A DNA stretch of 64,000 bases, taken from positions 8,815 to 72,814 of the forward strand of contig NZ_JAOASO010000144.1 of assembly GCF_030158645.1 (NCBI RefSeq), read 5' to 3'. Of this stretch, positions 1 to 64,000 are shown in pieces. Each line of letters starts with the position of its first letter. Positions within the stretch are counted from its first letter, which is position 1. The position numbers and the translations under genes were made by a program. The notes beneath the pieces are model-generated. The model ran no database searches and had not been told where the DNA came from. It saw only the letters and a list, made by a program, of their open reading frames with translations. The stretch comes from Hydrogenophaga sp. (GTDB taxonomy: Bacteria > Pseudomonadota > Gammaproteobacteria > Burkholderiales > Burkholderiaceae_C).

Positions 1-551
1 GCATCTCCTTCAACCTGACCGACCGCGTGGTGGACCTGGTGCGCGAGGGCTACGACATGGCCCTGCGCATCGGCAACGTGATCGACCCCAACTTCGTGGC
101 CATCAAGCTCGCGACCAACCAGCGCGTGGTGTGCGGCACACCGGCCTACTTTCGCAAGCACGGCAAACCCAGAACGCTGGAGGACCTGAAGGCGCACAAC
201 TGCCTGGCCTTCAACCTGCAGGGCGGTCAGCAGCGTGGCTGGTATTTCTTGCAGGACGGCAAGACCGTGACCGTGCGCGCCGAGGGCAACCTGGACTGCA
301 ACGACGGCGAGCTGCTGCACCGCTGGGTCAGCGAGGGCCTGGGCCTGGGCTGGCGCAGCACCTGGGAGATCCAGCTGCAGCTGCAACGCGGTGAACTGGT
401 GACCGTGCTCGACGAATTCGCCCTGCCCGAGTACGACATCCTGGCGGTGTACCCGCAGCAGCGGCACCTGCCGGCCAAGGTGCGCTTCTTCATCGACCAC
501 CTGAAAAAGATATACGCCAAGCCCGGATACTGGCTGCGCGACACACCCTGA
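1..551 (+). CDS. LysR-family transcriptional regulator, C-terminal substrate-binding domain (5' end outside window)
   Basis: Open frame from window edge (ISFNLTDRVVDLVREGYDMALRIG); CrgA/DmlR-like effector domain ending HLPAKVRFFID. Confidence 0.9.
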   Translation, partial: ISFNLTDRVVDLVREGYDMALRIGNVIDPNFVAIKLATNQRVVCGTPAYFRKHGKPRTLEDLKAHNCLAFNLQGGQQRGWYFLQDGKTVTVRAEGNLDCNDGELLHRWVSEGLGLGWRSTWEIQLQLQRGELVTVLDEFALPEYDILAVYPQQRHLPAKVRFFIDHLKKIYAKPGYWLRDTP

Positions 552-641
552 CCGCGCTGCAACGCACACGGTCGTGAAAAGCACAACCGCCTGGCCAGTG
601 AACTGGCGCAGGCGGTTGCAGGTTGGATGCCGGCGAGGAAA

Positions 642-2231
642 TCAGGCGCGGGCCACACCGGTCTTGAACACCGCCACCGACTCCACCAGTTGCAGCGCTT
701 GCTGCTTGAGGCTGTCGGCCGCGGCGGCGCTTTGCTCCACCAAGGCGGCGTTCTGCTGTGTGCCCTGGTCCATGCGGGTGATGGCCTGACCGACCTGCGC
801 CACGCCCGAACTCTGCTCGGCGCTCGCGGCGCTGATCTCGCCCACGATGTCGCTCACGCGGCGGATCGAGGCGACCACTTCCTGCATGGTGGTGCCGGCC
901 TGGTCGACCAGCGCTGAACCCTGTTCGACGCGGTCCACGCTGGCGCCGATCAGACCCTTGATTTCCTTGGCGGCTTCGGCGCTGCGCTGGGCAAGGTTGC
1001 GCACCTCGCCAGCCACGACCGCAAAACCCCGGCCCTGTTCGCCCGCACGCGCCGCTTCCACGGCGGCGTTGAGCGCCAGGATGTTGGTCTGGAAAGCGAT
1101 GCCGTCGATGACACCGATGATGTCGCTGATCTTGCGGCTGCTCTCGTTGATGCCCTTCATCGTCTGCACCACGCGGCCCACCACCTCGCCACCCTGGATC
1201 GCCACGCTGGAGGCACTCTGGGCCAGCTGGCTGGCCTGGCGTGCGTTGTCGGCGTTGTGGCGCACGGTCGTGCCCAGCTGCTCCATGGTGGCCGCGGTTT
1301 CCTGCAGCTCGCTGGCCTGCTGCTCGGTGCGGGACGACAGGTCCTGGTTGCCCGAAGCGATCTCGCCACTGGCGTGCGACACGTAGTCGGAGCTGCGGCG
1401 CACATCGGTCACGGCCTTGGACAGACCTTCCTGCATGGTCTGCAACCAGGCCAGCAAGCTGTCGGTGTCGCCCTTCTTCAAGTAGATGGGTGTCGTCAGG
1501 TCGCCCTCGGCCACCGCGCGGGCAATGCTCACGGCCGTTCGCGGCTCACCACCGAGCTGCCGCAACATGTTGCGCGTGATCATCATCGACAGACCGATGC
1601 CGATCACCAGCGACAGGCCGATCAGCCCCATGACCGCAAACCGGGCCTGGTTGTAGACCGTGGTGACCAGCGTTGCAGAGGCTTCACCGCCGTCGTAGTT
1701 GTACTTGAGCAGCGCCGTCAGAGTCGTGATCACCTCGTCAAACGCCATGCTGGCCAGTCCGTCGGCAATATCGGCAGCGTCCACTTGCAGCTTGTCGCGA
1801 CCGAGCTTGATGACTTTTTCGTTGGCCTGCAGGTAGGCGGTCCAGGCGGTGGACAGCTTGTTGTTCAGCGCCGTCTCTTCCTCGCCCGACACGCGCCCCT
1901 GATAACCCGCGAACAAGGCCTGCAATGACTTGCCGGCCTCCTTCATCTTGTCTTCGTACTCGGCGTGGTAGCTGGTGTCGTCGGTGCGGCTGTGTTTGAC
2001 CTCGAACTCGCGGTACTCGATCGCCAGCGCGCGGGCGTCCGACAGGGCGCCCACGCCCTTGAGCCATTTCTGGGACAGCGCGATGGCTTCGCCATCCACG
2101 CTCTTCAGTCCCACCAGAGCGGTGGCGCCCAGAGCAGCCGTCAACACCAGGATGGACGCAAACGCGCCGAAGAGCTGCTGGCCCACCGTCAAACGACGTA
2201 GCCAGCCAAAGGGATTGGGAAGTTTTTTCAT
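642..2231 (-). CDS. Methyl-accepting chemotaxis protein with four-helix-bundle periplasmic sensor
   Basis: Two TM segments, HAMP-like LGGEP, signalling hairpin [30 protein letters not shown]. Confidence 0.95.
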   Translation of the reverse strand: MKKLPNPFGWLRRLTVGQQLFGAFASILVLTAALGATALVGLKSVDGEAIALSQKWLKGVGALSDARALAIEYREFEVKHSRTDDTSYHAEYEDKMKEAGKSLQALFAGYQGRVSGEEETALNNKLSTAWTAYLQANEKVIKLGRDKLQVDAADIADGLASMAFDEVITTLTALLKYNYDGGEASATLVTTVYNQARFAVMGLIGLSLVIGIGLSMMITRNMLRQLGGEPRTAVSIARAVAEGDLTTPIYLKKGDTDSLLAWLQTMQEGLSKAVTDVRRSSDYVSHASGEIASGNQDLSSRTEQQASELQETAATMEQLGTTVRHNADNARQASQLAQSASSVAIQGGEVVGRVVQTMKGINESSRKISDIIGVIDGIAFQTNILALNAAVEAARAGEQGRGFAVVAGEVRNLAQRSAEAAKEIKGLIGASVDRVEQGSALVDQAGTTMQEVVASIRRVSDIVGEISAASAEQSSGVAQVGQAITRMDQGTQQNAALVEQSAAAADSLKQQALQLVESVAVFKTGVARA

Positions 2232-2244
2232 CGCGCCACCGCCA

Positions 2245-2733
2245 TCACTTCTTGTGACCGATGTAGCTGGCGCCGATCACTTTGCCGCCGGCGTCCTTGA
2301 TCGGGTTGTAGCAGGCGTCAAAGGCGGTGCCGAGCACGTCGATGGGGCCGCAGAACTGCTGGCCCTTGCTCACGGAGTCATAGGCGGCGTTGCGGGCGAG
2401 CTGGGTGCCCACGCCGCGTTTGCCTTCGGGCGTGAGCACGTTGGTGCTGACGCGCACGAACTCGTCGCCTTCTTTCACGAACACGGTGGCGGTGGCCTGG
2501 TGGCTCTTGCGGATGCCGTCGACCACGTCGAAGTTGTTGTTGATCTTGCGCTCGCCGAAGAACAGGGCGGGCACGGTCTTGCCGGCGACGGTGTCGGTGC
2601 CCTCGACGCGCGGTGCACCGATCTTGGTCAGGCGACCGTCGAGGTCGGCGATGGTGGCCTTGGGGTCGTTGGCGTGGGCGAAGGAGGCAGAGACGGCCAG
2701 CGTGGCCAGCATGAGGGCGCGGTTCAGTTTCAT
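2245..2733 (-). CDS. Secreted stand-alone Cache (Cache_3/Cache_2-fusion type) domain protein
   Basis: Sec signal MKLNRALMLATLAVSASFAHA; Cache signature ATVFVKEGDEFVRVSTNV...GVGTQL...YNPIKDAGGKVIGASYIG; no TM or output domain. Confidence 0.85.
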   Translation of the reverse strand: MKLNRALMLATLAVSASFAHANDPKATIADLDGRLTKIGAPRVEGTDTVAGKTVPALFFGERKINNNFDVVDGIRKSHQATATVFVKEGDEFVRVSTNVLTPEGKRGVGTQLARNAAYDSVSKGQQFCGPIDVLGTAFDACYNPIKDAGGKVIGASYIGHKK

Positions 2734-2783
2734 GAGAACTCCATATGGGACAAGGTTGAAGGGCATCCGGCGGATGTAAGCCT

Positions 2784-2810
2784 GTATCGGTCGCAACCCG
2801 TCGGACTTGA
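2784..2810 (-). promoter_or_regulatory. Probable sigma28 (FliA) promoter for the Cache-MCP operon
   Basis: Minus strand TCAAG-N14-ACCGATAC versus consensus TCAAG/TAAAG-N14-GCCGATAA, 50 bp upstream of the ATG. Confidence 0.7.
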
Positions 2811-2899
2811 ATTCTCAAGAGCCTGTCACCGCCCAAAACCGTGATGAACCGGGCTTTGGCCACCCATTTCGGGCGCTCGGCGCCTCGCGCGCGGTTCGA

Positions 2900-3187
2900 T
2901 CACACCAGGGTGACCAGCGCCAACCAGCCCACCGAGGCCCAGCGCTGTACCGGGCTGACCGGCTGGCGCCACACCGCCCCCACGAGGAACAGGTTGTAAG
3001 GCAGCGGCGTGAAATGCACCGCGGCGGCCCACGCCATGTCGACGCCGGAAGCCGCCATGGCCAGCGCAATGCCCGTGGCCAGCACATTGATCAGCGTGCC
3101 CACCAGCACCATGTCGCGCCAGAACAGCACGCGCATGGGCACCTGGGCGCGCCAGCGGGCGCTGAAAAATCCGGTGGCGTCCGGCAT
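2900..3187 (-). CDS. Small membrane protein of unknown function
   Basis: About 3 hydrophobic segments; ATG overlaps the stop of the upstream esterase (ATGA). Confidence 0.7.
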   Translation of the reverse strand: MPDATGFFSARWRAQVPMRVLFWRDMVLVGTLINVLATGIALAMAASGVDMAWAAAVHFTPLPYNLFLVGAVWRQPVSPVQRWASVGWLALVTLV

Positions 3188-3879
3188 CAGCTTGCGGCCA
3201 GCACGCGCACCAGCCAGGTGTTGAGATCGGCCACCTCCTGTGGGCAGACTGAGTGCTCCATGGCATAGGTGTGCCACTCCACCGGGTAGCCCAGCGCCTT
3301 CAAGGCATCGCGCGATTCGGTGCCGCGCTGCACCACCACCACCGGGTCCTGGCTGCCGTGCGCCAGAAAGATGGGCACGTCGCGGTTCGCCTCGGTGCGC
3401 TCGGTGGCGGTGCTGGCCGCCAACGGCAGATACCCCGAGAGCCCCACCAGACCGGCCAGGCGTTGCGGCGCGCGCAGCCCGGCCATGAGCGTCATGGCAC
3501 AGCCTTGCGAAAAACCCATGAGCACGGTGCGCCCGGGCGGCACGCCCCGCGCGGCCTCCCGGTCCAGCAGGCCCTGCACCAGGGCGCAGGACTCGCGCAG
3601 ACCGGCCTCGTCTTCCCGGCGCGACTGGCCGATGGGTGGATGGATGTCGTACCAGGCGCGCATCTCGTAACCACCGTTGAGGGTGACCGGGCGCACCGGT
3701 GCCGTGGGGAACACAAAACGCACCGGGCCGATGGCGTCCAGATCGAGCTCTTGTGCGATCGGCACGAAGTCGTTGCCGTCGGCGCCCAGGCCGTGCAGCA
3801 CGACGATGCTGGCCACGGGCGTGGCCGCGGGGTTGCTGCCAGTGAAGAGTTCGAGGGTTTCAAGCGTGTGTGAGGTCAT
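3187..3879 (-). CDS. Phospholipase/carboxylesterase (alpha/beta hydrolase)
   Basis: LHGLGADG, GFSQG nucleophile elbow, HGSQDPVV, EHSV. Confidence 0.93.
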   Translation of the reverse strand: MTSHTLETLELFTGSNPAATPVASIVVLHGLGADGNDFVPIAQELDLDAIGPVRFVFPTAPVRPVTLNGGYEMRAWYDIHPPIGQSRREDEAGLRESCALVQGLLDREAARGVPPGRTVLMGFSQGCAMTLMAGLRAPQRLAGLVGLSGYLPLAASTATERTEANRDVPIFLAHGSQDPVVVVQRGTESRDALKALGYPVEWHTYAMEHSVCPQEVADLNTWLVRVLAAS

Positions 3880-3934
3880 GACCTGCAGCATAGCGGCTGC
3901 CTATGATGAAAGCCCTTCGCTCATCACCTCGACC

Positions 3935-4723
3935 ATGACACCCCACGCATTGCTCGACCACATCGACCAAGGCCGCCTCTGGCCTGAACCCTCCGGCCTC
4001 TCGCTCGACGCCGCTTACGCGCAAGCACTGGCGGTGCGCCAGCTGCGTATGGCGCGCGGCGAACAACCGCGCGGCTACAAGATCGGCTTCACCAACCGGA
4101 GCATCTGGCCACGCTACAACGTGTTCGCGCCCATCTGGGGCAGCGTGTGGGACAGCACGCTCACGGTGTGCGACGGTGAGGGCAGCGTGTCGCTGGCCCA
4201 CACCTGCCAGCCAAGGCTGGAGCCCGAGGTGGTGTTCGGCCTGAAAGCCACGCCCGCACCCGAGGCCACGCTCGACGGGATTTTTGCGGCCATCGACTGG
4301 GTGGCACCCGGCTTCGAGGTCGTTCAGTCGCACCTGCCGGACTGGAAGTTCTTGCCGCCCGACACGGTGGCCGATGGTGGATTGCACGCTCGCCTGCTGG
4401 TGGGCCGTCGCACGCCGGTGCGCGATCTCGCAAACGGCGCCGCAGCGCTGGACGAACTGCTCGCGCAAGCCCGCGTGAGCCTGCTCAAGGGCGGTGCGGT
4501 GGTGGAAGAAGGCCAGGGCTCGAACGTGCTGGACAGCCCGCTGCGCGCGCTGCTGCACTTCACACAGACCCTGCGCGACTGCCCCGGCGCGCCCGACCTG
4601 CAGGCCGGCGATGTGGTCACCACCGGGACATGGACCGATGCCTGGCCGGTAACGCCGGGTGAACACTGGACCGCCCGTTTCTCCTCACCGCTGCCCAGGC
4701 TTGACGTGACTTTCACGGGTTGA
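3935..4723 (+). CDS. 2-keto-4-pentenoate hydratase-like (FAA hydrolase superfamily)
   Basis: GYKIGFT, PRLEPEVVF, AGDVVTTGT motifs. Confidence 0.85.
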   Translation: MTPHALLDHIDQGRLWPEPSGLSLDAAYAQALAVRQLRMARGEQPRGYKIGFTNRSIWPRYNVFAPIWGSVWDSTLTVCDGEGSVSLAHTCQPRLEPEVVFGLKATPAPEATLDGIFAAIDWVAPGFEVVQSHLPDWKFLPPDTVADGGLHARLLVGRRTPVRDLANGAAALDELLAQARVSLLKGGAVVEEGQGSNVLDSPLRALLHFTQTLRDCPGAPDLQAGDVVTTGTWTDAWPVTPGEHWTARFSSPLPRLDVTFTG

Positions 4724-4814
4724 CCCGCGCCGGTGCTTGCAGGTGAAACCCTCTAAACACAAGGCTGGAGCCTTGGTAGATTCGTCCGACATACCCACAA
4801 CGGAGACCTTCTTC

Positions 4815-6506
<1,692 letters not shown>

Positions 6507-6518
6507 GGTCGGGCCGGT

Positions 6519-6992
6519 TCAACCGGCCTGCGTCAGGCGCTTGAGAACGCCATCGGCGCCCTGCTCGCACAGGCGCATCACCACCTCGAAACCCTCGGCG
6601 TTGCTGTAATAGGGGTCGGGCACTTCGAATGTGCCCGGTACACCGGCGTACTCCAGAAACAGGTGCAGCTTGTGCTGGTGCTCGGGGGGACAGACTCGCC
6701 GCAGGTTGGCCAGGTTGTCACGGTCCATGGCGAGGATGAGGTCAAACAGCTGGAAGTCCTCGTCCTTCACCTTGCGCGAGCGCTCGTTGAGGATGTGGTG
6801 GTAACCACGCGCCTGGGCGAGCGTGATGGCCCGGCGATCGGCCTTTTCGCCGCGGTGCGCGCCGTAAGTCCCAGCCGAGTCCAACACCACCCGGTCGTTC
6901 AGTTGGCGGCGCTGCACCTCGGCGTGCATCACGCTGGCGGCCATCGGCGAGCGGCAGATGTTGCCCATGCACACGAGAAGGATCTTGGTCAT
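6519..6992 (-). CDS. Low-molecular-weight protein-tyrosine phosphatase
   Basis: VCMGNICRSP P-loop; VPDPYY. Confidence 0.93.
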   Translation of the reverse strand: MTKILLVCMGNICRSPMAASVMHAEVQRRQLNDRVVLDSAGTYGAHRGEKADRRAITLAQARGYHHILNERSRKVKDEDFQLFDLILAMDRDNLANLRRVCPPEHQHKLHLFLEYAGVPGTFEVPDPYYSNAEGFEVVMRLCEQGADGVLKRLTQAG

Positions 6993-7038
6993 GCCACAAG
7001 GATAGCGAGCCGCGGTGGGCGCTGGCGGGCGGGCGCCG

Positions 7039-7069
7039 AAAAACAAAAAACCCGCCGGCGGCGGGTTTT
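7039..7069 (-). terminator. Rho-independent terminator downstream of hns
   Basis: Stem aaaacccgc/gcgggtttt followed by a U-run on the minus strand. Confidence 0.8.
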
Positions 7070-7088
7070 CGGGAGACCGGGGGTGGAC

Positions 7089-7394
7089 TCAGATCAGGTA
7101 GTCGTCAACGCTCTTGCCGGAGGCCAGCACGGCGCGCACCCACTCGGGCTTGCGGCCCGGGCCACCCGCCCACAGCTCGCCGTTGGGGCCGCGGTACTTC
7201 GGCGCAGCTGCCGATTTTGATTTGCCCGTCTTCTTGACGCCGGTCGAACCGCCAAGATCGGCCACCGAAATACCGAATTGCTTCATCTTGGCCTTGATAT
7301 CGGCGATCACAGAAGCGAGTTCGTCTTTGCGTGCCTGCTCGGCTTGCGCCATCAGGGTTTGGGCTTGCGCCATGAGTTCGGAATAGCTGGCCAT
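7089..7394 (-). CDS. hns: H-NS family nucleoid-associated protein
   Basis: N-terminal coiled coil, IKAKMKQFGISVADL, PKYRGPNGELW...GRKPEWV. Confidence 0.9.
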   Translation of the reverse strand: MASYSELMAQAQTLMAQAEQARKDELASVIADIKAKMKQFGISVADLGGSTGVKKTGKSKSAAAPKYRGPNGELWAGGPGRKPEWVRAVLASGKSVDDYLI

Positions 7395-7466
7395 TGTTGG
7401 CTCCTTATAGAGAAGTTGAATTCGATCGGAATGTGCCATGACAAACTGCCGATGCAGTGCCGCATT

Positions 7467-8471
7467 CTAATCGGCTTTTCTCGACCCACCGGCGGACCAC
7501 GGTTGGAGTTCGGCAGGCAACTCCGCTTTCAACTCCATCGGACTTCCGGTGACGGGGTGACTCAATCGCAGTCGCCAGGCGTGCAAAAACATGCGTTTCA
7601 ATCCGTTGCGCATCAATTGCCGGTTCAGTTCGAAATCGCCGTATTTGTCATCGCCTGCAATCGGATGACCCGCGCTGGCGAGGTGCACGCGGATCTGGTG
7701 GGTTCGCCCGGTCTTGATCGTCACCTCGAGAAGGCTCAGACCCTCGGGCAACTCGGCGCTCAAGCCGGCGGGCGCCGGAATTCGGGCGGCAACCTTCACC
7801 AAGGTCACCGAATGCATGCCGTCCGGGTCGTCCTTGGTTGTCACCTTCACGCGCCGCTCGCCATCGGCCAGCAGGTATTTGTGCAGGGGTTGATCGAGCA
7901 CCTTCAAACGCGCAGGCCATGCGCCTTTGACCAAGGCCAGATAGGTCTTGCCCGTCTCCCGCTCCCGAAATTGATCCTGCATTGCCTTGAGCGCACTCTT
8001 CTTTTTGGCAATCAGCAACAGGCCGCTCGTTTCCCGGTCCAGACGGTGCACCAATTCGAGCAATTTGGCATCCGGACGGGCTTGCCGCATCTGTTCGATC
8101 ACACCAAAACTCACGCCGCTGCCACCGTGCACCGCGACGCCGGCGGGTTTGTCGATGGCCAAAAAGGCGTCGTCCTCAAACACCACCGGGAATTGGCGCG
8201 CCGGGGCTGGATTCTGTTGTTTCTCTTCTGCGCGTTCGGACAGGCGAATCGGCGGAATCCGCAACACATCACCGGCTTGTACCCGGTCATCCGCCCCCAC
8301 ACGACCCTTGTTTCGGCGCACTTCACCCGAGCGGATGATGCGGTAGATGTGGGTCTTGGGAACGCCCTTGAGTTCCCGGATCAGGAAGTTGTCCAAGCGC
8401 TGACCGGCCGACTCGTCGTCCACCGTGAGGTGCCGAACGGCGGCGGCTGGGGAGGTTGGGAGCTGAGGCAA
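7467..8471 (-). CDS. rluC: 23S rRNA pseudouridine synthase C (start uncertain)
   Basis: S4 domain GQRLDNFL, VHRLDRETSG catalytic Asp, TGRTHQIRVH; divergent from rne. Confidence 0.92.
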   Translation of the reverse strand: MPQLPTSPAAAVRHLTVDDESAGQRLDNFLIRELKGVPKTHIYRIIRSGEVRRNKGRVGADDRVQAGDVLRIPPIRLSERAEEKQQNPAPARQFPVVFEDDAFLAIDKPAGVAVHGGSGVSFGVIEQMRQARPDAKLLELVHRLDRETSGLLLIAKKKSALKAMQDQFRERETGKTYLALVKGAWPARLKVLDQPLHKYLLADGERRVKVTTKDDPDGMHSVTLVKVAARIPAPAGLSAELPEGLSLLEVTIKTGRTHQIRVHLASAGHPIAGDDKYGDFELNRQLMRNGLKRMFLHAWRLRLSHPVTGSPMELKAELPAELQPWSAGGSRKAD

Positions 8472-9087
8472 GGGAAATCGAGGGGGAAAGCGAAGGGAAA
8501 TAGGACACCGGGGCGACGGTTGGCTGTCTATAATGCGTCACTCTCGTCGCGCGCCGTAAGTGATTGATTTGCCTTGAGTTTAAGGCACGCACTGAAGGCG
8601 CTGACCTCCCGGCTCGACAAAGCGGGAGCGCGTCGTGAGATGGTTGCCACCCGCAGCACCCGGCACCTCCCACCGCACCCTCGACCATGGTTCATGGCTT
8701 CCCGGTGCGGTCAAGGTCCGGTCGACGTTGCGGGCGAACCGGTTGATGAAAACAGCGAACCCGATTACGGAATACCCCAATCGATCAGCTTCCCACATGA
8801 AGCTGGTCGAGGACAAAGTGAACACAGAGATAACCCGGCCAGATCCATGTCGTTGACAGCCATCCAGCCTTCCCTGCTCACCCAACTCCGCGCGCCTACG
8901 CCCTGACCTGGCGGTTCGACGCGGCACCCCGGTGCCCGCCTGTGTCGAACGCCTTCCCCGAACCGCGGGTCAACGGCTCTCCGGCAATTCCTCCCCCGTT
9001 CGCTTTTTCCGCTGGTTCACGGCGAGTTGACGCCTGTGGCTCTCAAGCCCGGGCGTCCTTGTGTGTTTGAACGAAGGAAATCGCATC

Positions 9088-12000
9088 ATGAAACGCATGC
9101 TGATCAACGCCACGCAGGCCGAAGAGCGCCGGCTGGCCATTGTGGACGGGCAAAAACTGCTCGACTACGAAATCGAAATCGAAGGGCGCGAACAGCGCAA
9201 GGGCAACATCTACAAGGCCGTCGTCACCCGCGTCGAGCCGTCGCTGGAGGCCTGCTTCGTCGACTACGGCGAGGACCGCCACGGCTTCCTGCCGTTCAAG
9301 GAGATCTCCAAGCAGTTCTTCAAGGAAGGCGTGACCGTCCGCGACGCGAAGATCCAGGACGTGATCTCCAACGGCACCGAGCTGCTGGTGCAGGTCGAGA
9401 AGGAGGAGCGCGGCAACAAGGGCGCGGCGCTGACCACCTTCGTGAGCCTGGCCGGCCGCTACCTGGTGCTGATGCCCAACAACCCGCGCGGCGGCGGCGT
9501 GTCGCGCCGCATCGAGGGCGAGGACCGCGAGGAACTCAAGGAGAACCTCGACCAGCTCGAGTACCCCAAGGGCATGAGCCTGATCGCCCGCACCGCCGGC
9601 ATCGGCCGCAGCGCACCCGAGCTGCAGTGGGACCTGAACTACATGCTCAAGCTGTGGAGCGCCATCGACGGCGCGGCCAAGGCGGGCAAGGGCGCCTTCC
9701 TGATCTACCAGGAGTCGTCGCTGGTGATCCGCGCCATCCGCGACTACTTCACCGCCGATGTCGGCGAGATCCTGATCGACACCGACGACATCTACGACCA
9801 GGCGCAGCAGTTCATGACGCATGTGATGCCGGAGACGGCGTCGAAGGTCAAGCGCTACCGCGACGACGCGCCGCTGTTCAGCCGCTTCCAGATCGAGCAC
9901 CAGATCGAGTCGGCCTACGCCCGCACCGTGCAACTGCCCTCGGGCGGCGCCATCGTGATCGACCACACCGAAGCCTTGGTGTCGGTGGACGTGAACTCGG
10001 CCCGCGCCATCAAGGGCGGCGACATCGAAGACACCGCGACCCGCACCAACCTGGAAGCCGCCGACGAAGTGGCGCGCCAAGCCCGCCTGCGCGACCTGGG
10101 CGGCCTGATCGTGATCGACTTCATCGACATGGAAGAGTCGAAGAACCGCCGCGACGTGGAAAACCGCCTGCGCGACGCGCTGCGCCAGGACCGCGCCCGC
10201 GTGCAGTTCGGCGCCATCAGCAAGTTCGGCCTGCTGGAAATGAGCCGCCAGCGCCTCAAGCCCGCGCTGAACGAAGGTTCGTCCATCCCCTGCCCGCGCT
10301 GCGGTGGCTCGGGCCACATCCGCGACACCGAGTCGTCGGCGCTGCAGATCCTGCGCATCATCCAGGAAGAGTCGCTCAAGGACAGCACGGCCGCCGTGCT
10401 GGTGCAGGTGCCGGTTGAAGTGGCCAGCTTCCTGCTCAACGAGAAGCGCACCGAGATCACCAAGATCGAACTCAAGCAGCGCATCAACGTGCTGCTGGTG
10501 CCCAACAAGTCGCTGGACACGCCCAACTACAAACTCGAGCGCCTGAAGCACGACGACCCGCGCCTGGACAACCTGGACGCCAGCTACAAACTGGCCGATG
10601 AGCCGGACGAGGCCACCGGCTTCACCCGCCGCAGCCAGGAACGCACCAACAAGCAGGAACCGGTGATCAAGGGCGTGTTGCCCGACGGTCCCGCCCCTGT
10701 GGCGGCGCCCCGCCCCGAGGTGGTGGCCCCCGTGGCCGCGCCTGTGGCGGCCAAGCCGGTTGCAGCCCCGGTGGCCGCACCGGTGGCCGCTGCACCGGCT
10801 GAAAAAGGCTTCTTCGGCTGGCTCAAGAGCTTGTTTGGCGGTGCTGACGCCGCGCCAACCGTGGCCCCCAAACCCGCTGTGGCCGCACCCGCTGCCAAGC
10901 CCGGCGCGCGCGAAGAGCGTGCCGACGGCCGTGGGCCGCGTGAAGGTGGGCGTGAAGGCGGCCGCGAAGGTGGTCGTGATGGCCGCAGCCGCGGTGGGCG
11001 TGGCGGCGCCGAAGGTCGCGGTCAACGCGAAGGCGGTCGCGAAGGCGGCCGCGGTGGTCGTGATGGTGCGCGCGAAGGCCGTCCGGTGGAAGGCCGTGAG
11101 CCTCGCGCGGAAGGCCGTGTCGAAGGGCGCCCGGAGGGCCGTGCGGAAGGCAGGGGCGAAGGTCGCCGTGGCGAAGGCCGCGGTGAGCCGCGTGGCGAAG
11201 GCCGCAACGAGGCACGCGGCGAACCCCGCGCTGAGGGTCGCGGTGAAGGCCGTGGCGAACGGGGTGAAGGTCGCCGGGGCGATGGTCGCCGCGACAACCG
11301 CCGCGATGCCGCTCCAGTGGAGGGCGCAGCGCCAGCCGAACTGGTGAACGGCACGCCGGTCAACGCACCGGGCGAAACTTCCGAAGGCGGCGACAACCAG
11401 CGCCGGGGCCGTGGCGGACGGGGTGGCGAGAACCGCCGCCGCCCGGCCGAAGGCGCCGAAGGCCAGCCGCCGGTTGTTCAAAACGATGCGGTACCCGCTG
11501 CCCAGGACGCTGGCGACAGCGCCGAAGCACCCCGCGAAGGCGAGATGCCTGAAGGCGGCGACGGCGCACCACGCGCCCCGCGCGAACGCCGCAGCCGCGA
11601 CCGCTATGGCCGCGACCGCCGCGAGCGCGGCCCGCGCGAAGCCAACGGCGCCCCCGAGGGCGTCGAAGGCGAAGCCCCCGCGGAGGTGCCAGCGAGCGAA
11701 GCGGCCTTTGCGGCCGCCTCGCCAGCGTCGGTGGACGAAGCCCCCACGCGCAGCTACTTCAGCCTGCCGGTGGAAGCGACTGCGCCGGTGGTGAGCGAAG
11801 CCCCTGCGGCCGCACCCGCTCCGGTGGCAGCGCCCGTTGCGGCGCCCATGGCAGCGCCGGTGATGGAACAGGCCGCACAGGCCCCGGTGACGGCACCTGC
11901 CGCGATGGCGCCGGTGGCCGCACCGGCACCGGTTGCGGCACACGCCCCAGCCCCCCGCGCGCCTGCCCCGAAGACCGCTGCACCGGTGGTGACCGAAGCC

Positions 12001-12267
12001 CCTGCGGCCCGCGGTCTGCCCAAGGTCGCCAGCTTCTCGCTGCCCCTGGACGACATGCAGCGGGTGGCCCAGGCCAGCGGCCTGGAGTGGGTCAACTCGA
12101 ACGCCGACAAGGTGGCCCAGGTGCAAGCCGCGATCGCGGCCGAACCCAAGCCCGTGCACGTGCCGCGCGAGCCGAAGCCGGCGGTGGTGCTGGACGACGG
12201 CCCGCTGGTGCTGGTCGAAACGCGCAAGGATCTGCGCGACATGCAACTGCCCTTCGAGGCACGCTGA
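9088..12267 (+). CDS. rne: Ribonuclease E
   Basis: MKRMLINAT...[26 protein letters not shown] Zn-link, long disordered C-terminal half. Confidence 0.98.
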
Positions 12268-12306
12268 CCCGGCAACACCGTCGGGCGCAACATCGCCTGA
12301 CGGTGC

Positions 12307-12354
12307 ATCCACCAAAAAGAAAAGCGCCCTCGGGCGCTTTTCTTTTTGGTGGAT
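12307..12354. terminator. Bidirectional terminator between convergent rne and hemY
   Basis: Perfect 23-bp inverted repeat atccaccaaaaagaaaagcgccc-tc-gggcgcttttctttttggtggat. Confidence 0.9.
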
Positions 12355-12366
12355 CGGCCGAGACCT

Positions 12367-13653
12367 TCAGTCGAGCAAGGCTGCCTGTTTCCAGGCGGCT
12401 TGCGCCGCCGCCTCGTCACCACGCTCTTCGGCCAGACGGGCCAGCGCACGCCAGGTGCGGCGCAACAGCGTGGGGTCGTTCAAGCCGTGGCTGGCCTGCG
12501 TGAGCAACTGGCTGGCCTTGCCCCAAAGCTGGCGCTGCAGGCAGGCCTGACCGGCCAGGTACTGCAGCAAGGCGTTGTTGGGAGAAGACCGCTGCTGTTG
12601 TTCAAGCCGCGCGAGCCAGGCACTGTCGAGTTGCGGCAAGCCGGGTTCGAAGGTCATCACCAGCTGGCGCTGCTGGGCAGGCTCCAGCGCGTCGAACTGT
12701 TGCCACATCGGCTCGAGCCAGGAACGCAGGCGCGCAGCAACCCGGCGCACTTCGTCGTCTTCTGCATCACGGCGCTGGAGCACCAACTGGTTGCCGCGCC
12801 GTGCGGCGGCCAGCGCGAGTTCGGGCATGGTTCTTTCGTCCGCATCCAGCCCGGTCCAGACCGCTTCGAGCTGGGCCATGTCGTGGGCATCGCGCAACGC
12901 ATCCAGAACGAGTCCGCGCACGATGCTGCGTGCCGTGTCGGGCGAAAACGCCTTGTGTTTGGCGAGCAGGCGGGCGGTCTCCAGGGCTTCGGACGTGGCG
13001 CCGCCCAGACGCGCCACGCGCAGCTTCAGGCGCAGCGCCTGGATGCGACGGCCCGCGCCCTGCGGCAGCTCGGCCAGGCGGCTGCGCGCGGCGTCCACGT
13101 CGCGGTCTTCCACGGCCCAACGCACCGCACGCAACAAAGCACCTTCGGACGCGTCGGGTGCGCCTTTGGACAAGGCCGGGTCGAGGGCGGCCTGCAGGTT
13201 TTCGTCGCGCCGTTCGCGGTTTTGCAGCGACTGCGCGCTCTCGGCCACCAACAGGTGCGCCAGCACCTGCAACTGGTCGCGCCGAGGCCACTGGCCAGGT
13301 GCCACCGATTTGAGCTGGTCCAGGGCGTGCTGTGCCGCGGATTGCGCGCGCACAAACCGCCCGGCGAGCTGGTGTGCCAGCGCGTCCATGACCGAGCCCA
13401 CCACCGAGCGTTCAACCTGCTGGCTGCGCCAGCGCTGGGCGCGCATGGGCAGGTCGCGGATGGCGCCGATGGCCAGCAGCGCAGCGTGCAGCAGCAAGAA
13501 GCCCGCGATGAGGCAGAACAGAACCAGATTGAAGGACACGTCGAACCGGTAAGGTGGCCAGAACAGCGTCACCGTGCTGGCGTTGTGCCCGACCAGCAGC
13601 GCCAGCGCGACCGCCAACGCCGCCAGGCCCAGCAGCCAGAACACGCTGCGCAT
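12367..13653 (-). CDS. hemY: HemY-like heme biosynthesis-associated TPR membrane protein (alternative start 13677)
   Basis: N-terminal TM MRSVFWLLGLAALAVALAL, VTLFWPPYRFDVSFNL, helical repeats; follows hemX. Confidence 0.8.
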   Translation of the reverse strand: MRSVFWLLGLAALAVALALLVGHNASTVTLFWPPYRFDVSFNLVLFCLIAGFLLLHAALLAIGAIRDLPMRAQRWRSQQVERSVVGSVMDALAHQLAGRFVRAQSAAQHALDQLKSVAPGQWPRRDQLQVLAHLLVAESAQSLQNRERRDENLQAALDPALSKGAPDASEGALLRAVRWAVEDRDVDAARSRLAELPQGAGRRIQALRLKLRVARLGGATSEALETARLLAKHKAFSPDTARSIVRGLVLDALRDAHDMAQLEAVWTGLDADERTMPELALAAARRGNQLVLQRRDAEDDEVRRVAARLRSWLEPMWQQFDALEPAQQRQLVMTFEPGLPQLDSAWLARLEQQQRSSPNNALLQYLAGQACLQRQLWGKASQLLTQASHGLNDPTLLRRTWRALARLAEERGDEAAAQAAWKQAALLD

Positions 13654-13676
13654 CGCACCCCGCTGGCGGCTGCGCA

Positions 13677-14858
13677 TCAACGGCCTCCCGCGGCGGCGGC
13701 CAGCGCAGCCAGGGTTTCGTCGGGGCGCGGCACGTCGGTGGCGACCAGGTCGCGGCGCAAACGGGCCACCAGGGTTTGCGCGTTGGCCACCTGCGGCACG
13801 CTGGTGTCGAAGTAGCGTGTGATCGCCACCTCCACCGCCAGCAGGTCGGCCTGGCTGGTGGTCCACTGGCGGGCCAGCAGGCCGAGCCGCGCGTTGAGCA
13901 GTTTGAGCTTGAGGTTCTCGCGCAGGAAAAAAGCCTGTTCGGGCGCGAGCAGCGCGGCTTCGGGGCGATCAATGCGGCTCACACGAACCAGTTCGCGGCC
14001 GCTGCGCGTGACTTCGGCCCAGGTGCGCGACCACAGCGCGCTCCACCAACCGGAGACGCGGCCCCAGCCGGCGCTGAGACCGCCCTCTTCGGCTGCCGCG
14101 TCTGCGGGGGGCACCGGCTCGGTGACCACCACGGGCTCGCTCGCTTCGGGCGGCACGGGCTTCACCGTTGCGGCCTTGGCAGCGGGTGCGGGCTTTTGGT
14201 GCCCCACCTGATTGAGCACCGGCCACTCGTCCACCTGCCGGGCCAGCTCGTCCAGCCGCAGCACCAGCGACGGGATGTCGGCCAGTGGCGCGGCCTGAAT
14301 GCGGTCGATGTCGCGTGCGATGGCGCGCTGCACCGGGTTGAGCCGCGGCTGGGCGGCGCGCGCGATGCGCTGGTCCGCCGCGCGCAGGGCCGCCACCATG
14401 GGTTGCGTGCTCCCGGTGAGCAGGGACTGCTGCTGCGCCAACTTCACGGCCGACTCCAGGTCCTGCACCAGGTTGTCGTCGCGCGAACGCGAGAGTGCCA
14501 GCATCAGTTCTTCGAGCTGGCTGCGCTGCAGGCTCACCTCGGACAGGCGCACCTCGGCCACCGTCAGGCGACCCTGCAGTTCCTGCGCCAGTGCTTCGGC
14601 CTGCGCGGCCAGCGTGCGGGCTTCCACCGCCTGGGCACCGCTGTCCTGCACGCGGCGGGCCAGCTCTTGTTGCGTGAAGCCGAGCTTTTGCCAGAGCATG
14701 CCGGTGAACACGAGCGCGATCGCCGCCAGCACCAGCGCCGCCCACACCAGACCTTGCCCGGCGCGGCGCACCGGTGAGGGCGCTGGCGCGGCCGCGCTGG
14801 CCGTCACCGCCGGTGGGGCGGTGTCGGTGGGGGGTGGGAGGGGTTGGTTGGAACTCAT
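13677..14858 (-). CDS. hemX: HemX (annotated uroporphyrinogen-III C-methyltransferase family)
   Basis: Single TM, coiled coil, LLAPEQAFFLRENLKLKLLNARLGLL. Confidence 0.88.
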   Translation of the reverse strand: MSSNQPLPPPTDTAPPAVTASAAAPAPSPVRRAGQGLVWAALVLAAIALVFTGMLWQKLGFTQQELARRVQDSGAQAVEARTLAAQAEALAQELQGRLTVAEVRLSEVSLQRSQLEELMLALSRSRDDNLVQDLESAVKLAQQQSLLTGSTQPMVAALRAADQRIARAAQPRLNPVQRAIARDIDRIQAAPLADIPSLVLRLDELARQVDEWPVLNQVGHQKPAPAAKAATVKPVPPEASEPVVVTEPVPPADAAAEEGGLSAGWGRVSGWWSALWSRTWAEVTRSGRELVRVSRIDRPEAALLAPEQAFFLRENLKLKLLNARLGLLARQWTTSQADLLAVEVAITRYFDTSVPQVANAQTLVARLRRDLVATDVPRPDETLAALAAAAGGR

Positions 14859-15715
14859 GGTGCAAACCGTTCCGATTCTAGGGCGCGCAACACGTCGTTC
14901 AGGCTCGGGCGTGATTCGATCACACGGCCAAAGCCGGTCTCGCGCGCGGCCTGAGCGATGCGCGGGTGTGTGGCCAGTGCCGTCGCGGCGCCCCAGTGCG
15001 CCTGGGGTTGCAACACGCGCAATGCGGCCAGCGCCTCGGAGCTGCTGAACAGCCACACGCTGCCGGCCTTGGCGGCTTCAAGCATGCGCTGCGCATCGCC
15101 CTCGGCCAGCACCGGCGGACGGCGCTCATAGGCGACGCAACCTTCCACCCGGGCGCCCGCGGCCTCGCATTGGCGGATCAACCAGTCGCGCCCGTTGCCG
15201 GCCACCGGCCCGCCACCGGGCGGCGCGTCCACCGAGAGACCGCGCACGATCAGGATGCGGCTGCCAGCATGCACCTGCGGCGCCACCACCGGCCAGAGGT
15301 GCTCGGAATCGAACTGGTCCGCGTCCTCGGCTGGCGAATCGATGCGATCGACCTCCACACCCAGCGTGGTCAGCGCCTGGGCCAGCAGGCGCGCAGTGCC
15401 GGGGCCGGGTGCCCAGAAGCGGGTGTTGACCGGCTCCACCGGGCGCGCGAGGGCGCCCTCGGCAAAAAAGTGGCTCACGGCCGCGCCGCTCACGAACATG
15501 AGGGCATCGGCCCGCTGCCAGTCGGCCCGCCAGGCCTGCAGCGCGGCCCTGGCTTCGGGCGAAGTGGGTTCACCAATGTCGATCAACGGCACGGCATGGG
15601 CCGGCCAGCCATGGGCGTGCAGCACCTGCACCCAGTGCGCCGCCTCAGTCGCCGGCCGCGTGACGATCAGCCGCGCCACCCGGCCAGGTTCGGGCCGCCG
15701 GGCGGTGGTGTCCAT
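14855..15715 (-). CDS. hemD: Uroporphyrinogen-III synthase
   Basis: LIVTRP, FVSGAAV, DSEHLW, LIVRG, YERRP, LFSSSEA; between hemC and hemX. Confidence 0.88.
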   Translation of the reverse strand: MDTTARRPEPGRVARLIVTRPATEAAHWVQVLHAHGWPAHAVPLIDIGEPTSPEARAALQAWRADWQRADALMFVSGAAVSHFFAEGALARPVEPVNTRFWAPGPGTARLLAQALTTLGVEVDRIDSPAEDADQFDSEHLWPVVAPQVHAGSRILIVRGLSVDAPPGGGPVAGNGRDWLIRQCEAAGARVEGCVAYERRPPVLAEGDAQRMLEAAKAGSVWLFSSSEALAALRVLQPQAHWGAATALATHPRIAQAARETGFGRVIESRPSLNDVLRALESERFAP

Positions 15716-15722
15716 CAAGGCC

Positions 15723-16676
15723 TCAGGCCTCCACGGGCGGCGGTGTGGCGCCGGCCGCGCGCAGGTCGGCGGCCACGCGCTGGCCCAGCGCCTCGGCCTC
15801 GGCCAGGGTTTGCACGCGGGCTTGGCCGTTGACGCGCACCACGGCCTGTCGGCCCTCGGGATCGCCCCAGGCGGCTTCCAGGCGCAGCGTGCCATCGGCC
15901 TGCCAGTCCGCATAAGCCGCCAGCGGCATGGAGCAGCTGCCGCCCATGGCGCGCGAAACCGTGCGCTCGGCCGCCACGCGTTGCCAGCTCGCGGTGTGCG
16001 CGAGTGGTGCGAGGGCGTCGATGAGGTCTTGCCGGTCGGCGCGCACTTCGATGCCCAGGGCGCCCTGGCCCGCTGCGGGCAACGAATCGGCCGGCTCGAA
16101 AATGTGGCGGATGCGCTCGCCCAGTCCCAGACGCTTGAGACCGGCCGCCGCCAGCACGATGGCGTGGTACTGGCCTTCGTCGAGCTTGCGCAGGCGCGTG
16201 TCGAGGTTGCCGCGCAGCGGTTCGATGCGCACGTCGCCGCGGCCCAGCCGGTCCAGTGATTCGCGCAGCAGCACCAGGCGGCGCAGGCTGGAGGTGCCCA
16301 CCACCGCGTTCGCCGGCAGCTCGGCCAGGCCGGCGCAGTGCGGCGACACCCAGGCGTCGCGCGGGTCTTCGCGCTCCATCACGCAAGCCAGCGCAAAGCC
16401 TTCCGGCAATTGCATGGGGACGTCCTTGAGCGAATGCACCGCGATGTCGGCCCGACCCTCTTCCAGCGCCACTTCGAGTTCCTTGACGAACAGTCCCTTG
16501 CCGCCGACTTTGGACAGGCTGCGGTCCAGGATCTGGTCGCCCAGGGTGGTCATGCCCAGCAGCGTCACGCGGTGACCCAGGCCTTCAAGCAGGGCCTTGA
16601 CGTGTTCGGCCTGCCACAGCGCCAGGCGGCTCTCGCGGGTGGCGATGGTGATGGCCAGGGAAGTGGAAGTGGGCAT
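15723..16676 (-). CDS. hemC: Hydroxymethylbilane synthase
   Basis: [58 protein letters not shown]. Confidence 0.97.
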
Positions 16677-16831
16677 GGAATTCAAGGGCGAACAAGGGCG
16701 GCACCAGCCGCGACATTTGGTACCCGGTTCGTAACCGGGCAGGGTGTTTTTGGATGCTAGCATGGCCCTTCCACCGGGTTTTCCCCAGATCACCCGGCCC
16801 AGTCGGCAGGCCACTCCTTCCCCACCACACC

Positions 16832-19660
16832 ATGAGCAGAACGCCCGTTCGCACCCGCTCCACCAGCCGCGCCGACAAGGACCAGCCGCTCATCGACGAC
16901 ATCCGCCTGCTCGGTCGCATCCTGGGCGATGTGATCCGGGAACAGGAAGGCGTGGCGGCTTTTGAACTGATTGAAAAAATCCGCCAGCTCTCGGTGGCGT
17001 TTCGCCGACACGACGACCAGTCGGCGGACAAGGCGCTGAAGAAACTGCTCAAGGGCCTCAGCGGCGACCAGACGGTGAGCGTGATCCGCGCCTTCACCTA
17101 CTTCAGCCACCTGGCCAACCTGGCCGAGGACCGACACCACATCCGCCGGCGAGCTGTGCATGAGCGTGCCGGCGACCTGCAAGAAGGCAGCCTGGCGCGC
17201 ACGCTGCAGCGCCTGCGCGAGGCGGGCATCGCGCCGGGTGCGATCGTCGGCACGCTGGCGCACAGCCACATCTCGCCGGTGCTCACCGCGCACCCCACCG
17301 AGGTGCAGCGCAAGAGCATCCTGGATGCCGAACGCGCCATTGCGCGCCTGCTGGGCGAGCGCGACGAACAGGAACGCCTGCCGCGCGAGCGCGCCGACAT
17401 CGAGGCGCAGATCCGCGCCCGCGTCACCCAGCTCTGGCAGACGCGACTGCTGCGCTTCACCAAACTCACCGTGGCCGACGAGATCGAAAACGCACTGACT
17501 TACTACGAGGCCACCTTCCTCACGCAGATCCCGCGCCTGTACCGCGAGCTCGAAGAAGGCCTGGGTGACCCTGGCGAGAGCGCGGTGATCGCACCGTTCC
17601 TGCGCATGGGCCAATGGATTGGCGGCGACCGCGACGGCAACCCCAACGTGACCGCGCAAACGCTCGAACTCGCGCTGCACAGCCAGGCCGACATGGTGCT
17701 GCGCCACCACCTCACGCAGCTGCACTATCTGGGCGCCGAGCTGTCGGTGTCGGCCATGCTCACCCGCGTCAGCCCGGCCATGCAGGCCCTGGCCGAGCGG
17801 TCTCCCGACACCAACGCCCACCGCCAGGACGAGCCCTACCGCCGTGCCCTCACCGGCATGTACGCACGCCTCGCGGCCACGCTGAAAGACCTCACCGGTG
17901 GCGAAGCGGCCCGCCACGCGGTGGCGCCCCAGCACGCCTACAGCAGTGCCGCCGAGTTGCTGGCCGATTTGCGCACCATCGAGGCATCCCTTCAGTCGCA
18001 CCACGGCGAAGCGCTGGCGCGCGCCCGGTTGCGGCCGCTCATGCGCGCGGTGCAGGTGTTCGGTTTTCACCTTGCCACGGTGGACCTGCGGCAAAGCTCG
18101 GACAAACACGAAGAGGTGGTGGCCGAACTGCTCGCCACCGCACGCATCGAGCCACGGTATTCGCAGCTGGACGAAGCCGGCAAACGGGCCGTGCTGCTGC
18201 GCCAGCTCAACGACGCCCGACCCCTGCGAGTGCCCGGCGTCACCTATTCGGCGCACACGCTGGGCGAGCTGGCCATCTTCGAGGGCGCACGCACGGGCCG
18301 CGAACGCCTGGGCGCACAGGCCATTCGCCACGCCATCATCAGCCACACCGAAACGGTGAGCGACCTGCTGGAAGTGTTGCTGCTGCAGAAAGAGACCGGC
18401 CTGATGCGCGGCACCCTGATCGAGGATGCCGTGTGCGACCTGATCGTGGTGCCGCTGTTCGAGACCATTGAAGACCTGGGCAATGCCGCGCCCATCATGC
18501 GTGAGTACCTGGCCCTGCCCGGCGTGCGCGCCATGGTCGAGCGCGGCGCGGCCGATGGCTACGGCGAGCAGGACATCATGCTCGGCTACTCCGACAGCAA
18601 CAAGGACGGCGGCATCTTCACCAGCAACTGGGAGCTGTACCGGGCCGAGACCGCGCTGGTCGAACTGTTCGATGCGCTGAATCAAGGCAGCCCGACCCCG
18701 ATCCAGCTCAGGATGTTCCACGGCAGGGGTGGCACCGTGGGGCGCGGCGGCGGTCCGAGCTACCAGGCCATCCTCGCGCAGCCACCCGGCACGGTGCGCG
18801 GCCAGATCCGCCTGACGGAACAGGGCGAGGTGATCGGCTCCAAATACGCCAATCCCGAGATCGGCCGGCGCAACCTGGAGACCCTGGTGGCGGCCACGCT
18901 GGAAGCCACGCTGCTGCAGCCCACGCGCAACGCGCCCAAGGCCTTTCTGGCCGCCGCCGACGAGCTCTCGCGTGCCAGCATGGCGGCCTACCGCGCGCTG
19001 GTGTACGACACCCCGCGTTTCGCCGAATACTTCTTTGCCGCCACGCCCATCCGGGAAATCGCCGAGCTCAACATCGGCTCGCGCCCGGCCTCGCGCAAGG
19101 CCACGCAGAAGATCGAAGACCTGCGCGCGATTCCCTGGGGGTTCAGCTGGGGCCAGTGCCGCCTCACGCTGCCGGGCTGGTACGGCTTTGGCACGGCGGT
19201 GCACACCTTTCTGCACCGCGACGGCCCCAAGGGCGTGGAGGCGCAAAAGGCGCTGCTGCAGAAAATGGTGAAGCAGTGGCCGTTCTTCAGCACCCTGCTC
19301 TCCAACATGGACATGGTGCTGGCCAAGAGCGATCTGGCGCTCGCCTCGCTGTATTCCGAACTCGTGCCCGACAAGCGCCTGCGAAAACAGGTGTTCACCG
19401 CGATCGAAGCCGAATGGCACCGCACCGCCGACGCGCTGGCGCTGATCACCGGCGAAAAGCAGCGGCTGGTGAACAACGCCGCGCTGCAGCGCTCCATGCG
19501 CCACCGCTTTCCCTACATTGACCCGCTGCACCACCTGCAGGTGGAGCTGGTGCGGCGCTACCGGGCGGACGAGAACCGGGCCCACACCGACGACAAGGTG
19601 CGTCGCGGCATCCACATTTCCATCAACGGCATTGCGGCAGGCCTCAGGAACACAGGGTGA
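16832..19660 (+). CDS. ppc: Phosphoenolpyruvate carboxylase
   Basis: [51 protein letters not shown]-terminal LRNTG. Confidence 0.98.
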
Positions 19661-19684
19661 ACGGGTAAAACCTAGAATGGATCC

Positions 19685-20542
19685 GTGAACACACTGACCA
19701 ACGCCGACCTGCACTGCCACTCCGTCGTCTCCGACGGCACCCTCACGCCCGAGGCACTGGCGCAGCGCGCGCAGGCCAACGGCGTGGAGCTGTGGGCCCT
19801 GACCGACCACGATGAACTGGGTGGACAAGACCGCGCCATCGCGGCGGCGCGCGACGTGGGCATGAGCTACCTCACCGGGGTCGAGATCTCGGTGACCTTC
19901 CTGGGCATCACGGTGCACATCGTCGGCCTGGGCATGGACCACACCCACCCCGGTTTGCTGGCCGGCCTGCGGGCCACCCGCGGTGGGCGCGAGCAGCGCG
20001 CACGCGACATGAGCGACGACCTCGCCCGCGTGGGCATCAAGGGCGTGTACGAAGGCGCGCTGAAATACGTCGGCAACCCCGAGCTGATCTCGCGCTCGCA
20101 CTTCGCGCGCTACCTGGTCGAGATCGGCGTGAGCAAGGACACCAACGACGTGTTCCGCAAGTACATCACCGAAGGCAAGCCCGGCTTCGTGCCGCACCGC
20201 TGGGCCAAGCTGGCCGATGCGGTGGGCTGGATCACGCAGGCCGGCGGGGTGGCGGTGATCGCGCACCCGGGCCGCTACAAGCTCACACCCAACGAAGAGT
20301 TCGCGCTGTTCACCGAGTTCAAGAGCCACGGCGGCCAGGGCGTGGAGGTGATGACCGGCGCGCACAACCAGGCCGACTACGTCAAATACGCCGGCTACTG
20401 CCAGGAATTTGACCTCGTTGCTTCGCGCGGCAGCGATTTCCACAGCCCCGAAGAGAGCCACACCGACATGGGCAAACTGCCGGACCTGCCCGGCAGCGTC
20501 ACACCGGTATGGGAGCTGCTGCAATCGCGCATCCTGCAGTGA
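19685..20542 (+). CDS. PHP-domain 3',5'-nucleoside bisphosphate phosphatase (YciV/TrpH-like)
   Basis: DLHCHSVVSDG, LTDHD, GVEIS, AHPGRY, GSDFH. Confidence 0.9.
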   Translation: MNTLTNADLHCHSVVSDGTLTPEALAQRAQANGVELWALTDHDELGGQDRAIAAARDVGMSYLTGVEISVTFLGITVHIVGLGMDHTHPGLLAGLRATRGGREQRARDMSDDLARVGIKGVYEGALKYVGNPELISRSHFARYLVEIGVSKDTNDVFRKYITEGKPGFVPHRWAKLADAVGWITQAGGVAVIAHPGRYKLTPNEEFALFTEFKSHGGQGVEVMTGAHNQADYVKYAGYCQEFDLVASRGSDFHSPEESHTDMGKLPDLPGSVTPVWELLQSRILQ

Positions 20543-21450
20543 CCACGGTGCCGCCGCGCTACGCGCCCGCACAGGCCGCACTGGGCATCGCGTTTCTGGT
20601 CCTGGCCACCGCCTGTTTTGCGGTGCTGGACACCACCGTCAAATACGTCGGGGCCTTTGTGCCGGTGCTCATGGCCGTGTGGTTCCGTTATGCATTCCAC
20701 GCGGTGCTGGTCACGGCCGTCATGCTGCCGTTGCGCGGGCGCAGCCTTGTGAAGACCGAGCACCCGCGCTTCCAGGTGCTGCGCGGCACTTTGCTGCTGG
20801 CGATCAGCGCGATTTCGTTCTTGGCACTGCAGTACATGCCGGTGGGCGAATTCACCGCCATCGTCATGATCACGCCGCTGGTGGTCACGCTGCTGGCCGC
20901 ATTGTTTCTGGGCGAGCGCGTGCCGCCCCTGCGCTGGGCGCTGGTGTGTGGCGGCTTTGCCGGTGCCTTGCTGGTGGTGCAACCGGGCGGTGACGTGATC
21001 GGATGGGCCAGCCTGTTGCCGCTGGTCATGGTGTTCACCTACGCCTGGTTCCAGATCCTCACCAGCAAGATGGCGCGCACCGAAGACCCCATGACCATGC
21101 ACTTCTACACCGGCTGGGTGGGCGCGCTGGTGGCCAGCCTGGCCCTGCCTTTTGTGTGGAAGGCCATCCCCGATGTGGCCACCTTCGCCCTGCTGTGCCT
21201 CATCGGTCTCATGGGCACGGTCGGCCATTTCCTGTTGATTCTGGCGTTCAAGCGCACGCAGGCTTCCACCCTCACGCCCTACCTCTATGGCCAGATCGGT
21301 TTCGCCATGTTTTGCGGTTGGGTGGTGTTCGGCCATGTGCCGGGCCAGCTGGAGCTCATCGGCATTGCGATGATCGTGCTCTGCGGCGCCACCGCCAGCT
21401 GGCTCACCGCGCGCGACCGGCGCCTGCCGGTGGAGCAGCCCGAAGCCTGA
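20539..21450 (+). CDS. DMT/EamA family transporter
   Basis: About 10 TM helices, two EamA repeats, LFLGERV motif; GTGA overlap with upstream stop. Confidence 0.88.
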   Translation: MTTVPPRYAPAQAALGIAFLVLATACFAVLDTTVKYVGAFVPVLMAVWFRYAFHAVLVTAVMLPLRGRSLVKTEHPRFQVLRGTLLLAISAISFLALQYMPVGEFTAIVMITPLVVTLLAALFLGERVPPLRWALVCGGFAGALLVVQPGGDVIGWASLLPLVMVFTYAWFQILTSKMARTEDPMTMHFYTGWVGALVASLALPFVWKAIPDVATFALLCLIGLMGTVGHFLLILAFKRTQASTLTPYLYGQIGFAMFCGWVVFGHVPGQLELIGIAMIVLCGATASWLTARDRRLPVEQPEA

Positions 21451-21462
21451 ACGGCCATCGCC

Positions 21463-22098
21463 ATGTCCCAGTTGTTTGAAGTCCACCCCGACAACCCCCA
21501 ACCGCGGCTGCTCAAACAGGCGGTGCAGCTGCTCGAGCGCGGCGGCGTGCTGGCCGTGCCCACCGATTCGAGCTACGCGCTGGTCTGCCACCTCGACGAC
21601 AAAACCGCCGCCGACCGCCTGCGCCGCATCCGCCAGGTGGACGACAAGCACCACCTCACGCTGATCTGCCGCGACCTGAGCGAACTCGCCAGCTACGCGC
21701 GGGTGGACAACCGCCAGTACCGGCTGCTGAAGCTCGCCACGCCCGGGCCTTACACCTTCATCCTGGAGGCCAGCAAGGAAGTGCCGCGGCGCCTGAGCCA
21801 CCCCTCACGCAAAACCATCGGCCTGCGTGTGCCCGAACACAAAACCCTGCTGGAACTGCTGGGTCTGCACGGCGCGCCGCTGCTCTCCACCACGCTGATC
21901 CTGCCGGGCCAGAGCGGGCCACTGAACGACGCGCACGACATCCGCGAACACCTGCAGCACGAACTGGCCGGCGTCATCGACGCGGGCGCCTGTGCGCTGG
22001 AGCCCACCACGGTGATCGACCTCACCCCCATGGGCAGCGGCGGCGAGCCCGAGGTGGTGCGCGCAGGCCAGGGCGCCCTCGGCCCGCTCGGGCTCTGA
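21463..22098 (+). CDS. yciO: YciO/Sua5-family protein (threonylcarbamoyl-AMP synthase-like)
   Basis: VHPDNPQPRLL, PTDSSYAL, PGPYTFIL, RKTIGLRVP. Confidence 0.88.
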   Translation: MSQLFEVHPDNPQPRLLKQAVQLLERGGVLAVPTDSSYALVCHLDDKTAADRLRRIRQVDDKHHLTLICRDLSELASYARVDNRQYRLLKLATPGPYTFILEASKEVPRRLSHPSRKTIGLRVPEHKTLLELLGLHGAPLLSTTLILPGQSGPLNDAHDIREHLQHELAGVIDAGACALEPTTVIDLTPMGSGGEPEVVRAGQGALGPLGL

Positions 22099-22160
22099 GC
22101 CCGCCCGGCGGAGCCAGCGTCCACTCTGGGACAATACGCGTTTGCCCCGAGCGCACCCCC

Positions 22161-22829
22161 ATGGATTTCGCCCAGATCGTTCAAACCGTTGCTCTCTACG
22201 CCATTCCGGTGTTGTTCGCCATCACGCTGCACGAGGCGGCGCACGGGTACGCGGCCAAACACTTCGGCGACCGCACGGCCGAACTCATGGGGCGCATCAC
22301 GCTCAACCCGGTCAAACACATCGACCCGGTCGGCACGATCGCGATGCCGCTCCTGCTGTACTTCGCCACCGCCGGCGCTTTCCTGTTCGGCTACGCCAAG
22401 CCGGTGCCGGTCAATTTCGGGCGGCTGCGCAACCCCAAGCGCGACATGGTGTGGGTGGCCCTCGCGGGACCGGGTGCCAACCTGTTCCAGGCGATTGTCT
22501 GGACCATCCTTCTCTATGTGCTGGCCGCCTTGAGCGTGCAGGAGCCGTTCTTCCTGGAAATGTGCCGCGCAGGCGTGCTGGTGAACCTGGTCATGTTCGC
22601 CTTCAACCTCTTTCCCCTGCCCCCGCTGGACGGCGGCCGCATCCTGGTGGGCCTGCTGCCCATGCGCCAGGCGGAGCTGGTCTCGCGCGTGGAGCCATGG
22701 GGCTTCTTCATCGTGATGGCGCTGGTCATCAGCGGTGTGGTGGGCAACCTCTGGCTGCGCCCGCTGATGATGCTGACCGAAAGCGCCATCCAGGTGCTGC
22801 TCACGCCCCTGCGCATGCTGATCCTCTGA
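22161..22829 (+). CDS. Site-2 protease (M50) family membrane metalloprotease
   Basis: HEAAH, NPVKHIDP, ALAGPGAN, FNLFPLPPLDGG. Confidence 0.92.
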   Translation: MDFAQIVQTVALYAIPVLFAITLHEAAHGYAAKHFGDRTAELMGRITLNPVKHIDPVGTIAMPLLLYFATAGAFLFGYAKPVPVNFGRLRNPKRDMVWVALAGPGANLFQAIVWTILLYVLAALSVQEPFFLEMCRAGVLVNLVMFAFNLFPLPPLDGGRILVGLLPMRQAELVSRVEPWGFFIVMALVISGVVGNLWLRPLMMLTESAIQVLLTPLRMLIL

Positions 22830-22837
22830 ACCCGACC

Positions 22838-24130
22838 ATGAAAACCCAACGCGTCCTCACCGGCATCACCACCTCCGGCACACCCCACCTGGGCAACTAC
22901 GTGGGCGCCGTGCGCCCCACCGTGCGCGCCAGCCGCCTGGCCGAGGTCGAGAGCTTTTACTTCCTGGCCGACTACCACGCGCTCATCAAGGTGGGCGAGC
23001 CCGCGCGCGTGCAGCGCTCGACGCTGGAGATCGCCGCCACCTGGCTCGCCTGCGGGCTCGATCCCGACAAGGTCACCTTCTACCGCCAGTCCGACATTCC
23101 CGAGATCCCCGAACTCACCTGGTTTCTCACCTGTGTGACCGGCAAGGGCGTGCTCAACCGCGCGCACGCCTACAAAGCCTCGGTCGACAAGAACAACGCC
23201 GCCAACGAGGACCCGGACGCCGGCGTCACGGCGGGTCTCTTCATGTACCCGGTGCTGATGGCGGCCGACATCCTGATGTTCAACGCGCACCAAGTGCCGG
23301 TGGGGCGCGATCAGATCCAGCACATTGAAATGGCGCGCGACATCGCGGCCAGCTTCAACCACCTCTACGGCGAGCACTTCACGCTGCCCGAAGCCGCCAT
23401 TGAAGAGCACGTGGCCACGCTGCCCGGGCTCGATGGCCGCAAGATGAGCAAGAGCTACGACAACACCATCCCGTTGTTTGCGCCGCGCGATCAGTTGAAG
23501 AAGCTCATCATGGGCATCGTGACCGACTCGCGCGCACCGGGCGAGCCCAAGTCCACCGAAGGTTCGGCGCTGTTCCAGCTTTACCAGGCCTTTGCCTCGG
23601 CTGACGAGACGGCCGCGCTGGCCAGTGCCTATGCCGACGGTATTGCCTGGGGAGAAGCCAAGCAGGCGTTGTTCGAGCGGCTGGACCGGGAAATTGCGCC
23701 GCTGCGCATGGTTTACGACGAACTGATCCAGGAACCCGAACGGATCGAACGCACGCTCAAGGCCGGTGCTGAAAAGGCACGCGCCATCGCCACACCGTTC
23801 ACCGCAAGGCTGCGACACGCCGTCGGCTTGCGCCCCCTGCAGGTGGCCACAACGCCGGCTGCCACCAAAGGCAGCAAAACAGCGGCGCCCGCCTTCAAGC
23901 AGTACCGGGAACATGACGGTCTGTTCTATTTCAAACTGATGGGCGCACACGGCGAGTTGCTGCTGCAGAGCACCGGCTTCGCCGTGCCGCGCGATGCGGC
24001 GCAGGTCGTGACACGCCTGCAGCGCGAAGGCCCTGCGGCGCTGGAGGCACTCGCAACCCAGCTGACCATCCTCGGCGAGGCGGGTGACGTGCGGGCCGCA
24101 TTGCGCTGGTTCAGCGAACGTGACGCCTGA
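22838..24130 (+). CDS. trpS: Tryptophan--tRNA ligase with extra C-terminal domain
   Basis: TTSGTPHLGNY (HIGH-like), PVGRDQIQHIE, KMSKS. Confidence 0.95.
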   Translation: MKTQRVLTGITTSGTPHLGNYVGAVRPTVRASRLAEVESFYFLADYHALIKVGEPARVQRSTLEIAATWLACGLDPDKVTFYRQSDIPEIPELTWFLTCVTGKGVLNRAHAYKASVDKNNAANEDPDAGVTAGLFMYPVLMAADILMFNAHQVPVGRDQIQHIEMARDIAASFNHLYGEHFTLPEAAIEEHVATLPGLDGRKMSKSYDNTIPLFAPRDQLKKLIMGIVTDSRAPGEPKSTEGSALFQLYQAFASADETAALASAYADGIAWGEAKQALFERLDREIAPLRMVYDELIQEPERIERTLKAGAEKARAIATPFTARLRHAVGLRPLQVATTPAATKGSKTAAPAFKQYREHDGLFYFKLMGAHGELLLQSTGFAVPRDAAQVVTRLQREGPAALEALATQLTILGEAGDVRAALRWFSERDA

Positions 24131-24254
24131 TGGGGAGCCCCTTGAGGCGGTGCTGGCCGACCGCTGCGCTCCTTTGGGTAACATCTCGGCTTTCATGCGC
24201 GTACCATGTGGGGTATTCAGCCGTCGGGTGCCTGAGCGCTTCATACCGTGCGGC

Positions 24255-24276
24255 AAGTCCCACGCCGGGACTTTTT
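24255..24276 (+). terminator. Terminator-like hairpin between trpS and the response regulator
   Basis: aagtccc-acgcc-gggactt followed by ttt. Confidence 0.5.
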
Positions 24277-24357
24277 CTGCCCTGGGCGGCATCGCCAACG
24301 GTCCGACGAGTCGATATGCTCTTTGGTTGACACCATTTATTACCAGCACAGCCCGAT

Positions 24358-24951
24358 ATGAGTATTTTTGTTATTGACGACCACCCGCTCATGCGTGAAG
24401 CCGTCGTCATGCTGCTTCGCCGCCTACGGGCCTCGACCCAGGTGATTGAACTCGAACGGCTGGCGTCGGTGAGCAAGGCCATTGCCGAACACGGCGAACC
24501 CGAACTGGTCTGTCTGGACCTCAAGTTGCCCGACACCAACGGCGTCTCCGGTGTGAGAGAAGTGCGCCAGATGTTGCCCGATACCTCGTTGATCGTGCTG
24601 TCCGCATCGCCGTCGTCCGACTACGAAGACCTGGCCCGCGAAGCCGGTGCCGACGCGTACGTGGAGAAATCGGCCGGCGCGGCGCAAATCGCCAAGGTGC
24701 TGCGCGAGTTCCTGACCGACGAAGTGGAAGACGAAAACGCACCCACCATTCCGGACAAACTCTCCAAGCGCCAGAAACAGCTGCTGGTCATGCTCGACCG
24801 CGGCCTGAGCAACCGCGACATCGCCGAACAACTGCAAATCAGCGAGCACACGGTCAAGGTGCACTTGTGGCGCCTGTTCCGCCGGCTCAACGTCAAGAGC
24901 CGCTCACAAGCCAGCCACCTCGCCCGCACCGCCGGCCTGCTGGACCTTTGA
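24358..24951 (+). CDS. NarL/LuxR-family response regulator
   Basis: VIDDHPLMR, LDLKLPD phospho-acceptor, LSKRQKQLL...GLSNRDIA...HTVKVH HTH. Confidence 0.92.
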   Translation: MSIFVIDDHPLMREAVVMLLRRLRASTQVIELERLASVSKAIAEHGEPELVCLDLKLPDTNGVSGVREVRQMLPDTSLIVLSASPSSDYEDLAREAGADAYVEKSAGAAQIAKVLREFLTDEVEDENAPTIPDKLSKRQKQLLVMLDRGLSNRDIAEQLQISEHTVKVHLWRLFRRLNVKSRSQASHLARTAGLLDL

Positions 24952-24977
24952 AGCCACGGAGCGCGAGCGGCCTGTGA

Positions 24978-26435
24978 TCAGGCCGGACCGCGCACCACCG
25001 TGGGTTCGGGCAACCCGGTGCCCTCCTGCTGGGTGAACGCCGGCAACATCACCCGGAACACGCTGCCCCGATTCGCTTCCGAAGTCAGGGCCAGCTGATA
25101 GCCCATCAACGACGCCAGTTTCGACACGATCGTCAGGCCGAGTCCGAGGCTGTCCTCGGTGCCCTGGTGCTGGGACACCCGGAAGAACTCCTGGAAGATC
25201 GCCTGTTGGTGTTCGCGCGCGATGCCCACGCCGGTGTCCCAGACCTCGAACACCAGCATGTCTTCGCGCTGCCGCAAGGCGAGCAAGACGCCGCCCTGGT
25301 GGGTGTGCCGCAGCGCATTGGAGACCAGGTTGCCCAGAATGCGTCGCAACACCACCGGGTCCGACCACAGCGTGATGGGGCGGGTGTGGGTGCGAAGTCG
25401 CAGCGACTTCCCCACCGCCACCGGCTCGAACTGCAGCGACAGATCGGCAAACAGCTTGATCACGTCCACGTGCTGCAGACGCACCTTGTAATTGCCCGCG
25501 TCGATGCGCGTGAGATCGAACAACGAATCAAAGAGCTCGTTGATCGCCCGGGTGGACTGCAGGATGCGCGGCGCGATGTCGCGCGCCATTTCGGGCTCGG
25601 TGGCCAACCAGTCGGCGTACAGGCTCAACGCATGCACGGGCTGGCGGAGGTCGTGCGCTGCAGAGGCCAGAAAACGGTTTTTGGTGGCCACGGCACGCAA
25701 CGAGGCGCGGGTCTGCAAGGTCAGGGAATCGATCAGCTCCTGATTGGAAAACTGCAACTCAAAACTGGCATGGTGGACCCGGTGCATGCGTGTGCCGGTC
25801 ATGACGAGCAAACCCCAGAAAGCCACCAGGAGCGCCATCAGCACCAACCCGGTCTGCGTTGCACCGACAGGCTGAGAAGAGAAGATCGTGATACCCACCA
25901 GGCTCAGAAACACCGAGAGCATGAGGGCGTTGGCATAGGTGCGGTACACCGGCAGGTACGAGCTGAACGAAGTGAGCGTGAGCAGACCCTGCCCCAGCAC
26001 CACCAGCGCGCACACAAACTGGGTGGCGGCTGGCGCCTGCTGGTAGCTCAACAACACCGGTCCCCCCCATAGAAAGGCCACGGCGGCCCACGTCCAGTGG
26101 TAGCGGTTGATGAAGGTGATGCGTTGCGGCCCTTCCAGGCTGTCGTAACGCAGGCGGTAAATGCCGATCAGCCGATACCGGTACACCAGCATGGCCAGCA
26201 TGAGGACCGCCCAGACCAGCAGTCCCACCGTGTTGACCTCCCCCGCCATCATGTAGATGAGCAATGGCAGAGACAGCGTGGCCACGATCAGCGAAGGCCC
26301 CATGCCATCCATCAACACGCCAATGAGCTGCGAATTGACCCAGTGGTCACGCACCTCTGGCGATGCCGGCACGTGTTGGTAAGTCGCGGGTTGGGTGTCG
26401 ACGAGCATGGGCAGTGAAGAGCGGCGGTGAGGCAT
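24978..26435 (-). CDS. Membrane sensor histidine kinase (start could be 26408)
   Basis: Multiple TMs, H-box ASAAHDLRQPVHAL, NLVSNALRHT, DTGVGI, GLGLGL; convergent with the LuxR regulator. Confidence 0.92.
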   Translation of the reverse strand: MPHRRSSLPMLVDTQPATYQHVPASPEVRDHWVNSQLIGVLMDGMGPSLIVATLSLPLLIYMMAGEVNTVGLLVWAVLMLAMLVYRYRLIGIYRLRYDSLEGPQRITFINRYHWTWAAVAFLWGGPVLLSYQQAPAATQFVCALVVLGQGLLTLTSFSSYLPVYRTYANALMLSVFLSLVGITIFSSQPVGATQTGLVLMALLVAFWGLLVMTGTRMHRVHHASFELQFSNQELIDSLTLQTRASLRAVATKNRFLASAAHDLRQPVHALSLYADWLATEPEMARDIAPRILQSTRAINELFDSLFDLTRIDAGNYKVRLQHVDVIKLFADLSLQFEPVAVGKSLRLRTHTRPITLWSDPVVLRRILGNLVSNALRHTHQGGVLLALRQREDMLVFEVWDTGVGIAREHQQAIFQEFFRVSQHQGTEDSLGLGLTIVSKLASLMGYQLALTSEANRGSVFRVMLPAFTQQEGTGLPEPTVVRGPA

Positions 26436-26523
26436 TGTCTCACCGGCTTTGTGCGCCGCGCGGGCCGACCTCGAGCACTCGAGCGCCTGCTATACTCGCT
26501 GGCTAACGATGAAGACCGACACC

Positions 26524-26612
<89 letters not shown>

Positions 26613-26621
26613 CAAGTCCAG

Positions 26622-26648
26622 AAGCCCCTGTTACGCAGGGGCTTTTTT
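26622..26648 (+). terminator. Terminator after tRNA-Ser
   Basis: aagcccctg-ttacg-caggggctt followed by a T-run. Confidence 0.85.
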
Positions 26649-26948
26649 GTTGGCGGGGCGCCCGTGTTCACGCTGGGTTCGGGAGGCTTCGGTTTCTCGG
26701 TCCTCTCACGGAGTTGATGGTCGCGGAATTGCACGCGGCCAATGAAGCATCGCGGGACTCCAATCAGCCGACCTCATCGCCGTGGGCGGCGATCGTCTGA
26801 TGCCACCTCGACATCGCCCGACCCACCCAAGCAATAGCCCTACACCGTTGGTGGGATTGCCGCATTTCTTGTCGGAGGTTGCGGCCTGCCTCACAGTCAA
26901 GTCCGTGTAAAGCCTCGGTGTCTGTTTGAATCGTTACGACTTTTTCGC

Positions 26949-27485
26949 ATGAGCTCGACCCCCTTTCCCCCTCCGCTGCTCAGTTCGGCCGACATCCAGC
27001 TCGACAGAGACATCTTCCTGCGTGCGCTGCTTCGCGAGCTGTCCGGCACACTGGAAAATGTGGTCGGGCTTGACGACGCTTCTGGATTCATCAGCGTGGT
27101 GGGTCAGCGTGTGGGCGAGTGGATTGAAGCGGAATACCGCGCTGTGCTTGGCTCATCCCAAATGGACAGAGAGCAGGTCACGGCGGTGCTGATCGATCTC
27201 AAACGCCGCATCCACGGCGACTTCTATGTCATCGAGGCGGACGACACCAAAATCGTGCTGGGCAATCGTGCCTGCCCATTCGGCGACAAGGTGTTGGGGC
27301 GCTCCTCACTTTGCATGATGACGTCGAACGTCTTTGGGACGATCGCCGCGCAGAACCTCGGTCGAGCCAAGGTGGTGCTGCAAAAAACGATCGCCAAAGG
27401 CTCGACCACGTGCCAGGTGGTGCTCCACTTGAAGCCAGGTGCAGAAGCTGACGCTGAGGACGGGCGCGAATACTTTCGCATTTGA
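26949..27485 (+). CDS. Stand-alone methanogen output domain 1 (MetOD1)/V4R-like protein
   Basis: LDRDIFLRALLRELSGTLE, NRACPFG, LCMMTSNVFG, KTIAKG...C pattern recognised from memory of the family. Confidence 0.75.
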   Translation: MSSTPFPPPLLSSADIQLDRDIFLRALLRELSGTLENVVGLDDASGFISVVGQRVGEWIEAEYRAVLGSSQMDREQVTAVLIDLKRRIHGDFYVIEADDTKIVLGNRACPFGDKVLGRSSLCMMTSNVFGTIAAQNLGRAKVVLQKTIAKGSTTCQVVLHLKPGAEADAEDGREYFRI

Positions 27486-27498
27486 GGGCACATCTCCG

Positions 27499-29568
27499 AT
27501 GAGCTTCTCTCCTCAGCTCTGTGTGCAGATGTTCGAGGCGCATCCCGATGCGCACTGGCTGGTTGACGATCGTGGTGTGCTGAAACACGCCAACAAGGCC
27601 GCCCTTCGCCTGATGGGAAACCTGGCGACAGTGCCGGTTGGCGAAAAGATCTCGACCCTGGTCGTCGATGAGCCGACGCGCTGTGAAGAGCTCATTCGGC
27701 AGGGCTTGCGCAGCACGATTTCGACGCCGGCGCGATTGCGGTTGCGCACCGGCGACGCGGGTGAGGTCACCTGCCGGTGTGACATTGCGCTGCTGAGCCC
27801 GGCTTCTTGCGGGGAACCCGCCTTGCTGTGGTGCAGGCTGGTGGAACAAGGTTTGGGGAAAAACCAGTTCGCGGTTCTCAACCAGCAGATTCAAGCCTTG
27901 AAGCTCGAAATCGCAAGAAGACAGGCCGCAGAAGCGGACATGAGGCGGCAGAGCGAATGGCTGGAAACGGTGTTGCTGGGCATCGCCGAGGGCGTCATTG
28001 CCATCGACTTGGATGGCTGCGTGCTGTTCATGAACCAGGTGGCTGCCGAACTGACCGGCTGGCCCAGGGCCCTTTCAATGGGCCGATTGATCGGCGAGGT
28101 GATTCAACTGGTCGCGGTGGGGAGTTCAGACCGGAAGGAACAAGTTGCCGTCAACGTGCCACTCCCGGAAGGCCATCTCGACGGCAGGCGGCTGCAACTG
28201 GTGGGGCGGAGCGGGAAAGCCAGCATGGTGCAGGTGTCCACTTCAGCGCTGACCAGCGAGTCGGGCGCGAACCGGGGCACCGTGTTTGTTCTCCGCTCGG
28301 TTGAGGACGAACTGAAGGCTGAGCGTGAACAGCTTGCGCTCGAGCATCAGCTGCGCGAATCCCAGAAGATGGAGGCCTTGGGCACGATGGCCGGCGGCAT
28401 CGCGCACGATTTCAACAACATCGTCGCGGCCATTCTGGGCAATGTGGAGATGGCGCTCGAGGACACGCCGCCGGAGTCGGACTCCAGCGTGAGCCTCCTG
28501 GAGATTCGCAAATCGGGCCGGCGAGCACGTGACCTGGTGCAACAAATCCTGACCTTCAGCCGCCGGCAAGACAACACCCGAGCGCCCGTCGCCGTGGCAG
28601 CGCTGCTGCACGAGGCGCGACACATGCTCCGAACCGCTCTCCCGCCAGAAGCGGAGTTGGTGATTCACGCCGACGGAGAGCTTCCCAAGGTTTGGGGGAA
28701 CGCGACGCAAATCGAGCAAGTCTTCCTCAATTTGACGGGCAACGCGGCGCAAGCGTTGGAGGGGCGCTCGCTCGGCAAGGTTTGGGTGCACGTGAGCAGG
28801 TTCGAAGGCTTGCCACTGCCCTGCGACCCGGACGAAATCGACGTGATACCGACCGATCTGCAATCCTCGAACGTCAGCTTGTGCATCCGTGTGAGCGACA
28901 ACGGGGTCGGTATGACACCGCAGACCCTGTCCAGAATATTCGAGCCCTTCTTCACAACAAAAGCGGTGGGAAGTGGCACGGGGCTTGGGCTCGCGGTGGT
29001 GCACGGCATTCTGCGCGAGCACAACGCAGCGCTCAGGGTCAAGAGCACACAGGGCCAAGGCACCACGTTCTCGGTCTGGTTACCCGCCATGGACGAAGCC
29101 GATTCGTTGGATGCATCGGTGCCAGCGACACTGGCAGCAGCGGAGCCATTCAAGGCAAAGGTCGCCAACGCTTCGCAAATCCTGTACGTGGATGACGACG
29201 AAGCCATGGCGTTTCTGGTGCAACGCTTTCTCGAGCGCAACGGGTACCGGGTCACCACCTGCTTCAGCCCGGACGAAGCCCTGAACGTCCTGCGCTCGAA
29301 TGCGTTGGTCTTCACGTTGTGCATCACCGACTACAACATGCCCGGGATGTCAGGCCTTGGGCTTGCCAGAGCGATCAAATCGCTTCAGCCGACGCTCTCC
29401 GTTGCAATCGCCTCCGGCTACATCAGCGATGAACTTCGTGAGCTGGCACCGAAGGCGGGCGTGAGTGAACTGATCTACAAGCCCAACACCGTGGAAGAGC
29501 TGTGCCGCACGATTGAGCGCTTGATTGAGAGGGACACCGCGTGTGAAGCGAACGGATCGCACGAGTGA
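27499..29568 (+). CDS. Cytoplasmic PAS-PAS hybrid histidine kinase with receiver domain
   Basis: Two PAS-like regions, GGIAHDFNN, NLTGNA, DNGVGM, FEPFFTTK, GTGLGL; receiver VDDD...TDYNMP...YKP; no TM. Confidence 0.93.
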   Translation: MSFSPQLCVQMFEAHPDAHWLVDDRGVLKHANKAALRLMGNLATVPVGEKISTLVVDEPTRCEELIRQGLRSTISTPARLRLRTGDAGEVTCRCDIALLSPASCGEPALLWCRLVEQGLGKNQFAVLNQQIQALKLEIARRQAAEADMRRQSEWLETVLLGIAEGVIAIDLDGCVLFMNQVAAELTGWPRALSMGRLIGEVIQLVAVGSSDRKEQVAVNVPLPEGHLDGRRLQLVGRSGKASMVQVSTSALTSESGANRGTVFVLRSVEDELKAEREQLALEHQLRESQKMEALGTMAGGIAHDFNNIVAAILGNVEMALEDTPPESDSSVSLLEIRKSGRRARDLVQQILTFSRRQDNTRAPVAVAALLHEARHMLRTALPPEAELVIHADGELPKVWGNATQIEQVFLNLTGNAAQALEGRSLGKVWVHVSRFEGLPLPCDPDEIDVIPTDLQSSNVSLCIRVSDNGVGMTPQTLSRIFEPFFTTKAVGSGTGLGLAVVHGILREHNAALRVKSTQGQGTTFSVWLPAMDEADSLDASVPATLAAAEPFKAKVANASQILYVDDDEAMAFLVQRFLERNGYRVTTCFSPDEALNVLRSNALVFTLCITDYNMPGMSGLGLARAIKSLQPTLSVAIASGYISDELRELAPKAGVSELIYKPNTVEELCRTIERLIERDTACEANGSHE

Positions 29569-30118
29569 TGGAGTCGGCATGACAGGCCCCCTGCTGCCGC
29601 ACCCCTCAAAAGGCGGGATGCCGGTTTAGACCCCATGCCCGGGGACCGTCTGCGGCGGGGACTGTTTCCTTGAACCCAGCCTGGGCCGGCAGCACACGCC
29701 ACTCAGCGCTCCTCCACCTTGAGCGGTCGAGCGACAGCACGCACGCCGTCGCTGCCTCCACAAAACCAGCGGGTCCGGCCCCGATCGGCCATCCCTGGCG
29801 AAGGTCAGGAAGAAGCGCCCCATGATCCATGTCAAACCGGGCACCCAGGCTCGGGCCCACACTGAAGGCACGGACCGGCAGCCCTTCCTTGTTTGACCGA
29901 TTCTTGACGCCTTGAACCCGCGCCCTGGAGAAAGCGCCGCAAACCTGAGTGCGGTCCACCGCTCCCTGTGGCTCTCGGCGAAGGCGTCCAGACCATCCAT
30001 CGGCGCCGTGCCTTTGGGGCCATGAACAGAAGATGAACGCGCCGTTCAGCCTGCATGCACGCATGCATTTCCACAATGCAGGCATGTCACACGCTGACCC
30101 GCCTTGAAAGAACGTCCC

Positions 30119-30442
30119 ATGAAACACTCCCCCTGTCTTCGACATGGCTTGCTGGCGCTGTCACTCAGCTGGGCCGCGTTGCCAGCTCTGGCCGACGATG
30201 ACTGCGATGCGCCGCTGAATCGCTGGCAGTCACGCGACGCCGTGCATCAGATGGCCGCCGCCCAGGGCTGGCAGATCCAGCGGCTGAAGATCGACGACGG
30301 TTGCTACGAAGTGCGCGGCACCGATGCCCTGGGCCGCACCTTCAAGGCCCGGATTGATCCGGAGACCCTGAAGGTCTTGAAGCTCAAGCAGGAAGACCAC
30401 CAACGAGACCGTGATCGCGATCGCGATCGCAAGGCCGAATGA
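30119..30442 (+). CDS. Secreted PepSY-domain protein
   Basis: Signal peptide, DDDC...WQSRDAV...GWQIQRLKIDDGCYEV...IDPETL. Confidence 0.85.
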   Translation: MKHSPCLRHGLLALSLSWAALPALADDDCDAPLNRWQSRDAVHQMAAAQGWQIQRLKIDDGCYEVRGTDALGRTFKARIDPETLKVLKLKQEDHQRDRDRDRDRKAE

Positions 30443-30467
30443 CCACCACCCCCACCGGAGCACCACC

Positions 30468-30944
30468 ATGTCCAGACCCCTTTTGACGATTGTGGCCACC
30501 GCTTGCGCGCTGGCCCTGCCCGCCCTGGCACACAGCCGCCCCCTCACGCTGACCGCCCAGCTCAAGAACTACGGCGGCGACGGCGCCTACATCGCGGCCT
30601 ACCTGACCGATGCCAAGGGCGCCTATGTGCGCACGCTGTGGGTCGCTGGCGGCAAGGCCAAATACCACCAGCACTTGTCCGACTGGAACCGCCTCTCGGC
30701 CGGCGACACCAAGCGGCTGGACGGCGTCACCGGCGCCAGCGTGGGCGCGGGGCGAACACTCAAGGTCACCGCCGAGCTGGCCGACGCGCTGATCGACGCG
30801 GGCTATGAGATCCGCATTGACGCCGCGGCAGAAGACATGCGCGACAGCCCGTCGGAAGTCCGCATACCGCTGTCCACCGCCAACGTGGGCAAGCCACAGC
30901 CCGGCAAGCAGTACATCCAGTCCGCGACCTTCGAGCTCAAGTGA
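30468..30944 (+). CDS. Secreted DUF2271 protein with flavinylation motif
   Basis: Signal peptide, YGGDGAYIAAYL, DGVTGAS at 30720-30740. Confidence 0.85.
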   Translation: MSRPLLTIVATACALALPALAHSRPLTLTAQLKNYGGDGAYIAAYLTDAKGAYVRTLWVAGGKAKYHQHLSDWNRLSAGDTKRLDGVTGASVGAGRTLKVTAELADALIDAGYEIRIDAAAEDMRDSPSEVRIPLSTANVGKPQPGKQYIQSATFELK

Positions 30945-30954
30945 AGGCGCTCGC

Positions 30955-33162
30955 ATGAGCTGGAAAGCCCTCCACCGCTGGCTGGGCCTGACCGTGGGCA
31001 CCCTGGCCGTGGTGCTGGGTGTCAGCGGCGCCCTGCTGGCGATCGACCCGGTGCAACAGGCTTGGCAGGCACCCGCCGCACCGCGCGATCTGCCGGTGGC
31101 CACGCTGGTGGAGCGCGTCACACGCACCGTACCCGGTGCAGAAGAAATTCGTCGTCTGCCCTCGGGTGCCATCGTGGTGTTCAGCTTTGCGGGTGACCAG
31201 CCACAAGCGTCTTACGTGGATCCGGCCGCTGGCCGGGTGCTGGGTGCCTGGCAAGCCTCGGCGCTGCCGCGCTGGGTGAAAAACCTGCACCGCTCGCTGC
31301 TGCTGGGCGACGCCGGTCGTTGGGGTGCCGCGGGCATTGCGCTGACCATGGCCTTGCTGTGCGCTTCTGCCCTGATGCTGCTGCTGCGCCGCATGGGCGG
31401 CTGGCGGCGGCTGGCGGCGCGGGTGCGCGGCTCGCTGGCGCAGCGCATCCATGTGGTCGCGGGTCGCGTGGTGCTCGCCGTTTTGTGCCTGACGTCGCTC
31501 ACGGCGCTGACCATGAGCGCATCGACCCTGGGGCTGGTCGCGCTGGACACCCGGGCCGAACCCGACGTGCTTTCTCAAGTCACTGGTCAGACCGCGCTGC
31601 CCGCCGCCCAACTGGCCGCGCTGCAAGGTGTGGCCATGCCGGATCTGCGCAAGCTGAACATTCCGAGCGCCAGCGATCCGCAAGACACCTGGAAGGTCAC
31701 CACCGCCCAAGGTCAAGGCTGGATCGACCGGTATTCCGGCCAGATGCTGGCCTGGCAGGACGCCACCCTCGCGCAACGCACGTACGACCTCGCCGTGGTG
31801 CTGCACACGGGCGAAGCGGCCTGGCCCTGGGCCGTGGTGCTGGGGTGCGTGGGCGCCAGCGTGCTGCTGTTCTGGCTGTCGGGCGTTGTGATCTGGTGGC
31901 AGGCTCGCCGGCTGGCGCCCCACATCACGGGCAATGCCCCGCTGGCGCAGGCCGACGTGCTCATCTACGTGGCCAGCGAAGGCGGCAGCACCTGGGCCTT
32001 TGCCCAAACGCTGCAAGACGCGCTGAGCCAGGTCGGCCACCGCGTGCACACCAGCGCGCTGGAGAACTTTCAAACCACGGCCGCCACGCGGCAGGTGTTC
32101 GTGCTGGCCGCCACCTACGGCGAAGGCCAGGCCCCGGCGCACGCCAGCCATGCCCTGGCGCACATCGCCAGGCTCAAGGCTGGCGCCGTGCCGGTGACGG
32201 TGCTGGGCTTTGGCGACCGGCAGTTCCCCGCCTTCTGCGCGTTTGCCCAGGCGCTCGATGAGACGCTGCGCACCCAGGGATGGCCCGCGCTGCTGCCCCT
32301 CGAATGCATCCACCAGCAATCGGGCCAGCAGTTCGCCCGCTGGGGCATTGCACTGGCTCAAGCCATGGGTGAGCCCTTGGTGCTCGAGCATGTGCCGTGC
32401 ACGCCGCCCACCACACCGCTCACGCTCACAGCGCGCCGGGACTACAACGGTGGGGCCGGGCCGGCCACGGCGATCCTGCGATTTGCCTGGCCGGCACAGA
32501 CCCTGGGCGCACGCCTGCGCGGGCACGGCCTGGCGCGGTTTGCAGCGGGCGATCTCGTGGGCATCGTGCCGCCGGGTTCGGCCGTGCCGCGTTACTACTC
32601 GCTGGCCTCGGGCCAGGAAGACGGCTTCCTGGAAATCTGCGTGCGTCAGATGGCGGGCGGTCTGTGCTCCACGCATTTGCTGGGCCTCCAGCTGGGGGAC
32701 AGCACCACCGCCTTCATCCGGTCCAACCCGGGTTTTGCATTGCCGCGAACGCGGCGGCCGGTGCTGCTGATCGGGGCGGGCACCGGCGTGGCACCGTTGG
32801 CCGGCTTCATCCGCCGCAACGACCGACGCACACCCATGCACCTGTACTTTGGCGGGCGCGACCCGGCGCGGGACTTTTACTTTGGCCCCGACATCCAGCG
32901 CTGGCTCGTTGAAGGCCGCCTGGCCACGCTGCACACGGCGTTCTCGCGCGTGCCCGATGGCGGCGGCTACGTGCAGGACGCTCTGCGACGCGACGCCGAG
33001 CAACTGCGTGACTGGGCCTCACAGGGCGCGATCGTGCGCGTTTGCGGCGGCCGCGCCATGGCGCAGGGCGTGGCCGAGGCGCTGGACGCGGTGCTGGCGC
33101 CGCTGCAACTGAGCGTGGCCAAGCTCAAAGCCAGCGAGCGTTATGCCGAAGATGTCTTCTGA
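30955..33162 (+). CDS. PepSY-associated TM protein fused to flavodoxin and FAD/NAD(P)H-binding reductase domains
   Basis: LHRWLG/LHRSL/LHTG heme-type His helices; YVASEGGST flavodoxin; PRYYSLAS, GAGTGVAP, LYFGGR; CysJ-like end YAEDVF. Confidence 0.88.
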   Translation: MSWKALHRWLGLTVGTLAVVLGVSGALLAIDPVQQAWQAPAAPRDLPVATLVERVTRTVPGAEEIRRLPSGAIVVFSFAGDQPQASYVDPAAGRVLGAWQASALPRWVKNLHRSLLLGDAGRWGAAGIALTMALLCASALMLLLRRMGGWRRLAARVRGSLAQRIHVVAGRVVLAVLCLTSLTALTMSASTLGLVALDTRAEPDVLSQVTGQTALPAAQLAALQGVAMPDLRKLNIPSASDPQDTWKVTTAQGQGWIDRYSGQMLAWQDATLAQRTYDLAVVLHTGEAAWPWAVVLGCVGASVLLFWLSGVVIWWQARRLAPHITGNAPLAQADVLIYVASEGGSTWAFAQTLQDALSQVGHRVHTSALENFQTTAATRQVFVLAATYGEGQAPAHASHALAHIARLKAGAVPVTVLGFGDRQFPAFCAFAQALDETLRTQGWPALLPLECIHQQSGQQFARWGIALAQAMGEPLVLEHVPCTPPTTPLTLTARRDYNGGAGPATAILRFAWPAQTLGARLRGHGLARFAAGDLVGIVPPGSAVPRYYSLASGQEDGFLEICVRQMAGGLCSTHLLGLQLGDSTTAFIRSNPGFALPRTRRPVLLIGAGTGVAPLAGFIRRNDRRTPMHLYFGGRDPARDFYFGPDIQRWLVEGRLATLHTAFSRVPDGGGYVQDALRRDAEQLRDWASQGAIVRVCGGRAMAQGVAEALDAVLAPLQLSVAKLKASERYAEDVF

Positions 33163-34126
33163 AACAGCGGTGACTGGCCAGCGCACCACCCTGCACGGTC
33201 CGGCCATGGGCACGCGTTGGTCGGCCACGATCGACGCTGACCTCTCCCTGGACCGGGAAGCCTTGCGCCAGGACCTCGCCGCTGCGGTGGAGCGGGTGGA
33301 CGGGCAGATGTCCCCCTGGAAGCCGAACAGCGACCTCCTGCGCCTGAACCGCGCGCCTGTGGACGCCTGGGTGGACCTGCCCGCCGACCTGCTGGCGGTG
33401 CTGGACTGTGCGCTCGATGTCCAGCGCCGGAGCGCGGGTGCCTTCGACCCGTGCGTGGGGGACCTGGTCGATGCCTGGGGCTTCGGCGCGGTGCGCGACA
33501 CACCCGACGCGGCGGCCATCACCGCCACGCGCCAGACCAGACCACGCACGGTGCACGAAGGCATCGAGTTGGAACGGCCCGCGCGCCGTGCCCGCAAGCG
33601 CGCGCCCTTGCAAGTCGACCTGTGCGGCATTGCCAAGGGCTACGCGGTGGACCGCATGGTGGCTGTGCTGCAACAGCACGGTGTGCGGCACGCACTGGCC
33701 GCGTTGGACGGGGAGCTGCGCACCGTGGGTGCGCAGGCCAACGGCGTGCCCTGGGCGGTGGCGCTGGAGCAACCCGAGGAAGGCCACCGTGCGGTGCGTG
33801 GTGTCATCGAGCTGGAGGACCTGGCCTTGGCCACCTCGGGCGACTACCGGCGCTGTCTGCAAGTGGGCGATGCGCGCCTGGCCCACACCATGGACCCGCG
33901 CCGCCGCGCGCCGGTGAACAACGCCGTGGCGTCGGTCACGGTGCTGGCGCGCACCGGCATGCAAGCAGACGCCTGGGCCACGGCCTTGCTGGTGGCGGGC
34001 CCCGACGAAGGTCTGGCCATGGCGCAGCGCATGGGGCTGGAGGTGCTGTTCCTGCTTCGCCGAGCCGAGGGCCTGGTGGAGCTGGGGCTGGGTCGGTTTG
34101 GCCGTTCCTCAACCCCGTCACGTTGA
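33143..34126 (+). CDS. apbE: FAD:protein FMN transferase (ApbE family), no signal peptide
   Basis: MGTRWS, FDPCVGDLVDAWGFG, DLCGIAKGYAVD, ATSGDYR, ADAWATAL. Confidence 0.9.
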   Translation: MPKMSSETAVTGQRTTLHGPAMGTRWSATIDADLSLDREALRQDLAAAVERVDGQMSPWKPNSDLLRLNRAPVDAWVDLPADLLAVLDCALDVQRRSAGAFDPCVGDLVDAWGFGAVRDTPDAAAITATRQTRPRTVHEGIELERPARRARKRAPLQVDLCGIAKGYAVDRMVAVLQQHGVRHALAALDGELRTVGAQANGVPWAVALEQPEEGHRAVRGVIELEDLALATSGDYRRCLQVGDARLAHTMDPRRRAPVNNAVASVTVLARTGMQADAWATALLVAGPDEGLAMAQRMGLEVLFLLRRAEGLVELGLGRFGRSSTPSR

Positions 34127-36760
34127 CGGCTTTCGACGGGCCCACTTGATGCCTTCAAACCACCACACGCTCAGCAAACCCAAGCCGCAGGCAGCGGCCA
34201 GCTCGTGGACAGGCAGCGGCGCGAAGCGCAGCACCCCCACCGCCCAGGGAACGTAGAGCGCCGCCAGCAACAAACCACTGGCCAGACCCAGCACAGCCCA
34301 CAGCGTGCGGTTGGGCGTGCGCAGCGTCGCCCACAGCGAGCGGGTGCTCGAACGGTTGGAGAGGATCAGGGCGAGGTTGGCCACGACCAGGGTGGCAAAC
34401 GCAAAAGCACGGGCCTCGGGCTCGGGGATGCGCGCACTGGCCCATGCAAATGCGGCCATGACGACGGCCAGCACACCCAACCCCTGAACCAGCGCGAGGA
34501 TGAGGGTGGTGCCGCCAAACAGGGGGGCGCTCGCATCCCGCGGCGGGCGCTGCATCACGTCGTCTTCTGCCGGCTCGTTCTCGAAGGCGACCGAGCAGGC
34601 CGGATCGATGATGAGTTCGAGCAGGGCGATGTGCATCGGGTACAGCAAGGCCGGCCAACCCAGCAACACCGGCAGCATCGCCATGCCGGCGATGGGCACG
34701 TGCACCGCCAGGATGTAGGACATGGCCTTGCGCAGGTTGTCGAAAATCCGGCGACCCAGCCGAACAGCGGCGACGAGGGACGCGAAGTTGTCGTCGATCA
34801 GCACCAGCGAAGCCGACTCGCGGGCCACGTCGGTGCCGCGCTGGCCCATGGCCACCCCCACATGGGCTGCGCGCAACGCCGGGGCGTCGTTCACGCCGTC
34901 GCCCGTCATCGCGACAATCTCGCCTCGGGCCTTCAGTGCCTGCACGATGCGCAGCTTCTGCTCGGGCGCGATGCGGGCGCAAACGCTGACGGTGGCCAGG
35001 CGCTCGCGCAGTGCCCCGTCGCCCAGTCCCGCGATCTCGTCGCCGGTCAGCACATCCCCGTCGCGCACGGCCAGTCCGGCCTGACGCGCGATCACCCGCG
35101 CCGTGGCCGGGTAATCGCCGGTGATCATCACCACCCGGATGCCAGCGGCGCGGCACTCGGCCACGGCGGCGGGCACCTCGGCGCGCACCGGATCGGCCAG
35201 ACCGAGCAAACCGACAAACTCGACGTCGAATCCGTGTTCTTCCGCTGGCCAGTCCTGGCCTGCAAACGATCCGCGCGCCACGGCCAGCACCCGCAGGCCC
35301 TGGGCCGCCAGCAACTCCACTGCGCCGCCGATGCGGGCTCTCTGCGCATCGTCGAGGTGGCACAGGTCCATCACCGCCTCCGGTGCACCCTTGGCGGCGA
35401 CGGTCTGGAGGCCATCACCCGGCGCGGCCCACACGTGCGACATGGCCCGCAGCGCCGGGCTGAGCGCGTAGGTGCGCACCAGGCGCCAGTCGTGATGCAG
35501 GTGTTCGGTGTCCGTGAGAAAGCGCTCCCCCAGCTGATGGAAAGCTTTCTCCATCGGGTCGAAGGGATCGACCACGCTGGCCAGGATCGCGAGTTCCAAC
35601 AGCGGGTGGAAGGCCTCGGGCAACCGGCTGTCGGCCAGCGTGTCCAGCGCCAGGCTTTCGGTCAGACCGAGACCACCGGCGACCAGGTGCGTCACCGTCA
35701 TGCGGTTCTCCGTCAGCGTTCCCGTCTTGTCGGTGCACAGCACCGTGGTGGCGCCCAGCGTCTCGATGGCGTTGATGCGCCGGGTGAGCACGCCCTCCCG
35801 GGACAACCGGCGTGCACCCAGCGCCGGAAACACCGTCAGCACCACCGGGTATTCCTCGGGCAGCAAGGCCATGGCCAGGGCAATGCCCGCCAGCAGCGCC
35901 TGCAGCCAGTCGCCCTGGATCACGCCGTGCGCCAGGACCAGCAGCAGGCTGAGCACCAGCGCCAGCAAGGCGAGGTGGCGCACCAGCCGGGCCGTCTGTT
36001 TCTGCAGTGGCGATCGCTCACTCGCCACGGCACCGAGCGATGCACCGATGCGGCCGATCTCGCTGCGCTCGCCGGTGGCGGTGACCCAGGCGAGCGCATG
36101 GCCCTGCACGATCAGCGTGCCCGCGTACACCCAGGGCAGATCGTCACCGCCCGGCACCTGGCGCGTGGCGCCGGACGCCTTCCCCGATGCAGCGCGTTCA
36201 TCGGCCCGGGCCACCCGCTTGCCCACCGGAACGGCCTCGCCGGTCAGCAGCGATTCATCGGCCCTCACGCCGTCGGCAGACACCAGCAGCGCATCGGCCG
36301 GAACCCGGTCGCCTTCGCTCAGCTTGAGCAGGTCGCCGCGCACCACGTCTCGCCCGGCGATGCGCAAGGGCCGACCGTCGCGCAGGACCAGGGCGCGCGG
36401 GCTCGTGAGATCGCGCAGCGCTTCGATGGCGCGCTCGGTCTTGCCCTCCTGGTACAGCGTGAGCCCCACGGTGACCACCACGAACCCGAAGAGCGTGAGT
36501 CCCTCCCGCAGGTCACCGAAGGCCAAGTACAGGGTGCCCGCTGCGAGCAGCAACAGGAACATCGGCTCGCGCACGGTGGCCCAGACCATCGACAGCAGGT
36601 TACGCCGCTGACCACCGGGCAAGGCATTGGGACCCTCTTGCGCCAGGCGTTGCGCTGCCTGGAATGTGGAAAGACCCCGGTCAAGATCCACCGCCGGCAC
36701 GGGCGTTTCAATGGGGGGGCCGGGTGGGACGTCGGCCCGGGCGGCTTGGCTGGTCGGCAT
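34118..36760 (-). CDS. Cation-transporting P-type ATPase
   Basis: DKTGT, TGEA, PEEYP, KGAPE, MITGD, GDGVNDAPAL. Confidence 0.93.
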   Translation of the reverse strand: MPTSQAARADVPPGPPIETPVPAVDLDRGLSTFQAAQRLAQEGPNALPGGQRRNLLSMVWATVREPMFLLLLAAGTLYLAFGDLREGLTLFGFVVVTVGLTLYQEGKTERAIEALRDLTSPRALVLRDGRPLRIAGRDVVRGDLLKLSEGDRVPADALLVSADGVRADESLLTGEAVPVGKRVARADERAASGKASGATRQVPGGDDLPWVYAGTLIVQGHALAWVTATGERSEIGRIGASLGAVASERSPLQKQTARLVRHLALLALVLSLLLVLAHGVIQGDWLQALLAGIALAMALLPEEYPVVLTVFPALGARRLSREGVLTRRINAIETLGATTVLCTDKTGTLTENRMTVTHLVAGGLGLTESLALDTLADSRLPEAFHPLLELAILASVVDPFDPMEKAFHQLGERFLTDTEHLHHDWRLVRTYALSPALRAMSHVWAAPGDGLQTVAAKGAPEAVMDLCHLDDAQRARIGGAVELLAAQGLRVLAVARGSFAGQDWPAEEHGFDVEFVGLLGLADPVRAEVPAAVAECRAAGIRVVMITGDYPATARVIARQAGLAVRDGDVLTGDEIAGLGDGALRERLATVSVCARIAPEQKLRIVQALKARGEIVAMTGDGVNDAPALRAAHVGVAMGQRGTDVARESASLVLIDDNFASLVAAVRLGRRIFDNLRKAMSYILAVHVPIAGMAMLPVLLGWPALLYPMHIALLELIIDPACSVAFENEPAEDDVMQRPPRDASAPLFGGTTLILALVQGLGVLAVVMAAFAWASARIPEPEARAFAFATLVVANLALILSNRSSTRSLWATLRTPNRTLWAVLGLASGLLLAALYVPWAVGVLRFAPLPVHELAAACGLGLLSVWWFEGIKWARRKPST

Positions 36761-36836
36761 GTCCCGCCTTTCTGGCTGAGCGTTCTGCTCGGGTGGGTTC
36801 CTCCGCCGCAGTGTGTTCGCGGCTGAAGGCGCTTCC

Positions 36837-36850
36837 TGGAGCATGCTCAA
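36837..36850 (-). promoter_or_regulatory. FNR-type box upstream of the P-type ATPase
   Basis: TTGAG-CATG-CTCCA on minus strand; CACACT -10 at 36815-36810. Confidence 0.5.
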
Positions 36851-36907
36851 TGCCACCGGGAGACTTCGCATTCTGCGGCCACGCGCGGGCAATGAACCGC
36901 ATCTTTG

Positions 36908-36921
36908 TTGCGCAGCGTCAA
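36908..36921 (+). promoter_or_regulatory. FNR-type box upstream of cytochrome c
   Basis: TTGCG-CAGC-GTCAA; CACAAT -10 at 36943-36948. Confidence 0.55.
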
Positions 36922-36987
36922 TGGTTCGACGATGGGAGTGGCCACAATGGCTGGCAGCTCAACCGCGATCGCCCGACCCCGGCTGAC

Positions 36988-37353
36988 GTGAAGCGAAGGA
37001 GTTTCCTTGTGTCCCTGGCGTGCAGCTCGCGGGTGTCCACCTTGCTCGTCGCGGCGGCGCTGGCAGGTCCTGCCACGGCCCAGGGTCGCGGTGAGTTGCT
37101 GTACACCGCGCATTGCAGCGCCTGCCATTCGGAACAGATCCACTGGCGCTCTGCGAAGGCCGTGACGGACTGGACCAGCCTCAAGGCCGAGGTCGTCAAG
37201 TGGCAGGGCATGGCCAGGCTGGCGTGGAGCGAAGACGATGTGACCGACGTGGCACGCTTCCTGAACGAGCGCATCTACCGTTTTGAGACACCCCTTGCAA
37301 CGGCGTCCAAAGTTCCACCGAGCCTGCGGGCGCCCGGTGCAGGCGCTCCCTAG
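36988..37353 (+). CDS. Small periplasmic monoheme cytochrome c
   Basis: GTG start, signal ending PATA-Q, GELLYTAHCSACH. Confidence 0.8.
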   Translation: MKRRSFLVSLACSSRVSTLLVAAALAGPATAQGRGELLYTAHCSACHSEQIHWRSAKAVTDWTSLKAEVVKWQGMARLAWSEDDVTDVARFLNERIYRFETPLATASKVPPSLRAPGAGAP

Positions 37354-37404
37354 TCACCGCGTCGCACCTGCCATGTTCCTCACAACCCATCCAACGGCAA
37401 CCGA

Positions 37405-38118
37405 ATGGACATGACCATGAGATCCCTGCACAGCCACACCGAACGCCACCGGACGGACCGCATCGGCTGGTTGCGCGCTGCGGTGCTGGGTGCCAACGAT
37501 GGCATCGTCTCCACCGCCAGCCTGGTGGTCGGCGTGGCCGCCGCCGGATCGAGCCACAGCAACGTCCTGATCACAGGCGTGGCGGGGCTGGTGGCGGGGG
37601 CGATGTCGATGGCCGCGGGCGAGTACGTGTCGGTGCATTCACAGGCGGACACCGAGGCCGCCGACCTGCGGCGCGAGAAAGCGGAACTCGCGGCGGACCC
37701 GGTGGCGGAGCAACGCGAGTTGGCGTCGATCTACGTGGGCCGGGGGCTGGGGCCCGACCTGGCGCAGCAGGTGGCCGCACAGCTGATGGCGCATGACGCG
37801 ATCGGTGCCCATGGGCGCGACGAGCTCGGCATCTTCGACGCCCACCTGGCCCGCCCGATTCAAGCGGCGCTGGCCTCTGCGGCCAGCTTCGCCCTGGGCG
37901 CCCTGCTTCCGCTGGCCGTGACCGCCCTGGCCCCCGAGCGGGGCGTGATTGCCTGGGTCACCGGGCTTTCGCTCGCCTTCCTGGCCCTGCTGGGTGCTGT
38001 TGCCGCGCAGGTGGGCGGTGCCCGGGTGCTCGCCGGCGCCTGGCGCGTGTTTTTCTGGGGCGCTCTGGCCATGGGCATCACCGCGGCGGTGGGGTCCCTG
38101 TTTGGTGCGGTCGTGTGA
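37405..38118 (+). CDS. VIT1/CCC1 family iron/manganese transporter
   Basis: LRAAVLGANDGIVS, GAMSMAAGEYVSV, ARPIQAALASA. Confidence 0.93.
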   Translation: MDMTMRSLHSHTERHRTDRIGWLRAAVLGANDGIVSTASLVVGVAAAGSSHSNVLITGVAGLVAGAMSMAAGEYVSVHSQADTEAADLRREKAELAADPVAEQRELASIYVGRGLGPDLAQQVAAQLMAHDAIGAHGRDELGIFDAHLARPIQAALASAASFALGALLPLAVTALAPERGVIAWVTGLSLAFLALLGAVAAQVGGARVLAGAWRVFFWGALAMGITAAVGSLFGAVV

Positions 38119-38183
38119 TCGAGAACAAATCGATCAGAGCTTCACCCCTTCGTGAACCAGGCGCCCGTGTGGAGCGCACCCGC

Positions 38184-38455
38184 TCAAGGCCGAACGGCAA
38201 TTTCGTTGCGGACAGCCTTCACGCCGTTGACCCGACGGGCGAGGGATTCGGCGGTGGATTTTTCGGCGGCGCTTTTTGCGAAACCCGACAACATGACGGC
38301 GCCGTTGAGGGTTTCGACCCGGATGCTGGTCGCGTCCACCGTCTTGTTGTCGGCAAAGCGGCTCTTCACCCGGGTGGTGATGACCGTGTCGTCGACACAG
38401 GCACCCACGGATTCCTGGCCGCGCGTCACGGCACAGCCGGACGCGGTGAGCAACT
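38184..38455 (-). pseudogene. BON-domain lipoprotein with N-terminus apparently deleted
   Basis: LLTASGC lipobox then AVTRGQESVG..VDDTVITTRVKSRF...GAVMLSGFA; no hydrophobic signal or usable start in front. Confidence 0.65.
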
Positions 38456-38494
38456 CCAGGGCATCCCATCTTTTACGGACAGACTGTCCTGTCA

Positions 38495-38508
38495 TTGATT
38501 CAACTCAA
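38495..38508 (-). promoter_or_regulatory. FNR/ANR-type box facing the BON gene
   Basis: TTGAT-TCAA-CTCAA, 9/10 match to TTGAT-N4-ATCAA. Confidence 0.65.
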
Positions 38509-38573
38509 CGCCAGCGCAAGCAAGGGCGGCGCGAGCCGGCGCGGCGGACCGAGCCCTCGCGTGACCCGCTGCA

Positions 38574-38587
38574 TTGACACAGATCAA
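38574..38587 (+). promoter_or_regulatory. FNR/ANR box of the arc operon
   Basis: TTGAC-ACAG-ATCAA; CACCAT -10 at 38610-38615 places the box at -41.5. Confidence 0.85.
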
Positions 38588-38686
38588 GGGTCAGGGGGCA
38601 TGCGGGGTCCACCATGCAAGGCGATGCACCGTGAGTTCCTTGCCATCCTGGCTGGATTCGCATCTGCGTCGCAGGAGGCAGAGACC

Positions 38687-40138
38687 ATGAAGGATCCCGC
38701 AAACCCCGTGGCAACCGCCCCCGAAGCGCCCAGCGTTCAGGACCGGTTTCCCACCGCGTACACCATCCTCTTTGCGCTGATCGTCCTGATGGCCGTGCTC
38801 ACCTGGATCCTGCCCGCTGGCCAATACCAGCGCGTGGCCAATGAGGCTTTGGGCAAGGACGCGCCGGTGCCCGGCACCTACCAGGTGGTGGAGCCCGCGC
38901 AACAAGGTGTGTTCGACGTGTTGCTGGCGCCCATCACCGGCTTCTACAACCAGAGCACGGGCATGGCCAACGCCATCGACGTGTCGCTGTTCGTGCTCGT
39001 CATCGGCGGTTTTCTGGGTGTGGTGAACGCCACGGGCGCCATCAACACCGGCATCGAGCGCGTGATGCTGCGCCTCAAGGGCCGCGAGAAATGGATGATC
39101 CCCGCCCTGATGCTGTTGTTTGCCGCCGGCGGCAGCACCTACGGCATGGCCGAGGAAACGCTGGCGTTTTATGTGCTGCTGATTCCGCTGATGATCGCGG
39201 TGGGCTACGACGCGCTCACCGGCGTGGCCGTGATCATGGTGGGTGCGGGCATCGGCGTGATCGGGTCCACCATCAACCCGTTCTCCACCGCCATCGCTTC
39301 CAACGCGGCCGGCATTCCCTTCACCCAGGGCCTCGCCCTGCGGCTGGTGATCCTCGCGCTCGGCTGGTTGATCTGCGTGGCTTATGTGATGCGCTACGCC
39401 GAACGGGTGCGCAAGGACCCGGCGTCCTCGCTGGTGGCCGACCTCAAGGCGTCCAACGAGGCGCATTTCCTGCGCAACCGCGAGGACCATAGCGCATCGG
39501 TGCTCACCACCCGGCAGATGCTCATCCTGTTGATGTTCGGCGCCACCTTCGCCGCCATGGTCTGGGGCGTGGCATCGCAAGGCTGGTGGATGGCCGAGAT
39601 GTCGGCCCTGTTCCTGGCCTCTTCGATCGCGGTGGGCCTGGTGGCCTGGCTGGGCGAAAAACCCTTCACCACCGCCTTTGTCGACGGCGCGCGCGACCTG
39701 CTGGGCGTGGCCCTGGTGATCGGGCTGGCGCGCGGCATCGTGGTCATCATGGACCAGGGCAAGATCACCGACACCATCCTGCACACCTTCGAAGGCTGGA
39801 TCACCGGCATGCCCGACGTGGCGTTTGTCAACGCCCTGTTCGCCACCGAAGGCCTGCTCAGCCTGCTGGTGCCGTCCACCTCCGGGCTGGCGGTGCTGAG
39901 CATGCCCATCCTGGCGCCGCTCTCCGACTTCGCCGGCGTGCCGCGGAACCTGGCCGTGACCGCCTTCCAGACCGCGATCGGCATCACCAACCTGGTCACA
40001 CCCACCTACGCCGTGGTGGTGGGCGCGCTGGCCATTGGCCGGGTGCCCTACCAGCGCTGGGTGCGTTTCATCTGGCCGCTGATGCTGATGCTGACCGTGC
40101 TCAGCATGGCCAGCCTGAGCGCGGCGGTGCTGCTGTGA
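38687..40138 (+). CDS. YfcC-family arginine/ornithine antiporter (functional ArcD)
   Basis: RBS aggagg; [32 protein letters not shown]; first gene of the arc operon. Confidence 0.88.
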
Positions 40139-41382
40139 ACGCCGTCAGCGCCACCGATGCCGGTGCAGTGCGGCTGGGCGTGTATTCCGAAGTGGGCAAG
40201 CTGCGACGGGTGCTGGTGAGCGCGCCCGGCCTGGCGCACGAACGCCTGACGCCAGCCAACTGCGACGGGCTGCTGTTCGACGACGTGTTCTGGGTGCAGC
40301 AGGCCCGCACCGACCATTTCGACTTCGTCTCCAAGCTGCAGGACCGCGGCGTCGAGGTGCTGGAGATGGGCGAGTTGCTCGCCGACACCCTGGCCATCCC
40401 GGCGGCGCGCGAATGGGTGCTGCAACGCAGAATCACGCCCGACCACGTGGGCGTCGGCATGCTCGACGAGCTCAAGGGCTGGCTGTGGGACCTGCCCGCC
40501 GAAGCGCTGGCACGCTACCTCATCGGCGGTGTGGCGGTGCACGACCTGCCGTTCAAGCCCGCCGGCATGTTCGGGCCCTACCTGGGGGCCGACGGCTTCG
40601 TGCTGCCGCCGCTGCCCAACATGCTGTTCACCCGCGACACCAGCGCCTGGATCTACGGCGGCGTCACCCTCAACCCCATGCACTGGGCCGCGCGCCGCCA
40701 GGAAACGCTGCTGACCGCGGCGGTGTACCGGCACCACCCGCTGTTTGCGCAGGCCGGTTTTCCGGTGTGGTGGGGCGACCCCGACGTGGACCATGGCCCG
40801 GCCACGCTGGAGGGCGGCGACATCATGCCGATCGGTCACGGCGTGGTGTTGATCGGCATGGGCGAACGCACCACACCACAGGCGGTGGGGCAGCTGGCCC
40901 AGGCCCTGTTTGCGGCCGGTGCCGTGCAGCGCGTGGTGGCCTGCCAGATGCCGCAGTCCCGCGCGGCCATGCACCTGGACACCGTGTTTTCGTTCTGCGA
41001 CCGCGACACCGTGACCAGCTTCGTGGGCGTCGCGAACCAGGTCGTCTGCCACAGCCTGTACCCGACCGAACGCGGGGGCATCGACCACCGGCGCGAGAGC
41101 CAGTCGCTGTTCGAGGTGGTGGCGCAATGCCTTGGGCTGAAGGAGCTGCGCGTCATTCCCACCGGCGGTGACAGCTACGAGCAGGCGCGCGAACAGTGGG
41201 ACGACGGCAACAACGTGGTGGCCCTGGAGCCGGGCGTGGTGGTCGGCTACGACCGCAACACCCACACCAACACCTTGCTGCGCAAGGCCGGCATCGAAGT
41301 CATCACCATCCGCGGCAGCGAACTCGGCCGCGGCCGGGGCGGCGGCCACTGCATGACCTGCCCCATCTCTCGCGACGCTTGA
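40135..41382 (+). CDS. arcA: Arginine deiminase
   Basis: [51 protein letters not shown]. Confidence 0.97.
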
Positions 41383-41393
41383 AAGAAAAAACC

Positions 41394-42395
41394 ATGGCAT
41401 TCAACTTAAAGAACCGAAGCCTGCTGACCCTGCGCGACTTCACAGCGGACGAGATCGGCTTTCTGCTCAAGCTCGCCGCCGACCTGAAGGCCGCCAAGTA
41501 CGCCGGCACCGAGCAGCCGATGCTGCGCGGCAAGGAGATCGCACTGATCTTCGAGAAGGACTCCACCCGCACGCGCGTGGGCTTCGAGGTGGCGGCGCAC
41601 GACCAGGGCGCCACCGTCACCTACCTCGGCCCCTCGGGCAGCCACATCGGCCACAAGGAATCCATCAAGGACACGGCGCGTGTGCTGGGGCGGGTGTACG
41701 ACGCCATCGAGTACCGGGGCTTCGGTCAGGCGGTGGTGGAGACGCTGGCGAAGTGGTCGGGCGTGCCGGTCTACAACGGCCTGACCGACCAGTTTCACCC
41801 GACGCAGATCCTGGCCGACCTGTTGACCATGCGCGAGCACTGCGAGAAGCCGCTGCGCGAGATCGCCTTCTGTTTTCTGGGCGATGCCGGCAACAACATG
41901 GGCGACTCGCTGCTGATCGGGGCGGCCAAGCTGGGCATGGACGTGCGCCTGTGCGGGCCCGCCTCGCTGTGGCCCGACCAGACCATCATCGATGAAGCCC
42001 AGGCCCTGGCCCGCGACAGCGGGGCGCGCATGCTGTTGACCGAAGACGTGGCCGCCGGTGTGAAGGGCTGCGACTTTCTGTACACCGACGTGTGGGTCTC
42101 GATGGGCGAGCCGGAATCGGTCTGGGCCGACCGCATCCGCCTGCTGCTGCCCTACCAGGTGAACGCCGCGGCGATGGCGCTCACCGGTAACCCGCGCGTG
42201 CGCTTCATGCACTGCCTGCCCGCCTTTCACAACACCGAGACCGAAGTGGGCGCACAGATCGAGCGGCTGCACGGCATCACCGCCATGGAAGTCACCGACG
42301 AGGTGTTCGAGAGCCCGGCCTCCATCGTGTTCGACCAGGCGGAGAACCGCATGCACACCATCAAGGCGGTGCTGGTCGCCACCCTGGGCGGTTGA
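41394..42395 (+). CDS. arcB: Ornithine carbamoyltransferase, catabolic type
   Basis: [41 protein letters not shown]. Confidence 0.95.
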
Positions 42396-42396
42396 G

Positions 42397-43317
42397 ATGG
42401 CCCGCGTCGTGGTGGCCCTGGGTGGCAACGCACTGTTGCGGCGCGGTGAACCGGTGAGCGCGGCCACGCAGCGCGCCAACATCCGCCGCGCCGCGGTGGC
42501 CCTCGCCCAGCTCATGGCCGATGGACATCAGCTGGTCATCACCCACGGCAACGGACCGCAGGTGGGTTTGCTCGCGCTGCAGGGCGAGGCCGCCGGCCAG
42601 GCCGCCTTTCCGCTGGACGTGCTGGGTGCCGAAACCGAAGGGATGATCGGCTACGTGCTGCAGCAGGAGCTGGACAACGCCTTTGAGGGCGGTGCGCGTT
42701 TTGCGACGCTGCTGACGCAGGTGCAGGTGGACCCAGACGACCCGGCGTTTGCCGCGCCGAGCAAGCCGGTGGGTTCGGTCTACAGCGAGGCCGATGCCAA
42801 ACGGCTGGCCGAACAACGCGGCTGGTCCATCGCACCCGACGGCGATGCCTGGCGGCGCGTGGTGCCATCACCCCGGCCGGTTCGCATCCTGGAGATCGAG
42901 GTGATCCGCCTGCTGGTGGACCAGGGCGTGACCGTGATCTGCGCAGGCGGAGGCGGCATACCGGTGGCGCAGCTGACCGACGGGACCTGCGTCGGCGTGG
43001 AAGCGGTGATCGACAAGGACCACGCCAGCGGCCTTCTGGCCGCAGAACTGCAGGCCGACGCCTTCCTCATGTTGACCGACGTGCCCGCCGTGTACACCGG
43101 CTGGGGCACACCGGCCCAGCACGCGCTGGGCGACGTGACCCCTGATGAACTCGCCGCGCTCGACTTTGCCGCCGGCTCCATGGGCCCCAAGGTGCAGGCC
43201 GCGTGCGATTTCGTGAACCACGGCGGCGGCATGGCCGGCATCGGGGCACTGGAAGACGTGGCCGGCATTCTGATGCGGCGCGCCGGCACACGGGTCGTGC
43301 CGTCACACGGCACATGA
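42397..43317 (+). CDS. arcC: Carbamate kinase
   Basis: [38 protein letters not shown]. Confidence 0.97.
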
Positions 43318-43437
43318 GGTCTGTGGCTTGGATCCGCGACGCGCAGACCCGGGTCCGTGTGCGTCAGTGCATGGAGCGGAACAAATGCCGCGGGATCTGC
43401 GATACCCACGGCGTCGGCGTTGGCCCCCTGGAAGCGC

Positions 43438-44451
43438 TCAGTCTCTCAGTACTCGGTGCAACAGTTCGCGCGCCGGTGCGCTCGCCAGGGTGTTGGCCAG
43501 CGTGCTGAAGTGCGCCTGGGGAAGGGCCGCCGTCAGTTCCGGGCCCGCCTGCTGCATGGCCTCGACGAAGGCGGCGGCGCGAGCGTCGTCGAGGTCTGCG
43601 CGGGCCAGGATCAGGTTCACCGATCCGACCGTGGGCAACGGCGACTCGATGCCCGGGTAGGACTGGGCCGGGACCTCCATCCCCTTGAGCAATGGATAGC
43701 GGGCGAGGATGCCGGGAATCTGCGCTGGCGACGGCCCGATGAAGCGAGCCCCACCCGGCGACTGGGCCACCTGCACGAACCCAGGCCAGCCCTCACCCGC
43801 GCCCCACAGCGCATCCGCTTCGCCGGTCAGCACGATGCGGGGTGAATCGGCGGCGCGTTCGACATAGATGGCCTTGAAATCACGGTCGATGTCCAACCCG
43901 ATGCCCGTGAACACCTGACGGGCCAGCGCGACGAGCCCGCTGGTCCGCACGCCGAAGACGACGGGTTTGCCGGCCAGGTCTTCAAGGCGTCTCGCTGCGG
44001 ACGCTCTGGGCACAGCCAGCATGCCGGGGCTCGGGTACATCGCATACAGGATGCAAAGGCCGCCCGCGGGCCCTTTCTGAAGCACTTCGTCGGCGGACGT
44101 GCCCTGGATCAGGGCCATGTCCAGTTCGCCGCGCTGCAGGAGGTCGAGATTGTCGACCGTGCCGCGGGTGGGCCGCGCGTGCAGCCAGTCCCGGCCCTGG
44201 CGCCGGTTCAACACGGTCTGCAAGAGCTCGTCGTACTGCGAGAAGCCCCCGCCGGGCGTCGAGGTTCCCAGCCGCAGCGGCCGCCAGGCGGCAGGGACCG
44301 CAGACGGTGCGTTTCCTGCTGAAGGTTGGGTTGCGGCCTTGCGCGGCAAGGCCAGAAGACACGCACAAAAGGGCGCCGCCAGCAAGCAGCGGCGGCGCAG
44401 GCCCACCTTGGCCACCAGGGCCGAATCAAGAAGGGAACTGTCGCAGGGCAT
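43438..44451 (-). CDS. TAXI-family TRAP solute-binding protein (orphan)
   Basis: LGTSTPGGGF, TRGTVDNL, Tat-like RRRCLL leader. Confidence 0.8.
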   Translation of the reverse strand: MPCDSSLLDSALVAKVGLRRRCLLAAPFCACLLALPRKAATQPSAGNAPSAVPAAWRPLRLGTSTPGGGFSQYDELLQTVLNRRQGRDWLHARPTRGTVDNLDLLQRGELDMALIQGTSADEVLQKGPAGGLCILYAMYPSPGMLAVPRASAARRLEDLAGKPVVFGVRTSGLVALARQVFTGIGLDIDRDFKAIYVERAADSPRIVLTGEADALWGAGEGWPGFVQVAQSPGGARFIGPSPAQIPGILARYPLLKGMEVPAQSYPGIESPLPTVGSVNLILARADLDDARAAAFVEAMQQAGPELTAALPQAHFSTLANTLASAPARELLHRVLRD

Positions 44452-44643
44452 GGGAGCTCCTTGGCGGAAAGGGTGCCGGGCGGGTTGGGACGCACCGGAG
44501 CTCAATGTAGACGAACGCCCGGTTGGCTTGCGTCCGCTGCGGTTGTTCGGCCCGCATGGGCTTCTGGCCAAGCGTCAACCGCTGGATTCGGGTTGGGCGC
44601 TTCGCGGGCCAGTTCGAACGTGCGGCCGGTCAGCCGCGCACAG

Positions 44644-46185
44644 TCACCGGAACACCTTGACGGCCTGAGCCAGTCGTTGAGCACGACTGCCCAGCGATTT
44701 GGAAGCCTCGCTGGACTGCTCCACCATGGAGGCGTTCTGTTGCGTCATCTGGTCGAGCTGGCTCACCGCGGCATTGACCTGACCGATGCCCGTGCTCTGC
44801 TCCCGGGCTGAGCGGCTGATGTCGGTGATCATGCGGGTGACCGATTGGGCTTCCCTCAGGATGGATTCCATGGCGCGACCCGCCTCCGCGGTGAGCGCTT
44901 GTCCGTTCTCGACCCGCTCCGAACTGTCCGTGATCAAGGTCTTGATTTCCTTGGCTGCCTGCGCGCTGCGCTGGGCCAGGTTGCGAACTTCGCCCGCCAC
45001 GACGGCAAATCCCCGGCCCTGTTCTCCTGCGCGCGCGGCTTCCACCGCTGCATTGAGCGCCAGGATGTTGGTCTGGAAAGCAATGCCATCGATCACCGAA
45101 ATGATGTCGGTGATGCGCCGTGAACTCGTGCTGATTTCGTCCATGGTCTTCACCACGTCGTTCACGATCAGGCCACCGGCCCGTGCGGCCTCACTGGCTT
45201 TTTCGGCCATCGTGCTGGCCTGCACGGCGGTTTCACTGGTGGTGTTGACGGTGGCGGTCATCTGCTCCATGGACGCAGCGGTTTCCTCCAGGTTGGAGGC
45301 GGCTTGCTCGGTGCGCACACTGAGATCCCGGTTGCCTTCGCTGATTTCGCGGCTGACGTTGCTCACGCCGTCGATCTGGACGCTGACATCGTCCAGCAAG
45401 GCCCGAAGGTTCAAGCCGGACTGGTTGACCGTGCGCATCAGCATGCCGATTTCGTCCACCCGATCCAGCTGTTAGTTGCTGCCGGGCTGACCGGCGGCCA
45501 CCGATTGCGCCTGGCGCACCACGCGCTGCAACGGCGCCACGATTTGCCGCTCCAGCCACCACCCCAGCGCCGCCAACATGACGGCCACCTGGGCGCTCTG
45601 CACCACGGCATCCGACGTGGGCAGGAGGTAGAACACCGACGCGGTGATCGCACAGAACGCCATCACCATGGGACAGAGCACGCGGGCGCGCAGCGACGCT
45701 GTTTGCGTCCACGACAAGAGGCGTGCCGCGCCGGTGCGCACGATGAGCCCCTTGTGAAAGGCCAGAGAGCCTTGCTCTCCTCTGACGAAACGGCCGTACA
45801 GGTTCTCGGCGGCCTGCACTTCCGTGCGCGAGGGTTTGGTGCGCACCGACATGTAGCCCACCAGCCGCCCCTCGCGAACCACCGGCGTCGCATTGGCCCG
45901 AACCCAGTAATGGTCCCCATCCTTGCGGCGGTTTTTCACCAGCGCCGTCCAGCTCTGGCCCGCTTTGAGGGTGGCCCACATGTCGGCAAACGCTTCACGG
46001 GGCATGTCGGGGTGACGAACCAGGTTGTGTGGTTGACCCACGATTTCTTCGGCGGTGAAGCCGCTGACCGCCAGGAAAGACTCGTTGGCGTAGGCGACGT
46101 GACTGTCCACGTTTGTCGTGGACAGAAGTGTGGCGTTCTCCGGGAAGTCGTATTCGCGTTGCGTGACAGGAAGGTTCTGGCGCAT
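44644..46185 (-). pseudogene. aer: Aer-like PAS aerotaxis receptor interrupted by one in-frame TAA (45472-45474)
   Basis: MRQNLPVTQREY PAS, HPDMP, KNRRKDGDHYWV; reading frame continues AAC TAA CAG CTG GAT CGG GTG GAC GAA into HAMP and MCP domains. Confidence 0.88.
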
Positions 46186-46215
46186 GGGGAACTCCTAAGG
46201 TGTTGAGTCATAGGC

Positions 46216-46242
46216 GTTTCGGCGGAATTCCTTTTGTCTTGA
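46216..46242 (-). promoter_or_regulatory. Probable sigma28 promoter of aer
   Basis: Minus strand TCAAG-N14-GCCGAAAC. Confidence 0.7.
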
Positions 46243-46564
46243 ACAAATGAAGCGCCAGCTTGTGCGAAATTCCCTCGGTGGCTGGCTGCGGGCCCCCACC
46301 GGTGCCGTTCACGGCGACTTGCGTCCACGCCCCCGTCCGCCTCGAATCCGGCGCGGAATCGCCGGGCCCTGGCCCGAGGAGGCAGGCCGCACCAGTGCAT
46401 GCGAGGGGAAGGAAGGGGTTGGGAGACCCGGCGGTGTGCACCGGGTTCGCTGCCGCAGGCGCAGGACAGCGTCACCGCGCCGCCGGGGGAGTGTTCAGAC
46501 GGCGGGAGAGCGCGCAGGCGCAGCGGGACGCGATGGCCGCCGCCGCTCGCGCACCGGCACTGAC

Positions 46565-47491
46565 TTACCGGATGGTCACAGGCGCGAGCGCGCGCGTGAG
46601 GCTGGCCTCGCCACGGCCATGCAGCTGGACCTTGTAGCCCTTGATGGTGTCCTGGCGCGCGGTGTTGAGCAGCTGGTTGGTGATCTGCACCGGCGTCGCC
46701 TTGGTGAACTTGCTGCCCAGCACCGCGGCGTAACCGGTGATCACGGGGGCCGCGAACGAGGTGCCGTACAGGCCGGTCTGGGCGCCTTCCACACCGACCA
46801 CCAGGAACTGCTTCTGCACCGCCGTGTCGGTGCCGGCGGTGTTGGAGTAAGACGCCAGCGTGGCGGGCGCGGCCTTGGTGCCGTTGGTGTTGAGCGCACC
46901 CACGTAAATGGCGGTCGGGGCGCCCTTGAGCGCGAGGTTGAGGTAGTCGGTCTGGCCGCGGGCGTTGCGACCGAGCACGGCGATGCCGTCGTTGCCGGCG
47001 GCCTTGGAGATCACGGCGGTGCCGTTCTTGGCGTAGGTGATGATGGAATTTTCCTGCGCGCTCCAGCGAATCTGGCTGGCGCTGTAGCCGGCGGCGGCCA
47101 TCATGCCGTAGCTCAGGTTGAGCACGTTGAGGCCCTTGCTGAGCTTCACCGCGGTGCCGCTGGTGAAGTCCTGCGTGGCCACACTGGCCAGCGGCGCGAT
47201 CATGCCGGCCTCCATGGCGGTCCACTGGCCGTGGCGCAGCCGCTGGCTGGCGGTGCCCAGCTTGCCGTTCAACAACGAGGCACTGCGAAAGTCGTCGACC
47301 ACGGTGATGGTCACCCCTTGACCCTTGTAGCCCTTGGTCCATGCGTCACCAACCTCGGTGCTCATCCACCCGGGCGTGGCGGCCGAGGCCGCCAGCGCGG
47401 TGTCGATGGTGGCTTCGCCGTCCTGGGCGAAGACGGCAGTGGCACCGAGGGCGCCGCAAAGGGCCACGGCGAGTGTGGCGGGGTGTTTCAT
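46565..47491 (-). CDS. Secreted S8 (subtilase) serine protease lacking a propeptide
   Basis: Signal ending AVFA; triad VVDD, RHGQW, GTSFAAP; oxyanion AAGND. Confidence 0.88.
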   Translation of the reverse strand: MKHPATLAVALCGALGATAVFAQDGEATIDTALAASAATPGWMSTEVGDAWTKGYKGQGVTITVVDDFRSASLLNGKLGTASQRLRHGQWTAMEAGMIAPLASVATQDFTSGTAVKLSKGLNVLNLSYGMMAAAGYSASQIRWSAQENSIITYAKNGTAVISKAAGNDGIAVLGRNARGQTDYLNLALKGAPTAIYVGALNTNGTKAAPATLASYSNTAGTDTAVQKQFLVVGVEGAQTGLYGTSFAAPVITGYAAVLGSKFTKATPVQITNQLLNTARQDTIKGYKVQLHGRGEASLTRALAPVTIR

Positions 47492-47518
47492 GGGGGTCTT
47501 TCTGCTGGGTTGGACTGG

Positions 47519-48175
47519 TCAGAACGCGTGGGAGAACAGGACCGACACCTGCCGCTGGTCACGGGCGGTGTCGTTGAACAGGTAGCGCAGCGTCTCGGTC
47601 GGCTCGAGTTCGGACGCGGCCAGGCGGCAGTTCACCGCCTGCACACCACCGATGTCGCCGTAGTCGGCGGTGCAGGGGCGCTCGCGCAAACGGCCGCCCA
47701 GCGTGGTGGTGGCGCGCAGCGTGAACGTGGTGCGGCGGCCAAGGCGCGCCTGGTGAATGAGGCCGAGCTTGAAGCTGGGCGAGATGCGGTACTTGACGCC
47801 CTGCTCGCCCGTGCCCACGCCCCAGATGAGGCCGGTGTCGCGGGTGAGCTGGGTCATCCAGGCGATCCGAACGTCGGTCCAGCGGGTGCTGTACCAGGCG
47901 GCAAAGTCCACGCGATCGCCACCCGACGATTCAAAGCCCTGGCCCTTGAGGCCCCGCATCCGGCCGGAGAGGTCGGATCCCTGCCGGATCTCGATCAGGC
48001 TGGTCGAGCGGGCCGATGGCACGGCAAGCGCCCAGTCAGCGTCGCTCCATCCTGCGGCCCGCACGCCGCTCCCGGTTGCAAGGCCGAGCAACAAGCACCC
48101 CAGCACCCGCGCGCGGCCGATGTTCAACGCCGACAGCGTCGGCCAGGGGGATGGGGTGGGGTGGGGCTGGGTCAT
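47519..48175 (-). CDS. Hypothetical secreted protein, possible outer-membrane beta-barrel
   Basis: Signal-like N-terminus, amphipathic strands, terminal QVSVLFSHAF. Confidence 0.6.
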   Translation of the reverse strand: MTQPHPTPSPWPTLSALNIGRARVLGCLLLGLATGSGVRAAGWSDADWALAVPSARSTSLIEIRQGSDLSGRMRGLKGQGFESSGGDRVDFAAWYSTRWTDVRIAWMTQLTRDTGLIWGVGTGEQGVKYRISPSFKLGLIHQARLGRRTTFTLRATTTLGGRLRERPCTADYGDIGGVQAVNCRLAASELEPTETLRYLFNDTARDQRQVSVLFSHAF

Positions 48176-48263
48176 GCAAACCGGCTCAAGTGGCCGCCTT
48201 GTTGCCCGTAGAGATCGACCCGGCCCGGGTGGGCTTGAGGGGTGTTTTGCGCAGATTCGACGC

Positions 48264-49991
48264 TTATCGAGCCTCGGTGTGCTGTCCGTCACACGGCGCA
48301 CCCGGCGTGGTTCGCAATTGCCGCTTCATCAGCTTGCCGTTGGGGTTGCGCGGCAGGGGTGTGGGGCTCAGGGTCAGGTGCTCTGGCACCTTGTAATCGG
48401 CCAGGCGCTCGGCGCAGAAAGCCTTCAGCTCCCCCACAGCCAGATCAAGGCGCTGCGTGTGCACATGGGCGTGCACGCGTTCACCCAGGACGGGACAGGG
48501 CACACCCACAACGGCGGCTTCGATGACGCCGGGCATCTGCAGCAGCACGTTCTCGACCTCGGTGCTGAAGACCTTGTAACCGCCCCGGTTGATCATGTCC
48601 TTCTTGCGGTCCAGAACCCGGACGTAACCCTCTGCGTCGACACAACCGAGGTCGCCGGAGTGCCACCACCCCGCAGTGAACTCGCGGGCAGTGGCGGCCG
48701 CATCGTTCCAGTAGCCTTTGACCACCATGGGCCCGCTGATCCAGAGTTCCCCCACTTCGCCAGCGGGCAGTTCACACCCCTGCTCGTCCATCACCACCAC
48801 CGCCGCGCAGGGCAAGGGGATGCCCACCGTGTCGGCGTGCGCACGGGTCTGGCCGATGGGCATCAGGGTGGTGGGCGAGGTGGTTTCGGTGGCACCGTAG
48901 GCGTTCAGCAGTTGCAGGCCGGGAAGGCACTTCGCCAGATCGTCGATGGTCGAGGTGGGCATGGGCGCACCACCAAAGCCGCCGATGCGCCAGTTCGGGA
49001 GCTTGAACTCGCTGAAGTGGGGATCGAGCAGCAGGAGCTTGTACATGGCCGGCACCATCAGGGTGTGGGTCATCCCTTCCCTGGCGGCCAGTTGCAGGAA
49101 ACGCGTTGCCTTGAAGGTCGGCAGCACCAGCAGTGCGGCACCCGCCCCCACGACCGCCATGAGGTTGGCAATCAGGCCTGTGACGTGGGTCACCGGAACC
49201 GCCAGCATGGATCGGTCGGACTCGGTCAGCGCCATGCAACCGATGAAATGCCGGACCGAGTGCACGACGTTGAAGTGGGTCAGCATCGCCCCTTTGGGAC
49301 GCCCGGTGGTGCCCGAGGTGTAGAGCACGATGGCCGTGTCCTCCTCGTGCACAGGCTGGACGTGGCCGCACGGTGGCTCCAGGAGCAACCCGTCAAACCC
49401 GCCACGAAACCGCTGATCCGCATCCGCGAGGCCAGCCCGGGGGCGCTGTTGGTCGGTCTCCAACTCGGCCGGGACATCGACCGAGACCACCCACTGCAAG
49501 GCGGGCGCATCGGTCGCACCGGGCAAGCGTTCAAGCAGGTGGCTGTCACACACCACGCCTCGCGCGCCGCAGTGCTGGATGATCCAGGCCAGGCCTTCTT
49601 TTTGTTCGCGTGGCCCCACGGCCACGGCCACCGCACCCAGCTGTTGCAGTGCCAACATGGCCATCACAAAGCTCGGGTGGTTGCTCTGGTACAGAACCAC
49701 CCGGTCGCCGGGCTGCAGGCCCAGTTTCAAAAATCCGCTGGCCGCACAGGCCGAACGTTCGGCGAGTTCACGCCAGGTCCAGCGCTGCGCTTCAAAGACC
49801 ATCGCCAAACGCTCACCGTGGCGCGCCACCGTGGCTTCCAGCATGGCATGCAGACTGCCCCATCGGTCCGGAAAACACGGCAGCACGCGGTCACCAAAGT
49901 GGGCTTCCCGGCGCCGCGCCGGCACCTGAATGCCGGCCCAGAGGCCCTGCAAGCCCGGGTCGGCTTCTGCAGCGAAGGCGTCGGTGGTCAT
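48264..49991 (-). CDS. Class I adenylate-forming enzyme (acyl-CoA ligase)
   Basis: LYTSGTTGRPKG, NAYGATE, WHSGDLG, RKKDMINRGG, PRNPNGK. Confidence 0.92.
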   Translation of the reverse strand: MTTDAFAAEADPGLQGLWAGIQVPARRREAHFGDRVLPCFPDRWGSLHAMLEATVARHGERLAMVFEAQRWTWRELAERSACAASGFLKLGLQPGDRVVLYQSNHPSFVMAMLALQQLGAVAVAVGPREQKEGLAWIIQHCGARGVVCDSHLLERLPGATDAPALQWVVSVDVPAELETDQQRPRAGLADADQRFRGGFDGLLLEPPCGHVQPVHEEDTAIVLYTSGTTGRPKGAMLTHFNVVHSVRHFIGCMALTESDRSMLAVPVTHVTGLIANLMAVVGAGAALLVLPTFKATRFLQLAAREGMTHTLMVPAMYKLLLLDPHFSEFKLPNWRIGGFGGAPMPTSTIDDLAKCLPGLQLLNAYGATETTSPTTLMPIGQTRAHADTVGIPLPCAAVVVMDEQGCELPAGEVGELWISGPMVVKGYWNDAAATAREFTAGWWHSGDLGCVDAEGYVRVLDRKKDMINRGGYKVFSTEVENVLLQMPGVIEAAVVGVPCPVLGERVHAHVHTQRLDLAVGELKAFCAERLADYKVPEHLTLSPTPLPRNPNGKLMKRQLRTTPGAPCDGQHTEAR

Positions 49992-50647
49992 GCCACCGCG
50001 CGACGAGGCGCTGCGTTGGATCCCCGCTCGATCACCACTTCCTGGTCGAGCATGGAGGCTGCGTGATTGAGTTCAGACTGCGCGATCACCACGGTCATGT
50101 CTTTGCCGCGCAAGCCGAAGATCACGTCCGAGAGGCGTTGTGACAAGGCGGGTGCCACCCCTTCAAACGGCTCGTCGAGCAACAGCAGGCGTGTGCCGAC
50201 CGCCAGTGCGCGGGCCAGGGCCACCAGCTTCTGCTGGCCGCCCGACAGCAACAAGGCGCGGCGGTCCTTCATGTCCTTGAGCTCGGGCAGCACCCGGTAC
50301 ACCATCTCGAGACACGCCTGCGGCTGCAGGCTGGACGACACCCAGACGGGAATCAGGATGTTCTCCTCCACCGTCAGCTCGGGCACGAGACCGCGGTCTT
50401 CAGGCATGTAACCAATGCCCAGGGCGGCACGCGCGTGGGGCGGCATCGTTGCCAGGTCCTTGCCGTCCCACAGGAGCCGGCCCTGCGTGGGCTTCAGGTG
50501 GCCCATGACCGTGCGCAGCAAGGTGGTCTTGCCCGCCCCGTTGCGCCCGACCAGGCCCACCATCTGGCCCACGGGGACCTCCAGGGAGAAGCCCCGCAGG
50601 GCCTGGACGGACTGGATGGTGACGTGCACCGAATCGATTGTCAGCAT
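49988..50647 (-). CDS. Liv-type ABC transporter ATPase (LivF-like)
   Basis: GRNGAGKT, LSGGQQK, LLLDEP. Confidence 0.92.
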   Translation of the reverse strand: MLTIDSVHVTIQSVQALRGFSLEVPVGQMVGLVGRNGAGKTTLLRTVMGHLKPTQGRLLWDGKDLATMPPHARAALGIGYMPEDRGLVPELTVEENILIPVWVSSSLQPQACLEMVYRVLPELKDMKDRRALLLSGGQQKLVALARALAVGTRLLLLDEPFEGVAPALSQRLSDVIFGLRGKDMTVVIAQSELNHAASMLDQEVVIERGSNAAPRRAVA

Positions 50648-50648
50648 G

Positions 50649-51419
50649 TCAGTGCCCTCGCTTGATCGAACCCGTGACGTAGCGCTGGACCTGGGGATCG
50701 TCCAGCACGGTCGACGGTGGGTCATCGGCAATCACGCGACCGCTGTAGAACGCGATCACCCGGTCCGAATACCGCGTGACGATTTCCATGTCGTGCTCGA
50801 CGAACAGAACGGTCACCCGCTCGCTCGCCAGGGCCGCGCTGATGGTGTCCATCATGGGAAATTTTTCGTCCACCGACACGCCGCTGGTGGGCTCGTCGAG
50901 CAGCAGCAGCTTGGGTCTGCCGGTCAATGCCATGGCAATGTCCAGCAACTTGCGAACACCGCCGGGCAATTCCGACACCCGTCGGTGGGCGTGCTCCTCG
51001 AGACTGAACTTGGACAGCATCGCCATGGCGCGGTCGATCCGGTCGGACGCGTGGGCCGGTCGCCAGAACGACTGATGCCCATCGTTGCAGGCGGCGGCCA
51101 CGAGCATGTTGTCCAGGGCGCTCATGTCCAGCGCCAGTTGCGGAATCTGGAACGAGCGCGCCACACCCAATCCGGTGATCCGCCTCGGTCCCAGGCCCGC
51201 GATGGACTGGCCATCGAGTTCGATCGTTCCGGCGTCCGGCTTGAGGTAGCCCGTCACCATGTTGACGAACGTGGTCTTGCCTGCGCCGTTGCTGCCGATC
51301 AGACTGACCCGCTGGCCGGTGGGGATGTCGATGTTGACGTTGTCGGCGGCGGTCACGGCGCCAAAGGACTTCATCAGGCCCCGTGCCGACAGCATCGTCT
51401 GGGTCTTGGCGGTCGTCAT
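50649..51419 (-). CDS. Liv-type ABC transporter ATPase (LivG-like)
   Basis: GSNGAGKT, ARSFQI, LLLDEPTSG, VEHDM. Confidence 0.92.
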   Translation of the reverse strand: MTTAKTQTMLSARGLMKSFGAVTAADNVNIDIPTGQRVSLIGSNGAGKTTFVNMVTGYLKPDAGTIELDGQSIAGLGPRRITGLGVARSFQIPQLALDMSALDNMLVAAACNDGHQSFWRPAHASDRIDRAMAMLSKFSLEEHAHRRVSELPGGVRKLLDIAMALTGRPKLLLLDEPTSGVSVDEKFPMMDTISAALASERVTVLFVEHDMEIVTRYSDRVIAFYSGRVIADDPPSTVLDDPQVQRYVTGSIKRGH

Positions 51420-52387
51420 GCGGAGCCTCCTTCCTGGCCGGTGGTCTTCTTTTTGCGTCGGTTCGTCCAGAGACTCCCGAGTCCCAGGGGCAGGAAGCGG
51501 ATGACGACCAGCAAAAACAGGCCCATAGCCAATTGCCAGGTGTTGGGGAAATACAGGTTCGAGAAGGAACGCACCACCTCGACGACGAACGAACCCACGA
51601 ACACCGCGAGCATGCTGTGGTGCCCCGCCAGGATGGCGACAAACACAAACTCACCCGACGTCGTCCAGTAGGCGAAGTTGGGTTCGATGTGGCCGAGCGA
51701 CATGAGCGTGAGTGCACCACCGACACCCCCCATGAACGAAGCCAGCAGGTAGTTGAGCGCCACCGCCTGCGACACCGATGCACCCAGGTACTCCACCCGG
51801 AGTTCGTTTTCACGGATCGCCAGCGAAACCAGGCCGCGCACCGAGTCCACGTAGATGCGGGCCAGGGTGGCCAGCACGCCCACCACCAGCACCGCCACGC
51901 TGTACAGCAGCCAGTTGGATTGCTCGGACGCGATGCTTTGGCCAAACAGCGTGGGTCGGCTGACATTGAAGCCATCCGAGCCACCCAGGGCTTCCGTCTT
52001 CACCAGGATGCCGTAGAGCACCATCGAGATGGCCAGCGTCAACATCGCAAAGAAGATGCCCCGGTAACGCGACAACAGCGGTGCGAACGGCAGTGCGCAC
52101 AGGACCGCGGCCCCGCCGCCGATGAGGACCATCAGGAAGGCATCGGTGATGCCCAGGTGGTTGGCGGCCATGGCGCTGGCATAGCCGCCCACGGCAAACA
52201 CAAAGCCCTGGCCGAAAGACACCACACCGATGCGCATCAACAGCACGATGCCCAGGGACACCAGACCGTGCGACAGCGCCATGGTCGACAAGAAGAGCAG
52301 CCACTTGGGCATGGCCAGGCCGGCTGCCAGAAACAGCACGGTCAGCGCCGTGCCGATCAGAAGCGTTTTTTTCAAGCTGTTGGTCAT
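51416..52387 (-). CDS. Liv-type ABC permease (LivM-like)
   Basis: VSFGQG, FFAMLTLA, GGSDG, SLAIRENE. Confidence 0.9.
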   Translation of the reverse strand: MTNSLKKTLLIGTALTVLFLAAGLAMPKWLLFLSTMALSHGLVSLGIVLLMRIGVVSFGQGFVFAVGGYASAMAANHLGITDAFLMVLIGGGAAVLCALPFAPLLSRYRGIFFAMLTLAISMVLYGILVKTEALGGSDGFNVSRPTLFGQSIASEQSNWLLYSVAVLVVGVLATLARIYVDSVRGLVSLAIRENELRVEYLGASVSQAVALNYLLASFMGGVGGALTLMSLGHIEPNFAYWTTSGEFVFVAILAGHHSMLAVFVGSFVVEVVRSFSNLYFPNTWQLAMGLFLLVVIRFLPLGLGSLWTNRRKKKTTGQEGGSA

Positions 52388-53280
52388 CAGATCTTCCTCG
52401 CCTGGATGCGATGAAACAGACCCTCGGGCCGAAACATGAGCACGATGGCCATGGCGATGTAGATGCTGAAGAGTTCTGCCGCAGGCCAGGTGTGAACCGC
52501 CAGTGCACGCGCCAGACCGACGATCACGGCACCGATCGCCGCACCCTCGATGCTGCCCAGGCCACCAATGATCACCACCGCAAACGAAACGATGATCACA
52601 CCCGAGGCCAGACCCGGCTGGACGGAGATCATGGGCGACGTCAGCGCACCAGCCAGCGATGCCAGGAAGATGCCGAACATGAAAGCGAGGGTGCAGACCT
52701 TCGCCACGTTGATGCCCATGCTGGCCGCGATCTCGTTGCTGTGGATCACCGCCAGCACGATCTTGCCGGTGCGGGTGCGGTTCAGGCCCCACCAGACACC
52801 CAGGCCACAGACGATGGCGAAGCCGATCAGGACGAAGTCGTAGCCCACGTAAGACATGAGCCCGATATCGAGCACGCCGAACAGCATGTAGGGTTCGGTC
52901 ACGTAGTACGGGACCGCGCCCCAGATCAGCTTGGTCACGTCCTCCAGGATCAGGAACAGCGCATAGGTGACCAGCACCAGCAGCACTTCATCGCGTCCAT
53001 AGAAAGAGCGCAGCAACAGCCGCTCCACCAGGGGCGCAAGCAGGAGCGACACGGCCAGGGCCGCCAGCAGCATGAACAGCAGGGACCAGGCCGGTGACAT
53101 GCCGGCACCCACCGACCAGGACACAAACGATGCGGTGACGTAAGCCCCGACCGCGTAAAAGCTGCCGTGGGCAATGTTCAGGATTTTCAGGACGCCAAAG
53201 ATCAGCGTCAGCCCCAGGGCCACGATGAAGAGCCAGGAGGCATAAATGATGCCGTCAAAAAGGATGGTGAGTGCAAGCAT
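52387..53280 (-). CDS. Liv-type ABC permease (LivH-like)
   Basis: ALGLTLIFGVLKILNIAHG, VVIIGGLGSIEGA. Confidence 0.9.
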   Translation of the reverse strand: MLALTILFDGIIYASWLFIVALGLTLIFGVLKILNIAHGSFYAVGAYVTASFVSWSVGAGMSPAWSLLFMLLAALAVSLLLAPLVERLLLRSFYGRDEVLLVLVTYALFLILEDVTKLIWGAVPYYVTEPYMLFGVLDIGLMSYVGYDFVLIGFAIVCGLGVWWGLNRTRTGKIVLAVIHSNEIAASMGINVAKVCTLAFMFGIFLASLAGALTSPMISVQPGLASGVIIVSFAVVIIGGLGSIEGAAIGAVIVGLARALAVHTWPAAELFSIYIAMAIVLMFRPEGLFHRIQARKI

Positions 53281-53364
53281 GTGGGATTCCGCTCCAGGTG
53301 GAGGACCGCTGGAACCGGACGCAGCACCATCGATGCCGGCCGGGACAACTCGCGTGTTGGACCA

Positions 53365-53388
53365 TGCCCCTCTGCAAACAGAGGGGCA
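53365..53388. other. Intercistronic hairpin after the binding-protein gene
   Basis: Perfect 10-bp stem tgcccctctg-caaa-cagaggggca; typical mRNA-stabilising position. Confidence 0.6.
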
Positions 53389-53427
53389 CGGCGCAGACGA
53401 TCGTGAAAGGTCGTTAAACGACGCGGG

Positions 53428-54732
53428 TCAGCACTTGGCGCCCTTGAAGCCGCTCTTGATCCAGTCTTCGGTCTTCATGTCGGCGGGCGGATTCACGCAC
53501 TCGGCGGGGAATCGCATGATGTCCACCAGATCCACCCGCTTCTTCTCGGGGTTGTACTTGGTGGTGCCGATGGCGGTGTCCTGGATGGCCTGTTGGCCTT
53601 TGCCATTGACCATGCGGATCATGCCGGCAGGGGACTCCCATGAGGAGCCGCGCAGGGCTGCCGCGAGCTGCTCGGGGTTGGGCTTCTTGCCACCGTTGGC
53701 GGCCATCGCCTTTTCAACCGCCAGCTTCAAGCCCATCAGGCTTTGCGCCATGCGGTAGGGCGCCTGCACGGGGATGACTTTCTCGCGGTCCTCGTACAGC
53801 TTGAACCACCAGCGGTTCAAGGGGGTGTCGGGTGACATCAGGCCGTAAGCACCGCGAGCACCGAGGATCACGCCATCGGGCATCTTCTCGCCCAGACCCG
53901 GCAGCACGTGATCGCCCGCCGACAGGACCAGTTGCGAGCGGCGCATGACACCGCGCGGGCCCGCTTGCAGGATGAACGACTGCAGGTCGCCACCCCAGAG
54001 ACTGGAGTGCGTGACGCTGGCGGGCGAGGACAGCAGCGACGAGATCTCCGTGCCGTACTGGCCAGCACCGAACTTGGGGCGCAGGTCCTGGCCCGTCTTG
54101 GCCTGCGGGAACAGCTGCTCTGCGCTGAGCTGGAAATCCTTGAGCGAATCGTGACCCCAGGCGTAGTCCTGATTGATGTAGTTGATGGTCTCGACCTTGG
54201 CGTTCTTGGCCTTCAGATAGCGACCGAGCGAGACGTTGTCCATCGCGGCGTGTGCGGCCGTGCGGAAGACATAGCTGTAATCGCGCTCTTCAAAAATACG
54301 GGGGGTGCCGCAGTCGTACAGGATGAGGAAACGCTTCATTTCCTCGGCCACGGGCGCCACGGCCAGGCAGTCGCCCGAACCCACGTAACCCACCACGGCA
54401 TCCACTTTCTCGCGGTCGTACAGGTTGCGCAGTTCCTGCACCTGCTTGGTCGCACCACCGGCCTCGTCCACGTAGATGGCCTCGATGCGCATCCCGCCGA
54501 AACCCTTGTTGTTGTAGGGTGCCGGCGCCTGGCCGTTGTTGAAAGCCTCGACCAGCAGCTTGGCTCCGTTCACAGCCGGGATGCCGAAGCTGTCCGCCGC
54601 CTGGCCCGAAAGGAAGCTGACAATACCGACCCGGAAAGTTTCCTGCGCTTGCACCTGAGTGGACAGGCCAGTCCCCAGCAACATCGCCGCAGCCACCGCC
54701 GACAGCTTCACCAACAGTTTGTTCCGTCTCAT
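53428..54732 (-). CDS. Liv-family ABC substrate-binding protein
   Basis: Signal peptide ending QVQA, RVGIVSFLSG, YVFRTA, DYAWG. Confidence 0.9.
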   Translation of the reverse strand: MRRNKLLVKLSAVAAAMLLGTGLSTQVQAQETFRVGIVSFLSGQAADSFGIPAVNGAKLLVEAFNNGQAPAPYNNKGFGGMRIEAIYVDEAGGATKQVQELRNLYDREKVDAVVGYVGSGDCLAVAPVAEEMKRFLILYDCGTPRIFEERDYSYVFRTAAHAAMDNVSLGRYLKAKNAKVETINYINQDYAWGHDSLKDFQLSAEQLFPQAKTGQDLRPKFGAGQYGTEISSLLSSPASVTHSSLWGGDLQSFILQAGPRGVMRRSQLVLSAGDHVLPGLGEKMPDGVILGARGAYGLMSPDTPLNRWWFKLYEDREKVIPVQAPYRMAQSLMGLKLAVEKAMAANGGKKPNPEQLAAALRGSSWESPAGMIRMVNGKGQQAIQDTAIGTTKYNPEKKRVDLVDIMRFPAECVNPPADMKTEDWIKSGFKGAKC

Positions 54733-55058
54733 CACTTGTCTCCAGAATTTTTTGAACGACCAGCACAGCCCTGCGTCGAAAAGACCGCAGGGAACAATGA
54801 CCAGAGTCACCAGCGCCCAGCCTTGCCGGTGGGCGCCACCATCGGGGCTCAGATCACCGTCTGATGGCCCTGAAGGTGAAGGCATCCTATCGACCGCCCA
54901 GGGCATGACTTGTCCCTGCAGCGACAAGACGCCGACAACGGCCGCGAGACCCCATGGAAACCCTAGGCGCCCGAACCGTTGTCGACGTGTGAAGGCGGGT
55001 GGGTTTTGCAGGCGCGTGCGCGGGCACGGACCATGGGGCGCGTGAGGCGATACACACC

Positions 55059-55406
55059 ATGAAGACCGATGCACAACACGAGATGGGCGTGTAGGCCGAA
55101 CTCGCATCGGAGCCGGCGGTGGATTCGTCGCACAGCGGCGTTGCCGAACAGATGGTGCGCCCCATCACGGGTGTGCGCGATGGCACCGACCGCATCACGC
55201 TCAAGACCACCTGCACGCCCTCGAACCTCGCCGGGCGCATGGAGCAGGCGTTGGGTCACCAGGCCGAGCGCGAGACCAAGGCCATCGAGGTCACGGTCAA
55301 TGGGGCCTCCGCCACGTTTTGCGGGCAGGTGCATTCGACCCGGCCGCCCACCACCACACCCCAGCCAGGAGCTCGGCGCGCCCAGCCACCTGCGCGGTGT
55401 GAGTGA
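55059..55406 (+). pseudogene. Decayed multi-BON (OsmY-like) gene
   Basis: MKTDAQHEMGV*AELASEPAVDSSHSGVA joined to EQMVRPITGV...IEVTVNG...GQVHS; TAG at 55092-55094, internal deletion, eroded 3' end. Confidence 0.72.
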
Positions 55407-55470
55407 GATTGACGCTCCCACCCGCGACCATCGCGTCACCCCCGACAGAACGCTCCATCGAGATAGCGGT

Positions 55471-55995
55471 TCAGGCGGGAGCCTGGTCCTGCAACGGAGG
55501 CAGCGAGACGGACACCGAAGGCACCCGTTTGAGTTCCAGCAGAAAGCGCCGCAGCGCCGGATCGCGCTGGCATTGGGGCACCACACGTTCGGTCAGCGCC
55601 AGCCGGGTCAGCGCCGGGTGCCCGCACAAGCGCTCCAGATCGTCCAGCGCCTTGGCTTGGCCGGAGCCGCCACAGGTGCAGAACAGCGCCACGTGGGTCA
55701 GCGCCGCGTGATGTCGCCTCACCCAGGTTCGAACGGGACTGGCCACGCCCCAGAACCACACGGGCGTGCCCACAATCACCAGGTCGTAGTCGCCCGGGCG
55801 GTGGCGCCCCTGTTCGATGGCCGGGTGCAAGCCCAACAGCGCTTCGAGCGACGACCGCAGATAGCCGACCACCCCCCGGCGCGGTTGGCGGTCCTGGATG
55901 CGTTCCAGGTCCGCGTGGCAGCGAGACGCGATCTGCCGGGCGACGAATTCGGTGTGCCCACTGCCGGAGTAATAAACGACCAGGATACGGTTCAT
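55471..55995 (-). CDS. Flavodoxin-family protein
   Basis: ILVVYYSGSGHT, IVGTPVW, ALFCTCGG. Confidence 0.88.
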   Translation of the reverse strand: MNRILVVYYSGSGHTEFVARQIASRCHADLERIQDRQPRRGVVGYLRSSLEALLGLHPAIEQGRHRPGDYDLVIVGTPVWFWGVASPVRTWVRRHHAALTHVALFCTCGGSGQAKALDDLERLCGHPALTRLALTERVVPQCQRDPALRRFLLELKRVPSVSVSLPPLQDQAPA

Positions 55996-56181
55996 GGTGC
56001 CATTCCTTTCATGACCACCCACACATCACGTCATCAGCCGCAGCGGCACGGGCGAACTGTCGACGTCCTCCAGGACCGGGGGCGCAAGGGTCGCGCCGTA
56101 CACCGGGTTGCTCCCGTTCACGCGTGCCGTGGTCAAGCCATCGACGGCGATGAAGCGCCGAACATGGTTCGCTCCGGACCG

Positions 56182-56646
56182 TCATGGTTGAGCGCGCCAG
56201 CTGCCATCGGGCTGACGGCAGGCCGTGCCCCACATCTGCTCAACGCGCCCGCCGATGACGGCGTTCACCTGGTATTCGCGGCAAGGGCCGTCCTCGCTGC
56301 CGTAGGTGCGTGTGGGTACCACGGTGTAGCGGTACCCGGTGTCCGGGTTGACCCACTGGCTGGGCACACCGGTGCGCACCGTCTCCAGCGTCTGTGCGGT
56401 CAGGTAGCGGTCGCGCTCGGCCATGGAACGACCCACCGCGCCGCCCACGGCCACGCCGGTGAGCGTGCCCAGGATCACCGCCGCGGTGCGACCGCTGCCG
56501 TGGCCGAACTGGGAGCCCACCACGCCACCGAGCAGGCCGCCGATCACCATGCCGCTTTGCTCCTGTGTCACGGGGGTCTGGCAGGCCACCAGCGCCAAGG
56601 CGGCCAGCACCATGGGCAACGAACGTTTCAGAGAGCTTGTGTGCAT
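56182..56646 (-). CDS. RT0821/Lpp0805-like (17-kDa antigen) glycine-zipper lipoprotein
   Basis: Lipobox LVAC, glycine zipper GGLLGGVVG, WVNPDTG, CREY, GTACRQPDGSW. Confidence 0.88.
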   Translation of the reverse strand: MHTSSLKRSLPMVLAALALVACQTPVTQEQSGMVIGGLLGGVVGSQFGHGSGRTAAVILGTLTGVAVGGAVGRSMAERDRYLTAQTLETVRTGVPSQWVNPDTGYRYTVVPTRTYGSEDGPCREYQVNAVIGGRVEQMWGTACRQPDGSWRAQP

Positions 56647-56715
56647 GGTGAAGGTCCAGCAACGTCGCGGCGCGCGGCGGATAGCCCAGTCTGTGGGGGA
56701 CAGCGCGCGGCGCGC

Positions 56716-56729
56716 TTGAGCGTGCTCAA
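56716..56729 (-). promoter_or_regulatory. FNR-type box upstream of the lipoprotein
   Basis: Palindrome TTGAG-CGTG-CTCAA; CAGACT -10 at 56693-56688 gives -41.5 spacing. Confidence 0.7.
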
Positions 56730-56792
56730 TGCCGGCGCAGCTGGTCACGCCCCTGGGCGTGGCGCCACCGGCAGCGCCTGCGTGCCCCCGCA

Positions 56793-56806
56793 TTGATCGC
56801 ACTCAA
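56793..56806 (+). promoter_or_regulatory. FNR-type box upstream of the host-attachment/degP operon
   Basis: TTGAT-CGCA-CTCAA; TAGATT -10 at 56829-56834 gives -41.5 spacing. Confidence 0.8.
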
Positions 56807-56862
56807 GCGTGGGGGTTCTCGTGGGTCGTAGATTGGGTGCCCTGAACACCCAAGGACACGTC

Positions 56863-57249
56863 ATGAGAAAGCAGTGGATTCTGGTTGCCAACGGGTCACG
56901 CGCCCGCTTCTTCTGCCGCGACGGTGTGGGCGATCCCCTGGTGGCGCTGGAGACCATGGACGGCCCCGAGGCTTGTACCCGGGGCAACGCCCTCCAGCGC
57001 GACCACCCATTCGCCCACGAACTCGCCCAGCGGCTGGAGGAAGGCGTGGTCGACGGCGAGTACGAGACCTTCTGGCTGATCGCCTCCAGTCCGCTGCTGA
57101 ACGAGATCCAGCATTGCCTGAACCGGGGTGTGGACTACCGTCTGAAATGGACGCACGACGCCGACTTCACCAGCCTGGACGCAGGAACACTCGAGCGCCG
57201 GCTGCGTGAGTTGCGGGAATTGCATGAACCGGGCATGCCCGTCCACTGA
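56863..57249 (+). CDS. Host-attachment (baeRF12-like) family protein, short form
   Basis: WILVANGSRARFF, FAHELAQRL, LIASSPLL, DFTSL. Confidence 0.75.
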   Translation: MRKQWILVANGSRARFFCRDGVGDPLVALETMDGPEACTRGNALQRDHPFAHELAQRLEEGVVDGEYETFWLIASSPLLNEIQHCLNRGVDYRLKWTHDADFTSLDAGTLERRLRELRELHEPGMPVH

Positions 57250-57282
57250 CGTCATGGCCGGGCGGGCCACACCGACCGAACC

Positions 57283-58662
57283 ATGAAAAAAGCCGCCAAG
57301 CATCTCGCCGCGCTGGCGCTGCTGGCCTGCGCGTTGGCGGTGCCAGCCGCCGAGCCCACCGCAGCGGCGCCGGCGCTGCCGGGTGGACTCGCTCCCAATC
57401 ACCGCGCCATCGTGGAACTGGCCGGACCGGCGGTGGTCGGCGTCGACGTGGTCGGCATGCGCATCCCCCCGGCTTCGGTCTGGACACCCGGCGACAACGC
57501 GCCCGCATGGCCGCCCATGGACGCGCTGCCCTTTCGCGCTCAGGGCTCGGGGTTCATCATCAGCAGCGACGGACTGCTGCTCACCAGTGCACACGTGATC
57601 GAAGGCGCGCGACGCATCACCGTGCGCCTGAGCGACCGGCGCCAGTTCCAGGCCCAGCTGGTGGGCAGCGACCCGACCACCGATGTGGCCGTGCTGCGCG
57701 TGAATGCCCAAGCCTTGCCGGTGGTGCGACTGGGCCGGTCCAGCCGTTTGCAGGTGGGCGACCCGGTGGTGGTCATCGGGTCGCCGTTCGGGCTGGAGCA
57801 GAGCGTCTCGCAAGGCATCGTCAGCGCCTTGGGCCGCGCCCTGCCGGGTTTGGCTGCGGTACCGCACATCCAGACCGACGCCTCCGTCAACCCAGGCCAC
57901 TCGGGCGGACCGCTGCTCGATGCCAGCGCCTCGGTGGTGGGCATCAACTCGCAGATCTACACCCTGTCGGGCGGCTACGAAGGCCTGTCGTTTGCGGTGC
58001 CCATCGACGTGGCACTGCGGGTCAAGGACCAGATCGTCGCCCATGGACGGATGCTTCACGGCTATCTGGGCGTGACGATCCAGAACCTGGACCTCACGCT
58101 GGCCAGCGCCTTTGGACTGGATCGTCCGCGAGGCGCGCTGGTGGCCGCCACCGATGCGGGGAGCGCGGCAGACCAGGGAGGCCTGCGCGCGGGCGACGTC
58201 ATCATTGCCTTCAACGGTGAACCCCTGGGCCAGGCGGGCGAACTCACCAGCCACCTGGGCCTGACAGCGCCGGGCGAACGGGTGCGACTCACGGTGTGGC
58301 GGGACCAGCAGGCCACGGACCTCACCGTCCGGCTGGACCAGGCGATGGACCTGGCGCTTGAGAACCCGATCGGCCAAGCGGGTGCTGCGCAGGCCCGGGT
58401 TGAACTGGGCTGGCAATTGCGAATCCTGACCGCTCAGGAGCGCAGCGTGCTGGGCGTGGTGGGTGGACTGTGGGTGGAACAGGTGAGCGGGCTCACAGCG
58501 CAAGCCGGCCTGCGCGCAGGTGACGCGCTGCTGTCCATCAATCTCAGGCCCGTGCACACGCTGGAAGACGTGCGTCTGCAGCTGCGCGAGCGCCCCTTGA
58601 ACGCAGCCCTGCTGGTGGATCGGGATGGAGAACGCCAGTTCATCCCGCTGCTGCTGGACTGA
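57283..58662 (+). CDS. DegP/DegQ-like HtrA protease with two PDZ domains
   Basis: Signal peptide, GSGFIIS, AHV, DVAVL, PGHSGGPL, GLSFAVP, two GL..GD PDZ motifs. Confidence 0.9.
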   Translation: MKKAAKHLAALALLACALAVPAAEPTAAAPALPGGLAPNHRAIVELAGPAVVGVDVVGMRIPPASVWTPGDNAPAWPPMDALPFRAQGSGFIISSDGLLLTSAHVIEGARRITVRLSDRRQFQAQLVGSDPTTDVAVLRVNAQALPVVRLGRSSRLQVGDPVVVIGSPFGLEQSVSQGIVSALGRALPGLAAVPHIQTDASVNPGHSGGPLLDASASVVGINSQIYTLSGGYEGLSFAVPIDVALRVKDQIVAHGRMLHGYLGVTIQNLDLTLASAFGLDRPRGALVAATDAGSAADQGGLRAGDVIIAFNGEPLGQAGELTSHLGLTAPGERVRLTVWRDQQATDLTVRLDQAMDLALENPIGQAGAAQARVELGWQLRILTAQERSVLGVVGGLWVEQVSGLTAQAGLRAGDALLSINLRPVHTLEDVRLQLRERPLNAALLVDRDGERQFIPLLLD

Positions 58663-58740
58663 GTCGCCACCGGCAGCACCAGGAGCGGATGGGCATCACG
58701 GACGCCTCCCGGCCCGTTCTTCGACCGGCACCTTCCAGTG

Positions 58741-61516
<2,776 letters not shown>

Positions 61517-61630
61517 GGGAGCGTGGGGGATCATGGGCAGCAGTGTGGCGCAAACGGCGGAGAACGGGGCGCTGCGGGTGGGATGGAGCAGGTATTGTAA
61601 AAACACGGCCTGCAACAGGGAGAAACGCAC

Positions 61631-62323
61631 ATGGATGGCCTTGTCGTGGTCGGGCTCAAGAGCCTGCCGATGGATGCGCGACCGCGCGAAAAACTGCTGG
61701 CGCGCGGGCCGGCAGCACTCAGCGACGTGGAACTGCTGGCGTTGCTGCTGCGCACCGGCATCCGCGGCAAACACGTGGTGCAGCTCGCGCAGGAGCTGCT
61801 GGAGCACTTTGGCGGGATGGCCGGTTTGCTGCACTCCAGCGCCGAAGCGCTCAAGCAGATCAAGGGCCTGGGCCCGGCCAAACGAGCCGAGGTGCTGGCG
61901 GTTCTCGAACTCGCCCGCCGTGCGCTCACGCAGCGCCTGCAGGAGAAAACCCTGATGGAGAACCCACAGGCGGTGCGCGAATACCTGCAACTGCAACTGG
62001 GTGGACGGCAGCACGAGGTGTTTGCGGTGATGTTTCTCGATTCACAAAACCGGCTGGTCGCGCTCGAAGAACTGTTTCGCGGCACCCTGACGCAAACCAG
62101 CGTGTACCCGCGCGAAGTGGTGCTGCGCGCCCTGCACCACCACGCGGCGGCCGTGGTGCTGGCCCACAACCACCCCAGTGGCACCGCCCTGCCCTCGCGC
62201 GCCGATGAAGCCTTGACCGCCACCTTGAAGTCGGCGCTGGCGCTGGTGGACGTGAAGGTGCTGGACCACTTCATCGTCACGCGCAACCAGGCTGCGTCCA
62301 TGGCCGAAATGGGCCTCATCTGA
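61631..62323 (+). CDS. radC: RadC/JAB-domain protein
   Basis: [41 protein letters not shown]. Confidence 0.93.
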
Positions 62324-62384
62324 CACCGCAGGGTTGATCGCGGCGCCCCGGTGGGTGGTGAGGGCGCTCCGTCACAATCGCCGC

Positions 62385-63020
62385 ATGAAAGTCAACACGC
62401 TGGCCGATCTGAAAACGCTCAAACGCGTGATGGCCGAGCGTGCGGCGGCCGAAGCGGCGCGGCGCGAAGCCGCGCGCCAGGCCGAGCTGCAGCGCGAACG
62501 CGAGCGCCGCCTGTTTGCACTGGCCGTGGGGCCGGTGCAGCCCATCGTGGATCCCGGCCGCATCGAACCGCGCCCGGTGCCGGTGGAGCCTCTGCCTGTG
62601 CAGCGCCAGCTCGACGAGGCCTCGGTGATGCGCGAAGCGCTCAGCGACGAGTTCGACATCGAGACCCTGCTGCACACCGACGACATGCTGAGCTACCGCT
62701 GCCCGGGCATCGGGCCGGACGTGATGCGCAAACTGCGCGATGGCAGCTGGAGCATCCAGCGCCAGATTGATCTCCACGGTCTGCGCACCGATGAAGCCCG
62801 CGAAGCCCTGGGCCGCTTCATCCGCGAGGCCCACCAGCAAGGTCTGCGCTGCGTGCGCGTGGTGCACGGCAAGGGCCTGGGCTCTCCGGGGCGCATGCCG
62901 GTGCTCAAGAACCGCGTGCTGCGCTGGCTGATCCAGAAGAGCGAGGTGATGGCGTTTGTGCAAGCGCGACCGGCCGAGGGTGGGGCCGGGGCGCTGGTGG
63001 TGTTGTTGCGGTCGGGGTGA
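62385..63020 (+). CDS. Smr-domain protein
   Basis: IDLHGL, VVHGKGLGS, GGAGALVV. Confidence 0.9.
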   Translation: MKVNTLADLKTLKRVMAERAAAEAARREAARQAELQRERERRLFALAVGPVQPIVDPGRIEPRPVPVEPLPVQRQLDEASVMREALSDEFDIETLLHTDDMLSYRCPGIGPDVMRKLRDGSWSIQRQIDLHGLRTDEAREALGRFIREAHQQGLRCVRVVHGKGLGSPGRMPVLKNRVLRWLIQKSEVMAFVQARPAEGGAGALVVLLRSG

Positions 63021-63104
63021 ACTCCCCGCCATGGCGCTTCGCTTCGTCACCGCCCTGTTGGGCGGTGTTTTCAATCCAGAGGCTGAACGCCTTGAAAGGT
63101 CGGC

Positions 63105-63503
63105 ATGAACGAACGTTGGAAGAACATCGGCTTTGTCGCAGCCGGGCTCATGAACATCGGCGGCGTGCTCGTCTTTTCGCGGGCTTTCACCAACACGGCC
63201 ATCAACGAGGCCGACCCGGTGGTGATGTCGAACTTCGGGCTTCTGATGATTGTGGTGTGGGGCCTGGCTTACCTGGGCGCTGCGACCGTCACATCGGGCG
63301 TCCGATGGATCGCCGGTGCATTCGCGCTGGAGAAACTTGTCTATGTCGTTGTCTGGTTCCAGTGGCTGTCGGCGAACAGCCTCGACGATCTCTACGCCAA
63401 GGATGTGTGGGCGGGCGTGTTCTTCAGCATCTACGGCGCCAACGACCTGGTGTTCATGTTGTTCTTTGCCTGGGTCTTCTTCCTGAAGCAGCCCTCCAGG
63501 TAA
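63105..63503 (+). CDS. Small 4-TM membrane protein of unknown function
   Basis: Clean ORF after a purine-rich RBS-like stretch, four hydrophobic segments. Confidence 0.7.
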   Translation: MNERWKNIGFVAAGLMNIGGVLVFSRAFTNTAINEADPVVMSNFGLLMIVVWGLAYLGAATVTSGVRWIAGAFALEKLVYVVVWFQWLSANSLDDLYAKDVWAGVFFSIYGANDLVFMLFFAWVFFLKQPSR

Positions 63504-63551
63504 GGCACGACCCTCGCACCGCGCGCCCCGCCGACGGACACCACCGGGAGG

Positions 63552-63962
63552 CTACGCCGGCGAATTCCGCATCCAGTCCGCCGTCTGGAAAAAGCTGGTC
63601 TTGAGCCGCGCGCGCAGCACCGGGTCCACGCCCGTTTCACCCATCGCCTGGTCCATGCAGGCCAGCCACTGGTCGCGCTCCTGCACACCGATGGCAAACG
63701 GCATGTGGCGCATGCGCAGGCGGGGGTGGCCGAACTGCTCGGTGTAGAGCTGCGGGCCGCCGAGCCAGCCACAGAGGAACCAGAACAGTTTCTGGCGCGC
63801 GTCTTCCAGCGTGTTGCCGTGGGCGGCGCGCAACTCGGCGTAGCCGGGCTCGATGTCCATGAGGTCGTAGAAGCGGTCGACCAGGGCGCGCACTCGGTCT
63901 TCGCCACCGATCCATTCGAACGGCGTGGCGAACGGTGCGGGCTCTTGAATGTCGGTCGTCAT
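63552..63962 (-). CDS. Group II truncated hemoglobin
   Basis: IGGEDRVRALVDRFYD, FLCGWLGGP.LY, GHPRLRMRH, RDQWL. Confidence 0.92.
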   Translation of the reverse strand: MTTDIQEPAPFATPFEWIGGEDRVRALVDRFYDLMDIEPGYAELRAAHGNTLEDARQKLFWFLCGWLGGPQLYTEQFGHPRLRMRHMPFAIGVQERDQWLACMDQAMGETGVDPVLRARLKTSFFQTADWMRNSPA

Positions 63963-64000
63963 GCTGCGGCCTTGCGCAAGGTTTCCACCACGGGGGTGCG

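Follow-up and report, generated by a model that had tools for sequence, protein, structure and literature searches.

Among the extracellular sensors of bacteria, Cache domains are the commonest, and they are regarded as built-in parts of receptors. Soluble binding proteins in the service of chemoreceptors are of another kind: in the SBP-dependent systems (MBP-Tar, RBP/GBP-Trg, DppA-Tap, LsrB-Tsr, PstS-CtpL, and AibA/B-TlpB) a periplasmic binder stimulates the receptor (PMC8050422). In LuxP-LuxQ, TorT-TorS, NspS-MbaA, and GlnH-GlnX, a dedicated SBP-fold binder is co-encoded with a membrane sensor, for signalling and not for transport, and the output is a kinase or a c-di-GMP enzyme. CetB-CetA of Campylobacter and ODP-TM14 of Treponema combine an output-less sensor (PAS-like or other), cytoplasmic and cofactor-based, with an MCP-like transducer that is encoded beside it and through which it signals. 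A Cache module in the form of a free exported protein is found in the haem-binding sCache proteins DUF3365/Tll0287, an arrangement called "highly unusual" for the superfamily (preprint PMC12889525). Lastly, the residues by which Cache_3-Cache_2/sCache_3_3 sensors bind formate have been shown for a group that includes PacF, Atu0526, R3 (8PY1), and R6 (8PY0) (PMC11804620).

The locus described here, which lies in a 64,000-nt window of Hydrogenophaga sp. DNA (the whole stretch that was analysed), resembles each of these systems in some respects. It encodes a stand-alone Cache protein followed by an MCP. As in the SBP-dependent systems, a soluble periplasmic binder is proposed to stimulate a helical-bundle receptor, and conservation is seen at the apex of the bundle; but the binder has a Cache (PAS-like) fold, outside the 13 SBP families of PMC8050422, it is not partnered with an ABC transporter, it belongs to a dedicated two-gene unit, and its docking is a proposal. 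With LuxP-LuxQ and its like the locus shares the co-encoded, dedicated pair, whereas here the binder is of Cache fold and the output an MCP. Unlike the CetB and ODP sensors, the Cache protein has a predicted export signal and a small-molecule pocket; a cytoplasmic sensor acting on the cytoplasmic part of a transducer is not what we find, since all orthologues have the Sec signal peptide and the MCP has a periplasmic sensor of its own. A sister lineage in which the Cache type is fused C-terminally to MCPs (P0161 and others) is a closer analogue of CetB-CetA and ODP-TM14. DUF3365/Tll0287 belong to another Cache family, which has the haem motif CXXCH and is proposed to have a redox function, and no dedicated MCP partner is described for them (PMC12889525). 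With the formate sensors the protein shares Pfam families and fold, but it is free, predicted to be secreted, devoid of TM helices and signalling domain, ends right after the last strand, and carries a Cys pair. We found no description of a secreted Cache helper protein of a chemoreceptor in the literature.

Gene organization and promoter

The features of the locus are listed in table 1. The Cache gene starts at the ATG at 2733, which has a GGAG 6 nt upstream, and stops with the TGA at 2247-2245. The TTG at 2796, given as its start in a mechanical ORF list, was rejected in favour of this ATG, which fits the homologues, the Shine-Dalgarno element, and the promoter. The only terminator of the locus is 3' of the MCP gene; its hairpin has an MFE of -36.9 kcal/mol (z -3.06) and is retained in the centroid structure. 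No transporter gene was found within the two-gene unit, and none is conserved beside the Cache-MCP pair.

Table 1. Features of the Cache-MCP locus (positions in the window)
Feature	Positions	Strand	Details and basis
Sigma-28 (FliA)-type promoter box	2784..2810	-	TCAAG (2810-2806), N14, ACCGATAC (2791-2784); read from sequence
Stand-alone single-Cache protein gene, predicted secreted, 162 aa	2245..2733 incl. stop	-	Pfam, AF2, Foldseek, homologues
Predicted Sec signal peptide, residues 1-21, cleavage after AHA	2671..2733	-	Sequence, orthologue leaders, AF2 pLDDT
Spacer, 13 nt, Cache stop to MCP start, with GGTGG Shine-Dalgarno-like element	2232..2244	-	Sequence
MCP gene, 529 aa: four-helix-bundle (4HB) sensor, HAMP region, signalling domain	642..2231	-	Pfam
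Periplasmic four-helix-bundle sensor of the MCP, about residues 42-190	1662..2108	-	AF2 model, conservation profile, nearest structure
Intrinsic terminator: 16-bp GC-rich hairpin, then GCUUUUC	576..619	-	RNA folding

The promoter box lies 50 nt 5' of the Cache ATG and is of the TAAA/TCAAG-N14/15-GCCGATAA type, at a suitable distance. Its match exceeds chance because the motif [TC][CA]AAG-N14-[GA]CCGA[TA]A occurs 13 times in the 3.7-Mb genome of this Hydrogenophaga, against about 3.4 occurrences expected from base composition, and because seven of the 13 stand directly 5' of chemotaxis or flagellar genes (for CheW, a CheY-like protein, FlgM, an Aer-like PAS protein, two 4HB MCPs, and the Cache protein). 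The same genome encodes FliA (278 bits; cut-off 189.6), so that both the sigma factor and its motif before flgM, cheW, cheY, aer-like, and MCP genes, as in a FliA regulon, are present. Of 78 orthologous loci, 32 have a strict sigma-28 box in the 260 nt that precede the Cache gene; in the control on the same loci, 4076 windows gave 32 matches, which equals the number of promoter instances that those windows also hold. We read the locus, on balance, as a two-gene chemosensory unit, predicted to be FliA dependent and transcribed as one mRNA.

The Cache protein and its neighbouring receptor

The Cache protein matches Cache_3-Cache_2 (4.7e-30) and sCache_3_3 (1.2e-25), and its bit scores place it in three Pfam families: PF17201 (105.3; cut-off 27.7), PF17202 (90.4; 28.8), and, closer to the cut-off, PF17203 (29.6; 28.4). 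Its AF2 model (pLDDT 89.3) has a helix at residues 24-38 and the strands and helices expected for a single-module Cache domain. The top five Foldseek hits are 8PY0 and 8PY1, both formate-bound sensors (E 7e-11 to 2e-9, probability 1.00, TM about 0.7), and there are >2000 homologues of the same length. The signal peptide, MKLNRALMLATLAVSASFAHA followed by NDP beyond the cleavage point, falls within a region of low model confidence (residues 1-19, pLDDT <50), and every orthologue has an equivalent leader that ends in A-x-A before (N/Y/D)DPKATIA. There is no later hydrophobic segment. The protein has neither a TM helix nor an output domain, and it does not lie between two TM helices of a receptor; in all of about 95 orthologous loci, a stop codon follows the Cache domain. 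Its signal peptide and lack of an anchor suggest export, and the reading that we favour on balance makes it a soluble periplasmic ligand-binding protein.

Two cysteines, C128 (FCG) and C141 (DAC), are invariant in all orthologues. In the wider family the pair is carried by members with a signal peptide and is missing in the cytoplasmic C-terminal MCP fusions, which fits a periplasmic disulfide; C128-C141 probably staples the Cache module.

The ligand pocket of the formate sensors (an Arg forming a salt bridge, two Thr, a Tyr, and two Phe) is recovered with one Phe-to-Tyr change. Residues T131, F133, R142, T145, T158, and Y191 of PacF correspond to T83, F85, R94, T97, T110, and Y142 of the Cache protein, all six of which are invariant in 67 stand-alone homologues. 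The Phe at the floor of the pocket (F206 in PacF, F175 in R6) is replaced by Tyr157, a change also found in some canonical receptors. Formate or another short carboxylate would be the ligand under the same favoured reading. Because identical key residues need not keep a Cache_3-Cache_2 domain from favouring C3 acids over formate (preprint 10.64898/2026.04.10.717710), this prediction extends to the ligand class only.

The MCP matches 4HB_MCP_1 (2.4e-21) and MCPsignal (3.5e-56), while NCBIfam models of the Tar/Tsr/Trg/Tap type match its cytoplasmic part only, below the cut-off. The AF2 helices of the sensor region span residues 16-82, 86-111, 117-145, and 149-214. The structure nearest to the sensor is the MCP2201 LBD; no sequence relative was found among solved structures. 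The conservation profile shows two patches, 77-95 and 142-157, which in the model flank both membrane-distal (apical) loops, and maltose-binding protein has been modelled at the corresponding apical site on Tar (PMC8050422). A small-molecule site would account for the conserved apex equally well, and the sensor looks like an ordinary bundle of the small-molecule type, which could sense ligands directly. Gene fission of a Cache-MCP was rejected as the origin of this receptor, which has a complete sensor of another fold.

An earlier note, made from the letters of this DNA, had described the TCAAG-N14-ACCGATAC promoter, a TM-less Cache-only protein with a signal peptide, a 13-bp gap before the MCP, a four-helix bundle in place of a Cache sensor, and the FCG...DAC cysteine pair. 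Each of these observations held in the present analysis, the second by both sequence and Pfam. It also suggested a look for sigma28 boxes at homologues, and the box is conserved at the orthologous loci counted above.

Linkage of the pair and the wider Cache family

In a survey of 151 genera, a Cache orthologue was found in 15, and in all 15 the gene that follows, read from the same strand, encodes an orthologous MCP of full length. Conversely, of the 151 genomes only these 15 carry the MCP sensor subtype (E <= 1e-15), always adjoining the Cache gene. At the species level, the MCP follows at 79 of 79 testable loci in Hydrogenophaga, Acidovorax, Rubrivivax, Piscinibacter, Rhizobacter, and Methylibium, a set restricted to close orthologues, from which one further locus, cut by a contig end, was left out. 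An output-less sensor protein is thus encoded next to its MCP. The genes that flank the pair are common to the nearest Hydrogenophaga only, and constant adjacency with differing flanks indicates that Cache and MCP are kept as a unit. No fused Cache-4HB ORF was found among the relatives in either set. Short spacing, like the 13 nt seen here, occurs at 24 of the 79 loci; in many relatives the two genes are separated by stable hairpins, some of them terminator-like, so that co-transcription may be partial there.

Outside this set, the Cache-then-MCP layout recurs. A low-GC organism (P0132) encodes a 43% identical Cache protein with the Cys pair, and 18 nt separate its gene from the following one, for a 512-aa MCP whose sensor is helical (a P0132 metagenome scan gave no match), and the layout is repeated in another Burkholderiales family (L120). 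In P0161 and P0185, within a well-supported common subclade (100/96), MCP signalling domains carry the Cache type as a C-terminal fusion. Such a fusion is a Rosetta-stone-type link between this Cache type and MCPs, and it shows that the module needs no transmembrane helix to act on an MCP.

Stand-alone homologues at greater distance (about 45% identity) have no MCP neighbour in Methylobacterium, Bradyrhizobium, Limnocylindria, and P0141, and those of three other Burkholderiales families are likewise orphans; a linked receptor is therefore not needed for the Cache fold to work. P0124, P0184, and P0182 were left out of the neighbour analysis, their contigs being too short. In a phylum-wide genome sample, stand-alone copies were confined to the bacterium's own family and every other match was fused to a receptor. 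Mean pairwise identity is 78% in the orphan clade versus 82% in the linked clade. An argument for docking from extreme conservation of the Cache protein was rejected, the orphan clade being about as conserved.

A candidate periplasmic co-receptor

Its formate-type pocket, its constant place before one 4HB receptor, and its sigma-28 promoter make the Cache protein probably a detached ligand-binding partner. The explanation that we hold to be somewhat better than an even bet is that it serves as a dedicated periplasmic co-receptor which binds formate or a short carboxylate and docks on the apex of the four-helix bundle, the docking, the ligand, and the direction of the response all being inferred. 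The free Cache protein would bind formate or a similarly small C1-C3 carboxylate through T83, F85, R94, T97, T110, Y142, and Y157; either when loaded with ligand or as a permanent subunit, it would dock on the 4HB sensor at its conserved apex, far from the membrane, and the receptor would relay the signal across the membrane to CheA. The earlier note had likewise cast a free Cache domain as the dedicated binding protein of the MCP. Linkage in the orthologues, perfect co-occurrence, and the formate-type pocket side with it, whereas the mostly unlinked wider stand-alone family and the ordinary 4HB sensor do not. Among the findings that the note considered damaging to its idea, homologues unlinked to MCPs exist only at a distance (none among the orthologues), and a single fused ORF in close relatives was not seen.

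The distant orphans also lend themselves to another account, in which the two genes are co-regulated neighbours whose products make no contact, the Cache protein being an autonomous binder, in the periplasm, of formate or small carboxylates (a buffer, a scavenger, or the partner of an unlinked protein) while the MCP senses directly through its four-helix bundle. This account, which we consider unlikely, can draw on orphans with unrelated neighbours in several lineages, on a degree of conservation that does not set the linked clade apart, on the likeness of the MCP sensor to direct-binding 4HB sensors, and on the terminator-like hairpins of some relatives; it fits poorly, however, with perfect adjacency and co-occurrence across hosts with unlike flanks, with a pairing that recurs independently, with the fusion of the same Cache type to MCPs, and with the fact that no transporter or enzyme gene accompanies the pair. 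The genetic evidence of adjacency and co-occurrence is shared, by contrast, by a modulator of the MCP that carries no ligand to it, either a constitutive subunit for folding or array insertion, or a decoy that competes for ligand and tunes sensitivity. Dedicated operon-encoded partners do form permanent complexes in LuxP-LuxQ and TorT-TorS (PMC8050422), and the hairpins that follow the Cache gene in relatives would tend to yield more of the soluble protein than of the receptor. We nevertheless regard a modulator as quite unlikely, because an invariant and complete pocket indicates that ligand binding matters and a pure chaperone would not need one; the decoy version further needs a 4HB sensor that binds the same ligand, of which there is no indication.

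That the Cache gene is a decaying remnant of a broken Cache-type chemoreceptor, or a functionless gene-call artefact, is hardly credible and already contradicted by the conservation data. Although the closest fused relatives of the protein are MCP sensor domains, the stand-alone proteins form a clade of their own (100/99), distinct from the canonical fused domains; at about 95 loci the frame is unbroken and includes a signal peptide, the gene has its own Shine-Dalgarno element and promoter, and the mature protein averages 85% identity across genera, more than the 80% of the MCP signalling domain.

Beyond the dedicated co-receptor of this locus, a broader reading, to which we give a little less than an even chance, takes secreted single Cache modules as a class of periplasmic co-receptors, not described so far, that serve helical-bundle chemoreceptors, and hence as a third input route beside direct and SBP-mediated binding. 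They would deliver formate or another very small carboxylate to a receptor that is unable to hold it in its own sensor, and the orphans in methylotrophs and rhizobia would be paired with unlinked receptors. Within this broader reading, a module that also works in cis, behind the signalling domain of MCPs that face the cytoplasm, would act by protein-protein contact and not as a transmembrane piston.

Two genes and a likely cheap ligand make the system small and readily testable, and cultured carriers of the pair exist in Hydrogenophaga, Rubrivivax, and Rhizobacter. If the proposal is true, a new class of periplasmic binding proteins would be added to chemotaxis, and it would become clear why the search for a direct ligand fails for some four-helix-bundle receptors. 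Because stand-alone Cache genes are now ignored in receptor censuses, the prediction of sensory repertoires from genomes would then change as well.

Structure and promoter of the two-gene unit

The gene for the 162-aa stand-alone Cache protein lies directly before that of a 529-aa four-helix-bundle (4HB) chemoreceptor (MCP). Because a sigma-28 box, the two frames and a hairpin follow one another in order, the unit consists of a promoter, two genes and a terminator; the 13 bp that the earlier note had placed between the genes are borne out by the coordinates (Cache stop, 2245; MCP ATG, 2231). Outside the unit are small-membrane-protein and carboxylesterase genes upstream and a LysR-type gene on the opposite strand downstream. 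The carboxylesterase gene (3891-3187, minus strand) terminates in TGATG (3180-3190), where its stop overlaps the ATG of the small membrane protein's frame (end at 2900, minus strand), so that these two genes look translationally coupled; in the ORF list the small frame starts at a GTG farther upstream than this ATG.

Features of the Cache-MCP locus (window coordinates)
Feature	Position	Strand	Details
Sigma-28 box	2810-2784	minus	TCAAG-N14-ACCGATAC; read from the sequence
Cache gene	2733-2245	minus	ATG at 2733, GGAG before it; 162 codons; TGA at 2247-2245
Cache-MCP spacer		minus	13 nt, includes GGTGG
MCP gene	2231-642	minus	ATG at 2231; 529 codons
Hairpin	619-576	minus	16-bp, GC-rich, then GCUUUUC; MFE -36.9 kcal/mol, z -3.06

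The sigma-28 promoter proposed earlier is present, and the same motif precedes other chemotaxis and flagellar genes. Searching the 3.7-Mb Hydrogenophaga genome for [TC][CA]AAG-N14-[GA]CCGA[TA]A gave 13 matches, against ~3.4 expected from base composition; seven of these precede, by Pfam, genes for CheW, a CheY-like receiver, FlgM, an Aer-like PAS protein, two 4HB MCPs and the Cache protein, and FliA is encoded in the genome (278 bits; cut-off 189.6). Of 78 orthologous loci in other species, 32 have the strict box no more than 260 nt ahead of the Cache gene, with varied spacer sequences, and control windows from the same loci gave 32 matches in 4076, equal to the promoter instances that they contain. 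Between the Cache and MCP genes, no strict box was found in any orthologous locus examined.

Linkage of the Cache and MCP genes

We surveyed 151 genera of the host's bacterial family, with one genome per genus. Stand-alone Cache orthologues (59-81% identity) were present in 15 genomes, the remaining matches being at most 42% identical and all within long receptor frames. In all 15, a full-length MCP orthologue, aligned from residue 1, follows the Cache gene on the same strand. At the species level (hosts include Hydrogenophaga, Acidovorax, Rubrivivax, Piscinibacter, Rhizobacter and Methylibium), this layout was seen in 79 of 80 loci, the last being cut by a contig end. A single fused ORF, looked for in relatives, was found in none of the 15 genus-survey and 80 species-level loci. 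With the MCP sensor alone as query, orthologues (E ≤ 1e-15) among the 151 genomes came from exactly those 15, each time at the Cache locus, and the matches ranking after them (24-28% identity) belong to genomes without a Cache orthologue. Because the window's flanking genes are shared with none but the nearest Hydrogenophaga loci, the Cache and MCP genes move together as a pair.

Over 69 orthologous pairs, mean pairwise identity is 85% for the mature Cache protein, 53% for the MCP sensor, 58% for TM2-HAMP and 80% for the signalling domain. We rejected the high Cache conservation as evidence for docking, because the clade of orphans (stand-alone homologues without an adjacent MCP gene) is also ~78% conserved.

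Some loci show peculiar features. Among those with longer spacers (L049-L111), folding of the native sequences alone gave stable hairpins in 32 of 49 intergenic regions, several with U-tracts (L067, L068, L083, L086) resembling intercistronic attenuators after binding-protein genes; such hairpins suggest that these relatives may make excess soluble Cache protein or transcribe the genes partly separately. On one contig of a 66%-complete MAG (CAVUBY010000012.1; L004/L084), the MCP alignment falls into three segments that are not in one frame, the gene being a pseudogene or the sequence misassembled. Hydrogenophaga MAG_35 (NZ_JADMJO01; L032, L037) has two copies of the pair on different contigs, with Cache proteins 98-99% identical to the window's, one copy lacking the sigma-28 box and differing in its flanks; the duplication is probably a strain mix within the bin. 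Burkholderiales-type pairs (77-97% identity) deposited as Synechococcus sp., Chitinophaga pinensis and Anaeromyxobacteraceae (L036, L056, L060, L076) probably reflect contaminated bins or mislabelled MAGs.

The earlier expectation that homologues are linked to MCPs holds for the orthologues but not for more distant members. Stand-alone relatives (160-250 aa) are numerous, and no MCP neighbours were found for those of ~45% identity in Methylobacterium, Bradyrhizobium, a Limnocylindria MAG, a 1.1-Mb contig, three other Burkholderiales families and homologue P0141. A maximum-likelihood tree places all stand-alone and C-terminally fused modules in a single clade (100/99), separate from the canonical N-terminal Cache sensors found in the same bacterial family. 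Within it, the window's clade shares a subclade (100/96) with P0132, P0141, the C-terminal fusions and three unplaced members; MCP association therefore recurs there, by adjacency or fusion. P0132, which comes from an organism of low GC content and carries the Cys pair, is separated by 18 nt from a downstream gene for a 512-aa MCP whose periplasmic domain is helical, and the Cache-MCP layout is repeated in another Burkholderiales family (L120). In each of the fusions (P0161, P0169, P0185, P0194, P0208), an MCP that has two membrane helices at its N-terminus and no periplasmic domain carries a Cache module of the window's type behind the signalling domain, at the extreme C-terminus. This is an unusual receptor architecture, whose module, presumably cytoplasmic, is sister to the window's protein. 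In Bradyrhizobium sp. P5_C11_2 (L114:5001-6225), an orphan Cache_3-type protein adjoins a second stand-alone Cache protein of another family (sCache_2, 159 aa), encoded on the other strand, with no receptor gene near the pair; P0123, P0148 and P0149 are two tandem copies of the stand-alone module and nothing more.

The Cache protein and the MCP sensor

As first described, the protein is a signal-peptide, Cache-only protein: a typical Sec leader (MKLNRALMLATLAVSASFAHA, followed by NDP) and one Cache module, nothing else. Pfam assigns it to Cache_3-Cache_2 (4.7e-30, profile positions 60-183 of 299 only) and sCache_3_3 (1.2e-25), and no NCBIfam model matches. The AlphaFold2 model, from an alignment of 67 homologues, has a pLDDT of 89.3 overall and above 90 across nearly all of the mature chain. 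The Cys pair occurs in signal-peptide members of the 100/96 subclade and is missing from the cytoplasmic C-terminal fusions, which fits a periplasmic disulfide that, in the model, would join neighbouring strands 127-133 and 136-146.

The closest solved proteins, by sequence (8PY0, E 3.5e-13; 8PY1, E 1.3e-11) and likewise by fold (prob 1.00, TM ~0.7), are chemoreceptor sCache sensors crystallized with formate (Monteagudo-Cascales et al., PNAS 2025, PMC11804620). Their ligand residues T131, F133, R142, T145, T158, Y191 and F206, in the numbering of the formate chemoreceptor PacF (PMC11804620; 2026 preprint), correspond to T83, F85, R94, T97, T110, Y142 and Y157. Of these, the first six do not vary among the 67 stand-alone homologues or the canonical receptor-fused relatives; at position 157 the stand-alone proteins have Tyr and most of the fused ones Phe. 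Because Cache_3-Cache_2 domains with identical key residues can favour lactate, propionate or pyruvate (2026 preprint), the predicted ligand is given only as formate or another C1-C3 carboxylate, formate being the most likely. The genome encodes no other formate-type Cache; the next match (28% identity) lies within an 887-aa frame.

That the MCP's own sensor is a four-helix bundle and not a Cache domain is confirmed by Pfam (4HB_MCP_1, 2.4e-21; MCPsignal, 3.5e-56) and by the model of its N-terminal 215 residues, four long helices (16-82, 86-111, 117-145, 149-214) that most closely resemble, among known structures, the Comamonas MCP2201 sensor. Its invariant or near-invariant residues form two clusters (E77-K95, L143-G158), each flanking one membrane-distal loop of the model (83-85; 146-148), the region at which maltose-binding protein is thus far positioned on Tar in models (review PMC8050422). 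Since 4HB sensors have their direct ligand sites close by, this modelled apical conservation is compatible with docking and not specific to it.

Function of the pair

The earlier proposal of a free Cache domain as dedicated binding protein for the MCP is upheld in part: the invariable pairing of orthologues and the formate-type pocket residues speak for it, the unlinked distant stand-alone relatives against it. A full-text literature search turned up no account of a free Cache protein that has an MCP as its partner; formate-type Cache domains occur almost exclusively in chemoreceptors, free forms not being discussed (PMC11804620), and a stand-alone arrangement is highly unusual for Cache domains (2026 preprint, haem-Cache proteins).

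We consider it unlikely that the two proteins are co-regulated neighbours acting independently, and slightly less likely still that the Cache protein is a modulator, a subunit or a decoy. That its gene is a non-functional remnant is contradicted by its conservation and highly improbable. The best-supported reading, to which we give moderate credence, is a dedicated two-part sensor, in which the Cache protein would be exported, bind formate or a short carboxylate and act on the apex of the MCP's four-helix bundle, both genes probably being expressed together with late flagellar genes. Such a sensor would differ from the chemoreceptors that depend on solute-binding proteins (SBPs) in that its binder has a Cache fold, which is not among the 13 SBP families of the SBP-signalling review (PMC8050422).

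Follow-up and report, generated by a model that had tools for sequence, protein, structure and literature searches.

A free MetOD1-domain protein as the probable sensor of an adjacent hybrid histidine kinase in Hydrogenophaga sp.

Introduction

What does a free MetOD1 protein do directly in front of a soluble hybrid histidine kinase? This question is raised by two adjacent genes within 64,000 nucleotides of contig NZ_JAOASO010000144.1 of Hydrogenophaga sp. (assembly GCF_030158645.1; the whole stretch that was analysed is referred to as the window). MetOD1 was described as an archaeal output domain that is specific for methanogens and harbors a cluster of three highly conserved cysteines, and the accompanying table includes a stand-alone MetOD1 architecture (Galperin et al., 2018; PMC5847659). 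In the literature searched, no description of a bacterial MetOD1 member was found. A preliminary description of the locus, made from its letters, had proposed that the MetOD1 protein is the input or a partner of the kinase in a two-protein sensor. The analysis presented here supports this proposal, and the two genes probably encode a free sensor, so far uncharacterised, together with the kinase under its control.

Results

Organization of the locus

The MetOD1 gene (26949..27485, plus strand; identified by the ORF listing and its match to Pfam PF18546) encodes 178 amino acids and ends with a TGA at 27483-27485. It is followed by a spacer of 13 nt (27486..27498, plus strand), and a Shine-Dalgarno-like GAGGG motif overlaps the MetOD1 stop. 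The kinase gene starts with the ATG at 27499, although the ORF lister offered an alternative upstream GTG at 27439. Because the kinase of the nearest homologous locus (L002) likewise starts 13 nt past the MetOD1 stop, position 27499 is favoured and is likely the true start. Judged by their spacing and conservation, the two genes are probably co-transcribed.

On the upstream side, the pair is bounded by a tRNA-Ser(CGA) gene (26524-26611) and by the hairpin with T-run that follows it (26620..26650, plus strand; -21.5 kcal/mol, z -4.07). This terminator is the upstream limit of the transcription unit. Between it and the MetOD1 gene lies a non-coding stretch of about 300 nt (26651..26948, plus strand), in which no sigma-70-like promoter match was found and which presumably contains the promoter of the cassette.

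The preliminary description had stated that no response regulator is nearby, which is correct only in part. A NarL/LuxR-type response regulator (24358-24951, plus strand) is encoded about 2 kb upstream, convergent with a membrane HisKA kinase (24978-26435, minus strand). Both genes are cut off from the pair by the tRNA gene and the strong terminator, and a NarL-type regulator adjoining the module was not conserved in 80 related loci. The two genes were considered as parts of the system and rejected, as they are absent beside the module in other loci.

Fold and cysteines of the MetOD1 protein

The assignment of the small protein to MetOD1 is well above threshold (E 1.2e-19; 71.2 bits versus a cut-off of 23.8) and covers profile positions 2-141 of 142. 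Its AlphaFold2 model (pLDDT 95.9, pTM 0.87) was best matched in Foldseek by Bet3/TRAPPC3 (TMq 0.57-0.69) and by the V4R domains of the phenol sensors PoxR, MopR and DmpR (TMq ~0.6). The H-NOX protein of K. algicida (6bde/6bdd; TMq 0.49-0.50, E ~1e-3) ranked under both, and the modelled likeness to H-NOX is one of superfamily level only. The protein is thus predicted to adopt the Bet3/V4R/H-NOX fold over its whole length, in agreement with the MetOD1/V4R-like fold that had been suspected. At the level of sequence, a search of the PDB sequences with the MetOD1 family profile returned nothing at E<=10, and the Pfam families V4R, HNOB and ATC_hydrolase did not match the protein even at E<=10.

Many members of the family are annotated in JGI as 'predicted ArsR family transcriptional regulator', and 'transcriptional regulator' is the name given in some records of NCBI. 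However, no helix-turn-helix or winged-helix family was detected in the MetOD1 protein with Pfam, the confident model shows the Bet3/V4R/H-NOX fold over the full length, and DNA-binding domains are seen solely in other members of the family, as distinct modules fused to MetOD1. We therefore regard it as scarcely credible that MetOD1 is a transcriptional regulator of this kind. The ArsR-family identity is contradicted by the predicted fold and was rejected.

The window protein contains only three cysteines, C109 in RACPF (codon 27273-27275), C122 in SLCMM (27312-27314) and C155 in TTCQV (27411-27413, all plus strand). All three are invariant in close relatives. Among 150 diverse representatives (50% identity), C109 was present in 132/139, C122 in 130/132 (with His in the remaining two) and C155 in 110/111 sequences, corresponding to a conservation of 95-99%, and the triad is retained in fused forms of MetOD1 as well. 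The presence of three cysteines and the conservation that the preliminary description had called for were thereby both confirmed. No histidine was found among the conserved positions; the sole histidines, H89 and H160, are both variable. CPF is similar to the Cys-Pro motifs of heme regulation, a likeness that rests on the motif itself.

Profile-profile comparison (hhalign) of MetOD1 with MopR, PoxR and DmpR gave a weak N-terminal match in a first run and a full-length, low-confidence alignment in relaxed local mode (E 0.0045, probability 8%); over the two runs E was 0.0035-0.0045 and the probability 8-9%. The hairpin G-D-x-x-C155-R/Q-V-V of MetOD1 was aligned to G185-D-E-H-C189-R-I-I of MopR. 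The zinc site of MopR is formed by what we take to be C155, E178, C181 and C189, a numbering that fits the chain numbering. In the weak alignment the position of MopR C181 is T or A in the MetOD1 family, and either C109 or C122 of the window protein, depending on the alignment, lies near the start of the helix that bears MopR C155. The mapping onto the zinc ligands of MopR is therefore only partly secure; just one of the three cysteines (C155 of the window protein, to MopR C189) could be placed with confidence by sequence.

MetOD1 resembles the V4R domains of MopR, PoxR and DmpR (PDB 5KBE, 5FRU, 6IY8) in its predicted fold (TMq ~0.6), in the cysteine of the shared hairpin G-D-x-x-C-R-[IV]-[IV], which ligates metal in V4R, and in the input position that these domains occupy in their regulators. 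In contrast to the free MetOD1 protein, these V4R domains are fused to an AAA+ sigma-54 activator. The MopR ligands E178 and C181 are further not conserved in MetOD1, in which C109 of the CPF motif would complete the triad instead, and residues of the aromatic pocket of the MopR W134 type have no evident counterpart in the low-confidence alignment.

Domain architecture of the partner kinase

The partner kinase comprises 689 amino acids with the Pfam domain order PAS-PAS-HisKA-HATPase-REC. Its N-terminal module, PAS1 (residues 1-149; 27499..27945, plus strand), combines a divergent PAS fold with a long conserved helix. Pfam detected a weak PAS domain at residues 16-94, and the AlphaFold2 model (pLDDT 86.8) shows PAS topology and a helix at 120-148, in which F124, L127, N128, L134, E137 and an RR pair are conserved. 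Foldseek matched the PAS1 model to heme-PAS, LOV, PpsR and FixL structures; of cofactor-type residues, N32, R93 and R113 are conserved and no others. PAS1 is followed by a canonical PAS2 (residues 157-266; 27967..28296; Pfam PAS E 1.1e-12) and by the kinase core of HisKA (294-358) and HATPase_c (401-530; together 28378..29088). Because a C-terminal receiver is present (REC, residues 561-672; 29179..29514; Pfam Response_reg E 1.5e-19; all on the plus strand), the protein is a hybrid histidine kinase.

The catalytic residues are intact, namely H303 (HDFNN) in the kinase core and the acidic pocket D565-D567, D611 (TDYNMP) and K661 in the receiver, and at least 90% of the partner kinases retain the phospho-acceptor H303. 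No credible transmembrane helix was found in the kinase; the highest hydropathy over 19 residues (1.88) falls on a PAS2 strand with three acidic residues. Both the domain order and the lack of membrane segments had been correctly recognised in the preliminary description. Against the 'near_NosP' kinase model the protein scored a weak 80 bits, with a cut-off of 400.

Distribution and partners of MetOD1

The search yielded 6604 relatives, and the family is mostly bacterial. Across Cyanobacteria, Planctomycetota, Acidobacteriota, Gemmatimonadota, Myxococcota, Verrucomicrobiota, Chloroflexota and Proteobacteria the MetOD1 proteins share 60-72% identity, and the partner kinases share only 21-30%. 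The pair was found in about ten bacterial phyla with a patchy distribution (~8-11% of the sampled genomes of the same class and genus), in organisms including Cereibacter sphaeroides 2.4.1, Nostoc, Arthrospira and Sorangium. The MetOD1-kinase pair is a mobile cassette of two genes with scattered occurrence. Despite this patchiness, MetOD1 is as strongly conserved as ribosomal proteins are.

In most of the 80 related loci the kinase gene begins between about -41 and +20 nt from the end of the MetOD1 gene, with many ATGA overlaps. All-against-all clustering of the ORFs within +-5 kb returned MetOD1 and the kinase as the only conserved genes. No additional conserved neighbor (regulator, Hpt or metabolic gene) was present in these loci, the remainder being antisense shadow ORFs. 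The downstream gene encodes a HisKA+HATPase kinase in 60/67 related loci, so that the suggested linkage of MetOD1 and a kinase is indeed recurrent, and 65/67 downstream partners begin with PAS1 according to a PAS1 profile (median 149 bits versus 11 for other PAS domains). When 300 genomes of the class were searched, 11/11 PAS1 matches of at least 70 bits lay directly behind a MetOD1 gene. The distances between MetOD1 proteins correlate with those between PAS1 modules (Mantel r 0.66, p<=0.001), a correlation that is confounded by common phylogeny.

A profile search for REC domains showed that 39 of the 66 complete partner kinases carry a fused receiver and that 6 more have an adjacent REC gene, while 21/66 have neither. 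Beside the module no linked dedicated Hpt protein or DNA-binding regulator was found in related loci. In the genome of the window Hpt domains occur only within large CheA-like or hybrid proteins, and no phosphorelay partner can be named. C. sphaeroides 2.4.1 encodes MetOD1, followed by a kinase of 344 amino acids (PAS1-HisKA_2-HATPase) in which PAS1 is the sole input domain, and by a REC-only gene. These three genes lie on plasmid pDE, and the MetOD1 orthologue is WP_011331451. RSP_4193, which is listed in the RpoHI regulon of this organism (PMC3441632), is probably its MetOD1 gene, judged by gene order and accession order.

The frequent receivers bear on the possibility that, in keeping with its archaeal name, MetOD1 lies at the output end of the pathway or is its target, such that the phosphorylated receiver of the hybrid kinase, or else a separate REC protein, binds and controls free MetOD1, which in turn acts on an effector or carries out a reaction. 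Apart from the receiver no other output domain is linked to the pair. Moreover, in methanogens the domain stands behind a receiver (REC-MetOD1, REC-PAS-MetOD1; PMC5847659), formally an output position, and the REC-MetOD1 regulator MA2445 is phosphorylated in vitro by a hybrid kinase (bioRxiv 10.1101/2024.10.04.616672). However, 21/66 kinases lack both a REC domain of their own and a neighbouring REC gene, compared with PAS1 in 65/67 partners, so that the invariant partner of MetOD1 is PAS1 and not REC. MA2445 of Methanosarcina acetivorans shares with the window protein the PF18546 domain and the same three conserved cysteines. The window protein differs in being free and bacterial, and the family it belongs to is far more numerous and is paired with or fused N-terminally to kinases. 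It does not stand in the output position behind a receiver that the domain takes in the methanogen regulator, which does not exclude it from the family.

Fusions of MetOD1 to kinases and DNA-binding domains

MetOD1 is also found fused to kinases (MetOD1-HisKA-HATPase, MetOD1-PAS-HK(-REC), MetOD1-PAS-GAF-HK) and to DNA-binding domains (MetOD1-GerE, HTH_3-MetOD1). In 10/10 kinase fusions MetOD1 is N-terminal, ahead of the kinase core, and in four proteins with the architecture MetOD1-HisKA-HATPase (P0179, P0229, P0233, P0237) it is the sole domain beyond the core. This N-terminal position in fused kinases favours an input over an output, and the fusions with GerE and HTH_3 resemble one-component regulators with MetOD1 as input. 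On this evidence, together with the inconstant receiver, we consider an output role of MetOD1 improbable. A PAS1-like domain is absent from the fused kinases (12-19 bits with the PAS1 profile), and because of this the role of PAS1 as docking site is inferred from co-occurrence.

The pairing by itself would equally suit an accessory subunit. MetOD1 might be a ligand-independent accessory protein or inhibitor with a purely structural zinc, serving as a stabiliser, anti-kinase or constitutive scaffold comparable to FixT, Sda or KipI, while the kinase's own two PAS domains, which could be sensory, perceive the signal. This would be in line with the homologous cysteine site of MopR/PoxR-type V4R domains, which is a structural zinc beside the ligand pocket and in which MopR C189 corresponds to C155 of the window protein. 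The fusions, however, put MetOD1 where kinases and one-component regulators classically have their sensor, at times with the kinase core alone, the identity of 60-70% across phyla exceeds what a scaffold usually needs, and few cofactor-type residues are conserved in PAS1. An accessory role without a ligand is hence rather unlikely, though somewhat less so than the output role.

The modularity also bears on a catalytic function. MetOD1 might be an enzyme (C-S chemistry, ATC hydrolase-like) or a small-molecule carrier whose gene simply shares a transcript with that of a kinase regulating it or its pathway; Galperin et al. saw a resemblance to the ATC hydrolase domain and suggested a related activity (PMC5847659). 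A precedent for an enzyme of this fold is the beta-carotene isomerase D27, a [4Fe-4S] carotenoid isomerase of H-NOX/TRAPP-like fold in which the cluster is bound in a cavity by cysteines located in a loop, at the beginning of a helix and in a strand (PMC13254051). Compared by its published description only, D27 is alike in outline in the spacing of its cysteines (C199-x11-C211-x3-C215-x26-C242, versus C109-x12-C122-x32-C155 in MetOD1), but it has four ligating cysteines, is a plant and cyanobacterial enzyme, and no sequence relationship to MetOD1 was detected. Against an enzyme or carrier stand the lack of any match to ATC_hydrolase, V4R or HNOB, the lack of conserved metabolic genes around the pair, and the occurrence of MetOD1 as a module within kinases and transcription factors, which is typical of sensors and atypical of enzymes. 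We consider this function very improbable.

Discussion

Given its fold, its conserved cysteines, the recurrent pairing with a kinase gene, the dedicated PAS1 partner, the fusions and a kinase with all catalytic residues in place, it appears fairly likely that MetOD1 is a trans-acting sensor subunit with a cysteine-bound metal centre, which putatively docks on PAS1 and gates autophosphorylation. The following account of the binding, the direction of control, the metal and its cue, and the steps past the receiver draws on comparative genomics and models. The two genes would form a self-contained, co-transcribed signalling cassette, in which the 178-aa protein would serve as stand-alone input subunit. 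MetOD1 would bind the N-terminal PAS-plus-helix module of the kinase and, via the PAS1 helix, raise or lower autophosphorylation at H303, from where the phosphoryl group would move to D611 of the kinase's own receiver. The sensing element would most likely be a metal centre on the three invariant cysteines, at the place of the cysteine-ligated zinc in V4R sensor domains and some H-NOX proteins, and may act as a thiol/redox switch or as the site for a small reactive ligand. Our leading guess is a Cys3 metal centre, either a zinc-thiolate redox switch or an iron-sulfur centre.

The closest analogue of the proposed role is the control of HnoK by H-NOX, as H-NOX proteins act on adjacent kinases in trans (PMC4436077). 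Like the MetOD1 pair, H-NOX/HnoK of Shewanella oneidensis, Vibrio cholerae and Silicibacter comprises a free sensor of about 180 amino acids from the same fold superfamily and an adjoining soluble kinase. Both have a three-cysteine site in the C-terminal subdomain (the metal being putative in MetOD1), and in both systems many of the kinases are hybrids or signal to proteins that consist of a receiver only. In V. cholerae, the Zn-Cys site of H-NOX acts as a heme-independent redox switch through which HnoK is reversibly inhibited (PMC7108781). Unlike H-NOX, MetOD1 has no conserved histidine, no YxSxR motif, no HNOB match and no heme machinery, its cysteine pattern is different and its sequence conservation is far higher. 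In addition, the MetOD1 partner bears a dedicated N-terminal PAS module that is not known to be required in HnoK-type kinases. NosP/NahK is similar in that a free cofactor-binding sensor modulates the autophosphorylation of a co-transcribed hybrid kinase, as proposed here for MetOD1, but NosP is a FIST protein of unrelated fold.

Free sensors that act on a kinase in trans, such as H-NOX and NosP, are few, and each of them opened a field, for example that of NO and biofilm signalling. More tentatively, and with less likelihood than a sensor role as such, MetOD1 could represent a widespread, undescribed class of bacterial accessory sensors with a heme-less H-NOX/V4R fold. Their three-cysteine centre would have an open coordination position, as Zn(Cys)3 or as a [4Fe-4S] or [2Fe-2S] cluster with incomplete cysteine ligation as in D27, would react with an oxidant, NO, O2 or a soft metal, and would report to a PAS 'socket' that is exclusive to the partner kinases. 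If such a class exists, 'methanogen output domain' would be a misnomer for a mainly bacterial input module. The sensor reading of the pair would in itself move the domain from the archaeal outputs to the inputs that are found predominantly in bacteria, and its specific partner PAS domain could be used for predicting the wiring of sensors and kinases.

Results

The MetOD1 ORF of the window (26949-27485, + strand) encodes a protein of 178 aa with exactly three cysteines, C109 (RACPF), C122 (SLCMM) and C155 (TTCQV). A GAGGG motif overlaps its stop codon, and a 689 aa kinase starts 13 nt further on with an ATG at 27499. By Pfam the small protein is a MetOD1 member (PF18546; E 1.2e-19, 71 bits vs. 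a cut-off of 23.8), and the kinase contains a weak PAS domain (residues 16-94), a second PAS domain (157-266), HisKA, HATPase_c and REC. Both the phospho-acceptor H303 (HDFNN) and the receiver residues D565-567, D611 and K661 are intact, and no credible membrane helix was found in the kinase. These domains and residues, together with the lack of a membrane helix, show that the preliminary description of a three-cysteine protein encoded 13 nt before a TM-less PAS-PAS-HisKA-HATPase-REC kinase was correct. Some members of the family are named 'methanogen output domain 1-containing protein' by NCBI, the family being already in Pfam. The label 'ArsR family regulator', which many members carry at JGI, is unsupported, since no HTH is present in the protein.

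An AlphaFold2 model of the MetOD1 protein, for which an alignment of 59 diverse relatives served as input, was very confident (pLDDT 95.9, pTM 0.87) and displays three long helices at the N-terminus and a sheet of four or five strands against another long helix. The best Foldseek matches in the PDB were Bet3/TRAPPC3 subunits (TMq 0.57-0.69); the V4R phenol-sensing domains of PoxR, MopR and DmpR scored about 0.6 and H-NOX, lower down, 0.50. The V4R-like fold that had been proposed for the protein was thus recovered, next to the Pfam match to MetOD1. At the sequence level no MetOD1 relative was found in the PDB, and Pfam at E<=10 gave no match of the window protein to V4R, HNOB or ATC hydrolase. 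Given these fold matches and the missing sequence matches, MetOD1 as modelled is a separate family within the Bet3/V4R/H-NOX superfold, in agreement with the placement by Galperin et al., whose work on archaeal response regulators defined MetOD1 (PMC5847659).

A word-indexed search yielded 6604 relatives at E<=0.001, and an exhaustive search of representatives at 50% identity yielded 754 clusters. By genome scan, MetOD1 was detected in Cyanobacteria (Nostoc, Calothrix, Arthrospira), Planctomycetota, Acidobacteriota, Gemmatimonadota, Myxococcota (Sorangium), Verrucomicrobiota, Chloroflexota and alpha-, beta- and gamma-Proteobacteria, and plasmid records added Streptomyces and Priestia. Identity with the window protein across phyla is 60-72%. 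The proposed conservation of the cysteines held among 150 diverse representatives, in which C109 is kept in 132/139, C122 in 130/132 (the other two carry His) and C155 in 110/111; P110, F111, T125, G130, A149 and G151 are likewise near-invariant. The replacement of C122 by His would be expected of a metal ligand.

Pairing with the kinase was surveyed in 80 genome loci, from which 67 complete downstream proteins were obtained. In most loci a long co-directional ORF starts about -41 to +20 nt from the MetOD1 stop, frequently with an ATGA overlap. HisKA and HATPase_c were present in 60 of the 67 downstream proteins, HisKA_3 in two more and a receiver in 38. A profile of PAS1, the N-terminal PAS-plus-helix module of these kinases, was made from the N-terminal ~140 residues of the window kinase and its relatives; it matched the N-terminus of 65/67 partner kinases (median 149 bits, vs. 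a median of 11 bits for the other PAS domains of the same proteins). Recurrent linkage of MetOD1 to a kinase, suggested beforehand as a check, was therefore confirmed. PAS1 comprises a divergent PAS fold and then a long helix (F124, L127, N128, L134, E137, RR); its model (pLDDT 86.8) matched best heme-PAS, LOV, PpsR and FixL domains with C-terminal helices. Of 300 sampled genomes of the class, 25 contained MetOD1, with 18 free-standing genes and about eight copies inside frames of 530-590 aa. All 11 PAS1 matches of at least 70 bits in these genomes had a MetOD1 gene directly upstream, and an adjacent PAS1 was seen for 16 of the 18 free-standing MetOD1 genes. Pairwise distances of MetOD1 and PAS1 correlate (Mantel r 0.66, 63 loci; none of 999 permutations above 0.16), which shows a shared history to which species phylogeny contributes.

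All-against-all clustering of ORFs within 5 kb on either side of the loci revealed no third conserved gene, the next 'families' being antisense shadows. Searches with a receiver profile gave 39 hybrid kinases, six kinases with a REC gene directly downstream and 21 without REC; no DNA-binding output linked to the pair was found in related loci, and in the genome of the window Hpt domains occur only within large proteins. The noted absence of a nearby response regulator holds in part: a NarL/LuxR-type regulator is encoded at 24358-24951 (+, Pfam), but in the related loci of other genomes it does not accompany the module. Convergent with it, 26 nt apart, lies the gene of a 485 aa HisKA membrane kinase (24978-26435, -), and the two are probably a cognate pair although not co-transcribed. 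Both are separated from the MetOD1 pair by tRNA-Ser(CGA) and its terminator hairpin. The N-terminal half of the 485 aa membrane kinase (~230 aa) is multi-pass membrane and has no Pfam family match. The tryptophanyl-tRNA synthetase encoded at ~22840-24130 (+) is extended at its C-terminus by ~90 aa (…DGLFYFKLMGAHGELLLQSTGF…). On visual inspection this part may be similar to a YegP/DUF1508 repeat; in Pfam (E<=1e-5) only the synthetase core was recognised. On the other side, a same-strand cluster at 30104-34126 encodes PepSY_2, a periplasmic DUF2271 protein, a PepSY_TM-flavodoxin-NAD-binding reductase fusion (735 aa) and an ApbE flavin transferase, and has the look of a flavin-dependent reductase system that faces the periplasm; it is followed, on the opposite strand, by a P-type cation ATPase (34118-36892).

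The cassette was present in only 7/61 species of the genus Hydrogenophaga. In three congeners (loci L098, L099 and L100) only the MetOD1 and kinase genes match the window while the flanks differ, and the tRNA just upstream, tRNA-Ser in the window, is tRNA-Val in two of the three. G+C is 0.61-0.63 over 24-30 kb of the window and 0.66-0.71 around it, and copies also reside on conjugative plasmids. From this distribution, the differing flanks, the G+C dip and the plasmid copies, the pair behaves as a mobile two-gene unit. In the model strain Cereibacter sphaeroides 2.4.1 (locus L101; plasmid pDE record, 116300-122414) a tightly spaced triad of MetOD1, a 344 aa PAS1-HisKA_2-HATPase kinase and a REC-only protein was found, a minimal split system in which PAS1 is the sole non-catalytic domain of the kinase. 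It lies directly 3' of genes for a biliverdin-producing heme oxygenase and a 931 aa EAL protein, which we take to be probably the bacteriophytochrome BphG1; this neighbourhood did not recur in the ORF clustering (5 kb to either side) of the other loci. RSP_4193, RSP_4198 and RSP_4199 are listed by Dufour et al. (PMC3441632) in the regulon of the heat-shock sigma factor RpoHI. Gene and accession order suggest that RSP_4193 is probably the MetOD1 gene.

Discussion

Sensor-domain sequences of MopR, PoxR and DmpR, recovered via a V4R protein of a related genome, aligned weakly overall with the MetOD1 profile (E 0.0045). Within this alignment one hairpin is locally convincing, IA-x-G-D-x-x-C155-R/Q-V-V of MetOD1 with A-Q-G-D-E-H-C189-R-I-I of MopR. 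The zinc ligands of MopR are C155, E178, C181 and C189, a numbering that agrees with the recovered sequence. The position of MopR C181 is non-Cys in MetOD1. Close to the start of the helix bearing MopR C155 lies either C109 (in CPF) or C122. A subset of H-NOX proteins has a homologous zinc site of three Cys plus His/Gln, which in V. cholerae is a heme-independent redox switch for the reversible inhibition of HnoK (PMC7108781), and in D27 the same fold holds a [4Fe-4S] cluster via Cys (PMC13254051). From these comparisons, the MetOD1 site would most likely be a redox- or ligand-reactive Zn-thiolate centre, less likely an Fe-S cluster and least likely a purely structural Zn site.

Among the best 150 of the 754 cluster representatives, 17 were multidomain proteins. 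Ten are histidine kinase fusions, all with MetOD1 at the extreme N-terminus (MetOD1-HisKA-HATPase, MetOD1-PAS-HisKA-HATPase, MetOD1-PAS-GAF-kinase and MetOD1-PAS-HisKA-HATPase-REC); other arrangements were MetOD1-GerE, HTH_3-MetOD1 and HATPase_c_2-MetOD1(-GerE). All fusions retain the Cys triad together with its flanking motifs. The positions of MetOD1 are those of ligand-binding input domains in kinases and one-component regulators and point to an input role. The MetOD1-fused kinases lack PAS1, which fits the idea that PAS1 may be a socket in place of the covalent MetOD1-kinase link. In seven representatives (P0235, P0256, P0265, P0268, P0216, P0222 and P0270) MetOD1 is fused to an RsbW-like HATPase_c_2 anti-sigma kinase, a LuxR-type GerE HTH or an XRE-type HTH; one sensor module thus feeds several kinds of output besides histidine kinases.

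Taken together, the reading of MetOD1 as input or partner of the adjacent kinase is supported to the extent that computation allows, and the pair resembles a known kind of system, a free H-NOX-like sensor plus kinase. That MetOD1 is predominantly bacterial, sits in an input position and has an obligatory PAS1-kinase partner is apparently undescribed in the literature searched.

Follow-up and report, generated by a model that had tools for sequence, protein, structure and literature searches.

A Hydrogenophaga flavinylation operon in which ApbE lacks a signal peptide and its likely target, DUF2271, is secreted

The window, the whole 64,000-nucleotide stretch of Hydrogenophaga sp. DNA that was analysed, contains on its + strand four tightly coupled genes. 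Their products are two secreted proteins, one PepSY_2 and one DUF2271, a PepSY_TM/flavodoxin/FAD-NAD reductase fusion and ApbE. The first-pass annotation had described these elements, each of which lies at the position it gave, and their tight coupling, which was confirmed by intergenic gaps of 25 nt and 10 nt and by an apbE start that overlaps the reductase stop by 20 nt. The features are as follows.

30119..30442, + strand: PepSY_2, a small secreted protein of 107 aa (Pfam PF13670, E 5e-26) with the Sec-type leader MKHSPCLRHGLLALSLSWAALPALA
30468..30944, + strand: DUF2271 precursor, 158 aa, predicted ApbE substrate (Pfam PF10029, E 3e-34)
30468..30530, + strand: DUF2271 Sec (SPase I) signal peptide MSRPLLTIVATACALALPALA, predicted cut before HSRP, Kyte-Doolittle 10-residue maximum 2.53
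30720..30740, + strand: flavinylation motif DGVTGAS, DUF2271 residues 85-91; xGVTGAS or xGITGAS in 64/64 close loci
30955..33162, + strand: reductase fusion, 735 aa, with PepSY_TM, Flavodoxin_1, FAD_binding_6 and NAD_binding_1 in one ORF
30955..31920, + strand: PepSY_TM membrane domain (PF03929, E 1e-33, residues 6-316), four predicted hydrophobic helices
31963..32307, + strand: flavodoxin-like (FMN) domain, predicted cytoplasmic (PF00258, Flavodoxin_1, E 2.6e-12, residues 337-451)
32527..33162, + strand: FAD/NAD(P)H ferredoxin-reductase-type domain, CysJ/CPR-like (PF00970 residues 539-583; PF00175 residues 605-707, E 2.9e-10)
33110..33112, + strand: in-frame TGA, which closes the reading frame of apbE 11 codons before its first ATG
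33143..33162, + strand: the apbE start overlaps the reductase 3' end (YAEDVF*) by 20 nt, a sign of translational coupling
33143..34126, + strand: leaderless ApbE (FAD:protein FMN transferase family), 327 aa (PF02424, E 4e-77)
33884..33886, + strand: ApbE His248, aligned to the V. cholerae catalytic residue His257 (LAHTMDP vs YSHIIDP)

Essentially all of the 80 related loci with enough flank have the same gene order, with PepSY_2 preceding DUF2271 in nearly all of them, and because this four-gene cassette recurs the arrangement is not due to chance. The overlap is also conserved, in that the ApbE N-terminal MPK[MT]S[SF] is an alternate frame of the conserved reductase C-terminus.

We assign the operon with high confidence to the NAD-binding subtype of the PepSY-like flavinylation system, a published kind for which Meheust et al. 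(2021, eLife, PMC8238504) reported 3220 clusters, 2833 with DUF2271 and 1077 with an NAD-binding fusion. The class is defined by a PF03929 or PF16357 protein at most five genes from an ApbE, DUF2271, DUF3570 or FMN_bind gene. In this operon PF03929 (E 1e-33) lies in the gene between DUF2271 and apbE, PF00175 is fused to the PepSY-like protein in the same ORF, as in the NAD-binding subtype, and the substrate motif [ST]GA[ST] is present as DGVTGAS in DUF2271. The published clusters share with this locus a PepSY_TM protein with an NAD-binding domain, a DUF2271 with [ST]GA[ST], ApbE, the occasional VIT1 neighbor, and the proposed flow of electrons from NAD(P)H to the periplasm, so that the earlier description of a flavinylation operon moving NAD(P)H electrons across the membrane is supported and agrees with the published model. 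There is no architectural difference and the Hydrogenophaga locus is one of that class, although the small PepSY_2 gene falls outside the published description and DUF4198 is missing here. The cluster type is already published and what is new is the localization problem only: the authors locate flavinylation outside the cytoplasm without commenting on the missing signal of the cluster ApbE, and no discussion of it was found in the literature searched.

The best solved relatives of the FAD/NAD(P)H ferredoxin-reductase-type domain are CysJ and P450-BM3 reductase (E 1e-22), but identity of the fusion with CysJ was rejected, as TIGR01931 reached 135.6 bits where 668 is required and covered the C-terminal part only. 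Candidate heme ligands in the PepSY_TM domain are His7, His112, His166 and His284; across 65 PepSY_TM sequences His7 and His112 are invariant, and the other two are His in all sequences with a residue in that column. FoxB-type di-heme reductases are characterized by four transmembrane helices and two pairs of conserved heme-ligand His. A PepSY_TM domain with conserved His is also present in FoxB/HiuB/VciB (PDB 7ABW; bioRxiv 10.1101/2021.01.28.428567; PMC12424826) and in CrpH of Bordetella (PMC13038864), and periplasmic metal or siderophore reduction is the likely output common to both, but those proteins stand alone, without a fused NAD(P)H-flavin module, DUF2271 or ApbE. A sequence search with the reductase fusion did not find FoxB.

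The DUF2271 protein has the Sec-type leader and the DGVTGAS motif that had been noted for it. In 64 loci the leader is kept as MSKPLLT..ACALALPALA/HSRP (the slash marks the cut), with an n-region of MSR or MSK and a single K/R; no twin-arginine motif was found in the DUF2271 leaders of these 64 close loci, and in the other cluster type 3/35 start MRRLL. DUF2271 leaders are of the Sec rather than the Tat type. The last Ser of DGVTGAS is the predicted FMN-phosphoester site, by analogy with NqrC/NqrB, and no other D-G-x-[ST]-G-A-[ST] was found in the whole proteome. The AF2 model of DUF2271 is a beta-sandwich (pLDDT 75.5) that had no significant match in the PDB by fold or by sequence; the model puts the motif at the end of a low-confidence, flexible loop, a predicted position that would favor attachment before export. 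The neighboring PepSY_2 protein has DDDCD past the predicted cleavage site and an RD repeat at its C-terminus.

Signal peptides were called heuristically, by Kyte-Doolittle hydrophobicity, lipobox and RR rules rather than SignalP, with calibration on ApbEs outside DUF2271 clusters. Most of those have lipoboxes (LAGC, LSGC, LVAC), Sec leaders or twin-arginine leaders, and their values are mostly 2.6-3.5, or 1.7-2.3 for the twin-arginine ones, which are recognized by the RR motif. The Hydrogenophaga ApbE begins MPKMSSETAVTGQRTTLHGPAMGT, 21 residues ahead of the MGT motif, and the top 10-residue window in its first 50 residues reaches 0.75, versus 2.5 in the DUF2271 leader. No lipobox, RR or hydrophobic stretch was found at its N-terminus, and no hydrophobic segment is evident at its C-terminus. 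The frame upstream of the TGA at 33110-33112 is Arg-rich and looks non-coding, and most of the 80 relatives have a stop at a similar short distance before apbE. The reported lack of a hydrophobic leader, lipobox or upstream in-frame start therefore holds, and there is a genuine paradox, in that ApbE is leaderless while its likely target is secreted.

The enzyme itself appears intact. It matches PF02424 over profile positions 1-266 of 266 (259.8 bits, cut-off 25.6), whereas it scores 182 against a cut-off of 498 with the NCBIfam ApbE equivalog and is therefore not the enterobacterial orthologue. An aromatic Trp (QMSPW) occupies the position that we take to be the transferase/pyrophosphatase switch, Tyr60 in E. 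coli and Asn55 in Treponema. The match to Vibrio cholerae ApbE (6nxi, E 5e-49) pairs query residue 13 with residue 6 of the crystal construct, which has no leader, and at the position equivalent to His248 the mutant chain 6nxj has Gly. Given the full-length family match, the retained catalytic His and the similarity to the V. cholerae enzyme, this ApbE would appear to be an active transferase. The classical lipoprotein ApbEs of Vibrio cholerae, Salmonella, E. coli and Pseudomonas stutzeri (PDB 6nxi, 3pnd, 2o18, 5mgy; E 1e-43 to 5e-49) have the same fold, the catalytic His and the same kind of target motif, but they have a signal and serve NqrB/C, RnfD/G or NosR, whereas the Hydrogenophaga ApbE has none, hence a presumably different localization, and is dedicated to DUF2271.

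The leaderless state is inherited and not an accident. In about 76 of 80 close loci ApbE begins M[PS]K[MT]S..L[HN]GPTMGT with a stop just upstream, and 47/51 DUF2271-linked ApbEs in a 401-genome phylum sample are without a leader. The maximum-likelihood tree recovers a fusion-type clade (100/100) and a clade from PepSY_TM-only clusters (98/86), joined at 82/81 beside lipoprotein ApbEs; the leaderless ApbEs form one or two old clades adjoining the classical lipoprotein enzymes. The PepSY_TM-only clusters, in which the PepSY_TM protein has no cytoplasmic domain, have equally leaderless ApbEs with a conserved N-terminal R-V-L-I-P...PP motif. DUF2271 leaders that accompany a leaderless ApbE are less hydrophobic than those in genomes with a remote ApbE (p 4e-4), a weak and confounded argument for flavin attachment before export.

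No second ApbE was found in the Hydrogenophaga genome, which is 92.8% complete and could thus be missing one, nor were FMN_bind or NqrB/RnfD proteins found in it; DUF2271 is the only recognizable target of its ApbE. The cluster ApbE is likewise the sole ApbE in 32 complete genomes, and FMN_bind or NqrB/RnfD proteins occur in 0/32 of these. Another 14 genomes encode further ApbEs besides the leaderless cluster enzyme; 13/14 have FMN_bind proteins, and in 12/13 of the latter a further ApbE has a lipobox, Sec leader, membrane anchor or Tat leader. In the sampled genomes the leaderless cluster ApbE never stands in for an exported one, which fits compartment-limited action such as that shown for the two Klebsiella ApbEs (reviewed in PMC12052999); the same partition would be expected of a leaderless enzyme that left the cytoplasm by another route but acted on DUF2271 alone. 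The cytoplasmic ApbE of Klebsiella pneumoniae (Bertsova et al., 2014, as summarized in PMC12052999) is likewise leaderless, with its range set by compartment, and its target on that account is a soluble cytoplasmic fumarate reductase with an FMN_bind domain, whereas the Hydrogenophaga genome has no FMN_bind protein and its only target bears a Sec leader. No substrate of the Klebsiella type was found, the genome having neither FMN_bind nor any other motif-bearing ORF.

The first-pass annotation had named three ways out of the paradox: addition of FMN before export, co-export of ApbE, or a separate cytoplasmic target. The last is unlikely, given that no [ST]G[AS][ST] motif was found in the reductase, no other motif in the proteome and no FMN_bind or NqrB/RnfD protein in the genome, and that the PepSY_TM-only clusters are equally leaderless. 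Co-export is also unlikely, because the leaders of DUF2271 and PepSY_2 are Sec-type, with a single K/R, and Sec does not transport folded partners. Attachment before export is the option that would remain, and since ApbE is leader-free and its target exported, the flavin is probably attached at that stage. Our best reading, offered tentatively, is that pre-DUF2271 may receive its FMN in the cytoplasm and be exported in modified form. In published work on another species, leader-less DUF2271 was flavinylated when it and a cognate ApbE were both produced in the cytoplasm of E. coli, but not after a Thr-to-Ala change (PMC8238504), so the reaction works in that compartment; a short peptide tag that consists of the motif alone is also accepted by ApbE (PMC12052999), which makes an unfolded precursor a plausible substrate.

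The mechanism that we infer extends to the compartment in which ApbE acts, the order of events, the hemes and the acceptor. One inner-membrane protein, with a cytoplasmic diflavin reductase module and a four-helix PepSY_TM domain probably holding two b-hemes, would pass electrons from NAD(P)H to FAD, FMN and the hemes, and from there to the FMN on DUF2271 and a periplasmic acceptor. For this acceptor, studies of related systems suggest Fe(III) or a ferric chelate, and Cu(II) is possible. DUF2271 would be a small periplasmic beta-sandwich holding FMN covalently by the last Ser of xGVTGAS. The leaderless ApbE would act in the cytoplasm on the DUF2271 precursor before or during its targeting to SecYEG, and the small (158 aa), still unfolded FMN-bearing chain would then be threaded through Sec and lose its leader. 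An FAD export route would be unnecessary, because FAD and Mg2+, the substrates of ApbE, are plentiful in the cytoplasm.

We know of no covalent flavin that is attached ahead of Sec export. Proteins that carry cofactors normally use Tat, and set against this norm the non-Tat leaders of DUF2271 count against attachment before export. Two further points weigh on the same side: cytoplasmic biotinylation of exported fusion proteins is a poor competitor of normal Sec export, and the cytoplasmic ApbE of Klebsiella reportedly leaves membrane-inserted NqrC unmodified in vivo.

ApbE might instead flavinylate an already exported DUF2271, in the manner of classical ApbEs, after reaching the outer face of the membrane or the periplasm without an N-terminal signal, possibly through an internal or C-terminal signal or by docking to the PepSY_TM protein, but this seems unlikely. 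Every secreted ApbE target characterized so far receives its flavin outside the cytoplasm (PMC12052999, PMC8238504), and the conserved R-V-L-I-P...PP of the PepSY_TM-only clade would agree with such a route, as would 18 DUF2271 loci in the sample that have no cluster ApbE. The 17 genomes concerned all have FMN_bind proteins and an ApbE elsewhere, the N-termini of two of these remote ApbEs were read and both have a leader, and DUF2271 is therefore presumably also modifiable after export. However, ApbE has no hydrophobic segment near its N-terminus and none evident at its C-terminus, the alignment to the crystal construct makes it essentially the bare catalytic fold, and the Sec-type leaders of its partners rule out Tat hitch-hiking. 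Some genomes should then also depend on the leaderless ApbE for NqrC, RnfG or NosR, and 0/32 do; the Cys count of the leaderless clade, 3.1 versus 1.4 in signal-bearing ApbEs (p 0.005, weak and confounded), fits a reducing compartment.

Translational coupling of apbE to the reductase rather than to DUF2271, the unusual phosphate loop SEGGST in the flavodoxin-like domain, and the FAD pyrophosphatases known in the ApbE family (PMC4767422) could indicate another role for the leaderless enzyme, either supplying or attaching FMN to that domain or acting as a Treponema Ftp-like FAD pyrophosphatase, with DUF2271 unmodified or otherwise modified. We consider this improbable, as the reductase is without the motif, clusters with no cytoplasmic domain on the PepSY_TM protein have equally leaderless ApbEs, and the Trp at the switch position is aromatic. 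Moreover, xGVTGAS/xGITGAS is kept in 64 loci and is the only such motif in the proteome, the genome has no second ApbE to modify DUF2271, and in another species DUF2271 is flavinylated by a cognate ApbE (PMC8238504). The paradox would vanish if the hydrophobic N-terminus of DUF2271 were a non-working export signal or an inverted anchor, so that DUF2271 and ApbE met in the cytoplasm and the system stopped short of the periplasm, but that is the only merit of a very improbable idea: the leader is a textbook Sec/SPase I one (positive n-region, 15-residue h-region, ALA/HS) kept in 64 loci, Pfam calls the family periplasmic, DUF2271 proteins related to this one have been classed as secreted (PMC7190382, PMC8238504), and a cytoplasmic acceptor would leave the transmembrane heme domain pointless.

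With somewhat more reserve than for this locus, we suggest that the whole clade of DUF2271-dedicated ApbEs in alpha-, beta- and gammaproteobacteria might work in the cytoplasm on a Sec precursor, with the FMN-bearing protein threaded through SecYEG. If true, it would be the first example of a flavin being attached covalently ahead of Sec export, and would account for a periplasmic flavoprotein equipped without FAD export. The same enzyme-substrate pair also occurs as single-polypeptide ApbE-DUF2271 fusions with a signal peptide (PMC8238504; Alteromonas, PMC7190382; loci L129, L132, L133 and L135), in which both parts are exported behind one leader. The ApbE domains of these fusions fall elsewhere in the tree, and the fusions are the opposite answer to the same compartment problem.

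The first-pass annotation described a run of four tightly coupled genes for a PepSY protein, DUF2271, a membrane/flavodoxin/FAD-NAD reductase fusion and ApbE, and Pfam searches bore out the domains and the gene coordinates the coupling: the intergenic gaps are 25 nt and 10 nt, and the last two genes overlap by 20 nt. The features of the cassette and its downstream flank are:

30119-34126, + strand, four-gene cassette
30119-30442, + strand, PepSY_2 gene (Pfam PF13670, E 5e-26)
second gene of the cassette, + strand, DUF2271 gene (Pfam PF10029, E 3e-34)
30720-30740, + strand, DGVTGAS motif of DUF2271 (residues 85-91), read from the sequence
third gene of the cassette, + strand, reductase fusion, 735 aa (Pfam PepSY_TM residues 6-316, Flavodoxin_1 337-451, FAD_binding_6 539-583, NAD_binding_1 605-707)
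33110-33112, + strand, in-frame stop TGA closing the apbE frame upstream, read from the sequence
fourth gene of the cassette, + strand, ApbE gene (Pfam PF02424, 266/266 profile positions matched, E 4e-77)
34118-36892, - strand, P-type cation ATPase (E1-E2 type, Cation_ATPase_N and Cation_ATPase_C), convergent to apbE
36865-37353, + strand, ORF with CSACH (a CXXCH haem c motif) and no Pfam match, between the P-type ATPase and VIT1 genes
37405-38118, + strand, VIT1-family iron/manganese transporter, 3.3 kb downstream of apbE

The cluster type is already published. Meheust et al. (2021) catalogued 3220 PepSY-like clusters, 2833 of them with DUF2271 and 1077 with a PepSY-like protein that also has an NAD-binding domain, showed that a DUF2271 of Amantichitinum ursilacus is flavinylated on the motif Thr by its cognate ApbE, and proposed that electrons from NAD(P)H reach the periplasm and serve to reduce iron (PMC8238504). 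The window's locus is one more member of this class, and its electron path is covered by the published model. What appears to be new is the conserved leaderless ApbE with DUF2271 as its sole target; in the searchable literature we found nothing on a leaderless cluster ApbE as a clade-wide conserved trait with this single target, and a 2025 review names just two kinds of cytosolic ApbE, the one from Klebsiella and those that form domains of fumarate reductases in eukaryotes (trypanosomatids) (PMC12052999).

According to the FoxB structure, as cited in 10.1101/2024.03.13.584918, PepSY_TM is a di-haem membrane domain. Four helices are predicted for the window's copy, and His7 and His112 were invariant across 65 PepSY_TM sequences. 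The C-terminal half of the fusion is CysJ/CPR-like, scoring far under the CysJ equivalog cut-off. The PepSY_2 protein carries DDDCD directly after its predicted cleavage site and an RD repeat at its C-terminus (RDRDRDRDRKAE), and the second PepSY protein found at other loci has acidic/basic tails that resemble the latter. A genomic island was considered and rejected, as the GC content of the cassette (70%, vs 66% for the genome) is not distinctive.

The ApbE begins MPKMSSETAVTGQRTTLHGPAMGT, and the absence of a hydrophobic leader, a lipobox or an upstream in-frame start, as first annotated, was confirmed: the top 10-residue hydrophobicity window in its first 50 residues is 0.75, vs 2.5 for the DUF2271 leader. 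A hidden leader or earlier start was rejected, since the TGA at 33110-33112 closes the frame and the upstream frame is Arg-rich, non-coding-looking and not leader-like. When it is aligned to ApbEs of known structure, its residue 13 falls opposite residue 6 of the V. cholerae construct, which lacks a leader, so the protein is essentially the mature fold plus a 12-residue polar extension, and His248 aligns with the catalytic His257 of the V. cholerae enzyme.

The same cassette, in the same gene order, was found in 80 related loci (Burkholderiales and a few other orders), about 76 of which have an ApbE starting M[PS]K[MT]S...L[HN]GPTMGT, in most cases preceded within a few codons by a stop. These conserved first residues arise from the conserved C-terminal end of the reductase gene (YAEDVF*) read in another frame, and the gene overlap is thus itself conserved. 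For a broader view, 401 genomes of the phylum were searched for DUF2271 and 69 loci were fetched, which fell into two cluster types: type A, with a PepSY_TM protein lacking cytoplasmic domains and the DUF2271 motif DGVSGAT or a variant, and type B, the fusion type of the window, with the motif xG[VIL][TS]GAS. An ApbE was encoded within 8 kb of DUF2271 in 51/69 loci, and by hydrophobicity, lipobox and twin-arginine rules 47 of these 51 ApbEs have no leader; the remaining four are one-polypeptide fusions of ApbE and DUF2271 behind a single signal peptide (L129 and L132 in one genome, L133 and L135 in two others; ORFs of 492-549 aa ordered signal peptide-ApbE-C-terminal DUF2271). As a check, the same rules were applied to ApbEs outside DUF2271 clusters; most of these have a lipobox (LAGC, LSGC, LVAC), a Sec leader or an RRxF[IL] Tat leader, and three are leaderless: L162 in genome G039, and L318 and L319 in G055, an Undibacterium. 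The ApbE of L319 adjoins a small FMN_bind ORF, and the two may be enzyme and substrate of a Klebsiella-like cytoplasmic pair.

In a maximum-likelihood tree, type B ApbEs were monophyletic (100/100), as were type A ApbEs (98/86), and the two types grouped together with weaker support (82/81) beside lipoprotein ApbEs, while the signal-bearing fusions formed their own clade (100/100) elsewhere, far from the leaderless enzymes. Because the leaderless types form clades beside lipoprotein ApbEs, loss of the leader is, as judged from this phylogeny, old and has been kept since. Type A ApbEs (L083, L093, L094, L099, L118 and others; consensus of alignment A1) share a short N-terminal motif, R-V-L-I-P and then a Pro-rich stretch, just before the MGT fold start; its length is too small and its Pro content too high for it to be a signal peptide.

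Gene content indicates what the leaderless enzyme acts on. The window's genome (92.8% complete) has a single ApbE, and neither an FMN_bind protein nor NqrB/RnfD was found in it; in a six-frame scan of this genome D-G-x-[ST]-G-A-[ST] occurred only in DUF2271, the other matches being sigma-54 activator GAFTGA loops or out-of-frame ORFs, and no cytoplasmic motif turned up in the reductase fusion, including with the relaxed pattern [ST]G[AS][ST]. The leaderless cluster ApbE is likewise the sole ApbE in 32 complete genomes, none of which encodes FMN_bind or NqrB/RnfD (0/32), while FMN_bind proteins are present in 30/31 genomes that have an additional or a remote ApbE (Fisher p 2e-17, with kinship ignored). 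Thirteen genomes combine a leaderless cluster ApbE with FMN_bind proteins, and all 13 have another ApbE; in 12 this other enzyme has a lipobox, a Tat leader, or a Sec leader or membrane anchor, and in the remaining genome, G055, the FMN_bind gene adjoins a different leaderless ApbE. From this partition we infer, on gene content, that the leaderless ApbE serves DUF2271 alone and that none of these genomes depends on it for classical periplasm-facing targets. DUF2271 also occurred without a nearby ApbE at 18 loci, and 17/17 genomes concerned have FMN_bind and an ApbE elsewhere; the N-termini of two of these remote ApbEs (L151, L152) were read, and both have a leader.

The predicted target is itself secreted. 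The DUF2271 N-terminus reads MSRPLLTIVATACALALPALA followed by HSRP, and both the Sec-type character of this leader and the DGVTGAS motif proved correct as annotated. Type B leaders (MSKPLLT..ACALALPALA followed by HSRP; 64 loci) have a single basic residue and no twin arginine, and only three type A leaders start MRRLL. Tat export was accordingly rejected for the window's cluster type, and because the leaders are Sec-type, Tat export of a folded, cofactor-loaded DUF2271 is not the answer here. Reading TAC followed by Ala in the leader as a lipobox was also rejected, as Ala occupies position -3, too short an h-region precedes the Cys, and some homologues have Ser in place of this Cys. That the DUF2271 leader is non-functional seems to us highly improbable. 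An AlphaFold2 model of the mature protein is a beta-sandwich (pLDDT 75.5) with the motif placed where a low-confidence loop ends; a fold search with the model returned only generic beta-sandwiches (best E 0.04, TM < 0.47), and neither fold nor sequence search gave a significant match to a solved relative. The best 120 matches listed in a DUF2271 profile search of proteins were all close Oxalobacteraceae-type relatives. Many type A proteins (L084, L086-L091, L097, L100, L104-L107 and others) have DGVTGPT, DGVSSAT, DAVTSAT or DGVTQPT instead of [ST]GA[ST], keeping the last Thr followed by Arg/Lys, so either the published motif is looser than stated or those copies are unflavinylated.

How a leaderless enzyme serves a secreted target admits several explanations, and we tentatively take attachment of FMN to the DUF2271 precursor before translocation as the most likely: the cytoplasmic ApbE would modify the precursor still carrying its Sec leader, and the modified chain would then be translocated. 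This is favoured because the enzyme would share the cytoplasm with FAD and Mg2+, because a cognate ApbE-DUF2271 pair reacts in the E. coli cytoplasm (PMC8238504), because ApbE accepts a bare motif tag (PMC12052999), and because the precursor is small, with its motif in a loop modelled as flexible. Higher Cys content in the leaderless ApbE clade and less hydrophobic DUF2271 leaders where the partner ApbE is leaderless are weak, confounded pointers in the same direction. Against it, we are not aware of any earlier case in which a covalent flavin passed through Sec; when Sec substrates (biotin-acceptor fusions, for instance) are modified in the cytoplasm, the reaction is a poor competitor of their export, and membrane-inserted NqrC is reportedly not modified by the cytoplasmic Klebsiella ApbE. 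The partition of ApbE and FMN_bind proteins would also look the same for an enzyme that left the cytoplasm by an unrecognised route and was simply specific for DUF2271.

Non-classical export or membrane docking of ApbE appears unlikely. We consider it less probable again that ApbE has another function, for example in the service of the flavodoxin-like domain or in FAD hydrolysis; this explanation is weakened by type A clusters, which lack a flavodoxin-like domain, and by the aromatic residue (Trp in QMSPW) that the window's enzyme has at what we take to be the position separating transferases from pyrophosphatases.

To our knowledge, the route of FAD to periplasmic ApbE in most Gram-negative bacteria is an open supply problem of extracytoplasmic flavinylation, which attachment of FMN before export would avoid in this clade. 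If attachment before export is correct, SecYEG would be shown able to pass a flavinylated chain, and the accepted rule, by which enzyme and target must share one side of the membrane once exported, would change. Export of ApbE by an unrecognised route would likewise be a protein-export finding. The question bears on the design of flavin-tagged secreted proteins and on the assembly of widespread PepSY-like reductase systems, such as the Caulobacter PepSY_TM-only type, whose cluster also has DUF4198, is Fur-regulated and is needed under EDTA stress, a metal-chelator stress (10.1101/2024.10.16.618771).

Iron is our best guess for the electron acceptor of the window's system, by analogy with studied relatives; VIT1 neighbours were reported by Meheust et al. 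(PMC8238504), and a Bordetella PepSY_TM protein is involved in copper supply (PMC13038864). Upstream of the window's PepSY_2 gene there was no Fur-like site (11/19 mismatches), and the searches found no widely shared 9-mer as a common operator there, and no riboswitch, other RNA family or promoter consensus. Cassette flanks differ between genomes, with recurrent neighbours that include an OmpR-type regulator and kinase, a second small PepSY, an MsrQ-like ferric-reductase-type protein, cytochrome b561 and the P-type ATPase, the last beside the cassette in 14 loci (83-89% identical in five). Cassette proteins are 60-93% identical across Polaromonas, Hydrogenophaga, Thiobacillus and Rhodanobacter among the 80 related loci, with unrelated flanks, a pattern that suggests horizontal movement of the four genes as a unit. 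Divergent upstream flanks of these loci encode an OmpR-type response regulator in 16, a histidine kinase in 10, a second small PepSY in nine, an MsrQ-like protein with FAD/NAD domains in 10 and a cytochrome b561-like protein in six. This possible neighbourhood for regulation and redox functions is missing from the window.

Follow-up and report, generated by a model that had tools for sequence, protein, structure and literature searches.

Putative FNR-family class II promoters of two operator classes in Hydrogenophaga sp., with parallels in known low-oxygen survival regulons

Introduction

In Pseudomonas, ANR and DNR act as a two-tier cascade, and the arcDABC promoter of Pseudomonas aeruginosa, the subject of work by Gamper, Galimand, Haas and colleagues in 1991, is reportedly ANR-dependent. 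In Burkholderia cenocepacia J2315, the low-oxygen-activated (lxa) stress-gene cluster carries TGA-N6-TCA, an inverted repeat of 4 bp around a spacer of 6 bp, at numerous intergenic positions (Sass et al. 2013, PMC3721108; Cullen et al. 2018, PMC6127331). The same papers name as lxa members the BON gene BCAM0280, the cytochrome c gene BCAM0284, the cation-transporting ATPase gene BCAM0318, USPs, Hsp20 and a nitroreductase, and place Anr-related CRP-family regulators in or near the locus (PMC3721108, PMC6127331). The DosR dormancy regulon of Mycobacterium tuberculosis, with its CtpF-like ATPase, Hsp20, USPs and nitroreductases, is discussed in PMC3721108. In Bradyrhizobium diazoefficiens, FixK2 is a cluster-less CRP/FNR regulator that acts on TTGA-N6-TCAA-type boxes under microoxia, and the genes induced by microoxia include host attachment genes (bll5315, bll4645) together with USP, CBS and nitroreductase genes (PMC6515984, PMC9104804). 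The present study analyzes boxes of this type in Hydrogenophaga sp.

Results

The window, that is the whole stretch of DNA analysed, comprises 64 kb of Hydrogenophaga sp. (GCF_030158645.1, NZ_JAOASO010000144.1, positions 8,815-72,814 of the forward strand). Both strands were scanned for boxes with at most one core mismatch followed by NANNNT at 21-22 nt, and the only combinations found were the six boxes of the original prediction and one at 29822, all intergenic, the six or seven sites lying within 27 kb. The starts and spacings of the paired boxes were as predicted, namely 36837/36908 (71 bp), 38495/38574 (79 bp) and 56716/56793 (77 bp). Four match TTGA-N6-TCAA exactly (38495, 38574, 56716, 56793) and two (36837, 36908) have one core mismatch each. 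All of the proposed hexamers (CACACT, CACAAT, AAAGAT, CACCAT, CAGACT, TAGATT) are present 21 or 22 nt past the box, so that an A/T-anchored -10 in six of six boxes agrees with class II (-41.5) geometry and gives predicted starts at 36803, 36955, 38461, 38622, 56681 and 56841, matching those proposed. A search of these gaps for a complete sigma-70 promoter found none. The four exact boxes compare with 0.46 expected per window from shuffles, and none of 100 shuffles reached four. The whole genome has 61 exact boxes where composition predicts about 10. Of these, 39 (64%) fall in intergenic or 5′-edge DNA, which makes up 20% of the total, as opposed to deep coding sequence. Their -10 hexamers lie most often at 22 nt (14 cases, with a further 5 at 21 nt, versus a background of about 3), which is also the modal spacing in relatives. 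Elsewhere in the genome the genes preceded by boxes include ccoN, a USP gene, a hemerythrin gene, a second cytochrome c gene and a second Host_attach gene. These patterns support the reading of the six boxes as real, predicted promoters of the FNR-family class II type.

Relatives retain boxes D, E and F, together with their -10 hexamers, in flanks that have otherwise diverged. Box D (38574-38587, plus strand, TTGACACAGATCAA) is an exact canonical FNR/ANR box with its -10, CACCAT, at 38610-38615 and a predicted start near 38622. Behind it on the plus strand lies an arginine deiminase operon (38687-43317), with arcA, arcB and arcC together, consisting of a YfcC/DcuC-type antiporter as first gene (38687-40138; PF03606, NF008611), arginine deiminase (40150-41382; Pfam ADI), ornithine carbamoyltransferase (frame 41196-42395, with a start probably near 41390; Pfam OTCace) and carbamate kinase (42397-43317; Pfam AA_kinase). 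Box D is kept at -112/-113 from the ATG in eight of ten congeners within diverged surrounding DNA, and the arc operon stands as a canonical target of the FNR/ANR type. Box E (56716-56729, minus strand) is an exact extended palindrome, reading TTGAGCACGCTCAA toward the gene for a 17-kDa glycine-zipper lipoprotein (56182-56646, minus strand), which is accompanied by a Flavodoxin_4 gene (55471-56022, minus strand). With its -10 CAGACT at 56693-56688 (predicted start near 56681), the combination of box and CAGACTG is invariant across five Hydrogenophaga loci, and in relatives the box is followed by the identical lipoprotein-Flavodoxin_4 gene pair. Box F (56793-56806, plus strand, TTGATCGCACTCAA), exact and with TAGATT at 56829-56834 (predicted start near 56841), precedes genes for a Host_attach/baeRF_family12 (eRF1-like) protein (56863-57249, plus strand) and a DegP/HtrA protease (57283-58662, plus strand); box F with TAGATT or TAAATT at 22 nt is kept in L013-L016, L153 and L156. 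Both the lipoprotein box and the Host_attach box are conserved across Hydrogenophaga.

Box C (38495-38508, minus strand, TTGAGTTGAATCAA toward BON) is likewise exact, with AAAGAT at 38473-38468 and a predicted start near 38461. The single-BON-domain gene has 38184-38495 on the minus strand as its longest frame (Pfam BON, E = 2.8e-21), beginning at an ATG at 38495 that abuts the box, and the predicted transcript start falls within this frame; the real start is likely the GTG at 38408, behind an AGGAA ribosome-binding site. BON orthologues carry a full lipoprotein signal peptide that the copy in the window lacks, and this copy may be decaying. No box was found in promoter position upstream of the BON orthologues. 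The additional site at 29822-29835 (plus strand, ATGATCCATGTCAA, then CACACT at 22 nt) lies in a 530-bp gap upstream of a PepSY-DUF2271-reductase-ApbE operon; an orthologous alignment with G202 was sought at this site and none was found, and it is a weak candidate for a regulatory site.

The remaining pair is more difficult to interpret. Box A (36837-36850, minus strand; TGGAGCATGCTCAA on the plus strand, TTGAGCATGCTCCA toward the ATPase) has CACACT at 36815-36810 with a predicted start near 36803, and faces a type II, Ca/cation-like P-type ATPase of 880 aa (34118-36760, minus strand; Pfam E1-E2_ATPase, Cation_ATPase_N/C) whose best NCBIfam matches are Ca-type P-ATPases, every one below cut-off. 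Box B (36908-36921, plus strand, TTGCGCAGCGTCAA) has CACAAT at 36943-36948 with a predicted start near 36955, upstream of genes for a small cytochrome c with a CSACH motif (37009-37353, plus strand) and a VIT1-family iron/manganese transporter (37405-38118, plus strand). An alternative explanation is that this pair is a chance look-alike, with the ATPase and cytochrome c-VIT1 genes outside the regulon and only four promoters real. Intergenic DNA contains as many as 297 boxes with one mismatch, which at 29% of the total is hardly an enrichment, and with the stricter -10 pattern 16 occur genome-wide with a hexamer at 21-22 nt where about 9 are expected from other spacings, that is, roughly half by chance; the pair is therefore suggestive rather than proven. 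In addition, no box was found upstream of any ATPase or VIT1 orthologue. Against a chance origin, two of just 16 strict one-mismatch sites in 3.7 Mb stand back to back, 71 bp apart, in one gap, where a rough estimate of such pairs expected genome-wide is 0.03; box A and its -10 closely resemble a promoter form recurrent in the genus, TTGAGCATGCTCAA-N22-CACACT; and lxa includes members of the ATPase and cytochrome c families (PMC3721108). On balance we regard chance as rather unlikely. The original prediction had counted the ATPase, cytochrome c-VIT1 and BON genes as members, but their boxes are not conserved, and because the orthologues examined have no promoter box the case for membership is drawn from this genome.

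Two operator classes can be distinguished among the boxes, each associated with its own set of genes. The canonical class, TTGA[TC]N4[AG]TCAA, occurs upstream of arc and ccoN, and the extended class, TTGAGC-N2-GCTCAA, marks stress islands of the genus that contain USP, Hsp20, BON, GroEL, nitroreductase, CBS, cytochrome c and Host_attach genes, with dense box islands in the congeners G152, G165, G194 and G207; in these relatives, genes resembling USP, Hsp20, nitroreductase and GroEL were identified by inspection of their translations. Across 61 congeners, TTGAGCNNGCTCAA has 71 island-clustered occurrences versus 22 for the reversed control. Position 5 is G in 0/16 arc and 0/26 ccoN half-sites and in 16/18 half-sites of island boxes (Fisher p = 7e-8, arc vs islands), the island count taking in only the additional boxes, those without a match to the search pattern. 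Class assignment is not clean, because boxes C and F are mixed, each pairing a canonical with an extended-class half. In principle, one oxygen-sensing FNR/ANR protein could occupy all six boxes as one regulon, the TTGAG/CTCAA halves being tolerated variation. The TTGA-N6-TCAA core and the -10 spacing are common to all sites, both half-site types are combined in boxes C and F, a test for over-representation of G at position 5 among the intergenic boxes of this genome relative to base composition found none, and ANR and DNR sites in Pseudomonas are not known to be distinguishable by sequence. Nevertheless this G is absent from all 42 arc and ccoN half-sites and almost always present in island promoters, and the number of extended-class boxes follows the presence of a second regulator, so we consider one protein for all sites improbable.

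Two regulators of the FNR family are encoded in the genome, both with an E--SR recognition helix. A homologue of Fnr on C62, its N-terminus cut off by the contig end, has 44% identity to E. coli FNR, an equivalent of C122 and the helix LETVSR. The paralogue (C33:10249-11253) adjoins a PAS histidine kinase, has no Cys cluster, a Tyr at the C122 position and the helix HETVSR (ETVSR recognition), and scores 84 bits against FNR, 49 against DNR and 43 against FixK2. The 12 genomes that bear the paralogue have a mean of 3.5 extended-class boxes versus 0.59 in the 49 without it (Mann-Whitney p = 2e-5), and the paralogue gene is located no more than a few kb from such boxes; this co-occurrence could reflect shared carriage on one accessory island. 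A canonical box, TTGATGTGCATCAA, at C33:11272 upstream of the paralogue gene hints at a cascade from FNR to the paralogue, which is not general since the paralogue gene in G207 has no exact box in front. That the variant boxes are read by a NO- or redox-responsive DNR/NNR-like regulator, with nitrosative stress or denitrification as its signal rather than the lack of oxygen itself, is very doubtful, as the adjoining PAS kinase, the lack of the FNR cysteines as in DNR/NNR proteins with the E--SR helix kept, and a box upstream of a NarK-like MFS transporter gene in this genome are outweighed by the far closer relation of the paralogue to FNR than to DNR or FixK2 and by a target set made up of genes for general stress and dormancy instead of nir/nor/nos.

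Discussion

The reading that we consider probable is that the three intergenic regions hold six activator-dependent class II promoters of the FNR/CRP type with two operator classes, used by FNR and its paralogue in a regulon for survival at low oxygen of the type seen in lxa and FixK2. An FNR-family dimer would bind TTGA-N6-TCAA, with the centre of the site some 41 bp upstream of the start, and bring RNA polymerase to a weak -10 that lacks a -35. The arc operon, through box D, would be a target of the oxygen-sensing FNR/ANR protein, as would ccoN in the genus. The lipoprotein-flavodoxin, Host_attach-DegP and BON genes, and probably the ATPase gene, would use the variant operator with TTGAG/CTCAA halves, ideally TTGAGC-N2-GCTCAA, and we infer that this is most likely read by the paralogue without iron-sulfur cysteines. 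Somewhat more tentatively, and with a little less than even confidence, the cluster-less paralogue may have evolved TTGAGC-N2-GCTCAA as its own operator, different from the canonical FNR box of ccoN and arc, and control a mobile, patchy island of dormancy type (eRF1-like Host_attach, BON, Hsp20, a GroEL paralogue, USP), whose promoters are recruited to new genes in the window; if so, these genes would be the P-type ATPase, the cytochrome c-VIT1 pair and the BON gene without a signal peptide.

The original prediction described a hidden hypoxia or dormancy regulon, a single programme driven by back-to-back promoter pairs. Its FNR-family class II promoters and the arc operon as canonical target hold, and the gene set does resemble such a programme, but with two operator classes a single programme is too simple. 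Nor is pairing a device, since inter-box distances in relatives are 44, 72, 77, 86 and 333 bp. The regulon is not hidden or new either: BON, cytochrome c and cation ATPase genes are already found with the same TGA-N6-TCA in lxa (PMC3721108, PMC6127331), and Bradyrhizobium induces host attachment genes under microoxia, including one that has been marked as a target of FixK2 (PMC6515984).

Given the literature parallels (PMC3721108, PMC6127331, PMC6515984, PMC9104464), the six boxes are probably one local instance of a regulon for survival at low oxygen that has already been described in Burkholderia and rhizobia. This would extend the lxa/FixK2-type stress regulon to Comamonadaceae. It also yields a prediction of how this environmental genus of mainly aerobic hydrogen oxidisers may respond to oxygen loss, with ATP from arginine fermentation alongside genes for the envelope, for protein quality and probably for translation arrest. 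What is established about FNR-type control is unchanged, and the split of operators into two classes, matched by a second regulator, offers a simple, testable case of FNR paralogues dividing a regulon.

Among the described systems, lxa shares with Hydrogenophaga the order Burkholderiales, operator copies clustered in intergenic gaps of stress genes (here in the window and in congener islands) and, at family level only, BON, cytochrome c and ATPase genes in the window and a USP gene and regulator elsewhere in the genome. It differs in that the Hydrogenophaga genes adjoin three gaps in 20 kb, interspersed with unrelated genes and with the regulator on another contig, and arc, 17-kDa lipoprotein-flavodoxin, VIT1 and Host_attach-DegP were not found among the lxa genes in the portions of the reports consulted. 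Similarity to FixK2 consists of a cluster-less regulator and a set of Host_attach, USP, CBS and nitroreductase genes, although the Hydrogenophaga paralogue is closer to FNR than to FixK2 and its putative operator favours G at position 5. The arc locus recalls arcDABC of Pseudomonas as an antiporter-headed deiminase/carbamoyltransferase/carbamate kinase operon with an FNR-type box at the class II position, but the antiporter is YfcC/DcuC (PF03606) rather than APC-family ArcD. The likeness to ANR-DNR is that of an oxygen sensor joined by another protein of its family that has separate targets, and that to DosR is one of analogous gene content, under another regulator family and another motif.

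Results

Six FNR-type boxes, designated by start position as A (36837), B (36908), C (38495), D (38574), E (56716) and F (56793), occupy three intergenic gaps of the window (contig C144:8815-72814), which belongs to a MAG of 3.7 Mb and 66% G+C with species of Hydrogenophaga as its nearest named relatives. In the first gap, box A faces a type II P-type ATPase gene on the minus strand (34118-36760) and box B the divergent genes for a small cytochrome c (37009-37353) and a VIT1 transporter (37405-38118). In the second, box C faces a single-BON gene on the minus strand (38184-38495) and box D a divergent arginine deiminase (arc) operon (38687-43317) encoding a YfcC/DcuC-type antiporter, ADI, OTC and carbamate kinase. 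The third gap has minus-strand genes for a 17-kDa glycine-zipper lipoprotein (56182-56646) and a flavodoxin (55471-56022) on the side of box E, and divergent genes for a Host_attach/baeRF_family12 protein (56863-57249) and DegP (57283-58662) on the side of box F. Exact TTGA-N6-TCAA occurs in the window only at 38495, 38574, 56716 and 56793, against 0.46 occurrences expected from shuffles; a single core mismatch separates each of the boxes at 36837 and 36908 from this pattern. Rechecking of positions confirmed the distances of 71, 79 and 77 bp between paired boxes given in the original prediction, and the six -10 hexamers that it quoted are also right, starting 21 or 22 nt past the box, which is the spacing for an FNR site at -40.5/-41.5. 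Scanning the whole window on both strands for boxes with at most one core mismatch and NANNNT at 21-22 nt returned these six and a candidate seventh at 29822-29870 (ATGATCCATGTCAA, 22 nt, then CACACT), all intergenic. The seventh lies in a 530-bp gap upstream of a PepSY-DUF2271-reductase-ApbE operon; its orthology to a near-box in G202 was rejected because the alignment shows none. No complete sigma-70 promoter was predicted within the three gaps, which is consistent with activator-dependent promoters.

The genome has 61 exact boxes, whereas base composition predicts about 10 and scrambled half-sites occur 0-30 times. DNA that is intergenic or no more than 90 nt from a 5′ end makes up 20% of the genome and contains 39 of the 61, fractions that are approximate given the crude GC3-based finder used for whole-genome gene calls. 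The spacing of the -10 hexamer from those 39 boxes has a sharp peak at 22 nt (14 boxes), with 5 at 21 nt, against a background of about 3 at other spacings. Boxes with the right -10 spacing lie upstream of genes for the cbb3 oxidase (ccoN), a USP, hemerythrin-like proteins, a DksA-type zinc-finger protein, a flavodoxin-like-fold reductase and a DUF465 protein, and these targets are an ordinary FNR-type set. One-mismatch variants were judged by counts and spacing profiles, a PWM from exact boxes being blind to core mismatches. Their 297 intergenic occurrences, a 29% share, are barely over background; with a stricter -10 pattern, 16 have a hexamer at 21-22 nt compared with about 9 expected from other spacings, so that any single one-mismatch site with a -10 stands at roughly even odds. 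Two of those 16 are boxes A and B, back to back in the same 250-bp gap, for which the chance estimate is about 0.03 per genome, and box A toward the ATPase gene (TTGAGCATGCTCCA ... ACACACTG) closely resembles a recurrent promoter of the genus, TTGAGCATGCTCAA-N22-CACACTG. Judged from sequence, this first pair (36837/36908) is probably functional.

Conservation in relatives differs among the targets. Eight of the 10 congeners having the operon carry the arc box in exact form at -112 to -118 relative to the ATG, and in these eight a CAnCAT-type -10 stands at constant distance, the remaining upstream DNA being unalignable. The 17-kDa lipoprotein and Host_attach promoters are kept at four named Hydrogenophaga loci as well as in additional islands, with the box, the -10 (CAGACTG or TAGATT) and the 22-nt spacing invariant. 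The idea that back-to-back pairing is itself a regulatory device was not upheld: the Host_attach and 17-kDa boxes, 77 bp apart in the window, are separated in relatives by 44 bp (congener G165), 72 bp (G207 and locus L015 of H. aromaticivorans D2P1), 77 bp, 86 bp (L016) or 333 bp (L013/L014, with an inserted gene). Since the distance varies and every box remains in front of its own gene, fixed spacing can be rejected, and the pairing is simply two independent promoters in one shared gap. For the ATPase orthologues (77-88% identity) a box was found upstream in 0 of 7 genomes, a near-box beside the orthologue in G173 being oriented the opposite way; the VIT1 orthologues are preceded by neither a cytochrome c gene nor a box; and no exact box accompanies BON orthologues at 28 of 29 loci, the single exception (G153) having its box just past the apparent start codon, within the coding frame.

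Several features of the neighboring genes may be recorded here. A YfcC/DcuC-family transporter (38687-40138) replaces the APC-type ArcD in the arc operon, likewise in nine congeners. Between the lipoprotein and flavodoxin genes, a 51-aa open frame (56026-56181) with coding-like GC3 and no Pfam match fills a gap of 160 bp; the corresponding gap in G207 (L156) measures just about 45 bp. A second Pfam match of the Host_attach protein (56863-57249), to baeRF_family12 (eRF1-like), suggests a ribosomal role rather than attachment; a sequence search of this protein against solved structures gave no significant match, and the baeRF_family12 match is its one tie to eRF1-like proteins.

The window copy of the BON gene is unusual at 38405-38508. 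All 29 orthologues examined encode a lipoprotein with a normal signal peptide, e.g. MKIATALLAAVATFSLVQITGC, while the window copy keeps the lipobox region LLTASGCAVTRGQ but the hydrophobic segment is gone (MTGQSVRKRWDALE...). The ATG at 38495 of the longest BON frame touches box C, and the predicted transcript start at 38461 is inside the frame. A working promoter would most likely mean translation from the GTG at 38408, behind AGGAA, and a BON protein of 74 aa that has no signal peptide. The window copy may instead be decaying. Box D as a promoter shared with BON was rejected, since inspection of the minus strand shows no -10 at the right distance.

Two operator classes could be distinguished. 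The arc boxes (eight genomes) and ccoN boxes (30 of 30 genomes) read TTGA[TC]-N4-[AG]TCAA, here class 1, and G at position 5 was found in none of 16 arc half-sites and none of 26 distinct ccoN half-sites. The ccoN box, e.g. TTGATGTAAGTCAA, is at about -72 from the start codon in all 30 Hydrogenophaga genomes (L159-L188), with GACACT or CACACT at 22 nt, and is a useful positive control for the FNR operator of the genus. The boxes of the 17-kDa lipoprotein (e.g. TTGAGCACGCTCAA), Host_attach and second cytochrome c genes, as well as box A, have TTGAG and/or CTCAA halves (class 2) and in many cases form the 12-bp palindrome TTGAGC-N2-GCTCAA. Of the six window boxes, D belongs to class 1 and both A and E to class 2, while C and F are mixed and B falls clearly into neither class. 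The palindrome occurs 71 times in 61 congeners compared with 22 for the reversed control, and clusters as islands in G152, G165, G194 and G207. In the six islands inspected (L153-L158), with genes named by tblastn with own-genome proteins and by translations rather than by Pfam scan, class-2 boxes lie upstream of genes for a triple-BON protein, a GroEL paralogue, USPs, Hsp20, a nitroreductase, a CBS protein, DUF2934-like proteins, DegP, cytochrome c, Host_attach and the 17-kDa lipoprotein-flavodoxin, with CACACT, TAGAGT, CAGACT, TAGATT or TAGGCT at 21-22 nt. The island triple-BON protein has no obvious signal peptide, and the GroEL paralogue in L153 is apparently down to a 115-aa remnant. Among additional island boxes that the search pattern had not picked, 16 of 18 halves are of the G5 type (Fisher p = 7e-8 vs arc).

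The genome encodes about 18 CRP/FNR-family proteins. A true Fnr homologue at the end of contig C62 (53555-54037), close to ccoN, is 44% identical to E. coli FNR across residues 90-243 and has the C122-equivalent Cys and the helix LETVSR; the gene is truncated by the contig end, which places the N-terminal Cys cluster region outside the assembly. A paralogue at C33:10249-11253 has the ETVSR helix and its best scores to FNR structures (84 bits; DNR 49, FixK2 43), with Tyr at the C122 position and the N-terminal Cys cluster absent. It belongs to a second, small low-oxygen cluster (C33:7755-12911; L002, L019, L020) with boxes at C33:8243, 8878 and 11272, alongside a PAS histidine kinase (PAS-PAS) and further copies of the cytochrome c and Host_attach genes. 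These neighbors have their own upstream boxes, except for the single box at C33:11272, located between the divergent regulator and kinase genes. In this genome the paralogue gene is preceded by a canonical box, TTGATGTGCATCAA, which tentatively hints at a cascade from FNR to the paralogue; the arrangement was not seen in G207. About 8 of the roughly 18 CRP/FNR genes, on C163 (three side by side), C45, C137, C89 and C148, form a further paralogue group, with a helix of the VRREGVTEA type and a CECY motif at the C-terminus.

Orthologues of the cluster-less paralogue were found in 12 of 61 genomes. Palindromes average 3.5 per genome in these 12; the remaining 49 average 0.59 and never exceed 2 (Mann-Whitney p = 2e-5). 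Each of the six genomes with at least 4 palindromes has the paralogue, and its gene sits within a few kb of class-2 palindromes. Because class-2 boxes track the paralogue and the arc and ccoN boxes form a distinct class 1, we infer that class-2 sites would be read by the paralogue and class-1 sites by FNR.

Discussion

Control of arcDABC by ANR is familiar, although a YfcC-type antiporter is present here instead of the APC-type ArcD. A broader parallel is the low-oxygen-activated (lxa) locus of B. cenocepacia, where a TGA-N6-TCA motif recurs at 17 points between genes. The locus includes a BON protein, cytochrome c, cation ATPase, USPs, Hsp20, nitroreductase and Anr-related regulators, and it supports persistence under anoxia (PMC3721108, PMC6127331). 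One Anr-related regulator, Anr2, is required for anoxic survival (PMC9104464). In B. diazoefficiens, microoxia induces genes for host-attachment proteins, USP, CBS and nitroreductase, and bll5315 was flagged as a FixK2 target (PMC6515984). Given the likeness to lxa, FixK2 and ANR-arcDABC, the window boxes are a sound further example of an already known kind of regulon. Specific to this case are the membership of the 17-kDa lipoprotein-flavodoxin and VIT1 genes, a variant operator with a probable dedicated paralogue, and the ATPase, cytochrome c-VIT1 and BON genes as apparently recent recruits.
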